From assembly GCA_043812975.1 (NCBI GenBank), contig JBDRLP010000021.1, forward strand, positions 1-34,070: a stretch of 34,070 nucleotides of DNA, read 5' to 3'. This stretch comes from Candidatus Iainarchaeum sp. Its GTDB lineage: Archaea > Iainarchaeota > Iainarchaeia > Iainarchaeales > Iainarchaeaceae. The position numbers and the translations under genes are program-made. Positions 1-34,070 of this stretch are shown piece after piece (within the stretch, counting starts at the first letter, position 1; the number at the start of each line of letters is the position of its first letter). The notes under the pieces were generated by a model. That model ran no database searches. It was not told the DNA's origin and was given only the letters and a program-made list of their open reading frames with translations.

Positions 1-130
1 TCCTGCTAAGATTTATTCTGTGAGAAATTGGGATTAGGCTCACGTGGAAAAAAATTTCCACTTTATATATAGCTGCTTTAGAAGTATTTAAAAGTATCTA
101 TTTTTAAGGTCTAAAAAAGCTTGAAATGAG

Positions 131-173
131 GAAAAAAAGAAGGAAAAACGGTTTCCATTGGTTTGAAAACCGT
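131..173 (-). terminator. Hairpin plus U-tract terminator for the small ORF 183-263
   Basis: Minus strand ACGGTTTTCA-AACCAA-TGGAAACCGT forms a 10-bp stem with one G-U pair that works only on the minus strand, followed by TTTTCCTTCTTTTTTT. Confidence 0.6.
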
Positions 174-182
174 ACCCTAACT

Positions 183-263
183 TTATAGTACCCAGCCAAC
201 TCCAAAGGAGGCTAGAATTATTGAAACTAGAAGGACTAGTTTATACATTAATTTATGGCGCAT
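183..263 (-). CDS. Unannotated 26-aa single-pass membrane peptide (MRHKLMYKLVLLVSIILASFGVGWVL)
   Basis: ATG preceded by SD AGGGGTGA; TTTAAATA TATA-like box near 312-319; hydrophobic helix after a basic N-terminus; downstream terminator. Confidence 0.6.
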   Translation of the reverse strand: MRHKLMYKLVLLVSIILASFGVGWVL

Positions 264-437
264 TGAGTGTTCACCCCTCTGATATAATTGATATAAACAA
301 CTCTATTCTGCTATTTAAATATTATGGTTTTGAAAACAGAATTAAAGACCCTCAAAAATTCGAAAAATGAACGACTTAGAAATGATTTAGATGATTTTGA
401 AAAAGTATTTATACTGGAAAGTGTTTCTAATAATTAA

Positions 438-2549
438 ATGAAAAAAGAACGCTTTTTGTTTATAACTATAGGAATTGTATTTCTGATTCTTTTATTATCA
501 ACCAGTGGTTGTTTAACCCAAAAAGGATCATTACAAGACAGGTTTGCCGCTAGAGACAATAATAACAATAGTGCTAATACTGGCAATAATAATACTGGTA
601 ATACAGGAGGAAATAATAACAACGGCTCAAACAATAACCCATTAGTATTGCAGGATCTTGGTGACAAGATAGATAAATGTTTTTTAGAAAGTAATGATGC
701 TAAAACAGACAGCTGTTTAATTGAACTTGCTAAGACTGAAAAGAATGACAGCCCCTGTGAAAAAATAGTACTATTATCAAAAGACAGGTGTTATCAAGAT
801 ATAGGGGTTTTGGTAAAGGATGATTCTATTTGCGGAAAAATTGAATTAACAATTGTAAGAGAAGAATGCTTAAGCACAGTAGGTTTGGAAACACACAATG
901 CTTCTACTTGCGGAAAAATAATTTCAAGTCAGGCGAAAAGAGATGCTTGTTATGATAATGCAGGAAGAAACAATGAAGATTATGAAACATGCGAAAAAAT
1001 ATTCGATTCAACAACAAGAGACAGCTGTTACATTGATGTTGCAGACTCAACAAGCGATTATTCATTCTGTGACAGTGTAAGTTTAAGGAAAACATCTGAA
1101 GGAATTCAAAGAGATCTTTGTTATGAAGCGTCCGGAGAACAACTTAGCGGGGAAATTTGTGCTATAATTACAGACAAAGAATTCAGAGCAGAATGTTTCG
1201 AAGATGCAACTGATAAACCATCCATTAAAATTGATTGCACTATTTTTGAGGATACTAATTCAGTAAACAATTGTACAAACTGGTATGCAGCTTACTCAGG
1301 AGATATCTCCTTTTGTTATAATCTTGAATCTGATGAAATAGAACAATGTTTACAGGACTCAATAACTGCAAACCCTAATGTTGAGAATTGCAAAGAAATT
1401 CAGAACGCACACTATAAAACCAGAAACAAGTGTTATAAGGAAGCCGCACTTTCAGAAGCAGATGAAAACATTTGTGAAAACATAACAGGAAATTCAAGAT
1501 TGAAAAAAGATTGCATATTAGAAATTGCAATTGCAAAAGAAGATGTTGACTTATGTTTTGAATTAAGCGCAGCAGATATTGGAGATAAAGATGATTGTAT
1601 ATCAGAAATAGCTGCACAAACAAATGATTATACTTTATGCGAAAAAATTTCAACTGACAGAGCTTATTACAAGTGTTATGCAAACATTGCTTTAGGTTTC
1701 AATGCTCCAGAAATCTGCGGACAAGCAACAAGATCAAATCTTGTATCGCTTCCTTATGATGGAACCCAACATTGCTACAAAGAATATGCAGTGCAAACAG
1801 AAGATGCAGAAATTTGTGAAAATATAACTTTCAGTTCTTTTGAACAAGAGTGTAAGGATGCAGTAGAAATAGAATTAATCTGCCAGGACTTTGACGGAGT
1901 TTGTGACAAGGATTATTGTGATATGTCAAATGATGTTGACTGCATCCCAGGGTTTTCATGCACAAGCAACGCAGACTGTGGTGATGGCAAGGTTTCAACA
2001 AGCGATTCATGCAATACCACAACAAAGCGCTGTGTTTATACACAAATTACTGAGTGCAAAGGAGGAGACAGATACTGCCCGTCCAACTGCACTTATGAAG
2101 GAAACCCTGATGCAGAAATCCTGAATGAATCTACAGGCGCAACAAACGAGGATAATGATTGCATTGACCCTACTTTGCTTGGGAATGTTACATTTAGTGT
2201 ATGGGAAACCCCAGAAAATACGACATATACCTTGGCTAATCTGCCTGAAGCAAAAGTCACAATAATAAACTCAAGCAATGGACTTTCATTCAGCAATATT
2301 AGTTATTTCTTAAGAATAGCAAATGCAGACAATGAAATATTACAGGAAACCACTTTTAATTATGCTGAAACATTGGACCCCGAAGAGGAAGCACCAATAA
2401 CAAACACAAGTTTTATGAGTGAATTCAGAAACAATGCCTGTAGTTATGAAAATTATGATGGAACTGGAAATTACACTATAAAAGCAGGCGTTACAGGGTC
2501 AAGTACTACATCTAATAGAACATTCACAATCAGCGATGATTGCACTTAA
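438..2549 (+). CDS. Cysteine-rich repeat surface lipoprotein
   Basis: Basic and hydrophobic signal ending in lipobox-like LSTSGC; Asn/Gly-rich linker; many approx. 25-aa C-x-x-I...R-D-x-C repeats; beta-rich C-terminus with N-x-S/T sequons. Confidence 0.75.
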   Translation: MKKERFLFITIGIVFLILLLSTSGCLTQKGSLQDRFAARDNNNNSANTGNNNTGNTGGNNNNGSNNNPLVLQDLGDKIDKCFLESNDAKTDSCLIELAKTEKNDSPCEKIVLLSKDRCYQDIGVLVKDDSICGKIELTIVREECLSTVGLETHNASTCGKIISSQAKRDACYDNAGRNNEDYETCEKIFDSTTRDSCYIDVADSTSDYSFCDSVSLRKTSEGIQRDLCYEASGEQLSGEICAIITDKEFRAECFEDATDKPSIKIDCTIFEDTNSVNNCTNWYAAYSGDISFCYNLESDEIEQCLQDSITANPNVENCKEIQNAHYKTRNKCYKEAALSEADENICENITGNSRLKKDCILEIAIAKEDVDLCFELSAADIGDKDDCISEIAAQTNDYTLCEKISTDRAYYKCYANIALGFNAPEICGQATRSNLVSLPYDGTQHCYKEYAVQTEDAEICENITFSSFEQECKDAVEIELICQDFDGVCDKDYCDMSNDVDCIPGFSCTSNADCGDGKVSTSDSCNTTTKRCVYTQITECKGGDRYCPSNCTYEGNPDAEILNESTGATNEDNDCIDPTLLGNVTFSVWETPENTTYTLANLPEAKVTIINSSNGLSFSNISYFLRIANADNEILQETTFNYAETLDPEEEAPITNTSFMSEFRNNACSYENYDGTGNYTIKAGVTGSSTTSNRTFTISDDCT

Positions 2550-2608
2550 GAAAGATTTTAAACAATAAAATTGAATAGTATCTTAAACATTAGTTTTGTA
2601 AATTAAAT

Positions 2609-4405
2609 ATGAGGCAGGAAAAAATAATCGTCCTTGACTTCGGAGGACAATATACTCATTTACTGGCAAGAAGAGTAAGGGATTTAAAGGTTTACTCTGA
2701 AATAATGGCTCCGACTGTTTCTTCTGAAGAACTCAAACAGGCAAAAGGAATTATTCTCAGCGGGGGACCCCAAAGCGTTTATGAGAAAGATGCAATTGCG
2801 TTTAACCCGGAAATCTTTGAATTAGGCATACCAATTCTCGGATTGTGTTATGGTCAGCAACTAATTGCACATGAATTAGGCGGAAAAGTAACTCCTGGAA
2901 AAGTAAAAGAATACGGTTCCGCAAAATTAAACCCAAAACATGGAAAATTATTTAGCGGACTTCCATCAGAATTTACTGTGTGGATGAGTCACGGGGATAA
3001 AGTAAAAGAATTACCCAATGGTTTTGAAGGAACTGGTTCAACAAACGACTGCGAATATGCATCAATTTCTAACGAGGAAAAAAAGATTTTCGGATTACAA
3101 TTCCACCCGGAAGTAACGCATACAGAACATGGTTTGCGAATAATTTCCAATTTTATTTTTGATATATGCAAATGTAAAGAAAACTGGACTATGGAAAAAT
3201 ATTTAGAACAAAAAATCGACAAAATAAAAAAAGAAGTAAAAGACAAAAACGTATTTTTGCTTTTAAGCGGCGGCGTTGATTCAACAGTTTGTCTGGCTCT
3301 GCTTGATAAAGCATTAGGACACGAAAGAATTCATGCTCTGCACATTGATACTGGTTTTATGAGAAAAAACGAAAGTAAAATTGTTAAGACTGAATTAGAA
3401 AAACTTGGAATCAAAGAAGTTCATCTTGTGGACGCATCAGAAACATTCTTTGAAAAACTAAAAGGTGTTTTTGAACCCGAGGAAAAAAGAAAAATTATCG
3501 GGCAACTGTTTATTGATATTGCACTGGAAGAACTTAACAACATGAATTTTGAAACTGATACATGGCTCATAGGACAGGGAACTATTTATCCTGACACAAT
3601 TGAAACCGGTGGCACTGAAAATGCTAAAACAATTAAAACACACCATAACCGTGCACCCATCATAATGCAGATGATGGAAGAAGGAAAAGTAATAGAACCA
3701 CTAAACCAATTATACAAAGATGAGGTCAGAGCTCTTGGAAAATTACTTGGTTTACCAGAAGCATTGGTTGAAAGGCACCCATTCCCAGGACCAGGATTAG
3801 CCATCAGAATTCTTTGCAGCGAAGGAAATGAAAAAACAGATATGGAATTGAAGAAAAAGATTAATGAAAAAACAATGCTGCTAGGATATTCCGCAAAGGT
3901 ACTTCCTGTAAAAGCAGTCGGGGTACAGGGAGATAACAGGACATATTCAAACGCGGTTGTTTTGCAGGGGAAGTTAGATTATAATGAACTGGAAGAAGCT
4001 TCAACAACAGTTACAAACGAATTTTCAAACGTGAACAGAGTTGTTTATCTTGTAGAACCAAAAGAAATTACCAAACTTGAACTTGAAAAAGCTTATCTTA
4101 CAAAAGAAAGAACAAAAAAGCTTCAGGAAGCTGATGCAATAGTAATGAATCTTATCGAAAAAAAAGAACTTATGAAAGAAATCTGGCAATTCCCTGTTGT
4201 TTTACTTCCGATTAACTTTAATTCCAAAGGAGAAGGAATTGTTCTGAGGCCTGTTTATTCTAAAGAAGCAATGACTGCAAAGTTCGCAAAACTAAGCGAA
4301 TCAATTTTACAAGAAATAGTTAAAGAAATCCTGAAAATAAAAGGAATCGGCGCAGTAATGATTGATGTAACCCACAAACCACCAGCAACTATTGAGTGGG
4401 AGTGA
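2609..4405 (+). CDS. guaA: GMP synthase (glutamine-hydrolysing), fused GATase plus ATPPase
   Basis: DFGGQY, GLCYGQQ, QFHPEV, LSGGVDS, IKTHHN, HPFPGPGL motifs; C-terminal KPPATIEWE. Confidence 0.97.
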   Translation: MRQEKIIVLDFGGQYTHLLARRVRDLKVYSEIMAPTVSSEELKQAKGIILSGGPQSVYEKDAIAFNPEIFELGIPILGLCYGQQLIAHELGGKVTPGKVKEYGSAKLNPKHGKLFSGLPSEFTVWMSHGDKVKELPNGFEGTGSTNDCEYASISNEEKKIFGLQFHPEVTHTEHGLRIISNFIFDICKCKENWTMEKYLEQKIDKIKKEVKDKNVFLLLSGGVDSTVCLALLDKALGHERIHALHIDTGFMRKNESKIVKTELEKLGIKEVHLVDASETFFEKLKGVFEPEEKRKIIGQLFIDIALEELNNMNFETDTWLIGQGTIYPDTIETGGTENAKTIKTHHNRAPIIMQMMEEGKVIEPLNQLYKDEVRALGKLLGLPEALVERHPFPGPGLAIRILCSEGNEKTDMELKKKINEKTMLLGYSAKVLPVKAVGVQGDNRTYSNAVVLQGKLDYNELEEASTTVTNEFSNVNRVVYLVEPKEITKLELEKAYLTKERTKKLQEADAIVMNLIEKKELMKEIWQFPVVLLPINFNSKGEGIVLRPVYSKEAMTAKFAKLSESILQEIVKEILKIKGIGAVMIDVTHKPPATIEWE

Positions 4406-4425
4406 CTTATACATAACTAGAGTTT

Positions 4426-4499
4426 TTATCACCACCTTTTATTTTCTCTTTGGTGGAGATAATTGTCACCACCTTTTTTAAAAAGATTGGGGGTGATAA
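4426..4499. promoter_or_regulatory. Two tandem 37-bp palindromic operator-like sites before fic
   Basis: TTATCACCACC-N15-GGTGGAGATAA (4426-4462) directly followed by TTGTCACCACC-N15-GGGGGTGATAA (4463-4499); the last half-site contains the SD. Confidence 0.65.
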
Positions 4500-4503
4500 A
4501 ATT

Positions 4504-5484
4504 ATGGCTAGCATAATTGAAAGAAAAAAGAACGGGACAAGCTACTTCTATTTGGAGAGGAGCATCAAAATCAGGAAGGGCAAGTGGAAGAAGGTTTCTA
4601 TTTATATCGGAAAGGACAAGCCCTCCAAAAAAGAACTTAAAACAAAGGAAAAAGAACTAGAGAAAAAATATAAAAAAGTGATGGGTTCACTTTACGATGA
4701 AAGGCTGAGCAAATATTCATTTTCTTTTCTATCAAAAAAAGAGTTGTCCGAGGTCGAAAGAATAAAAGACACATTTTTGGCCAGATTTGAAAAATTATCC
4801 GAAAAGAAAAAAGAGGCCTTCAGAAAAAAACAAGTCATTGATTTCGTTTACACTACTTTAAGAACTGAGGGAATCGATGTTGATTTTTCAAATGTTGAAA
4901 CTGCTTTTACCATTCTTAAAAAAAGGAAAAGAGAATACACTTTCGACAAAAAAGTTATTATTTCAAGCACAATGATTACCGGGTTGAATTTTCTTCCCAA
5001 AATAAAGTTTAATGAGAAAGATGTTCTTAGATTACATGGAATAATTATGTCTTCATCTGAAGACAAGAGCCCTGGACAAATACGAGATGATCAGAGAATA
5101 ATTGCCAAGTTTGATGCCTTGACATTCCAATCCAAGGAAATAAACTACAGACCTCCAAACCCTGAAAAAGTTGCTTCAGAATATAAAAATTTTTTCAACT
5201 GGTTTAATAGCCACAAAAACACTCACCCACTAGAACTTGCAGCCTTAGTACACTTGAAGCTATATCTAATTCATCCATTTAAGGATGGGAACAAAAGGAT
5301 GTGCCGCTTGCTTTTCAACAAGGTACTGCAAGATACAGACTACCCCATCCTAAATATTTCAAAGGATACTTCCCACTACTTTAAAGAGCTCATAAAATCT
5401 GTAGAATCGGGAGATGAAAAGTTCTTTGTAACGTTCTGCTATAATACATTCCTGAAACAAATTAAGCATCGGAGGCTGAACTAG
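4504..5484 (+). CDS. Fic/Doc family protein with N-terminal basic putative DNA-binding domain
   Basis: HPFKDGNKRMCR Fic motif; start moved from 4450 to ATG 4504 behind SD GGGGGTGAT. Confidence 0.88.
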   Translation: MASIIERKKNGTSYFYLERSIKIRKGKWKKVSIYIGKDKPSKKELKTKEKELEKKYKKVMGSLYDERLSKYSFSFLSKKELSEVERIKDTFLARFEKLSEKKKEAFRKKQVIDFVYTTLRTEGIDVDFSNVETAFTILKKRKREYTFDKKVIISSTMITGLNFLPKIKFNEKDVLRLHGIIMSSSEDKSPGQIRDDQRIIAKFDALTFQSKEINYRPPNPEKVASEYKNFFNWFNSHKNTHPLELAALVHLKLYLIHPFKDGNKRMCRLLFNKVLQDTDYPILNISKDTSHYFKELIKSVESGDEKFFVTFCYNTFLKQIKHRRLN

Positions 5485-5651
5485 ATGGACCAGAAAGAAG
5501 TTATCGATAAAATTGGAAAAGAAAGATGGAAGGATTTTGAGAAATTTATGAGGGGCAAACCGTAGGCCTGAATCCGGATGGAAGCCACGATTACTATCCT
5601 TGAGATGTAGAGAATTTCTTAAGGCCGGAACACAAAAGATTTTTTGATTAA
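5485..5651 (+). pseudogene. Disrupted approx. 55-aa small protein
   Basis: MDQKEVIDKIGKERWKDFEKFMRG, then a 1-nt deletion, then QTVGLNPDGSHDYYP*(TGA)DVENFLRPEHKRFFD*; span is 167 nt (3n-1); ATG immediately after the fic stop. Confidence 0.55.
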
Positions 5652-5697
5652 ATTCTGAGCTTTAAGAATTTTCTGGGATGGTTGCATTCTCACAAAG

Positions 5698-5712
5698 ATT
5701 AAATGGAAGTGA
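5698..5712 (+). repeat. Degenerate copy of the guaA 3' end (possible attR)
   Basis: ATTAAATGGAAGTGA versus guaA ATTGAGTGGGAGTGA (4391-4405), 12/15 identical. Confidence 0.4.
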
Positions 5713-5752
5713 AATCAAAAACTTAATATTAGAGGAAGACTAAATTATAATC

Positions 5753-6007
5753 ATGAAAACAAATCTCAGAAATTTGTTTGAACCATTTTTTTATTCAATT
5801 CTTGGCATGATAATGGTTTCTCTGTTTGCAATATCACTTATTCAGGCAATTGCTATTCAGCTTGAAGGCAGATTATCCGACTCATTCTTTTTATACATGG
5901 CGGCAATTCTTTCATTCTTAGGGGCAGCTCTTGTTTACGCCCGTGCAAGAAGAATAATAAAAATAATCTTAGATTCAGAATACATATCGGATTTGCTAAG
6001 GAAATAA
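5753..6007 (+). CDS. Small membrane protein with two TM helices
   Basis: Two hydrophobic segments; GAGGA upstream. Confidence 0.7.
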   Translation: MKTNLRNLFEPFFYSILGMIMVSLFAISLIQAIAIQLEGRLSDSFFLYMAAILSFLGAALVYARARRIIKIILDSEYISDLLRK

Positions 6008-6084
6008 TTCTTAAATAGCCTTAATCCTACTCGCTTCTAAAGAAAACGTATATATTCTTTATTTACATTAATAAAAGGGATTTC

Positions 6085-9000
6085 ATGGCAAAAGAAGAAA
6101 AAGAACATAAAACCACTGAAAACGAAGAAACAAGACCTCTCGGGGATGAAAGAGTAGAGGAAACCATTGTTTCTGATGATTTAGACTTATTTGATGAAGT
6201 TCTCGGAGACAAAAAAACCAGTGATTTGAAAGAAATAGTTGACAAGAATGATCCGGTTGAGGATGAGAAAGAAGACGAAGAAGAGGAATCTGAAGACGAA
6301 GAAAGTGGCAAAGAGGACGAAGAAGATTCTGATAAGGAAGAAGATGAAAAACAAGACGAAGATGATGTTGATGAAAAGGAAATTAAAAAAGTAGAAGAAA
6401 CTCCTGAAGATGAAGAAAAAACAGAAGATGAAGAATCTGAAGACGAAGAAGAAAGTGAAGAGGATTCTGACGAAGAAGAATCTGAAAAAGATGATACTAT
6501 TGATGCTGATGCTAAGGAAAAAGATGAAACTGAAGAAATAGAGGAAGATGACGAAGAAACTGAAGACGAAGAATCTGAAGACGAAGAAAGTGATGAGGGG
6601 AATGAAGAAAGTGAAGATGATACTGTTGATGCTGATTCACAGGAACCTGAGGAACTGAAAGCTTTAGTTAAGGAAGATATCAAAAATACTATTCTTGAAA
6701 AAGCAGATACTGCAGCAGAAGGAGCAAACGCAATTCCTCTTGGAGAAAAACTTGAATTTTTAGAGGATAAAGAAAACAATTCTGTTTTTATCGGAAGAAA
6801 ATCAAACATATTCAAAAAATTTGGGAGTGAAGCAGCACTGCAGATAGGAAAAGTTCAGGAAACCGAACATGAATACAAAGACGTTTATTTAGACTCATTA
6901 AACCCGCACGTTGTGTTTGTATGCGGAGCAAGAGGCTCAGGAAAAAGTTATGTCCTTGGAGTAATTGCAGAAGAACTCGCAGAAAAAAACAAAAATGTTG
7001 GAATGATAGTTGTTGACCCGATAGGAGTATTCTGGTCAATGAAGTATCCGAACAAAGAAGAAAAGGAAGTTGAAAAACTTATTAAATGGGGTTTAGAACC
7101 ACAAGGTTTGAAAAATATGAAAGTTTTCATTCCTGAAGGAGTAAAAAAAGAAGTTCCAAAATCAACTTATGATTCTGGCTTTTCAATACAACCATCATTG
7201 CTGACAGGAGAAGACTGGGCATTAACATTTGGAATCGATAGATTCAGTGTTTCCGGATTATTATTAGAAAAAGTTCTGAAAAAAGTAGAAAAAGGTTACA
7301 AACAAAAAGAAACTAACAAAAAAATTCCTGGAAAAAGAAAAAACTTTTCAATTAACGATTTAACTACTTGTTTAGAAACAGACGCTGAATTAAACAGCAG
7401 GGAAAAAGGTTACAAGCCTGATTCAATAAGAGCAATAACAAGCAGATTTGAAGCAGCAAAAACATGGGGGATTTTCGATGAAAAAGGAACTCCATTAGGA
7501 AAACTTTCAAGAGAAGGCCAGATGACTGTTCTTGACACCTCCTTTTTGGATGATAATGTAACTGCTTTGGTAATCGGAATCCTGGCAAGAAGACTATTGG
7601 CAGCAAGAAAAATTTCAACAAGAAAAGAAGCAGCAAACCAGTTCAAAGAATTAAACATGGAAGAACTGATTGAATTAGAAATTCCACCAACATGGTTATT
7701 TATTGACGAAGCACACACCTTAATTCCAAGCGGAAATGAAGTAACCGCAGCAACCTCAGGGTTAATTGAATATGTAAAACAAGGAAGAAGACCTGGATTA
7801 TCACTGGTATTTGCAACACAACAACCCTCAGCTATTAGCACTAAAGTTTTGAGTCAGCTTGACATAATAATAACACACAAGCTGATATTTGATGATGATA
7901 TTAAAGCAGTATTCAAAAGAACCCCAACCATAATCCCAAAGAGGTATAGAAACCCAAATTTCATCAAAACACTTCCTGTAGGGGTAGCAGTAACAGGAGA
8001 CAGGCGTGAAGAAACATCAAGAGCATTCGTAATGGGTATAAGGCCAAGAAAAAGTCAGCACGAAGGAAGAGATGCTGAAACAACAGGATTTTCAGAAACA
8101 CTTGATGAAAAACAAGTTGAAAAAATTGCAGTCGGAATGATTTCTAAAGATCTTGAAAGAGAAGAATCAATTGATATTGAAAAAGTCCAGTTAGCTGTGG
8201 AAACTCTGAACAATAAGTATCACGCTAATATTGATTTTAAAAAAATCCTCAGAAAACTTGAAGAAAAAGGATTTGTGGTCGGAGAAACCAGCGTAATGGT
8301 TAAAGGATATGTTCAGGAAAATGCTGTTGATGAATTAACCGAAGATGACAAGGACGAAGAAGAGGAAAACGAAGAAGAAAATGATGAAGAAGATAAAAAA
8401 GAAGATGACGAAGAGGAGGAAGGTGATGAGGAGGAAGAAGTAGAAGCAGTTGAATTGCTTTCACTGCCAAAAAGGATTTCTGAAGAAAATGCAAGAAAAA
8501 TTGTGGAAAGACTCAGGAAAAAAAGATTATTTGGTTTGCTTGGAAACGCTGACAGGATTGAAGAAATCCAGCTTAAATATTTCCCTATGTGGAGAGTAAA
8601 GTTTGATGTTATGACAAGAGGGAAGGAATTCATTTCCAGAGAATGTTTCATAAACTCAATAAGCGGAGAATTTGTACATTTTAAAGATGGGAATTTTATT
8701 GAATCAAAAGGCCTGAGAAATTTAAGCGAACTTAACCCGGAAGAAGTGCTTGTTATGAGTGGCCTCCAAAAAAAAGAACTTTTAATTGAAGAAATAATGG
8801 CACAAACAGAATTAGAAGAAGCAAAAACAAGAAGAATTTTACAAAAACTCATGGAAAAATCATTGGTTGAAAAAATTACTGATAAAAAAACCGGAAAAAC
8901 CATCTATTGGGTAAAAGAAAAAATAGATCTGCCTCCAAACGAAAAGCATGAGATGTTATCCTCTATTGCGTCACTTCCTTTTGTAAAAGCAGAAGCATTG

Positions 9001-9186
9001 AGCATGGAAAGAGAAAATTATTCGAAAGAAGAAGCTGCAGAATCACTCAAAAAACTATGGCCAAATGTTATAGTAAAAAAAACAGAAGCCTTACACAAAC
9101 CAGTCTGGCATATCGTGCTTTCAGAAGACGCAAAAGAAAGAATTGTTCTTATTGATGCGGTTAATGGAAAAATAATACAGCAGTAA
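6085..9186 (+). CDS. HerA/FtsK-like (DUF87) ATPase with long acidic N-terminus and C-terminal winged-helix region
   Basis: Walker A GARGSGKS, VVDPIG, Walker B LFIDEAH, GRRPGLSLVFATQQP; D/E-rich residues approx. 1-190 and approx. 750-790. Confidence 0.85.
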   Translation: MAKEEKEHKTTENEETRPLGDERVEETIVSDDLDLFDEVLGDKKTSDLKEIVDKNDPVEDEKEDEEEESEDEESGKEDEEDSDKEEDEKQDEDDVDEKEIKKVEETPEDEEKTEDEESEDEEESEEDSDEEESEKDDTIDADAKEKDETEEIEEDDEETEDEESEDEESDEGNEESEDDTVDADSQEPEELKALVKEDIKNTILEKADTAAEGANAIPLGEKLEFLEDKENNSVFIGRKSNIFKKFGSEAALQIGKVQETEHEYKDVYLDSLNPHVVFVCGARGSGKSYVLGVIAEELAEKNKNVGMIVVDPIGVFWSMKYPNKEEKEVEKLIKWGLEPQGLKNMKVFIPEGVKKEVPKSTYDSGFSIQPSLLTGEDWALTFGIDRFSVSGLLLEKVLKKVEKGYKQKETNKKIPGKRKNFSINDLTTCLETDAELNSREKGYKPDSIRAITSRFEAAKTWGIFDEKGTPLGKLSREGQMTVLDTSFLDDNVTALVIGILARRLLAARKISTRKEAANQFKELNMEELIELEIPPTWLFIDEAHTLIPSGNEVTAATSGLIEYVKQGRRPGLSLVFATQQPSAISTKVLSQLDIIITHKLIFDDDIKAVFKRTPTIIPKRYRNPNFIKTLPVGVAVTGDRREETSRAFVMGIRPRKSQHEGRDAETTGFSETLDEKQVEKIAVGMISKDLEREESIDIEKVQLAVETLNNKYHANIDFKKILRKLEEKGFVVGETSVMVKGYVQENAVDELTEDDKDEEEENEEENDEEDKKEDDEEEEGDEEEEVEAVELLSLPKRISEENARKIVERLRKKRLFGLLGNADRIEEIQLKYFPMWRVKFDVMTRGKEFISRECFINSISGEFVHFKDGNFIESKGLRNLSELNPEEVLVMSGLQKKELLIEEIMAQTELEEAKTRRILQKLMEKSLVEKITDKKTGKTIYWVKEKIDLPPNEKHEMLSSIASLPFVKAEALSMERENYSKEEAAESLKKLWPNVIVKKTEALHKPVWHIVLSEDAKERIVLIDAVNGKIIQQ

Positions 9187-9249
9187 GTTCTATCGAGCAC
9201 AATCGAAGATAGAACGCCGCCCAAAGGGCGTCCACCGACGCAACGGCGG
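9187..9249 (+). repeat. Stop-codon-anchored palindromic element, copy A
   Basis: GTTCTATC-GAGCACAATCGAA-GATAGAAC; CGCCC-AAA-GGGCG; CCACCG-ACGCAA-CGGCGG; flanked by a duplicated gene end (9163-9186 and 9251-9274). Confidence 0.9.
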
Positions 9250-9274
9250 TAATGGAAAAATAATTTCACAATAA

Positions 9275-9868
9275 TTATTTTCTGAATTCATTAGGAAGAA
9301 CTTTTGAATCTTTTTCTAAAATAGCACCGCAATTTATAGTTGAATTTACCCCTGTTTTTACATTATCAAAAAACAAGGCACCTAATTTTCTTCTACCCGA
9401 ATCAACTTTATTTCCATTAAGATTTACTTTCACTGATTTATTATCATGGCGAAGATTAGCAATTTTAGTTCCAGCACCAAGATTACAGTTCCTTCCAATA
9501 AGAGAATCTCCAACATAGGAAAAGTGAGGTATTTTAGAATCATTTAGAATAATAGAGTTCTTTATCTCAGAAGTGCCTACAAAGCAATTATCCGCTATAA
9601 TTGTTCCTTTTCTTAAATAAGCATTAGGGCCTATTATGCAGTTTTTCCCCACAAAAACATTACCTTCAACCCTGGACCCTGCCTTTACAACAGACCCCTT
9701 TCCAAGAGAAAGATTGCCGTCAACAACCACCCCGTTTTCTACATAACCTTCTGTTTTTGGTTCTAATTTCTGCATTTCTTCTTCAGCAAGTTCAATAATT
9801 TTCCAGAATTCAAAAGGAACATTTTTTTCAACAAGGCTTTCAGCTTCCTTAATCAGATTTTCAATCAT
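9275..9868 (-). CDS. Stand-alone hexapeptide-repeat acetyltransferase (GlmU C-terminal-like; probable glucosamine-1-phosphate N-acetyltransferase)
   Basis: IGPNAYLR, EIKNS, PHFSYVGDS, NLGAGTKIANLRHD and RKLGA motifs; last gene of the glmS-glmM operon with a 4-nt overlap. Confidence 0.85.
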   Translation of the reverse strand: MIENLIKEAESLVEKNVPFEFWKIIELAEEEMQKLEPKTEGYVENGVVVDGNLSLGKGSVVKAGSRVEGNVFVGKNCIIGPNAYLRKGTIIADNCFVGTSEIKNSIILNDSKIPHFSYVGDSLIGRNCNLGAGTKIANLRHDNKSVKVNLNGNKVDSGRRKLGALFFDNVKTGVNSTINCGAILEKDSKVLPNEFRK

Positions 9869-11277
9869 TCTCCAATCTCCTTTGAAATAGCATTAGCAAC
9901 AGAATCGGAAATTTTTTTTATTTCTGCCTCGCTTTTTCCCTCAACCATTACTCTTGCTATATTTTCTGTTCCACTATAACGAACAATAATCCTTCCATCA
10001 GAACCTAAATCTTTTTCAGCATTTTTAATTTTTTCATTTACTTCAGACATCTGTGAAAAATCCTTTTTTTCTTTCACTTTAACATTCACTAATACCTGCG
10101 GAAAAAATTCTAACGGAGAAACTAATTCTGAAAGTTTTTTTTCAGTAACCTTCATTAATCTCATTAACTGAAGTGCAGAAATTATTCCATCCCCAGTTGT
10201 TGTATAATCTCCAAAAACAAGGTGGCCGGATTGTTCTCCTCCAAAGTTGAAATTATTTTTTCTCATTTCCTCGATAACATAACGGTCACCAACTTTTACT
10301 GAAACGTATTTTATTCCGTTTTTTTCAAGAAACTTATGCAAACCAAGATTGCTCATAACAGTTATAACGCAAGTATCGTTTACAAGCTTATTTCTTTTCT
10401 TAAGTTCAACTGCAGCAAGAGCAAGAATAGCATCCCCATGAACTACTTCCCCTAGTTCATTACATACAATTATTCTATCAGCATCACCATCTAATGCAAT
10501 TCCTAAATCTGCTTTGTGTTCTTTTACTGCTTCACTCATTTTTTCCGGGAAAAGCGCACCGCACCCATCATTAATGTTATTTCCATCAGGCTTATCGAAC
10601 AAAGATATTACTTCAGCCCCTAATTCTGAAAAAATCTTTGGAGCAACACTATAACCTGCTCCGTTAGCACAATCCAAAACCAGTTTCAGTCCTGAAAGAG
10701 AAATATTTTTTACAGTGGATTTTGCAAACTCAATATAACGACCCTGCGCTTCATCAACACGAACAGCTTTTCCAACAGCCCCGTCAGGATTTTTTATTTC
10801 TTCATCAGACAAAACAATTTTTTCTATTTTATGCTCTATTTCATCACTTAACTTGTAGCCTTCAGAATCAAAAATTTTTATTCCATTATCTTCCGCAGGA
10901 TTATGAGATGCACTTAGAACTATTCCTGCATCAGCACTAAGAGAAGTTGTTAATTTTGCAATCGCAGGCGTAGGCATAGGCCCCACAAGGAAAACATCAA
11001 CACCCATAGAAACTATTCCTGCAGTTAAAGCAGTTTCTAACATATAACCTGAAAGTCTTGTGTCCTTACCAATAACAATACTGTGCTTTCCATTGTTCCT
11101 GAAAATACTTGCAACAGCCTTTCCAATTCTCAAAGCAACCTCTGGAGTCATAGGGTATTCATTTGCTTTTCCCCTGATTCCATCAGTTCCGAATAACTTT
11201 CTTTCGCCGCAGGCCCGCGGCGATAGGGCGCCCGCCTTCGGCAGGGCTTGCTCGCTATTGCTCGCAGTATTGCTCAT
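9865..11277 (-). CDS. glmM: Phosphoglucosamine mutase
   Basis: LFGTDGIRG, SASHNP, DGDADR, GGEQSGH and RYSGTE motifs. Confidence 0.96.
   Translation of the reverse strand: MSNTASNSEQALPKAGALSPRACGERKLFGTDGIRGKANEYPMTPEVALRIGKAVASIFRNNGKHSIVIGKDTRLSGYMLETALTAGIVSMGVDVFLVGPMPTPAIAKLTTSLSADAGIVLSASHNPAEDNGIKIFDSEGYKLSDEIEHKIEKIVLSDEEIKNPDGAVGKAVRVDEAQGRYIEFAKSTVKNISLSGLKLVLDCANGAGYSVAPKIFSELGAEVISLFDKPDGNNINDGCGALFPEKMSEAVKEHKADLGIALDGDADRIIVCNELGEVVHGDAILALAAVELKKRNKLVNDTCVITVMSNLGLHKFLEKNGIKYVSVKVGDRYVIEEMRKNNFNFGGEQSGHLVFGDYTTTGDGIISALQLMRLMKVTEKKLSELVSPLEFFPQVLVNVKVKEKKDFSQMSEVNEKIKNAEKDLGSDGRIIVRYSGTENIARVMVEGKSEAEIKKISDSVANAISKEIGE
11204..11267 (-). repeat. In-frame GC-rich palindromic insertion in the glmM 5' end
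   Basis: GCGAGCAATAGCGAGC; CCTGCC-GAA-GGCGGG; TCGCCGCGG-GC-CTGCGGCGA, within an AT-rich gene. Confidence 0.75.
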
Positions 11278-13019
11278 TTTACAGTCACCGATTTTGCTAA
11301 ATTTCTAGGCTTATCAGGGTCAAAACCCTTCTTTAACGCCAGATAATAGGATAATAGCTGTATCGGTATAACAAGGGAAATTATATTCGCATTACCGCAT
11401 TCAGGAACAATAATACTAAAATCAAATTCAGAATGCTCTTTTGAATCAACACCAATTATTAGAGCACCTCTGCTTTTCATTTCAATCGCATTACTAATAA
11501 TCTCCGCACGGGTTTCTGGAGTACAAAGTACAATTGCAGGAGTTCCTTCCTCAATCAATGCAATTGTGCCGTGTTTTAATTCTGCTCCTGCAAAACCTTC
11601 AGCGTGAATATAACTAACTTCTTTAATTTTCAAAGCAGATTCTAAAGCAGCAGGAAAAGCCTCGCTCCTCCCAATAACAAAAATGTTTTTTTTGTCCACA
11701 AGTTTTTCTGCAAGTGATTCCATTTTTTCTTTGGAAAAAGAAATTGTAGATTCGATTTTAGAAGCAGTTTCTTTTACTAATTGCTTTGCCTCATCATTTT
11801 TACCAACAACAGAATAAGCTAAAAGAAGAAGAATTGCAAGCTGGCTTGTGTAACTTTTTGTTGAAAGAACACAAATTTCAGGTCCGGCATTCATCAAAAG
11901 AGAAACATCAGAAGTGCGCATTAAAGAAGAATCCATTACATTAACAATTGAAGCAATCTTTGCTCCTTTTTTCTTTGCGGTTTTTACTGCATCCAAAAGA
12001 TCAGCTGTTTCTCCGCTCTGGCTTAAAGCAACAACAAGTGTTTTTTCATTCAGAAAATTTTCAACTCTTGAAAATTCTGAAGCAAGAATAGTTTCAACAT
12101 GCAAACCAGCACTGCTGAAAAAATAAGAACCCGCAATGCAGGCGTGATAAGAAGTGCCACAACCTATCAAAAATACTTTTTCAGAACTTTTAATCAAACT
12201 TGTTAGTTCATCAAGGTTTTCTTTTGGCTGTTCGACTGCTAATTCCAGTGCTTTTGGCTGTTCAAAAATTTCCTTTAACATGAAGTGAGGGTAAGAACCT
12301 TTTTGAGCCTGCTCAAAATCCCAGGTAAGTTCTTTAGTTTCAAAATTAATTTCTTTTCCGGAAGCAACATCAAAAACTTTTGGCTCTGCGGAAATTACTG
12401 ACATTTCATTATCATTCAGAAAGTAAACTTTTTTTGTTTCGCCAATAAAAGCAGTTGCATCAGAAGCAACAAAAAAAGAATCGCCAAAACCAAGAACTAA
12501 AGGAGAACCATTTCTTGCACACACTAATTTATTTTCTCCGAGATGAATTGCGACAATAGCAAAACTTCCTTCAATTTCCAAAAGAGATTTTCTTACTGCT
12601 TCTTCAAAAGAATTTTCCGATTTCATTTTTTCCTGAATCAAATTTACAATAACTTCAGAATCAGTATCTGATTTGAAAGTATAATCTTTTTCTATTAATG
12701 ATTTTTTTAACTGAGCAAAGTTCTCAACAATTCCATTATGAACTAAAGCAATTTTACCATCCATTGAAAGATGCGGATGCGCATTCCTTTCAGAAACATT
12801 ACCATGGGTTGCCCAGCGGGGGTGACCTATAGCAATACCAGAATCTGAGTATAAAGGATCAGAATTGCTAATGTGACCTACTTTTTTTTCTACTGAAAAT
12901 TCACCGGAATTCGGGTAAGCTATTCCCCAGGAATCATAACCCCTGTATTCAAGAGCTTTTAAACCATAAAATGCTTTCTCAGTTGCTTTGCTTCCTTTAA
13001 TCCCAATAATGCCACACAT
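11274..13019 (-). CDS. glmS: Glutamine-fructose-6-phosphate transaminase
   Basis: MCGIIG, EYRGYDS, RWATHG, HNG, SQSGETAD, KEVSYIHAEG, PRNLAKSVTV. Confidence 0.97.
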   Translation of the reverse strand: MCGIIGIKGSKATEKAFYGLKALEYRGYDSWGIAYPNSGEFSVEKKVGHISNSDPLYSDSGIAIGHPRWATHGNVSERNAHPHLSMDGKIALVHNGIVENFAQLKKSLIEKDYTFKSDTDSEVIVNLIQEKMKSENSFEEAVRKSLLEIEGSFAIVAIHLGENKLVCARNGSPLVLGFGDSFFVASDATAFIGETKKVYFLNDNEMSVISAEPKVFDVASGKEINFETKELTWDFEQAQKGSYPHFMLKEIFEQPKALELAVEQPKENLDELTSLIKSSEKVFLIGCGTSYHACIAGSYFFSSAGLHVETILASEFSRVENFLNEKTLVVALSQSGETADLLDAVKTAKKKGAKIASIVNVMDSSLMRTSDVSLLMNAGPEICVLSTKSYTSQLAILLLLAYSVVGKNDEAKQLVKETASKIESTISFSKEKMESLAEKLVDKKNIFVIGRSEAFPAALESALKIKEVSYIHAEGFAGAELKHGTIALIEEGTPAIVLCTPETRAEIISNAIEMKSRGALIIGVDSKEHSEFDFSIIVPECGNANIISLVIPIQLLSYYLALKKGFDPDKPRNLAKSVTVK

Positions 13020-13113
13020 GACATTAAAACGAGCATAAAAAAGCTTTTAAAGGAAAAAGATACTATTATTATAAAAATACTTATACTAGTATTAAGTTAT
13101 TAATAGTGGTTTT

Positions 13114-14064
13114 ATGGATACGATTATAATTGAGGGAAAGGAAGGTAAATTAGAATTACAGACTAAAGTGGTTAGCAATGTTGCTGAATTAAGGCCTTTG
13201 CTTAATCCTGACTGCTGGAAGATATTTGAGAAACTAATGGAAAAACCTGCTTTTCCTGCAGAAATAGCTAAAGAACTCGGGATTAATGAGCAGAAAGTTT
13301 ACTATTACATTAAACAACTGAAAAACTCGCACCTCATTAGTATTGAAAAAACAGAGGAAAGAAACGGAGCATTGGCAAAGTATTATTCTGCTTCGGCTGA
13401 TTCATTTGCAATAATACCAAGCCAAAGTATTATTGGAAAAAAATCAAAAATTCTTAAACGAGATAATGTTGAAAGTGAAGCAACAGAATTCCTGAAAGAT
13501 TTTACAAAAAAAGGAATCTTCTCAGCAAAAATAGTAGTTGGAAGCCCTGACCCGCACGGAACCTACAAAGCAAGAGCAAGAGACGGACATTTAGCAGCAG
13601 AACTAACAGCTTTCTTAGGAGCAAACACGCAAGGGTTTGAATTGCCTTTAGTTTTTCTGGATACAATGGTTAAGGATCTTAAAAATGAGAATTCTAACCT
13701 GATTATTCTCGGAGGCCCTGTTACAAATAAACTTGCTGAACAGGTTAACAATCATCTGCCGATTAAATTTGTTCCTTCAGGCGGAAACTGGACTTTAAGT
13801 TCAAAACCCAGTGGAAAAGATTACAACGAAGATTCAATCGGAATAATAGAAAAAATCCCCCACCCGTATTTCAAAGGAAAATGGATAATGGTAATAGCTG
13901 GAAAACGAAATACAGGAACAATAGCTGCTATTCTTGCTCTGGCAAAAAAAACCTCCCAAACAGTACAACCCAATAATTTTGACAAAGAAACTTATGCGCG
14001 GGTTGTAGAAGGCCTGGATTTGAATGGCGATGGCTTGATTGATGAAGTTGAGTTTAAGGAGTGA
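13114..14064 (+). CDS. ArsR-like HTH transcriptional regulator with C-terminal ligand-binding/S-layer-like domain
   Basis: AEIAKELGINEQKVYYYIKQL HTH; VVGSPDPHG and NLIILGGPVTN; divergent from glmS. Confidence 0.8.
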   Translation: MDTIIIEGKEGKLELQTKVVSNVAELRPLLNPDCWKIFEKLMEKPAFPAEIAKELGINEQKVYYYIKQLKNSHLISIEKTEERNGALAKYYSASADSFAIIPSQSIIGKKSKILKRDNVESEATEFLKDFTKKGIFSAKIVVGSPDPHGTYKARARDGHLAAELTAFLGANTQGFELPLVFLDTMVKDLKNENSNLIILGGPVTNKLAEQVNNHLPIKFVPSGGNWTLSSKPSGKDYNEDSIGIIEKIPHPYFKGKWIMVIAGKRNTGTIAAILALAKKTSQTVQPNNFDKETYARVVEGLDLNGDGLIDEVEFKE

Positions 14065-14114
14065 TACTGAATAAAAACCAACAATTAAATACTTCAATAA
14101 TCAACTTTCAGAGT

Positions 14115-14393
14115 ATGATAAAGCTTAGTAATTTCATTGGTCAACCGTGCCAGTCAAGGATAGCTTTCGAGTTTTTGCCAAAAAAAGAACACAAACTTAA
14201 TTTGGAAACAACCGCAAGAAAACTAAGAGAAAACGAAGTATTCATTGAACTTGAAAGTCCTTACTTAATAATGCTGAAAATTACAGGCACTAATGTTTCA
14301 CTTTTTAAAAGCGGAAAAATAATCGTAAAATCCACAAACGAAAAAAAAGAAGCAAAAAAAATCGCGGAAAAACTAATTTCTAAGATGCAGTAA
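14115..14393 (+). CDS. Small protein resembling a single TBP-like domain
   Basis: VSLFKSGKIIV followed by helix EAKKIAEKL; ATG 14115 preferred over the 14061 start. Confidence 0.6.
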   Translation: MIKLSNFIGQPCQSRIAFEFLPKKEHKLNLETTARKLRENEVFIELESPYLIMLKITGTNVSLFKSGKIIVKSTNEKKEAKKIAEKLISKMQ

Positions 14394-14458
14394 GTAGCAT
14401 CGAGCCACAAGGCGAAGATGGTACGCCGCCCGAAGGGCGTCCACAGACGCAACTGTGG
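14394..14458 (+). repeat. Stop-codon-anchored palindromic element, copy B
   Basis: GTAGCATC-GAGCCACAAGGCGAA-GATGGTAC; CGCCC-GAA-GGGCG; CCACAG-ACGCAA-CTGTGG; duplicated gene end 14349-14393 and 14460-14504. Confidence 0.92.
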
Positions 14459-14567
14459 AGAAGCAAGAAAAATTGCGGAAAAACTGATTTCTAAAATGCA
14501 GTAGTTGAAGGTAATAATTTAATTCTAAAAACTGATTTCAAAAATTAGATTCCAAAAAAGTGTAAAA

Positions 14568-14589
14568 GAAAAAGGCCGAAGCCTTTTTC
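14568..14589 (-). terminator. Intrinsic-type terminator hairpin
   Basis: GAAAAAGGC-TTCG-GCCTTTTTC on the minus strand (cUUCGg loop), downstream of 14621-15001. Confidence 0.7.
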
Positions 14590-14620
14590 CAAAACATATT
14601 GAGAGTTATTAAATTTACAC

Positions 14621-15001
14621 TTAAAGTGTATTTACTTGTTCTGAAGCTAATCCTTTGATAGCTTTTAATGCTACTATCAAAGCTGCTGGGGCAACGAATA
14701 TTGCGATATTCTGGACGATTGCTGCAAGATATATTCCAATAGCTGGAATCTCTGCAAGACCGCCGGCTGTTGCTGAAAGAACTATTAGAGCAATTGCTGA
14801 TATCAAGAATTCATTAACGTGTTTGTCCTTGACATTCAGGAATCCTACAATAGCACCCAAAATTACGAGTACTAAAGGAACATATGCTGCTGCAGCTCCA
14901 AGCAAACTTTGCTGACCGCCAGCGACCAGTAGCCCAACAATAATTGCTATTGCTGCACCTACTAAGAAAGCATAACTTCCTAATTGCTGCTGTGACGCCA
15001 T
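14621..15001 (-). CDS. Conserved-looking membrane protein with four TM helices
   Basis: Four hydrophobic helices; ATG at 15001 behind SD AGGAGGTG. Confidence 0.8.
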   Translation of the reverse strand: MASQQQLGSYAFLVGAAIAIIVGLLVAGGQQSLLGAAAAYVPLVLVILGAIVGFLNVKDKHVNEFLISAIALIVLSATAGGLAEIPAIGIYLAAIVQNIAIFVAPAALIVALKAIKGLASEQVNTL

Positions 15002-15214
15002 GATTAAGCACCTCCTTTCAAACCCATACAAATCAGTTATTTAAAAAGCTTTGGGTGTATTCAATTGCTTTTTAAGTCATTTGTGGAAATTAACAATGAA
15101 AAAAAGCTTTTTTTTCGTTGTTCACAAAATAGGCATTTGACGTTTGCCGATAACTTTATAAGAAAAAAAACAGTATTAGTTGCAAAATAACCAATTTTAA
15201 CGGAGGTAAAGAAC

Positions 15215-15892
15215 ATGGTTGATTATGCAGCAGCAATAAAAAAACCATTCTCTGACATGCAAACGCTTGGAATCGGAATAATATTAGGTTTCATTCCAGT
15301 CATCAGTTTACTGGTGAACGGTTACGGCATTGGCGTGGCGAGAAAGGTAGTTAACAAAGATAATAAGCTTCCCAAATGGGATCCTGGAAAAATAGTACAA
15401 TACGTAAAAGATTTCATTGTAGGAATGGTGATAAGTATCATTTATTTGATTCCTGCAGCAATTCTGGTCATCTTTGGAGGCATCGCAATTATAGGACCGA
15501 TAATATCAGCAGCAATGGGCGGAGAAATAAGTGATGCTCTTGCAGGCCAGTTAATAGGAAGCATTGCAGCAGGAGGAATACTTTTCATTCTGGCAATAAT
15601 ACTCGCAATAATAGGCGGATTATTTGCTACAATGGGTATAATCTTCTACGCAAAAACAGGAAGCATCGGAGCAGCATTCAGTTTTGGGGCGATTCTCAAA
15701 AAAATTCTCACAGGAACATTCCTTGCAGCATTCGTAATATACATTGTTTATGCAATCGTGCTGGCAATAATAATGGGAGTACTTTCAATAATACCCTTTT
15801 TGGGATCCCTTATAGGACTGGGACTGCTAACATACGCGACTTCAGTAACAGGACAAACTTTGTTTGCACAAGTATTTAACGAAACGCCATAA
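15215..15892 (+). CDS. DUF4013-like membrane protein
   Basis: AIKKPF...GY...LPKW signature, multiple TM helices, SD GGAGGT. Confidence 0.75.
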   Translation: MVDYAAAIKKPFSDMQTLGIGIILGFIPVISLLVNGYGIGVARKVVNKDNKLPKWDPGKIVQYVKDFIVGMVISIIYLIPAAILVIFGGIAIIGPIISAAMGGEISDALAGQLIGSIAAGGILFILAIILAIIGGLFATMGIIFYAKTGSIGAAFSFGAILKKILTGTFLAAFVIYIVYAIVLAIIMGVLSIIPFLGSLIGLGLLTYATSVTGQTLFAQVFNETP

Positions 15893-15919
15893 ATACGGCG
15901 TTTCAAATTTTCTTTTTTT
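15881..15919 (+). terminator. Hairpin plus T-tract
   Basis: GAAACGCC-N8-GGCGTTTC spanning the stop codon, then TTTTCTTTTTTT. Confidence 0.5.
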
Positions 15920-15957
15920 AAAGCAACCTTATTATATTTCAAAAACTAATTTTTAAT

Positions 15958-16734
15958 ATGAAAAGAAAAGCTCCTGCTAGAATAAGACGGTATATAGATG
16001 AACTTCGTTCCAAGGAATCAGGTGTGGGGGACACCAAGCAAGCTATAAAACAAGTTAATGCGAGGTATAATTTTGCATTAGAAAGACTACCAAATAAAGG
16101 GACTATTTTGGATATTGGTATCGGCATGGGTGTTGGAGTTTCTCAAACTAATTCCCCTGAAATGTTTGTCGGTCTTGACTATAATCGCAAAGCCTTAGGA
16201 ATTGCTGCTCAGGACAACCCCCGTCTAAGGGGAAAACTTGTACAGGCAACTGCAAGGAAAATTCCTTTTAAGGACATTGGTGCCATAACCGCTTTTGAAT
16301 TATTGGAGCATCTTTCGCCTGAGGCAAAACACGAATTTTTAAGAGAAGCTCATGAGTCTCTTTCAAAAGGCGGCTTATTGATAATTTCTACTCCTCTGAG
16401 TTTTGGGCCGGTCAGAACATTGAATAGATTTCACGCTGGAAAAGAACTTGAACTACCACAATTGAGAGAATTATTGGAAAAATATTTTGGAGAAGTTGAA
16501 TATTATGGTATTGGAACGCAACCAAAATCAATTGGAAGGAAACTTGCTTTCAGAGCACAGGAACTTGTTTCTTCGATTGACATATTAAATATTAGACGAA
16601 AAATCCTGCCACCTAAATTGCGATCAATAATGTTGCGTAAATTAAGAGGGAATTCAGAAATAAAACCTTTAAGGAATTATAATATGAGTGAAGGGGAACT
16701 TCCAAAAAACATAATCGCTGTTGCGAAAAAATAA
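15958..16734 (+). CDS. Class I SAM-dependent methyltransferase
   Basis: ILDIGIGMG, GLD, FELLEHL and LSKGGLLIISTP motifs. Confidence 0.85.
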   Translation: MKRKAPARIRRYIDELRSKESGVGDTKQAIKQVNARYNFALERLPNKGTILDIGIGMGVGVSQTNSPEMFVGLDYNRKALGIAAQDNPRLRGKLVQATARKIPFKDIGAITAFELLEHLSPEAKHEFLREAHESLSKGGLLIISTPLSFGPVRTLNRFHAGKELELPQLRELLEKYFGEVEYYGIGTQPKSIGRKLAFRAQELVSSIDILNIRRKILPPKLRSIMLRKLRGNSEIKPLRNYNMSEGELPKNIIAVAKK

Positions 16735-16738
16735 TTAT

Positions 16739-17332
16739 TTAAAGAATATTCAGTTCTTTAAGTCTTTTCTCAAAATCATTATTGTCGTGAAAGACTATTC
16801 CTTTGAAGCCAAGAGCCATGGAAGTAAGAACATTTGCTGTTGAGTCATCCACAAAAACACATTCACTTGGTTTGAGTTTTGTTTTTTCCAAAAAGTAATT
16901 GTAAATATTAGGGAATGGTTTTATCTCCTGAATTTCATGGCTCAGAAAAATTTCTTTAAACGGAACATACAATTTTTGTTTTCTGTAAGATTTTCCCTGA
17001 AGGAAATTTGAATTAGAAAGTAAATACAAATCATACTTTTTTGCAAGAATATCAAGCAAAGCATAAAGCGATTCGTTTTTCAAAAACCGCATTTCATAAT
17101 GTGCTTCAATCAGATTTTTGTATTCAGACTCAGATATGCCGACAAAAACCCTTTTCCAGAAATTATAAGGAGAATAGAAACCCCTTTCAAAATTCCACAA
17201 ATTTAAGTAATAATTAGACTTGGCAATCCATTCACCAGTACCTCTAATCAAACAAATATTCTTCAAAAGATTTAACTCAGGAGCATCTACAAAAAGCCCA
17301 TTCATATCGAAAACTATCGCCTTAAAACCCAT
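16739..17332 (-). CDS. HAD-superfamily hydrolase
   Basis: IVFDMNG (motif I variant), LLSN, KP and FVDD motifs. Confidence 0.8.
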   Translation of the reverse strand: MGFKAIVFDMNGLFVDAPELNLLKNICLIRGTGEWIAKSNYYLNLWNFERGFYSPYNFWKRVFVGISESEYKNLIEAHYEMRFLKNESLYALLDILAKKYDLYLLSNSNFLQGKSYRKQKLYVPFKEIFLSHEIQEIKPFPNIYNYFLEKTKLKPSECVFVDDSTANVLTSMALGFKGIVFHDNNDFEKRLKELNIL

Positions 17333-17427
17333 TTCAGCACCAAAATACCATTTTATACATTACTAATCTAAAATAATAAATAGAAAAAGGTTAAAAACAT
17401 CAAATAACCCTTTGCTAGTGATTAAAA

Positions 17428-18198
17428 ATGCCAAAAAAAGTTGAAAAGAAAGAGGACGAAGTCGAAAAGAAAATCGACTTTACTAAAGAAAAGATAAATG
17501 ACAACAAAACAGGTATTGCTGAAATTAGGGATGAAATAACAGATACAGGAAAAGACGTAGATGAAATAAAAGAAGAAGTTATTGATGCAGGAAAAGACGT
17601 AGACGAGATCAAAAAAGAGGTTATTGACACAGGAAAGGATATTGATGATATTAAAGAAGAAGTAGAGGATACGGGAAAAGACGTAGACGAAATAAAAGAA
17701 GAAGTACTTGAAACAGGAAAAGACGTAGATGAAATAAAAGAAGAAGTTGTAGAGATAACAAAAAGGCAAAATACTATACTGAAAAAAATTTCAGCACAAT
17801 TTCTTCCTTCCGAGTTTAACTTTAACGACGTTGCACAGCAAATTGTAGGAGCAATAATCCTGTCAAGTCCGCTTGCAGTAACAGAAGAAGTATGGAATCT
17901 TGCAAAAGAACTTGACACTGCAAGAATACTAGTAATAATCGGAATAACATTATTGTTTGATATTTTATTGATTTATTACACGGCTTACAGAAAAGAAAAG
18001 GAACGAAAAATAATCAATCTGATTCCTGCAAGATTGTTCTCAATGATACTTATTTCTTACTTAACCGCAACAACAATTCTGTACGTTTTCGGAGTAATAG
18101 GACTACACATCACCGACATGGACTGGGCATTAAGACTCATAGTATTCGTAGGGTTATTTGCTAATGTAGGTGCTGGAACTGCTGATATAATCAAATAA
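17428..18198 (+). CDS. DUF2391-like membrane protein with N-terminal 14-aa repeats
   Basis: DVAQQIVGA...PLAVTEEVW motif followed by TM helices. Confidence 0.75.
   Translation: MPKKVEKKEDEVEKKIDFTKEKINDNKTGIAEIRDEITDTGKDVDEIKEEVIDAGKDVDEIKKEVIDTGKDIDDIKEEVEDTGKDVDEIKEEVLETGKDVDEIKEEVVEITKRQNTILKKISAQFLPSEFNFNDVAQQIVGAIILSSPLAVTEEVWNLAKELDTARILVIIGITLLFDILLIYYTAYRKEKERKIINLIPARLFSMILISYLTATTILYVFGVIGLHITDMDWALRLIVFVGLFANVGAGTADIIK
17542..17751 (+). repeat. Five 42-bp coding tandem repeats
   Basis: (D/E)(T/A)GKD(V/I)D(E/D)IK(E/K)EVx five times. Confidence 0.9.
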
Positions 18199-18292
18199 GT
18201 ACTATCGAGTCCCGCCTGACAGGCGTGACGAAGATAGTACGCGCACCACACAGCAACCGAAGGGAGTACCCGCAAGGGTGCCGCAACTGTGT
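18199..18292 (+). repeat. Stop-codon-anchored palindromic element, copy C
   Basis: GTACTATC-GAGTCCCGCCTGACAGGCGTGACGAA-GATAGTAC; GCGCACC; ACACAG...CGCAA-CTGTGT with internal hairpins; duplicated gene end 18157-18198 and 18294-18335. Confidence 0.92.
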
Positions 18293-18340
18293 TTTTGCTA
18301 ATGTAGGTGCTGGAACTGCTGATATAATTAAGTGAAAAAA

Positions 18341-19150
18341 TCATTTTTTGAATTTTTTTATTTCATTAAAAGGACCGGAAAGAGTTACCAAATTCCTTGA
18401 AAATTCAGCTTTTATGGTTGAAGAAAAAACAGTGATTAAACCCAAAGGAATATGGTTATTTTTTTCAACATAAGTGAAAAGTTTCTTTAAATCAGATTTT
18501 TCCATCTGAAAAGTATTGTTTCTTGATTTAGAATTAAATCTTGCAGCTAAAGCAACAAGAGTTTTTTCATTCTGGCACTCAACAGTAATTTCTTTATCAG
18601 AAAAAAGCGAACCTAAAAGCTTTGCAGAATTCTTATTCAAAGGTTTTGCAAAAGAATCATTAAAATCAAGTTCTTTCAAAGAATTAATTTGCTCATCCAG
18701 AACTCCGGAAATATAATTCAAATGTTTTACTTTTTTCTTTAATTGCTGTTCAACCTGCTCGAGGTTTGAAATTGAAAAATCAAGCGAACTCTTAGAAGTT
18801 TTTAACAAATCATTATCATCGCGTCCTCTCTGAATCATGACCTGTAGTTTACTCACAATAAAGTCAACATCATTCTCAGGTTTTTTTTGTTTCAATGAAT
18901 CATTCAACCCAATAACAAGTTTGTTTTTTATTTCAGAATAAATTTCAGATTTGCCTTTTTCCAAAAGATAAAATCGGTTGCCTTTTCTTGAAAGAAAACC
19001 AAAAGTAGTTAAGTCCTTAAGCGAACGCGAAAGAGCAGCTCTCGCAGAATTAATGTTAGAATAAGAAGACGCAAATTTATTGAGAAGAGAATTATAATCA
19101 ATTCCCTCATTCTGCTTTACAATTAAAAGTATAGTATTTTTAGTACTCAT
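18341..19150 (-). CDS. Hypothetical protein with N-terminal winged helix and coiled coil
   Basis: SARAALSRSLKDLTTFGFLSRKGNRFYL wHTH-like pattern. Confidence 0.65.
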   Translation of the reverse strand: MSTKNTILLIVKQNEGIDYNSLLNKFASSYSNINSARAALSRSLKDLTTFGFLSRKGNRFYLLEKGKSEIYSEIKNKLVIGLNDSLKQKKPENDVDFIVSKLQVMIQRGRDDNDLLKTSKSSLDFSISNLEQVEQQLKKKVKHLNYISGVLDEQINSLKELDFNDSFAKPLNKNSAKLLGSLFSDKEITVECQNEKTLVALAARFNSKSRNNTFQMEKSDLKKLFTYVEKNNHIPLGLITVFSSTIKAEFSRNLVTLSGPFNEIKKFKK

Positions 19151-19219
19151 GCAAGAATTAACAAAAAAAAGAATTTAAATGGAATGTTAACGAAGTTAAG
19201 TAGTTACGGAGTAACGAAG

Positions 19220-19507
19220 TTAAGCTTTTGATTTCAATTCTGCTTTTTTCATTCTTTTAGGGATAACCCTGTATTTCTTCATTTTACAGACTGTACATTC
19301 TGCAATAAAAGTAGGTTTTTTGTTCTGTTTTTTGACAGTAGCCGTGAACTCTGCTTTTCCGCCATAACCGGCTTTGTGCTTTCGCTCGTTCTGCCTTGTT
19401 CCCCAGCTTAAAGCCCTTGCTTTTCCTGGTTTGAACTGTTTGAGCTTATGCTCGGTGTGCGTATTGCATTTCGCACAAAAAAGCATTTGTTCCTTTGGAA
19501 TATTCAT
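19220..19507 (-). CDS. rpl44e: 50S ribosomal protein L44e (eL42)
   Basis: CAKCNTHTEH, GYGG and CTVC zinc ribbon. Confidence 0.93.
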   Translation of the reverse strand: MNIPKEQMLFCAKCNTHTEHKLKQFKPGKARALSWGTRQNERKHKAGYGGKAEFTATVKKQNKKPTFIAECTVCKMKKYRVIPKRMKKAELKSKA

Positions 19508-19570
19508 TAAAAATCACTCAAAATAAAGAGTATTTCCTATTAAAAATCTTTAAAAAGACCTATATTTAGG

Positions 19571-19626
19571 TTCTCTTTCTTTTTGGTCGAGCTTTTTATT
19601 TCTCTTTAAGAGAAAGAAAAAGGTCG
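19571..19626. other. Potential intramolecular triplex and palindrome motif
   Basis: TTCTCTTTCTTTTT, TTTTTATTTCTCTT and AAGAGAAAGAAAAA arranged as mirror plus inverted repeats. Confidence 0.6.
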
Positions 19627-19711
19627 CTAAATAATAGCATTAAGCAAGGTTTAAAAAGGATTGGCGAAACGTTCCAGAAAGAGTTAAATACAAAAACAGC
19701 GTCTTCATTAC

Positions 19712-20503
19712 ATGTTTAAAGCACTTATAGGTGGTTTTACAGAACTAACAAAAAAACCCAGTTATATGATTCCTTCACTTGCGGGAATGATTGCAAGTCT
19801 CATTGTTTTAGTGCTTACAATTGAAAGCTATTTCAATGTTTTTTATAATTCATTAATTTTGGAAGAAACTCCGCAATCAAGTCTGATTGAGTTTCCTTTT
19901 CACATGGTTTCATTCTACGGAGCAGACCTTATTGTAATTGGTTTAGCTACATTCATTTCAATCGGAATCAGTTTTTACATGATTTATGTTTATGCATCAC
20001 TCCTTAAGGATAAAGAAAAATCAGCAATAAAGGCATTCACAAAAAACCTGAAAAAAACAAGCGAAATAATATGGCTGACTTTTTTTGTTTTTGTCGGGTT
20101 ATTTTTATACTTAGTAATAGCTTATGCATTATTCGTGGCAAGCGTTACTTATGAAGGGCTTGGAATAATCACTTTCTTATTGTTTTTAGCATGGCTGATA
20201 ATTGGTTTTATTGCTTATCTGAACCTTATTTTTACACCAGTAATAATGGCAGTTGAAAAGAAAAAACTAAAACCGGCATTAAAAGCAAGCTGGCAATGGA
20301 GTAAAAAAAGAATAATAGGAATAGCAATTTTTATTGCAGTGCTTGGATTTATTACTGGTTTAGTTGGAACCATTTTCTCAGTAATCGGAGAATCTGTAGG
20401 AATAGAAGAACTAGGAGTTTTAATCCTGCTTATCGGCCTAGGTTTTACAAATGCATATTACAATATTACATTTATAAAATTCTACCTCAACCACAGGCAG
20501 TGA
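19712..20503 (+). CDS. Multi-pass membrane protein
   Basis: About six TM helices; ALKASWQWSK motif typical of DUF975/GPDPase-membrane-like proteins. Confidence 0.7.
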   Translation: MFKALIGGFTELTKKPSYMIPSLAGMIASLIVLVLTIESYFNVFYNSLILEETPQSSLIEFPFHMVSFYGADLIVIGLATFISIGISFYMIYVYASLLKDKEKSAIKAFTKNLKKTSEIIWLTFFVFVGLFLYLVIAYALFVASVTYEGLGIITFLLFLAWLIIGFIAYLNLIFTPVIMAVEKKKLKPALKASWQWSKKRIIGIAIFIAVLGFITGLVGTIFSVIGESVGIEELGVLILLIGLGFTNAYYNITFIKFYLNHRQ

Positions 20504-20558
20504 AAAAAAATTGTTTTTAAAACAACCCCCTATTCATTAATTAGTAAAGTGGTTTGAA

Positions 20559-23500
20559 TTGACAAAAATAACACAGTTAAAACTAAAAAATTTCAAGTCT
20601 TTTAAAAAAGCAGAGATTCCTTTCGCAAGAGGATTTACTGCAATAGCAGGCGCAAACGCATCAGGGAAATGTGTAATTGGAGAAACAATGGTTGCTTTAC
20701 CCAATGGCGAACAGAAGAAAATCAGTGAAATTGTAAAGGAAAAACTTGAAAACACAACTGCCAAAAAATTTTTAGAAGATGGAGTTATAGGATTTAATCA
20801 GGATTCAGATTTCAAGGTAATGAGCCTGAACTTGAACACACTTAAGCTTGAAGAAAGAACAGTGCAGGCAGTTGTCAAAAGAACAGCCCCTAAAAAACTC
20901 CTGAAAATAAGAACACGGAACGGAAGAGAAATAACAACCACAGATTACCACCCATTCTTTAGTGTCGGCAAAAAAGGATTATACTCACTCAAAGCAAGCG
21001 AATTAAAAGAAAAACAATTCATTGCAACCCCTCGAAATCTCAGTGAAAGAAAAAAAGAGCTTTTCTTTTGTGAACTTCTGGAAGAAATTGAACCAAAAAA
21101 CAATTTATACGCCCCGTTCAACCAAAGGTATCTAGAAATAATCCAAAATTACATTAAGGCAACAGGCTATACAACAAAAGAAACAGCAAAAGAAATGGAC
21201 ATTCCGGAAAACGCGATAAAAGGACTTAAGGACAAGCAGGCAATAAATTTGGCGCATCTCATAAAAATTTTGAAGACAATTGGTTTTGAAAATGAACAAA
21301 TAACAGAATTAGTACCAATAGTCAAGGGAAAAACTTCCAAAAAAGAAATTAAAATGATTTGGAAAAACTCACAAGAATTTTCAAGATTACTTGGATATTT
21401 TTTTGCAGAAGGGAGCTTTTCTGGGAAAAATCCGAGATTAGCCAATGAATCAACAGAAATAATAGAAGACATAAAAAATATTTGCGAAAAATTAACCGGT
21501 AAAAAAGTTTTCATTAAAAAATACAAAGAAAATTCTTTTGATTTAATAATCAATTCACATGCATTCTATCAATTGCTGTCAAAATTCGGGTTGGAAGAAA
21601 AATCAGGGGCACGAGGGAAAAAAATCAAGGAAATATTCTTCAAACATTCCGACAAAGAAGAACTAGCTGCTTTTTTGGACGGTTATCTCTCAGGAGACGG
21701 GTATATATCCAAAAGTACGGTGAGTTCAGCGACAGCTAGCGAAGAACTCGCCAAAGGAATAGAAAGAATATACCTTGGATTGGGTATAGTTCCATCAACA
21801 AGAAAAACCAATAAAAAAATAAAGAAAACAGGATTCGAAGGAAACTACTTTGAAGTAACTATAAGCGGAGCCACAAACATAAGCGAATTTACAAAAAAAG
21901 TCAGTTTAACACACATACAAAAAATGCTGAAAATTAGAAGACTCTGTAAAAAAAGAAAACACACAAATACAGATCTCATACCGCACATCAACAATATTAT
22001 AAAAGAAGCCTGCATCGAAAACCAAATTAAATACGCAAGAAAAAAAAACAAAAACATTAAACTGAAATCATACACTGATTTTGCCTGCCACCCAAGCAGA
22101 CATGGTTTGCAGGAAGTGCTCCAACAGGAATTCAAAGGAAAACAATCAGAAAAAACAGTTGTTTTGCATGCACTCGCGGATTCCCAAGTTTTCTGGGACC
22201 AGATAACAAGCATAAAAGAAGTAACAAAAAAACCAAGACATGTTTATGATTTAACAGTTGAAGAAACACACAACTTTGTTGCAAATAACATAATTATACA
22301 CAACAGCAACATATTAGATGCATTGCTTTTTGCCATAGGAATAACCTCGCTGAAAATGCTCAGAGCATCAAGACTTACTGAACTTGTAAATCACGATTCC
22401 AAAGACGGTTATGCGAAAGTAGAACTTACTCTTGAAGATGATAATGGAAAAGAAATTCAAGTAACGAGAATTATTGATAAACAAGGAAAGAGCATTTACA
22501 AATTAGATGGAAAAAGAAAAACCCTGAACGAAATACAATCTTTACTTCTTGAAATAGGAATAAACCCTAACGGACACAACATTGTTGTACAGGGAGACAT
22601 TACAAGAATTACTGAAATGAATGCAAAGCAAAGAAAGCGCATTATTGAGGAAGTTGCGGGTTTACAGGAGTTTGAAGAAAAGAAAGAAGAAGCAATAAAA
22701 AAACTGGAAAAGGTTGAGCAAAAAGTAAAGGACGCAACTCTTGTTCTTAATGAAAGAGAAATTTACCTACAGCAGCTTGAACAGGAAAGGGGAAACGCAT
22801 TAAAGTATAATGAATTACAGGAAGAAGTGAAAAGATCCAAAGCAACAATTCTTTCAGAGGAAATTAAAATCATTAAAAAAGAACTAGGCGGAGCAAAAAA
22901 ACAATTAGATGAAATGCAAAAAGAAATCGGAGATAAGAGAAAGGAAAGAGATAAGCTTCAGGAAGAGGAAAGAGAATTAGAAACAAAAGTAGAAGAAGCA
23001 ACAAAAAAACTTATAGCTTCCAGCGAAAAAACTTATTCTGGTTTAGGAAAAGAAGTCGAACAGAAAAAAGGACATCTTGTGCTGCTTAATGAGCGTTTTA
23101 ATTCAAGGAATTATATAATTGAAGAAAAATCTGCAAGGAAAGAAAAACTGAAAGAAGAAGAAAAAGAAACAAAAAAAATAAAGGAAGAAAAAGAAGAACA
23201 ACTAAAACAGGCATCTTATTCACTTGAAAAAACCAATGAACAACTAAAAAGCATCCAGCAGCACATTAACTCAAAGAGCCCTAAGCTAGAGGAAAAAAAA
23301 GAAGGAACTCAGAGCAGTGAGGAAATTTATTACAAGTTAGGAAAAGAAATCGAGGAATTAAAAGAAAAACTGCACGAAGCCAGAATTTCCAAAAACAACC
23401 ATGAGAAAGAAATCAATTCTGCAAAACATAGCCTTCAGGAACTAGAAACGCGAAAAAGCAAACTGGAAATAAAAATAAGAGAAAAAGAAGAATTAGAGAA

Positions 23501-25181
23501 AAAAATCATTCACCTTGAAGGCAAAGCCCCAAATGAAAGATTAGAAGCAAAGGAAAAAGAACTTGAAAAACTAATGAATGAACTTCACGTTTCAAAAGGA
23601 AAACATGAAAGCATTCATGAAGCAATTGAAACTTTACAGCAAACAAAATCCGAGTGTCCTATATGCGATAAACCTCTTGAAAAAAATACTAAAGAAACTA
23701 TTACAGGCAAAAAGCGGAAGGAAATAGGGGAACTTAAAACAAAAATCGCAGAACTTACCGCGCAAAGGGAAAAGATTGAAGAAGAAAAGAAAAAAATTAA
23801 GATTGATGAAAAGGAACTGGCAGAACTCAAATACTCTATAAAATCATTCACAGGTTCGGACGAGGAATTTGCAAGTATAAAAGAAAATATAACTAAGCTG
23901 AAAGAAACTGCTTCATCCAAAGAACATGAAAAGTACAGCAAACAAGAAAAGGAACTAGAAAACAAAATAGACGGGTTGCAAATCAGAAGAAGCGAGGTTG
24001 AAAAGAAAATTAATGATTTTAAGCAGAGTGAAGCCAACATCGAAATGAACCAGCTTCTACATAAAATGCAGGATTTGAATGAACAAAAAAACGAAAAAGG
24101 CAGGTTTGTAACAGAGTTAAGCACTGAAATTGAAAAGGTTCTGAAGCACAGGCTTGAAAGCATTAAGGAAGAGGAAAAAATAATAGAAAAGGAACTTAAC
24201 GAAACTAAAAAAGGCATTGCTGAAATCAGGGAAGAAAAAGAAAAGGAAGAAAAGGAACTTGAAAAAATGGAAGCTGAACTTGAAAAATCAAGCAAAGCAA
24301 ACAAATTACTCGAAGAAGAAAAAGACAGATTAACAACAAAAATAAAGAACATTTCAGAAAAAAGAGATATACTTGGAAGGAAAATTGAAAATCAGGAAAA
24401 GGAAGTTAATGAAATTAATTTGAACCAATCCAAAAATGAAGTGAGGATTGTTGATCTTGAAGAAGAATTCAAGGATTATTCTGCTGTTAAAGTTCTTTCA
24501 GAATTTGTTCTTAATGATTTGAAAACAAGAATTCCGGAAATAGAAAAGGAAGTTGAAAAACTTGGAGCTATTAATATGAAGGCTCTGGAAAACTTTGATG
24601 CTTACAAAAAAGAAGTTGATGATGTAAGAGAAAAAGCAACTAAGCTTGATGAAGAAAGGAAAGCAGTAATAGAAATGATTGATAAAATAGAAGTAAAAAA
24701 ACTGAATGTGTTTATGGAATGTTTTAATCACGTTTCTAAAAAATTCTCAGAACTTTATTACAATTTCTTTGAAGGTGAAGGTCACCTTGACTTAACAGAT
24801 AAAGAAAGCCCGCTGGAAGGAGGTCTGCTTATACAGGCAAAGTACAAGGAAGATGTAATGAAAAGTATTGATGCAATGAGTGGAGGAGAAAAGAGTTTAA
24901 CTGCAATGGCATTCCTGTTCGCAATCCAGAGCTTTGAACCTGCACCATTTTACATTTTTGATGAGGTTGATGCTGCACTTGACAAGGATAATTCTATTAA
25001 AGTAGGTAAAATGATTAAAGGCCAGAGTGGGTATAGTCAGTTTATTTCAATCAGCCACAATGACTCAGTAATTAATCAGGCAGACCAAATTATTGGAGTT
25101 GCTTTGAATAAACAAAAAAGTTCTATAATTGGGTTGAAATTGAAGAAAGAAACTCCTTCTTCCACGCATGCTGAGGCATGA
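20559..25181 (+). CDS. smc: SMC-family ATPase (intein-containing, approx. 995 aa mature) with central CXXC and no recognisable hinge
   Basis: NFKSF, Walker A GANASGK/S split by intein, Q-loop VVQGDI, LGAINMKALE, MSGGEKS signature, PAPFYIFDEVDAALD; TTG start. Confidence 0.85.
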   Translation: MTKITQLKLKNFKSFKKAEIPFARGFTAIAGANASGKCVIGETMVALPNGEQKKISEIVKEKLENTTAKKFLEDGVIGFNQDSDFKVMSLNLNTLKLEERTVQAVVKRTAPKKLLKIRTRNGREITTTDYHPFFSVGKKGLYSLKASELKEKQFIATPRNLSERKKELFFCELLEEIEPKNNLYAPFNQRYLEIIQNYIKATGYTTKETAKEMDIPENAIKGLKDKQAINLAHLIKILKTIGFENEQITELVPIVKGKTSKKEIKMIWKNSQEFSRLLGYFFAEGSFSGKNPRLANESTEIIEDIKNICEKLTGKKVFIKKYKENSFDLIINSHAFYQLLSKFGLEEKSGARGKKIKEIFFKHSDKEELAAFLDGYLSGDGYISKSTVSSATASEELAKGIERIYLGLGIVPSTRKTNKKIKKTGFEGNYFEVTISGATNISEFTKKVSLTHIQKMLKIRRLCKKRKHTNTDLIPHINNIIKEACIENQIKYARKKNKNIKLKSYTDFACHPSRHGLQEVLQQEFKGKQSEKTVVLHALADSQVFWDQITSIKEVTKKPRHVYDLTVEETHNFVANNIIIHNSNILDALLFAIGITSLKMLRASRLTELVNHDSKDGYAKVELTLEDDNGKEIQVTRIIDKQGKSIYKLDGKRKTLNEIQSLLLEIGINPNGHNIVVQGDITRITEMNAKQRKRIIEEVAGLQEFEEKKEEAIKKLEKVEQKVKDATLVLNEREIYLQQLEQERGNALKYNELQEEVKRSKATILSEEIKIIKKELGGAKKQLDEMQKEIGDKRKERDKLQEEERELETKVEEATKKLIASSEKTYSGLGKEVEQKKGHLVLLNERFNSRNYIIEEKSARKEKLKEEEKETKKIKEEKEEQLKQASYSLEKTNEQLKSIQQHINSKSPKLEEKKEGTQSSEEIYYKLGKEIEELKEKLHEARISKNNHEKEINSAKHSLQELETRKSKLEIKIREKEELEKKIIHLEGKAPNERLEAKEKELEKLMNELHVSKGKHESIHEAIETLQQTKSECPICDKPLEKNTKETITGKKRKEIGELKTKIAELTAQREKIEEEKKKIKIDEKELAELKYSIKSFTGSDEEFASIKENITKLKETASSKEHEKYSKQEKELENKIDGLQIRRSEVEKKINDFKQSEANIEMNQLLHKMQDLNEQKNEKGRFVTELSTEIEKVLKHRLESIKEEEKIIEKELNETKKGIAEIREEKEKEEKELEKMEAELEKSSKANKLLEEEKDRLTTKIKNISEKRDILGRKIENQEKEVNEINLNQSKNEVRIVDLEEEFKDYSAVKVLSEFVLNDLKTRIPEIEKEVEKLGAINMKALENFDAYKKEVDDVREKATKLDEERKAVIEMIDKIEVKKLNVFMECFNHVSKKFSELYYNFFEGEGHLDLTDKESPLEGGLLIQAKYKEDVMKSIDAMSGGEKSLTAMAFLFAIQSFEPAPFYIFDEVDAALDKDNSIKVGKMIKGQSGYSQFISISHNDSVINQADQIIGVALNKQKSSIIGLKLKKETPSSTHAEA
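20670..22304 (+). mobile_element. 545-aa intein with LAGLIDADG homing endonuclease in the SMC Walker A motif
   Basis: Starts CVIGET; block B TTDYHPFF; LAGLIDADG-like LLGYFFAEGSF and FLDGYLSGDGYI; ends VYDLTVEETHNFVANNIIIHN followed by +1 Ser. Confidence 0.96.
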
Positions 25182-25201
25182 AAAGTTCTGGACTTTCGTT
25201 T

Positions 25202-25543
25202 TTATTCAACTGATAAACCGCACGTTAAACGAGAAATTTCAACCAAATTTTCGTAAGTAGTGCGTTTTTTTGTTAACTTAATTATTCTCTCGGCTAAAAG
25301 TTGTTGATTGAAAGACAATTCTCCCGACTCACGCCAACTAGCTATTAACCTACCAATAAATTGTTTTTCTTTATGACCCTCTGTTAAAATTTTTTTTCTT
25401 TTAGATGCCACAGATTCCTTAGCATAGTCCACTAATATTCTTGTCAGCCTCTCATCATGATCTTCAGTAATACGGAATCTAAATCCTCTGTTTAATTCCC
25501 CATAAGAAGGTCTTTTGTATTTACTTTTTCTTGGAACACCCAT
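25202..25543 (-). CDS. Basic hypothetical protein
   Basis: Open frame between smc and hppA; ATG 25543 (MGVPRKSKYKRP) preferred. Confidence 0.5.
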   Translation of the reverse strand: MGVPRKSKYKRPSYGELNRGFRFRITEDHDERLTRILVDYAKESVASKRKKILTEGHKEKQFIGRLIASWRESGELSFNQQLLAERIIKLTKKRTTYENLVEISRLTCGLSVE

Positions 25544-25664
25544 AATACAAAAATAACCCAAAAAGAATAAAACCATACAATCTTGCTTTCACTGCCAACA
25601 AATAGCATTTCTACAGACCCAAAAAAAAGAAAACTATTATATACTTCAAAATAATTCTATTATT

Positions 25665-25871
25665 ATGCCAAAGAGAATAAAGCAAAAGAAACTTACAAGA
25701 ATAGAACCAGTAGTAGAAATACAATACAAAGGTGGCACTAAAATGAGATTAAATAAACAAGATGCAGAACGTTTTATAGACAATATGGATGCCAAGGTCA
25801 ATAGAGGACGTACATTAACTACTGAAGAAAAAGGAATGATTACAAAATTGCAAAGGTTTCTCCGAAGTTAA
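25665..25871 (+). CDS. Small basic hypothetical protein
   Basis: 68-aa ORF with TTATATA box approx. 25 nt upstream, suggesting a leaderless transcript. Confidence 0.55.
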   Translation: MPKRIKQKKLTRIEPVVEIQYKGGTKMRLNKQDAERFIDNMDAKVNRGRTLTTEEKGMITKLQRFLRS

Positions 25872-25990
25872 ACTAGATAAAATTACATCCTGGTATGGGT
25901 TCCAATAAATTGAACAGAACCAGCCCAAAACAACTTTTATATACCTTTTGTATTTTATTCAATAGTTCTAATTTGGTAAAGTGAGTCTAT

Positions 25991-27982
25991 TTGGTATTGG
26001 AAATTATTATTGTAACAGGAATTATTGGTTTGGCATTCGCAGGTTATAACACAATTAGCCTTGAGAAGAAAGGAACCGGAACAGACAAAATGAGAGAAAT
26101 CTCAGGTTACATCAGAGAAGGAGCTTTTGCTTATCTGAAAAAGCAGTACTCAATTCTTGCGGTTTTTATTGTAATAATGACAATAGCACTTGTTTTGCTT
26201 ATCAGTCCTTTAACAGCAATTGCTTACGTTTTTGGAGCAGTAAGCAGTATTATAGCCGGCTTTTTAGGAATGAACTCAGCAACAAAAGCTAATGTAAGAA
26301 CCGCACATGCAGCCACTAAAAGCTTACAGGAAGCACTAGCAGTAGGATTCCAATCAGGATCAATTCTTAGTATGAGCACAGCAGGATTAGGATTAATCGG
26401 AATAGCATTAATGTACTTCTTATTTAACGACATGACAGTAGTAGCAGGATTTGCACTAGGAGCAAGTTCAGTAGCATTATTTGCAAGAGTTGGCGGAGGC
26501 ATTTACACTAAAGCAGCTGACGTCGGAGCAGATTTAGTTGGAAAGATTGAAGCAGGCATTCCGGAAGATGACCCAAGAAACCCAGCAACAATCGCAGACA
26601 ATGTTGGAGACAATGTTGGAGATGTTGCAGGAATGGGAGCAGACTTATTCGAAAGTTATGTTGGAAGTATTATTGCAGCAATGGCAATCGGAGTATTTAT
26701 TTTTGAAGGAACCGCAATATTTTTTCCGTTAATAATTTCAGCAATAGGACTCATTTCCTCAATAATAGGTTCATTTTTTGTAAAAGCAAAAGATGAAGCA
26801 GGAATCCACTCTGCATTAAACAACGGTTTGCTTGTAGCATCAGTAATTGTTCTTATTGGTTCTTATTTCGCAACAACAGCACTTGGAATTTTACCAGCAA
26901 CCTATGAAATAGGCGGAATCACTTATGAAGCACTCGGAATTTTTATTGCAATAATAACAGGAGTAGTAGCAGGAATTGGAATAGGAAAAATTACAGAATA
27001 CTACACTTCAGCAGATTACAGTCCGGTAAAGAAACTTGCTAAAGCAGCAGAAAGCGGAGTTGCAACAAATATTATTGAAGGACTTAGTTTAGGTTACGGT
27101 TCAACTGTAATCCCGATTCTTATTATTTCCGGAGCAACATTAATTTCTTTCCAGTTTGCAGGATTATACGGAATAGCAATCGCGGCAGTAGGAATGCTTT
27201 CCACCCTTGGGATTTCACTGGCAATTGATGCTTACGGACCTGTATCAGACAATGCAGGAGGCATTGCTGAGATGGCTGGAATGGGACCAAAAATAAGAAA
27301 AAGAACTGATGCTTTGGATTCAGCAGGAAACACTACTGCTGCTATTGGAAAAGGATTTGCAATAGGATCTGCAGCACTAACTGCATTAGCACTATTTGCT
27401 GCATTTGCACAGGCATTAAACTTGGAAGTTATTAACCTTATCAACCCACTAACAATTGTAGGTTTGTTCCTTGGATCAACAATAGCATTTGTATTCTCAG
27501 CACTCACAATGAATGCTGTTGGAAAAACAGCATTTGCAATGATTGAAGAAGTAAGGAGACAGTTCAAAGAAATAAAGGGCCTGATGGAAGGAAAAGCTAA
27601 GGCTGATTATGCTAAATGTGTTGAAATTTCCACACAAGGAGCATTAAGAGAAATGATTCTGCCTGGAGTAATTGCAATTCTTGCACCATTCATAGTAGGA
27701 ATTGTACTAGGACCAGAAGCACTAGGGGGGTTATTAGCAGGAGCACTTATCACAGGAGTAGGACTAGCTATTTCAATGGCTAACTCAGGCGGAGCATGGG
27801 ATAATGCCAAAAAGTACATTGAAGCAGGTGCTTTTGGAGGCAAAGGAAGTGAGGCTCACAAAGCAGCAGTAGTAGGAGACACAATAGGGGATCCTTATAA
27901 GGACACCACAGGGCCCTCTTTGAATATTCTAATTAAACTTATGACTATTGTGTCATTGATCTTTGTTCCTTTATTTCTTTAG
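25991..27982 (+). CDS. hppA: Membrane ion-translocating pyrophosphatase, K+-dependent type, probably Na+-pumping
   Basis: [35 protein letters not shown] and GGAWDNAKK motifs; GNTTAA (Ala) K+-dependence signature. Confidence 0.95.
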
Positions 27983-28056
27983 ATTTTTTAATAAATTTTC
28001 TTCTATTTGATTCCTCAAGAATAAAATAAAAAATTAATTACAACAATCTAATTTTC

Positions 28057-30582
28057 TTATATTTTCTTTAATTTTTTAGTAACTGGTTTTTTAGTAACTT
28101 TTTTAATTTTTGTTAATTTTTTTGGTTTAACAACCGGCTTTGTAACGTTCTTTACAATAGGTTTGAGAACTAGTTTTGGTTTCACTGGTTTCTTAAATGA
28201 CCTGACTGGTTTTACATTAACTAATGATTCTTTTCCGACAATCACTGGTAGATTTGATTTATTTGCAATCGAATCAAGATTAATGTTCTTCAGCAGTACT
28301 TTTTGCTTTGAAAGAGCACCCAGTTCTGCTTCAAGTTTTTCTTTCAAATCAATAAGCTTTGATAAGTATTCTCTTGATTTTTGTTTAAACTCAACTTCAG
28401 AAATCACTTTAGTGTTTAAGTATTTCTTGAGATCATGTAACTTTTCAGTATAAGAATTAATTTCAGTGGAATAATCATCAATAGCAATTACATGCATTGC
28501 CTTTTCTTTTCTTTCGGCTTCTAAAAAGCTTAGTTCCTGCATATATTTATCTTTCAGGTTAGCATGCTTTTCAGCATTAATTTCGCCTTTCAAAAGTTTT
28601 ATGTCAACATCCTTAATGAGTCTCTTTAAGTGAAGGCTTTCCTTTTCAATAGAAAACTTTCTGTGCTTGTGCGAAGCAATAACACCAATCAAAACTAACA
28701 ATAATACAAGTGAAAATACGAGAGAAAACAATAATATTCCTACTAACAAAAAGTCATCTTCCACAGGAACAGGATCAGAAACAGTGCTTACAGGAACTGC
28801 AGTTCCAACAATACTTTGTTCTAAATAATAAGAATTAACCTTGCTTGAAGTATCAAAAATTTCCTCGGCAAGATAAGCAAGACTCACTCCGCTTTTCAGA
28901 TTGTTTGTAGCACTTATTGAAAAGCCCTGTTCTGAGTAATACTCAGCAGAAGCTAAGAAAAACTTGGCATGATCAAGGAATAAAACAGCCCAGCCTACAG
29001 AAACATTAGAATCAGCTATTTCTTTTTCAACCTCAGAGATCTTTTCCTGAAGCATTTTCTTTAATTCATCCTGAGTTTTATCTTTAGAATCTATTTCAGA
29101 TTCTACTAATGCTTTTGCAGAAGCCGCGTCAAACAAAGAAGCTTCATACCAGCCGAATAATTTCTCGTTTTTAGAAGCATTAACTCGCCTTGTAATATCG
29201 TCTCTTTCTCCATCTTCTTCCAATACACTTAAACCATTTTCTGCATCAATTAAAATAGAATCACTTGAATCCTTAAATTCCTCAGAACGTGTCACTAAAC
29301 CATTTGATTCTATTGATAAATTATAAAAGTCCTTGGAAACATCAAGCCATGCAACAGCAAAAGCATAATCCTGAAGCCTCGCAAGAGTATTCTGTAACCT
29401 ATCTTCCTCAGAACCATCAATTACAAGAGTTTGTTCACTTCTGATCTTTTCAAGAGTTATTCTCGCATAAGTAAATCTTTGCTGAGCAGAAGCAAACCAT
29501 TCAGCACCTTCTTTAGGAATGTTTCCTGATAAATCATTTTCAAAATTGTTCAGTTCTCTTTGTAATTCAGCAAGGCGTAAATCCAAAGCAGTTGAGTTTT
29601 CCTCCAAAAGAGAAGGGTTGTTTGAAACTTCCTTAACTATAATCGCATTAACTCTTGCAAGGAAAGCAAAGTTTGCAGCAGAATACATATAATTCTGTTC
29701 GTTCAGGATTTCGGCTCTTGATACGGTTTGTTCAGAATCGTTAAGAACCTCAAGCAGGAAAGAAATTACTTCCGGGTCCTCTAAAAGAGTTGAAGAAAGT
29801 CCATTCCTTGCTTCAGAGGTTATTTGTCTTGTTTCATCAATATAATTGCTTGTTAAAATTTTGAAAGAACCCAAATGAGAAGGCAACTGTACTTTATCTG
29901 GAATAAAATCAGGAATAGGATTTGAAGCAGTTGTATTAACATCAATGTCTCCAACAGCCGTAAAAGCTAAACCTATTGCTTCTTCAATATTGCTAACTTC
30001 AACAACTTTAATCCCCCAAGTTTCAGGAGCATACTCTAAAAGATTTACACTTCTGACTCCTTCTTCAAGTTTTATTGTCTGAATTGCTTCTCCTCTTGGA
30101 ATTAAAAATAGTTTTTTTCCTGTGCTTGCTGCTTCTTTTGTTTTTTCAAAAACACCACCAACAGGACCAATTGTACCATCCTCCTTAATTGTCCCCGTAA
30201 TACTTACTGTGTCTGGAAGTTTTTTGTCAAGGAGCATTGAAACAGTAAGCAAAGTCATTGCGGCTCCGGCACTTGGACCTTCAACAACAGAAGCTACACT
30301 TGAAATTGTGAATTTATAATCATACTTATCAGTATTTGAGTAAAAGTTTTTGGCAACTTTAATAGCGGTTCGTTCAGCATTCTGGGTTGTTGTTCCAACT
30401 AACGGAGTTACTGCTGACCAAATTTTTCCTGTTCCTGGTTCAATTTCAAGAGTCAAATCAGCTACTAAACCTTCCCCCTTAGTAGTTACTGCATAAATAT
30501 CCAGTGAATCTTTTTCAATAACTGCCCATGAAACTGAGGCAAACAAAACCAGAAATAAGGCTGCTAAAAAGAATTTTCTCAA
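28057..30582 (-). CDS. Secreted or membrane-anchored Lon-like (S16) serine protease lacking an AAA domain
   Basis: Signal peptide; EGPSAG catalytic Ser; TGTI...GPVGGVFEK Lys; C-terminal TM helix and Lys-rich tail. Confidence 0.85.
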   Translation of the reverse strand: MRKFFLAALFLVLFASVSWAVIEKDSLDIYAVTTKGEGLVADLTLEIEPGTGKIWSAVTPLVGTTTQNAERTAIKVAKNFYSNTDKYDYKFTISSVASVVEGPSAGAAMTLLTVSMLLDKKLPDTVSITGTIKEDGTIGPVGGVFEKTKEAASTGKKLFLIPRGEAIQTIKLEEGVRSVNLLEYAPETWGIKVVEVSNIEEAIGLAFTAVGDIDVNTTASNPIPDFIPDKVQLPSHLGSFKILTSNYIDETRQITSEARNGLSSTLLEDPEVISFLLEVLNDSEQTVSRAEILNEQNYMYSAANFAFLARVNAIIVKEVSNNPSLLEENSTALDLRLAELQRELNNFENDLSGNIPKEGAEWFASAQQRFTYARITLEKIRSEQTLVIDGSEEDRLQNTLARLQDYAFAVAWLDVSKDFYNLSIESNGLVTRSEEFKDSSDSILIDAENGLSVLEEDGERDDITRRVNASKNEKLFGWYEASLFDAASAKALVESEIDSKDKTQDELKKMLQEKISEVEKEIADSNVSVGWAVLFLDHAKFFLASAEYYSEQGFSISATNNLKSGVSLAYLAEEIFDTSSKVNSYYLEQSIVGTAVPVSTVSDPVPVEDDFLLVGILLFSLVFSLVLLLVLIGVIASHKHRKFSIEKESLHLKRLIKDVDIKLLKGEINAEKHANLKDKYMQELSFLEAERKEKAMHVIAIDDYSTEINSYTEKLHDLKKYLNTKVISEVEFKQKSREYLSKLIDLKEKLEAELGALSKQKVLLKNINLDSIANKSNLPVIVGKESLVNVKPVRSFKKPVKPKLVLKPIVKNVTKPVVKPKKLTKIKKVTKKPVTKKLKKI

Positions 30583-30705
30583 ACAAAAAACCTCTAAACT
30601 TAAGCTTTAAGAATTAGTAATTTAAGATTTATATAGGTTTGTTTGAATACTCAAGTATTAATGAAAATACCTAAAAATAATGACCTTTAGCCAAAATAAA
30701 AAGAA

Positions 30706-30735
30706 TTAGAAAAAGGAGCAGATTCCGAGGAATCT
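30706..30735 (-). terminator. Probable terminator of the ribosomal protein operon
   Basis: AGATTCC-TC-GGAATCT inverted repeat at the rpl12 stop followed by CTCCTTTTTCT. Confidence 0.45.
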
Positions 30736-31033
30736 ACCCGAATAAGCTTCCTAATCCTTCTGCAGCTTCTTCTTCGCTTTTTCCTTTATCTTCTTCAACT
30801 TCTTCTTTTGCTGGTGCTTCTCCGCCTGCTGCCGGTGCTGCTGCAACTGGTGCTGCAACTGCTGCTTTCTCGATAGCTTCTTCTATATTAACGTCTTTTA
30901 ATGAAGCAACCAAAGCTTTAACTCTGGAGTCATCAACTTTGACGCCTGTAGCTGTGAGAACTTTCTTTACGGCATCCTCTGTTATTTCTTTCTTTGCAGA
31001 GTGAAGTAGCATTGCGCTGTATACATATTCCAT
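30734..31033 (-). CDS. rpl12: 50S ribosomal protein L12 (archaeal P1)
   Basis: [11 protein letters not shown]...[22 protein letters not shown]. Confidence 0.97.
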
Positions 31034-31069
31034 ATCTTCACCTCGTAAACTTAACTAAAATGTTAAGCG

Positions 31070-31121
31070 TAACAGTTGCGGCTGTTAGGTACGCGTCCAC
31101 TTCGCTTTTGCTCAGTAGGAC
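31070..31121 (-). repeat. Stop-codon-anchored palindromic element, copy D
   Basis: GTCCTACT-GAGCAAAAGCGA-AGTGGAC; GCGTACC; TAACAG-CCGCAA-CTGTTA; begins in the rpl10 TAG. Confidence 0.8.
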
Positions 31122-32146
31122 TAGTTACCTTCGGTCGCATCCCCTCCTTTAGTATCTTCCTGCTTTTCTTCTGCAGGAGCTTCTTCTTTAGGAGTTTCTT
31201 TTGCTTCAGGTTCAGGAGTTTCCTCTTTCTTTTCTTCTTCAGCAACTTCTTCTTTCTTTTCTTCTTTTGCCTCTTCCTTTGCTTCTTCCTTAGGTTCTTC
31301 CTTTGGAGCATCCTTGATTAAAGGCTTCAAAGCACTTGCCTGTGCATTAGCCTTAGCCAATAGTGAACCTACTGTTGCTGAATTCAGAATGTTAGCTTCC
31401 AGCGCAACTGCTTTTGCATTATTGAAAGCTTTTGAAATCAAAAGTTCTGTTGTTTCAGATGTAAATATTTCTGTATTAACAGCAAGGTTGAATGCTTTTT
31501 TGTGAGCATTTACAAAATTTCCGAAAACCTCATCAATGTCAATATCAAGAACATCTGCTTTGTAAACCTGTCCCTGTTCTAAAACAGAAATAATCTTCAA
31601 ACCAACTTTGAAAGGTTTAATATTAAGTTTTGAAAGAGTTCCTGCTACTGCCGCATTTACAGGTTCTCCTGCTTTAGTAACAACCTTAGCTTGCATAATA
31701 GAAATTGTGGGCCCTTGAATAGCTACTTTTAATCCTGCTGATTTCAAATCAGTTAATGCAGGTCCTGGAGGTATTCCTGTATCTCCTGCAGGAATGCTAA
31801 TATCTTCCTCAGCAATAGCACCAACTTTTGCAGAAATTCTTCCCTTATTCTTTTTCAGAAACGCGTATAACTCAAAAGGATTCATTTCAGTAAAAATCAA
31901 AGCACAGTTTTCCTTAGCATCATCAACCAAAATATTTGTGTCCTTTACTTCTGAAAGAGCTTGTTTGATTATTTTTGTTTTAGAAACTTTAACAACACTG
32001 TTTTTTTTCAGTTTTTTTCTAACCTGCTGAAACAAAGCAGCAGGATACATGTTAACATCAGCAACAGCAACAACAGGATAACTTGAAGCTAACTGTTTTA
32101 ATTCAGATAATTGTTTTTCTTTCCAAGGTCTTGTGTGTGAAGTCAT
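31121..32146 (-). CDS. rpl10: 50S ribosomal protein L10 (P0)
   Basis: PWK, QQVRKKL, MNPFEL, IPAGDTGIPPGP and LSKLNIKP motifs; operon position. Confidence 0.95.
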   Translation of the reverse strand: MTSHTRPWKEKQLSELKQLASSYPVVAVADVNMYPAALFQQVRKKLKKNSVVKVSKTKIIKQALSEVKDTNILVDDAKENCALIFTEMNPFELYAFLKKNKGRISAKVGAIAEEDISIPAGDTGIPPGPALTDLKSAGLKVAIQGPTISIMQAKVVTKAGEPVNAAVAGTLSKLNIKPFKVGLKIISVLEQGQVYKADVLDIDIDEVFGNFVNAHKKAFNLAVNTEIFTSETTELLISKAFNNAKAVALEANILNSATVGSLLAKANAQASALKPLIKDAPKEEPKEEAKEEAKEEKKEEVAEEEKKEETPEPEAKETPKEEAPAEEKQEDTKGGDATEGN

Positions 32147-32868
32147 TGGCCAACACCTTCCTTTGGAACTTCTTTAGGCTTTTCTTTTTGAACTTCTTCT
32201 TTTTGAGTGTATTTTTCGCCTACTTTAATCGGCTTTCCCATTGTAAGTTTAATTAAAACTGATTTTATGTTTGTGTCTTTTCCAGGAACTGCCTCAGAAA
32301 CAACCCGGTAAACTTCTGCAATGTTATCAGCTAATTGTTCGTCTTTGAAACTTTCTTTTCCAACCATTACATGAACAACCGGCATGAACCTTCCTTTTTT
32401 GTTTGTAACTTTAGTGGAAGTGCTTATGTTTTTGATTCCGTTTTCAAAAGCAGAAACTGAAGCAGTAATAGGCTTAGGCATTCTTCCCTTAGGAGCTAAC
32501 TGTTGTCCTAAATATTTTCCAACTGTAAGCATTGTTGGGCCTTCAGCCAGAAAAACATTATAATCTCTGATTAGTAATTCAACATCTTTTTTCTTCAGAT
32601 TTGGGATTTCATCATCCTTAATAATCTTTGAAGCTTTACCCTTTATGTCTTGTGCAAACAAATTATCCTTTACAAAAACAAGTGTTTTGATGTTTCCCTG
32701 CTTTCCAGTAGCATGAGGTAAAGTAACATCAACGTCAATCCTGTTATCAGCCTTTTTGAAATCAATTCCTTTAAAATTTATGACTAACTCTACAGATTGC
32801 TCAAACTTTCTCTGCTTGCTTAACTGCCTTGCATAACTAAGTGCTTGAATAACTTCGCTTTTTTTCAT
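32143..32868 (-). CDS. rpl1: 50S ribosomal protein L1
   Basis: RKFEQSVEL, LPH, LAPKGRMPKP and KLTMG motifs. Confidence 0.96.
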   Translation of the reverse strand: MKKSEVIQALSYARQLSKQRKFEQSVELVINFKGIDFKKADNRIDVDVTLPHATGKQGNIKTLVFVKDNLFAQDIKGKASKIIKDDEIPNLKKKDVELLIRDYNVFLAEGPTMLTVGKYLGQQLAPKGRMPKPITASVSAFENGIKNISTSTKVTNKKGRFMPVVHVMVGKESFKDEQLADNIAEVYRVVSEAVPGKDTNIKSVLIKLTMGKPIKVGEKYTQKEEVQKEKPKEVPKEGVGQ

Positions 32869-32878
32869 TTTGATAACC

Positions 32879-32957
32879 TACCAACGAATTGGTACTCACC
32901 CGGCAAGCCGGGATCACGGCTCTAAAAATTAGAGCTTACTCAAAAGAAACTTTTGAG
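32879..32957 (-). promoter_or_regulatory. Four-hairpin structured leader upstream of rpl1
   Basis: CTCAAAAG/CTTTTGAG, GCTCTAA/TTAGAGC, CCCGGC/GCCGGG, TACCAA-TTCG-TTGGTA. Confidence 0.55.
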
Positions 32958-32992
32958 ATATAATCAAATTCCCTCTAAAAAGGTTTAAAAAG

Positions 32993-34057
32993 CTACTTTT
33001 CTCGCTTCTTTGGCCTGATTATTTCTGTTTTACCATCGTCTTTCACGACTTCAGTTTCAACATCTTCTTTTGGTTTATCAGATGTTTTGGAAATATCAAG
33101 GGCTTTTGAAACACCCGCATCTTTCTCCATTTTTTGCATGTGTTGTGAATAAGATTCTTTTTTAGGTTTCCCTTTGGTCTTAGCTTCCTTAGGTTCTTCT
33201 ACAGAAGCTTCAGCTTCTGCTGGTTTTTTAACTTTCTTTTTAGTTTCTTCAACTGGTTTTTCAGGTTCTTGAGGTTTTTCAACAACCTTTTTTTCAATAA
33301 TTTTTTCTTTTGGTTGTTTTATTTCTTCTTTTTCAGGTTCTGGTTGTTTTTCCTCTTTGATTTCTTTCTTTTTTTCTTTCGGATGGATTACTTCTTCCAC
33401 TACTTCTTCAACTTTTTCTATTGTTTCTTCAGCTATTTTTTTTGCTTTTTCAGTAACTTCATGAACATCAACTTTTTCAACTACTTCTTTTACTTGCTCA
33501 ACAACTTCCTCAACAGTTTCTTTAGCTTCTTCTACAACCTTATCAACAGCTTTCTCAACTTTTTTCTGAGTCTGTTCTGCAGGAGTTGCTCCAAAGAAAG
33601 AATCCCATTTTCCTTCCTTAAATTCTTGCTGAACCTCTTTTGCATATTTTCCCTCAACTTTTACACTCATTGAATTACAAGTTCCTACAATTTCCCTTGC
33701 AGCAAAATAAATTTCACTCGAAGTCAAAGCATCAACCTTCAGTTCTGCAAGTTTTTTTACCTGAGCCATTGAAAGATTGCCAACATTATCAGTCTTCTGG
33801 CTAGCACCGCCTTTTTTTGCTTTGATTTCCTTAAGAATAAGAGCACTCGTAGGCGGAGATCCTACAACAATATTATAAGTTTTATCAGAATTAACTTCAA
33901 CAGTTACAGGAACTTTCATTCCGGCATAATCTTTTGTTTTTTCATTGATTTTTGCAACGACTTCACCGATGTTTACTCCTAAAGGACCCAAAGCTGGCCC
34001 TAAAGGTGCGCCCGCAGTTGCTTTTCCGCCTTCAATCAATGCACTTACTTCACTCAT
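32993..34057 (-). CDS. rpl11: 50S ribosomal protein L11 with approx. 200-aa charged C-terminal extension
   Basis: GGKATAGAPLGPALGPLG, KVPV, PPTSAL and GTCNSM motifs; SD GGAGTGA. Confidence 0.95.
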   Translation of the reverse strand: MSEVSALIEGGKATAGAPLGPALGPLGVNIGEVVAKINEKTKDYAGMKVPVTVEVNSDKTYNIVVGSPPTSALILKEIKAKKGGASQKTDNVGNLSMAQVKKLAELKVDALTSSEIYFAAREIVGTCNSMSVKVEGKYAKEVQQEFKEGKWDSFFGATPAEQTQKKVEKAVDKVVEEAKETVEEVVEQVKEVVEKVDVHEVTEKAKKIAEETIEKVEEVVEEVIHPKEKKKEIKEEKQPEPEKEEIKQPKEKIIEKKVVEKPQEPEKPVEETKKKVKKPAEAEASVEEPKEAKTKGKPKKESYSQHMQKMEKDAGVSKALDISKTSDKPKEDVETEVVKDDGKTEIIRPKKREK

Positions 34058-34070
34058 TCTTAATCACTCC

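Follow-up and report, generated by a model that had tools for sequence, protein, structure and literature searches.

The window analyzed in this study, a 34,070-nt stretch of DNA from Candidatus Iainarchaeum sp. (contig JBDRLP010000021.1), contains four copies of a family of gene-less, oriented and structured mini-elements that occupy gene termini in small-genome archaea. Members of this family share a common structure, are in many cases flanked by a duplication of the gene end they adjoin, exhibit a bias towards synonymous differences between the two copies of that end with a polarity towards the in-gene copy, and use the same sites repeatedly. The explanation we place first, with confidence and doubt about evenly balanced, is that these elements carry a patch for the terminus of the interrupted gene and spread by homology-dependent homing, a process that would involve transfer between lineages, homology-dependent joining and a putative trans-acting enzyme.

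The initial annotation had described four elements at or inside stop codons with one shared architecture, all of which was confirmed (elements A to D; G000 denotes the genome studied here). Each element began at or within the stop codon of an ORF on the same strand, with TAA directly followed by GT in A, B and C, while D shared the first G of its GTCC with the final base of the P0 stop codon, TAG. The individual features are:

9163..9186, + strand: in-gene (replacement) tail of gene A (HerA-like ATPase), AAT GGA AAA ATA ATA CAG CAG TAA
9187..9249, + strand: element A (hairpin 1, small CGCCC/GGGCG hairpin, final stem); covariance model match 57.5 bits, RNA fold z = -3.5
9251..9274, + strand: displaced native end of gene A, AAT GGA AAA ATA ATT TCA CAA TAA; adjoins convergent ORF 9275-9868
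14349..14393, + strand: in-gene (replacement) end of gene B, 15 codons with TAA as stop; three synonymous changes, one K/R and one stop change
14394..14458, + strand: element B; covariance model match 55.7 bits, RNA fold z = -4.2
14460..14504, + strand: displaced native end of gene B, 15 codons with TAG as stop; the ortholog in G001 is an empty site
18157..18198, + strand: in-gene copy of the gene C tail, 14 codons with TAA as stop; two synonymous changes and a stop change, all in the last three codons
18199..18292, + strand: element C, with a nested GC module ACCGAAGGGAGTACCCGCAAGGGTGCC inside the loop of the final stem; covariance model match 36.3 bits, RNA fold z = -4.2
18294..18335, + strand: distal copy of the gene C tail, presumed displaced, 14 codons with TGA as stop; ends 5 nt before convergent ORF 18341-19150
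31070..31121, - strand: element D, between the L10/P0 and L12/P1 ribosomal protein genes; covariance model match 70.2 bits, RNA fold z = -2.1

Genes C and D encode a DUF2391 membrane protein and ribosomal protein L10/P0, respectively, and no family match was obtained for the 110-aa product of gene B. The duplicates comprised 8, 15 and 14 codons at A, B and C, as originally annotated, and element D was without duplication (flank repeat score 7). The distal copy had also been reported to abut the stop codon of a convergent neighbor at A and C, which was correct for A; at C the copy ended 5 nt before the adjacent ORF. A search of Rfam yielded no matches across the window at gathering scores, and the sole match in the surroundings of element A was a snoRNA at chance level (E = 2.6). 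The earlier inventory of the window required correction for a homing-endonuclease domain, present as a LAGLIDADG intein within the SMC-type ORF 20559-25181.

The architecture of the family consisted of hairpin 1 (GTnnnAYCGAG...CGARG...nnnAC), a GC linker with a small CGCCC-NNN-GGGCG hairpin that was present in some copies and absent in others, and a final 6-bp stem with the loop NCGMAA, which together formed an oriented, GC-rich core of 43-94 nt encoding no ORF. A covariance model (R1) built from 19 relatives identified 46 matches in G000 (1.24 Mb) at a cut-off of E<=0.01, including the exact coordinates of A to D. Among 41 aligned copies from G000 and its relatives 98.3% of the cells were paired and double changes were observed in 11 of 11 pairs, while none of 500 shuffles equaled these values and slid controls were 25-56% paired, with the alignment having been fitted to the model, a bias in the model's favor; the covarying stems of a single structured family claimed previously are thus borne out. 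Predicted folding of the antisense strands yielded z values of -2.7, -2.4, -1.7 and -1.25 for A to D. The placement at stop codons applied to A to D, but was too narrow for the family, since gene starts, positions antisense to genes, tRNA 3' ends and sites directly before tRNA genes were also used; five of the 29 tRNA genes carried an element as their would-be 5' leader. The dozens of target sites included essential genes (ABCE1, TruD, ribosomal proteins and tRNAs). The 3' end of the element was precise, while its 5' end was variable and contained 'filler', and no identical pair was found among 39 compared G000 copies (median best identity 0.82).

A direct target duplication was present at 22 of the 46 G000 copies (flank repeat score of at least 11) compared with 3.7% of 272 mismatched flank pairs. 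The downstream duplicate foreseen by the initial annotation was therefore found genome-wide at these 22 copies, while no duplication was detectable by the flank repeat test at the other 24. In 20 of the duplicated copies the distal copy began no more than 3 nt from the element 3' end. Duplication length varied from 10 to 48 nt and the patches comprised 6-15 codons. Recoding is a feature of a subset only, because many duplications were perfect (e.g. 42, 47, 20 and 18 nt). Such perfect duplications together with the lack of identical elements are better explained by acquisition from external sources than by intragenomic bursts.

Between the copies at loci A to C, 11 codons differed, seven of them synonymously, two as stop/stop, one as Lys/Arg and one as Gln/Ser, in agreement with the original codon count (9 of 11 synonymous with stop/stop included). 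The same bias was observed genome-wide, where 24 of 29 differing sense codons from 11 loci of G000 were synonymous and five non-synonymous. The relatives contributed 17 synonymous and one non-synonymous difference as well as one start-codon loss, and 41 of the 48 differing codons were synonymous for G000 and relatives combined. Random change would be expected to yield a synonymous fraction of 0.22-0.29; at 0.29 the probabilities are P = 3e-9 for G000 and 7e-16 with the relatives added, and even against a generous 0.45 the G000 value corresponds to P = 3e-5. In G000 the TruD tail contained five synonymous differences, while all differences were synonymous at the ABCE1 start (5/5, including AGA/CGA and CTG/TTG) and the V4R-like start (3/3, including TCT/AGT). 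Non-synonymous differences near the junction were found at two loci, C52 (V/K, K/S) and A (Q/S). Divergence between copies (0.29-0.63 of codons) was at or above the synonymous difference between species (0.24-0.33), and the untranslated copy exhibited almost no change of the non-synonymous type.

Comparison with relatives revealed on which side these differences arose. Among the 25 differences that could be decided with an available outgroup, 22 were derived in the in-gene copy, while the displaced copy corresponded to the empty-site sequence of sister genomes. Gene A, gene B and TruD all showed the distal spelling at their empty sites. At gene A, the three differing codons (two synonymous, Q/S) were all derived in the in-gene tail relative to G003 and G001; the empty site in G003 ends in ATT TCG CAA TAA, and the flank downstream of the displaced tail (ttattttct.aattcattagg) is shared with G001. 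For gene B the outgroups G001 and G004 sided with the distal copy at 4 of 4 sense positions. Polarity at gene C was ambiguous because G005 ends in ATC AAA TAA, the same as the in-gene copy; this match of the in-gene rather than the distal copy to the tail of the nearest relative counts against the homing explanation. Taken together, these comparisons support the initial proposal that the distal copy is the displaced original end and the in-gene copy a coding-equivalent replacement. The synonymous bias and the polarity of the empty sites rule out neutral decay of a plain target-site duplication, as had been argued from the window alone.

The ABCE1 start was filled in G000, G001, G004, G006, G011 and G014 and empty in G002, G003, G005, G007, G008, G009, G010, G013, G015, G018, G019 and G022, and here, too, the distal copy resembled empty alleles of sister genomes. 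The displaced start of G000 together with 37 nt of upstream flank differed at one position from the empty site in G003, and the displaced start of G011 was identical to the sister genome G007 (40 of 40 nt). The functional ABCE1 copy of G011, on the other hand, carried five synonymous changes (four of them transversions) in codons 2-8, compared with three in the next ~50 codons (P = 1.5e-5 or 9e-3). In the more distant pairs (G000 vs G001 or G003) the in-gene copy was not clearly more diverged than the remaining gene, which counts against the homing explanation; the confinement of changes to the patch therefore rests mainly on the G011/G007 pair. The ABCE1 patches of G000 and G011 were mutually nearest (22 of 24 nt), marginally above chance (estimated P of ~0.06). 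Repeated use of one site with different elements or boundaries was also observed for the ...ELEKIEF tail (G000 and G003), the MIIPHAKPG start (G000 and G001) and in a further case between G005 and a metagenome contig. No donor allele with the in-gene spelling was found, nor was an empty allele of the source species present among the reads, the depth of which was low.

Under the homing explanation, the mobile unit would consist of the hairpin element and a short sequence 5' of it, a 'patch' that duplicates the end of the interrupted gene in functional form. At a co-oriented gene the patch would comprise the last codons and stop, and at an antisense gene the ribosome-binding site and start codon together with the initial codons. 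After integration the patch would control the gene, leaving the native terminus stranded and untranslated directly past the precise element 3' end. Homing with short-flank co-conversion would then carry the unit between related lineages, each time into the same gene, which predicts that the synonymous differences in the patch stem from a different allele lineage and that the displaced copy is fresh sequence from the recipient. Perfect duplications would represent young events or transfers between near-identical genomes. The G006 ABCE1 patch, in which four of the first five codons differ at the third position while the lineage-specific Pro2 and Ile4 are retained, is awkward for a distant donor.

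A possible but rather doubtful alternative is a small non-autonomous insertion element, MITE-like or retro-like, that generates long and variable target-site duplications, with the in-gene copy changing later in place through local hypermutation beside the hairpin or through selection (translation, mRNA folding or lower repeat identity). The many perfect duplications and the precise 3' and variable 5' ends, which resemble end-primed copying, are consistent with this possibility, as are the crowding of differences towards the element 5' junction (A, C, G006 and G011) and the lineage-specific residues in both G006 copies. Moreover, one ABCE1 Arg codon was altered in both G000 and G011 with opposite direction, in each case departing from the native copy of that genome. 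However, changes would be expected to accumulate mainly in the untranslated copy, whereas 22 of the 25 decidable changes fell in the constrained one, and the G011 cluster of five changes within eight codons would require very strong local acceleration combined with perfect filtering. The tails of B and TruD lack an obvious reason for adaptive synonymous change, near-identical source copies were absent from the genome, and no matches to RVT_1, Y1_Tnp or HNH were found in G000 (94% complete), which thus lacked a detectable transposase or reverse transcriptase. For a non-LTR or target-primed retroelement the pattern of the ends fits, but the recoding is not accounted for. Prokaryotic MITEs and small repeats (Correia, RUP, REP/REPIN and Rickettsia palindromic elements) are likewise short, structured, multi-copy, located at gene boundaries and tolerated by the host; in contrast, the elements described here are oriented, without terminal inverted repeats or near-identical copies, and their variable duplications are often recoded. 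The REP-like character suggested initially was not sustained, as no Y1/RAYT-type gene was found. The terminal inverted repeats, fixed-length target-site duplication and partner transposase of a MITE or IS-derived transposon were not observed, given the non-inverted ends, the 10-48 nt duplications, the lack of Y1_Tnp and the unlinked TnpB.

It is very unlikely that the element is the guide-RNA scaffold, and the displaced copy the guide, of an RNA-guided homing system in which a TnpB- or Cas12-like nuclease would attack empty alleles while recoding provides escape from self-cutting. Such a system would suit the precise element 3' end abutting native sequence, the better folding of the sense strand, the recoding of the in-gene copy next to an unchanged displaced copy, the single TnpB-like gene in G000 and the five tRNA leaders, from which RNase P, in a step we infer, would free the exact 3' end of all copies. 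Yet the stretch adjoining the element 3' end, the would-be seed region of Cas12 or TnpB, is the part kept identical between copies, with the first mismatch at positions 4 to 43 from the element following no rule, and the many perfect duplicates would be self-targets. The 3' flank of the tnpB gene contained no family-like element, and PF07282 was detected in only 4 of the 17 element-bearing genomes of the family and not in the element-rich G003, G015, G011, G007, G121 and G135. The RNA-guided insertion envisaged in the initial annotation is thus not upheld, since no complementarity or guide logic fits and TnpB does not track the element. The tnpB flank and the PF07282 distribution, as far as genomes were searched, also speak against an IS200/IS605 PATE or TnpB omega-RNA, which would derive from the right end of a tnpB-bearing IS.

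An assembly artefact from mixed strains is extremely improbable even though the genome is a 68-contig bin and the copies differ like the alleles of two strains, since moving from one collinear strain path to another cannot generate the join of element 3' end and second copy, the same arrangement was present in at least eight independently assembled genomes as well as metagenome contigs, and a separate 157-nt contig (X2), from a public run that may represent the source sample, matched 18157-18313 with zero differences, covering element C together with copy 1 and the beginning of copy 2.

The search for candidate machinery in G000 identified one GIY-YIG gene in addition to the TnpB-like gene, neither of which was linked to an element, and four tyrosine recombinase genes, none of which adjoined one. 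No nuclease, recombinase or polymerase was tied to the element and no nuclease gene was adjacent to it; the profile matches in G000 and the tnpB flank therefore gave no link to a GIY-YIG, TnpB, Y1 or reverse transcriptase gene of the kind the initial annotation had anticipated. The lineage contained 18 LAGLIDADG_3 matches, mostly inteins, and three free-standing LAGLIDADG genes beside tRNA genes where the element was absent. This richness in homing elements makes DNA exchange sufficient to sustain homing plausible.

Integrative elements that restore their target gene include islands at tRNA genes and the phages e14/21 at icd, which are kilobases in size and use an integrase and a defined att core. 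The likeness drawn initially to such integration is apt, since the inserted DNA provides a substitute for the target's 3' end and displaces the old one, but the cargo here is below 100 nt and tyrosine recombinase genes were not adjacent to the element. Nearer precedents are mobile endonuclease ORFs (mORFs) and WHO elements. mORFs of fungal mitochondria are described as forming 'gene hybrids' in Allomyces atp6 and in Glomus atp6, atp9, cox2 and nad3, where the insert brings a C-terminus and the native C*-terminus remains identical to close relatives (PMC3630166). Each integration of a yeast WHO homing element is described as giving FBA1 a replacement 3' end (PMC7282813). As in the mORFs so described, the C-terminal codons of the insert form the expressed end, the native end lies downstream and resembles close relatives, differences are largely synonymous and the same genes are used in different lineages. 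In contrast, the elements described here are hairpins of 43-94 nt without an ORF, located on archaeal chromosomes with patches of only 6-15 codons, and they also use gene starts (antisense), tRNA ends and dozens of unrelated genes, with no endonuclease found. With WHO elements, as far as these are described, they would share homing into a gene with replacement of its 3' end; WHO elements, however, encode a nuclease and use one target gene, whereas the present elements have many targets and no ORF, and cleavage is putative. The elements thus supply a functional terminus and displace the native one, and their copies differ like functional alleles, mostly at synonymous positions, while an element-encoded site-specific endonuclease is lacking. 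The closest known kind is therefore homing elements that bring a replacement gene end. To our knowledge, gene-end-replacing homing elements are known only as kilobase cassettes encoding their own nuclease. As a tentative and on balance improbable extension, the elements might be non-autonomous miniature counterparts of 50-90 nt, moved across DPANN species and genera by trans-acting machinery that reads the hairpins (as RNA or single-stranded DNA) rather than the target, in which case the copies in tRNA 5' leaders may supply a processed mobile intermediate.

The family represents a version of such elements below 100 nt and without an ORF at dozens of essential genes in genomes of ~1 Mb. For annotation, duplicated gene ends and short 'relay' reading frames should not be mistaken for assembly errors. 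As patch and native copy can be compared, the elements could serve as a marker of gene flow in uncultured lineages. If the homing explanation is correct, host or shared machinery would insert short structured DNA at chosen gene termini while leaving the gene unharmed, and related ultra-small archaea would exchange DNA often enough to sustain these elements. Should they indeed be miniature homing elements, site-specific insertion of DNA that preserves the gene would follow a new route, with no protein encoded by the element.

The window is the complete 34-kb contig C21 of the Candidatus Iainarchaeum sp. genome bin (G000; 1.24 Mb in 68 contigs, 35% GC, 94% complete), whose gene content is archaeal (ribosomal proteins L1, L10/P0 and L12/P1, ABCE1, long-intron tRNA genes). 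The four elements claimed by the initial annotation were found in it, each starting at or inside the stop codon of one of four unrelated genes, as had been reported:

9187-9249, forward strand: element A, at the gene for a HerA-like ATPase
14394-14458, forward strand: element B, at the gene for a 110-aa protein without family
18199-18292, forward strand: element C, at the gene for a DUF2391 membrane protein
31070-31121, reverse strand: element D, at the gene for ribosomal protein P0

Alignment of these elements revealed the single architecture that had been proposed. The arms of hairpin 1 (GTnnnAYC/GRTnnnAC) enclose GAG...CGAR (alignment A1), a GC linker with an optional small CGCCC-NNN-GGGCG hairpin lies 3' of it, and the 3' terminus consists of a 6-bp stem with the loop NCGMAA. 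The element is oriented and its termini are not inverted, with a precise 3' end and a variable 5' side, where some copies carry an extra GCGAACGAAGTGAGCC-like module and many have an AT-rich filler separating the target copy from hairpin 1. The covarying stems of the initial annotation were corroborated by compensatory double changes in 11 of 11 modelled pairs, with 98.3% of cells paired among 41 aligned copies from G000 and relatives in an alignment that was fitted to the covariance model and so favours pairing; none of 500 shuffles matched the observed covariation, and slid controls were only 25-56% paired. All four window copies folded better on the sense strand (RNA fold z for elements A to D: -3.5, -4.2, -4.2 and -2.1) than on the antisense strand (-2.7, -2.4, -1.7 and -1.25). 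Nothing in Rfam matched the elements at gathering scores. The variable loop of hairpin 1 was considered as a complement of the target, since CACAAT of element A occurs in its own target, and this match was judged a coincidence because CACAAG/CACAAT loops are common among family members. Nested within the final loop of element C is a short, GC-rich GCGACCRAAGGGAGTCCCGCAGGGG-like module that was also seen, apparently in frame, inside lysine-rich coding tails of G000 (for example at C2:1464, C11:9533, C34:17186, C45:6933, C57:7995, C64:9333, C1:6717 and C9:~400-430).

Because a first regex catalogue admitted too many sequences, the family was catalogued instead with a covariance model trained on 19 copies. 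At E<=0.01 this model detected 46 copies in G000 and recovered those in the window with exactly the coordinates listed. The family extends to relatives: of 151 genomes drawn from the phylum, 39 contained it (E<=0.001), among them 16 of the 19 from the same family, with as many as 18 copies in a genome of another family. No two of the 39 G000 copies compared, a set that omits the seven weakest or partial matches, were identical, and the best pairwise identity had a median of 0.82 (range 0.62-0.96). As to the proposed location at stop codons, 23 of the 46 copies start within 40 nt of a stop codon that ends a co-oriented ORF of 70 or more codons (15 of the 46 from -1 to +8 nt past it, and seven, including all four in the window, at or in the stop codon itself); further copies are found at gene starts, in antisense orientation to genes, and at tRNA ends. 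In metagenomes an 18-nt pattern matched at least 120 stretches, largely by chance among the matches listed; for the 80 whose DNA was examined, GC content was 0.45 or lower in 13 and about three were true members (L089, L094, L117). On viral contigs the pattern matched 82 times with no convincing family member, the best score among the 80 matches scored being 28.9 bits, barely above that of the 3' hairpin alone. A full-text literature search found no account of ORF-less elements of this kind in archaea.

The second copy of the gene end that had been noticed downstream of the element was present, as a direct target repeat scoring at least 11, around 22 of the 46 copies, but the remaining copies fell below this score; among mismatched flank pairs the proportion was 3.7% (n=272). 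An independent scan of GC-rich islands gave scores of at least 12 in 21 of 261 islands vs 2.3 expected. Repeats measured about 10 to 48 nt, and in 20 of the 22 duplicated loci the distal copy, left beyond the element, starts within 3 nt of the element 3' end. In every case the duplication comprised the terminus of whichever gene lies 5' of the element; for two genes with overlapping stop and start signals, it preserves both. Three kinds of terminus were represented in G000:

A, B, C, C1:49722 and TruD on C44: last codons and stop of the co-oriented gene
ABCE1 (C27), a V4R-like gene (C41) and C65: ribosome-binding site, start and first codons of the antisense gene
C23: 3' end of a tRNA

For A, B, C, C1 and TruD, the idea that the displaced tail is translated was rejected: although the frame of the distal copy stays open across the element, a credible start is absent, and only in B and C1 is this frame continuous with the upstream gene. 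A tandem double insertion at C1:19213-19361 on the reverse strand places two different family members in a row among three copies of the target ATGGAGGCCAAATAATGAT, in which one gene stops and the following gene starts. At C41:42304-42469 (L053) and in the relative G003 (L054), the displaced start copy opens a short frame that runs through the insert and ends at a TAA overlapping the real start codon (TTGCTTAA), with different inserts in the two genomes. In G007, a lone hairpin-1-like piece (TTACTATCGAGCGAAGCGAAGATAGCAA) without duplication follows the stop of the gene B ortholog (L009) and may be a remnant at this site in another genus.

Comparison with sister genomes having empty sites, i.e. 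orthologous loci without the element, upheld the proposal that the distal copy is the displaced original end. At 22 of 25 decidable differences the derived state was in the in-gene copy, which is the reverse of what is expected for an untranslated fossil beside a constrained gene. For gene B, the four sense codons that differ all had the distal spelling in both G001 and G004; for gene A, G003 ends in ATT TCG CAA TAA, and the flank beyond the distal copy is shared with G001. Derived changes in TruD were in-gene in four cases and distal in one, with one lacking polarity, and in the V4R-like gene all three were in the functional copy. In G000, a single difference separates the displaced ABCE1 start plus its 37-nt upstream flank from the empty site of G003. 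The cleanest case of polarity is ABCE1 in G011, a member of another genus, where the displaced copy (40 nt) shows no difference from the native start in its sister G007, with 96% identity over the 300 nt upstream; the functional copy of G011 carries five synonymous changes (codons 2, 3, 4, 7 and 8), compared with three in the next ~50 codons (P = 1.5e-5 for this clustering at the local rate and 9e-3 at the gene-wide rate). Gene C was the exception, the in-gene copy being the one that resembles the gene end in the nearest relative, G005.

The synonymous bias that the initial annotation had set against neutral decay was confirmed. Across 11 G000 loci, 24 sense-codon differences within the homologous duplicated segments were synonymous vs five non-synonymous (A Q/S, B K/R, TruD N/T, C52 V/K and K/S), and four more were stop-to-stop. 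The proportion of synonymous outcomes expected from random single changes in these codons is 22-29%, giving P(>=24/29) = 3e-9 at 0.29 and 3e-5 at 0.45, our generous figure for a constrained copy beside a freely decaying one. All five differences at the ABCE1 start of G000 were synonymous, including first-position AGA/CGA and CTG/TTG, and those at the V4R-like start include TCT/AGT. Relatives added 17 synonymous differences, one non-synonymous difference and one start codon lost in the displaced copy. Divergence between the copies (0.29-0.63 of codons) equals or exceeds that between orthologs of species of the genus (0.24-0.33), and the two therefore look like alleles that were each shaped by selection and then united recently. 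Change in place following an ordinary duplication was the foremost alternative to the homing with a patch favored below and was considered doubtful.

The same termini were filled repeatedly. An antisense element with a duplicated ABCE1 start occurred in six genomes of four genera (G000, G001, G004, G006, G011 and G014), with right-hand boundaries after codon 6, 6.3, 7, 8 or 13.3, and this site was empty in the 12 other genomes read there (G002, G003, G005, G007, G008, G009, G010, G013, G015, G018, G019 and G022). Together the filled sites contained 16 synonymous and no non-synonymous differences, the copies being identical in G001 and G014. The tail ...ELEKIEF is filled by different subfamily members with unlike repeat lengths in G000 and G003, at the MIIPHAKPG start G000 and G001 each carry an element, the internal hairpins of the two covarying, and a junction in G005 shares its repeat with a 95%-identical metagenome contig carrying a different element.

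The association with nuclease or reverse transcriptase genes that had been envisaged was not observed: RVT_1, Y1_Tnp and HNH were not found in G000, and neither its one GIY-YIG gene nor any of its four tyrosine recombinases adjoins an element. An RNA-guided system appears quite unlikely, since the occurrence of TnpB across genomes does not follow that of the element and the single TnpB-like gene of G000 has no element in its 3' flank. Homing elements abound in G000: most of its 18 LAGLIDADG_3 matches lie within very long open frames (inteins), one of them in an SMC-type gene of the window (20559-25181, forward strand; LAGLIDADG at 21372-21902), and 14 further loci have matches. Three free-standing LAGLIDADG genes (~320-340 aa; C6, C46, C36) were rejected as autonomous partners, as they adjoin tRNA genes without an element. 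Three paralogous tyrosine recombinase genes of ~410-430 aa (C26:5703-6209, C26:14403-14900, C20:22255-22797) are probably integrated elements at tRNA genes, because two adjoin tRNA-Tyr and tRNA-Thr.

At five of the 29 tRNA genes of G000 (Leu-gag, Ile-tat, Glu-ttc, Trp and Ser-gct; C12:19233-19286, C20:34906-34962, C42:1347-1407, C52:~226-281 and C25:51392-51443) a co-oriented element ends 0-1 nt before tRNA +1; these have the 5' module and no target duplication, and in C42 a TATA-like box lies upstream. Such an element would form the tRNA 5' leader, the release of which would give the exact 3' end common to all copies. A second, AT-rich palindromic repeat of G000 (TTTTTCTTTCTTT..AAAGAAAGAAAAAG, often followed by CTGTACCAAAAAGAAAGAA) was observed upstream or downstream of many tRNA genes, for example at C23:17880-17920 and on C7, C17, C26, C27, C12, C25 and C51, as well as in L054 (G003) and L018 (G006). 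The duplicated start site of the V4R-like gene holds this repeat in G003 and the GC-rich element in G000.

An artefact is scarcely credible. Four public runs, in which the organism is present as short, low-depth contigs only and which therefore do not bear on polymorphism, listed neither an empty allele nor a junction that skips an element. A large foreign tract was rejected, with no import on the kilobase scale visible: G000 and G003 are ~87% identical to the left and to the right of the TruD insertion, and ABCE1 has no elevated tract against G001. The explanation we favor, homing with a patch, in which a mobile unit would re-enter the same gene in another lineage, is given even chances from these genome comparisons because neither an engine nor a donor allele with the in-gene spelling was found. 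It has likenesses elsewhere. For fungal mitochondrial mobile endonuclease ORFs (PMC3630166), the inserted foreign C-terminus is described as expressed and the native C*-terminus as identical to close relatives; under homing with a patch, the G000 element would behave in the same way, the inserted end being in use and the native end displaced. WHO elements are likewise described as supplying a new 3' end to FBA1 whenever they integrate (PMC7282813), as proposed for the archaeal element. In homing with a patch, the mobile unit would comprise the element and a short 5'-flanking patch and would enter the same gene of another lineage through homology-dependent integration. The patch side would be joined by recombination inside the conserved part of the terminus, which would account for identity far from the element 5' junction and differences next to it, and the precise 3' end of the element would be joined to native sequence, so that every transfer into a naive allele would leave a fresh native copy behind.

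Follow-up and report, generated by a model that had tools for sequence, protein, structure and literature searches.

A pseudoknotted repeat element and its probable insertion, with target duplication, at the end of a DUF2391 gene of Candidatus Iainarchaeum

Small hairpin repeats are known from bacteria and organelles, and the double-hairpin and repetitive hairpin elements of fungal and sponge mitochondria are related to the GC clusters of yeast mitochondria. According to excerpts of one study, yeast GC clusters are flanked by repeats of 2-3 nt (AG or ACT), and an RNA route has also been discussed for them (PMC4478555). On the basis of the same excerpts, these clusters appear closest in kind to the archaeal element described here: both are small GC-rich hairpin repeats scattered in an AT-rich compact genome, and both are sporadic among relatives, with a constrained hairpin, flanking direct repeats and no known enzyme (PMC4478555). 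However, the flanking repeats of GC clusters measure 2-3 nt, whereas those of the archaeal element measure 14-49 nt, and a pseudoknot, a juxtaposition to tRNA ends and the rebuilding of stop codons are features of the archaeal element that the excerpts do not describe for GC clusters (PMC4478555). The hosts differ as well, GC clusters residing in an organelle and the element in an archaeon.

Three other kinds of system invite comparison. Rickettsia palindromic elements and bacterial MITE-like repeats are, like the archaeal element, short and non-autonomous, and they sit within or next to the genes of a reduced genome, which survive the insertion. Rickettsia palindromic elements are tolerated because they are translated in frame; in contrast, the copy at the centre of this study (copy C) is tolerated through a duplicated gene tail and a rebuilt stop codon. 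The element also differs from bacterial MITE-like repeats in that it has no terminal inverted repeats and its duplication is of no fixed length. Integrative elements insert at the 3' ends of tRNA genes or protein genes and bring a substitute 3' end with them, which gives rise to the direct repeats attL and attR. Integration of this kind has been described at an archaeal tRNA gene (PMC3293823). As in copy C, an intact gene 3' end is then followed by the element and by a displaced copy of the 3' end. Unlike integrative elements, the archaeal element is 55-95 nt long, encodes nothing and has many unrelated targets, and with so many unrelated target sequences neither a single att site nor a site-specific integrase can explain it. 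SINE-like retroposons share with the element a precise 3' end, a variable 5' end, variable duplications and a link to tRNA transcription units. Unlike SINEs, the element has no A-rich tail and is a tRNA leader rather than a tRNA derivative, and no reverse transcriptase was found in 23 genomes. Literature on DPANN and Iainarchaeota repeats, hairpins, MITEs and tRNA intron transposition did not yield this element family; an earlier description is possible.

We show herein that the GC-rich stretch behind a DUF2391 membrane-protein gene of Candidatus Iainarchaeum sp. belongs to a multi-copy family with a covarying fold, empty orthologous sites, duplications that abut the 3' end and a sense-strand bias. 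In our judgement, copy C is probably the insertion of a small, non-coding, strand-specific structured mobile element with target duplication. The family is set apart by its covarying pseudoknotted fold, by its sense-strand bias and by a 3' end that lies exactly at tRNA 5' ends; by long, variable duplications that rebuild gene ends, stop codons and ribosome-binding sites; and by the finding that no transposase, Cas1 or reverse transcriptase from the four families searched accounts for it. In this family, one can see dozens of insertions absorbed by a very compact archaeal genome without gene loss. The family also poses a risk for annotation: gene callers may be misled by the copied tails of genes, by mini-ORFs, and by tRNAs with a long leader or intron. 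If the underlying mechanism is RNA-based or host-repair-based, it would represent a new mobility route in archaea.

The window, i.e., the whole stretch of DNA analysed (34,070 nucleotides), is one contig (C21) of a 1.24-Mb genome that consists of 68 contigs and has a G+C content of 35%. By our own ORF calls, roughly 90% of this genome is coding. That the host is an archaeon is shown by the archaeal RNase P RNA and the TBP-domain protein found in the genome. The features of the copy C locus and the other copies of the element in the window are listed in Table 1.

Table 1. Copies of the element in the window and features of the copy C locus
Feature	Positions	Strand	Remarks
Copy A	9186-9249	+	after the stop of a HerA-like ATPase gene; 15-nt exact duplication, then a diverged tail end
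Copy B	14393-14458	+	after the stop of a small TBP-domain gene
DUF2391 membrane-protein gene	17428-18198	+	ends FANVGAGTADIIK + TAA
Tail copy 1	18157-18198	+	translated final 13 codons FANVGAGTADIIK + stop TAA
GC-rich stretch between both tails	18196-18293	+	95-98 nt
Copy C	18198-18292	+	expanded subfamily; covariance model R1: 47.5 bits, E ~1e-8 to 1e-10
Domain 1 of copy C	18199-18240	+	8-bp stem, 18199-18206 with 18233-18240
GA/GAA internal loop of domain 1	GAG 18207-18209, CGAA 18229-18232	+	conserved
Nested hairpin CGCC-TGACA-GGCG in stem 1	18213-18225	+	in MFE fold
Linker GCGCACC	18241-18247	+	
Pseudoknot of copy C	linker GCG 18241-18243 with stem-2 loop CGC 18282-18284	+	can pair, as read by eye
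Domain 2 of copy C	18248-18292	+	6-bp stem, 18248-18253 with 18287-18292
Mini-hairpin CC-GAA-GG inserted in stem-2 loop	18257-18263	+	in MFE fold
Mini-hairpin GTACCC-GCAA-GGGTGC inserted in stem-2 loop	18266-18281	+	in MFE fold
Conserved CGCAA in stem-2 loop	18282-18286	+	
Tail copy 2	18294-18335	+	untranslated FANVGAGTADIIK + TGA; corresponds, with its 3' flank, to the uninterrupted gene end of relative L036
Copy D	31070-31122	-	other stem-1 subtype; upstream ORF stop overlaps its first 2 nt

A first-pass annotation of this DNA had reported a 42-nt tail repeat with changes only in the last three codons, and both the sequence and the ORF list agree with this: the two tails differ only at ATC/ATT, AAA/AAG and TAA/TGA. 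Local alignment of the 90-nt flanks of copy C gave a score of 71, as compared with a median of 15, a 99th percentile of 27 and a maximum of 39 at 400 genome positions drawn at random with identical spacing. The TAA of the first tail shares its third base with copy C as modelled, whose first base it is (an overlap of 1 nt). Such an overlap of the upstream ORF stop with the first 1-2 nt of the element was seen in 7 of the 44 copies of this genome, including A, B, C and D, and it is the probable reason why the two tails of copy C end in TAA and TGA, respectively. The tail had also been called fully synonymous. Two third-position changes do fit that description, but it was overstated, as the difference in the stop probably stems from the element's first base, and two third-position differences are too small a number to count for much. 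Translation past the stop into the second tail was ruled out; the tails are offset by 137 nt and are out of frame with each other. Which tail is ancestral is ambiguous, since relative L030 ends like tail 1 and relative L036 like tail 2.

The plus strand of copy C has a minimum free energy (MFE) fold of -39.4 kcal/mol (z = -4.56), and none of 200 shuffled sequences folded as well. The minus strand is less distinctive (z = -2.17), and so is the plus strand when folded as DNA instead of RNA. All of the extra hairpins that had been recognized inside the two conserved stems are present in the plus-strand MFE fold, and the motifs GAG..CGAA and CGCAA, regarded as conserved from the outset, also occur in copies A and B.

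A covariance model of the element (R1) was made from 14 aligned short copies with the structure written by hand; a preliminary motif search of the genome had given about 19 copies. With R1, the genome contains 52 matches at E<=1 and 40 at E<0.01, and the window contains four copies. At E<=0.001, matches were found in 33 of 61 genomes including our own, that is, in 32 of the 60 relatives; the positive genomes make up 19 of the 22 in the same family and 13 of the 38 in other families of the order. The number of copies per genome ranges from 0 to 41. The element is non-coding, with cores of about 55 nt and expanded forms of up to about 95 nt. Copy C and two other copies (G000:C1:49722 and G000:C68:3407) form an expanded subfamily (n = 3) with 82-84% mutual identity; the latter two are the nearest relatives of copy C (84% and 82% identity), and each has flanking duplications. 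In all three copies, inserts of a like kind occupy the same two loops, which bears out the earlier view that the core is constrained while loops tolerate insertions. Across diverged copies, too, the inserts are confined to loops and the core fold is kept.

No match to the element was found in Rfam with the window (at the gathering score), with copy C (E<=10) or with 16 element loci (E<=5). At least 120 loci on viral contigs matched the motif; R1 matched none of the 80 of these that were tested, so that these 80 are attributable to chance and gave no sign of a viral carrier. A motif scan of wider genome contigs likewise gave at least 120 loci, nearly all in GC-rich bacteria, and is uninformative, being at the motif level only.

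In the consensus of the family, stem 1 consists of 8 bp and closes a conserved GA/GAA internal loop, which is a symmetric tandem GA in another subtype; a variable inner hairpin lies beyond this loop. A linker of the form ACGC-NNN-ACC separates the two stems. Stem 2 has 6 bp, and its loop (xCGCAA, RAGCAG or other forms) pairs with the linker to give an H-type pseudoknot, the partners of which covary: GCUU/AAGC, GCUC/GAGC, GCCC/GGGC, GCG/CGC, ACCG/CGGU and ACACCU/AGGUGU. The 5' and 3' ends of the element are not complementary to each other, both stems being internal hairpins. An optional 5' module of the GCGAAGC type occurs in the tRNA-linked copies and many others and, as judged by eye, is absent from most duplication-flanked copies.

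Pairing was measured on 85 model matches from our own genome and its relatives, 82 of which are distinct. Among the 82 distinct copies, standard pairs occupy 90.7% of cells, as against 69.3% in shuffles, and double-sided changes occur at 18 of 21 pairs. The covariation score was 0.534 versus 0.165 for shuffled alignments; none of 500 shuffles reached the observed value, and slid controls gave at most 0.123. Helix 1 (stem 1) is 92.6% paired with double-sided changes at all 8 pairs, and helix 5 (stem 2) is 96.5% paired with such changes at 5 of 6 pairs. The alignment was fitted to stems 1 and 2, and the pseudoknot helix, which lies outside the model, still forms pairs in 83.9% of cells; 3 of its 4 pairs show double-sided changes. 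A covariation test with more copies had been put forward in the first-pass annotation; with 82 distinct copies from many genomes, its outcome is strongly positive, and the family has a consensus fold with compensatory changes. Stem wobble comprises 38 G:U and 30 A:C pairs, an asymmetry by which RNA and DNA cannot be told apart.

None of seven related DUF2391 loci, from six other genomes, has an R1 match; all end directly in ...ADI(I/L)(K/R) and a stop, which argues that copy C is an insertion. In L036, the stop is directly followed by the flank that is found 3' of tail 2 in the window; tail 2 and its flank thus match the uninterrupted arrangement. At the DUF2391 locus of G002, a possible diverged element was noticed by eye some 45 nt farther downstream. 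The same-genus genomes G001 and G003 also lack the element at the positions occupied here by copies A and B. A weak, degenerate element (E = 0.02) follows the stop of gene B in L106, a relative from another genus.

The insertion of a multi-copy element, and the nature of the 42-nt repeat as a target duplication, had been overlooked at first. Flanking duplication is a trait of the family and is absent at orthologous empty sites. With a cut-off score of >=28, i.e., above the 99th percentile of the null (27), flanking direct repeats were found at 17 of the 44 copies in our own genome, in all of which 0-3 nt separate the 3' end of the element from the second repeat. In the relatives, 17 of 59 scorable copies reached the cut-off, 16 of them with the second repeat 0-2 nt away; the 17th is a low-complexity repeat 18 nt from the element. 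The repeats are 14-49 nt long, and the first one lies 0-28 nt upstream of stem 1, so that the 5' spacer is variable and the 3' junction precise. Flank alignment detected no duplication at 27 of the 44 copies of our own genome, copy D being one of them, which indicates that duplication is not obligatory or is often short. The repeated stretch is mostly the end of the upstream gene through its stop; in operons with an ATGA-type overlap, it also holds the ribosome-binding site and start codon of the next gene, and twice the repeat consists of the 3' portion of a tRNA. At copy B, the duplication is 45 nt long and contains 4 substitutions (by our own count, 40 of the 45 aligned positions agree), and the stops differ (TAA/TAG).

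To account for copy C, we propose that the DUF2391 gene received the element at its stop codon and that the insertion brought with it a duplication of the gene's last ~40 nt; we infer that duplications of this kind arise at insertion. The reading frame would still end correctly, the element's first base as modelled completing the TAA, and the untranslated tail copy would directly abut the element's 3' end. The conservation of the fold suggests that it is recognized, by the propagating machinery or by the cell, in a single-stranded sense strand, which could be either RNA or non-template DNA.

Each copy is 11-25% divergent from the copy nearest to it, and this includes copies with identical flanking repeats (42/42 at G000:C1:49722). 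Recent copy-and-paste from a source in the same genome would not be expected to leave such divergence, which counts against the insertion reading. The divergence is also left unexplained by simple cut-and-fill, as is the coincidence of the 3' end with RNA-processing sites.

Among copies located between or inside genes of the same direction, 23 are in the sense and 2 in the antisense orientation, counts that are approximate since they depend on our own codon-usage ORF caller. Placement was surveyed for 104 copies (44 of our own genome and 60 in relatives), and at 14 of them a tRNA on the same strand begins -2 to +3 nt after the element. Several of the tRNA-linked copies show, by eye, a TATA-like motif about 25-30 nt upstream of the GCGAAGC-type module. 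An element so placed would constitute the 5' end of the tRNA precursor, from which RNase P would release it. Two copies in G045, a genome of another family, lie antisense inside tRNA introns with their 3' ends 0-2 nt from the 5' splice site.

The element might alternatively be a host-used module for RNA processing or stability whose folded RNA delimits transcripts: a nuclease, or RNase P at a neighbouring tRNA, would cut at its 3' end, or the fold would protect the 3' end of the mRNA upstream. Copies would then be kept because they are useful, which is compatible with mobility. The 14 junctions with tRNA 5' ends fit this explanation, and so do the presence of an archaeal RNase P RNA, the strong sense bias and the maintenance of the fold by compensatory change. 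The element adjoins 5 of the 31 tRNA genes of our own genome, and it stands directly upstream of tRNA-Ile in five genomes of three genera, a placement that hints at retention or function rather than pure parasitism. However, the other 26 tRNA genes are without the element, and in two genomes of the same genus the elements upstream of tRNA-Ile are of different subtypes, which looks like turnover and not inheritance. The sites of copies A, B and C are empty in close relatives, and copies are found antisense, inside tRNA introns and inside coding frames. A host module, or the retention of copies for their usefulness, therefore seems unlikely to us as the main explanation.

Within the insertion reading, one conceivable route, which we consider somewhat more doubtful still, is that the element spreads via its RNA, without a recognizable reverse transcriptase, and that the RNA ends are joined by host enzymes. 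The 5' leaders of tRNA precursors would serve as master copies, and cleavage by RNase P would set the exact 3' end of the element. The free, very stable, pseudoknotted RNA, or a copy of it, would be joined end-to-end to the ends of other nucleic acids, and the chimera would be fixed in DNA by recombination at a homologous site, leaving behind the duplicated stretch. End-joining is invoked because the element's 3' end lies 0-3 nt from RNA-processing sites: the sites found there are tRNA 5' ends (14), 5' splice sites of tRNA introns on the other strand (2), starts of ribosome-binding sites, and gene tails. If this were true, the element would be an archaeal SINE-like mobile RNA that uses the RNA-processing, ligation and repair enzymes of its host.

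A precise 3' junction, a variable 5' end and variable duplications are hallmarks of target-primed reverse transcription, and all three were found here. A retroposon-like element, in which a tRNA-leader transcript, freed by RNase P with an exact 3' end, is copied into DNA at nicks, would also be in keeping with the GCGAAGC-type 5' module, by eye present in tRNA-linked copies and many others and missing from most duplication-flanked ones, and with high sequence diversity accompanied by compensatory changes. However, the host reverse transcriptase was not found, as RVT_1 (PF00078) had no match in any of the 23 genomes of the family (completeness 63-95%), and the two antisense copies inside tRNA introns also speak against this origin, which we regard as improbable. 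A diversity-generating retroelement was ruled out in the same connection. In such retroelements, which have a reverse transcriptase next to them, differences are confined to the adenines of a template repeat; here the tail differences (C/T and A/G at copy C; G/A, T/C, G/A and A/G at copy B) are not adenine-specific, and a reverse transcriptase was not found.

The compact pseudoknotted fold with its invariant unpaired purines, together with the exact 3' boundary, could further suggest a self-cleaving ribozyme, with the GA/GAA loop and the pseudoknot as a putative catalytic core that would cut the element at one of its ends. The layout GA-G[stem]C-GAA resembles what flanks stem II in the hammerhead ribozyme. 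Nevertheless, the window, copy C and the 16 loci had no match in Rfam, and the fold has neither a three-way junction nor a uridine turn; a self-cleaving ribozyme seems very improbable to us.

The search for a mobilizing enzyme covered four families (RVT_1, Y1_Tnp, TnpB and Cas1), none of which could be linked to the element, a result that weighs against the insertion reading. TnpB is present in one copy in our own genome and above the cut-off in 15 of 61 genomes, uncorrelated with the element; it is missing from most element-rich genomes, including G045 with its 41 copies, and this absence rules out a TnpB partner or guide-RNA reading. Cas1 was found in 8 of 61 genomes, all of them other than our own and the element-rich ones, and was ruled out as a partner on that ground. 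Y1_Tnp (PF01797) had no match in our own genome, which leaves the earlier idea of an HUH or single-stranded DNA element unsupported.

GNA-type triloops and the GCGAAGC motif have unusual stability in DNA, casposons insert at gene 3' ends with a duplication of 14-15 bp, and to our knowledge IS200/IS605-type elements make no target duplication. That the element is an HUH/IS200-IS605-type single-stranded DNA element (a PATE-like relic), casposon-derived, or a classical MITE moved by a known transposase is hardly credible: its hairpins are strand-specific, GNA-type triloops and the GCGAAGC motif are frequent, and G:U pairs are rare and hardly above A:C, but the enzymes searched for are absent or uncorrelated as described, terminal inverted repeats are lacking, and the duplications are long and variable. 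In particular, an IS200/IS605 origin is contradicted by long duplications at 17 of 44 copies along with the missing Y1 transposase; a casposon origin, by the distribution of Cas1, the lack of terminal inverted repeats and the variable duplication length; and a classical MITE, by the same lack and by a duplication that is neither short nor of fixed length (14-49 nt, and undetectable at 27 of 44 copies).

Under the preferred reading, an insertion with target duplication, the two tails can be compared with the state in relatives. At copy B, tail 2 has the state of the same-genus orthologue at all four informative differences, and it is tail 1 that has changed (one R to K and three synonymous changes). 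At copy A, the ancestral ending ...IISQ survives in tail 2 and is replaced by ...IIQQ in tail 1. The changes at A and B are mostly silent because they are located in the translated tail and filtered by selection. Selection on the translated tail does not explain why the untranslated tails of A and B have changed so little, as a neutral relic would be expected to change more; this counts against the insertion reading. In the tRNA-Arg case, the opposite of copies A and B was seen, and it is the relic that has changed.

Two tRNA genes (Ser and Ala according to ARAGORN) in G045, a genome of another family with 41 copies of the element, contain introns of 81-82 nt, and these consist almost entirely of an antisense copy of the element together with its 5' module. 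Between the 3' end of the element and the 5' splice site of these introns lie 0-2 nt. A similar antisense copy was seen by eye in the 91-nt intron of a tRNA-Cys gene in the genome under study. The 5' module is an optional sequence that precedes stem 1 in many copies, among them those at loci L068, L070 and L079 and one on contig C12, and has the sequence GCGAAGC(A/C), or a doubled version of it, for example GCGAACGAAGTGAGCC. In DNA, GCGAAGC forms a mini-hairpin of very high stability. The module is found in tRNA-linked copies of the element, but is mostly missing in copies flanked by a target duplication.

Coordinates of element copies and neighboring features (C-numbered contigs belong to the genome under study)
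Feature	Location	Strand	Remark
DUF2391 coding repeats	window 17485-17778	+	repeat family D2
Gene convergent to DUF2391	window 18341-19150	-	stop 5 nt from tail 2 stop
SMC-like ORF	window 20559-25181	+	1540 aa, from ORF translation
Element copy D	window 31070-31122	-	other stem-1 subtype, AGTCCTAC...GTGGAC
Tandem elements	C1:19200-19400 (L002)
Element in 5' end of ORF	C3:26850-26916 (L004:401-467)
5' module, example	C12:19212-19231
tRNA-Cys gene with intron	C7:428-589
G045 tRNA introns	L065:134-215; L094:137-217
tRNA genes with adjoining AT-rich palindromes, examples	C23:17922; C26:15980; C7:428; C17:7770

Several copies occupy unusual places. On contig C1, the tandem order is target, element, target, variant element, target and gene, where the repeated target is a 19-20-nt sequence containing the ribosome-binding site and the start codon. 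The second element differs in its first hairpin and is identical in stem 2, and the whole looks like two insertions at one site. The copy on contig C3 lies within the 5' end of a same-strand ORF. By eye, it is in frame and free of stops, with an ATG on one side and on the other a start, ...RGLFVGRFQP, that looks conserved; unless taken out of the RNA, this copy would be translated into an N-terminal insert in the protein. Copy D, the fourth in the window, has no flanking duplication and shares its first two bases with the stop codon of the upstream ORF.

The insertion site of copy C has essentially no spare intergenic DNA, because 5 nt separate the uninterrupted DUF2391 stop in tail 2 from the stop of the convergent gene (18336-18343). 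The N-terminal part of the protein from the same DUF2391 gene is made up of at least five tandem 42-nt coding repeats, each specifying a 14-residue unit of the type DTGKDVDEIKEEV.

Several tRNA genes in the genome under study are directly preceded or followed by AT-rich palindromes with the pattern TTTCTTTCTTTT-NNNN-AAAAGAAAGAAA. These palindromes are a second repeat, unrelated to the element, and are possibly terminators or processing stems.

The N-terminal P-loop of the SMC-like ORF is split, as judged by eye from the translation alone, by a stretch of ~520 residues that looks like an intein; it starts with C after GANASGK and ends with HN, followed by S.
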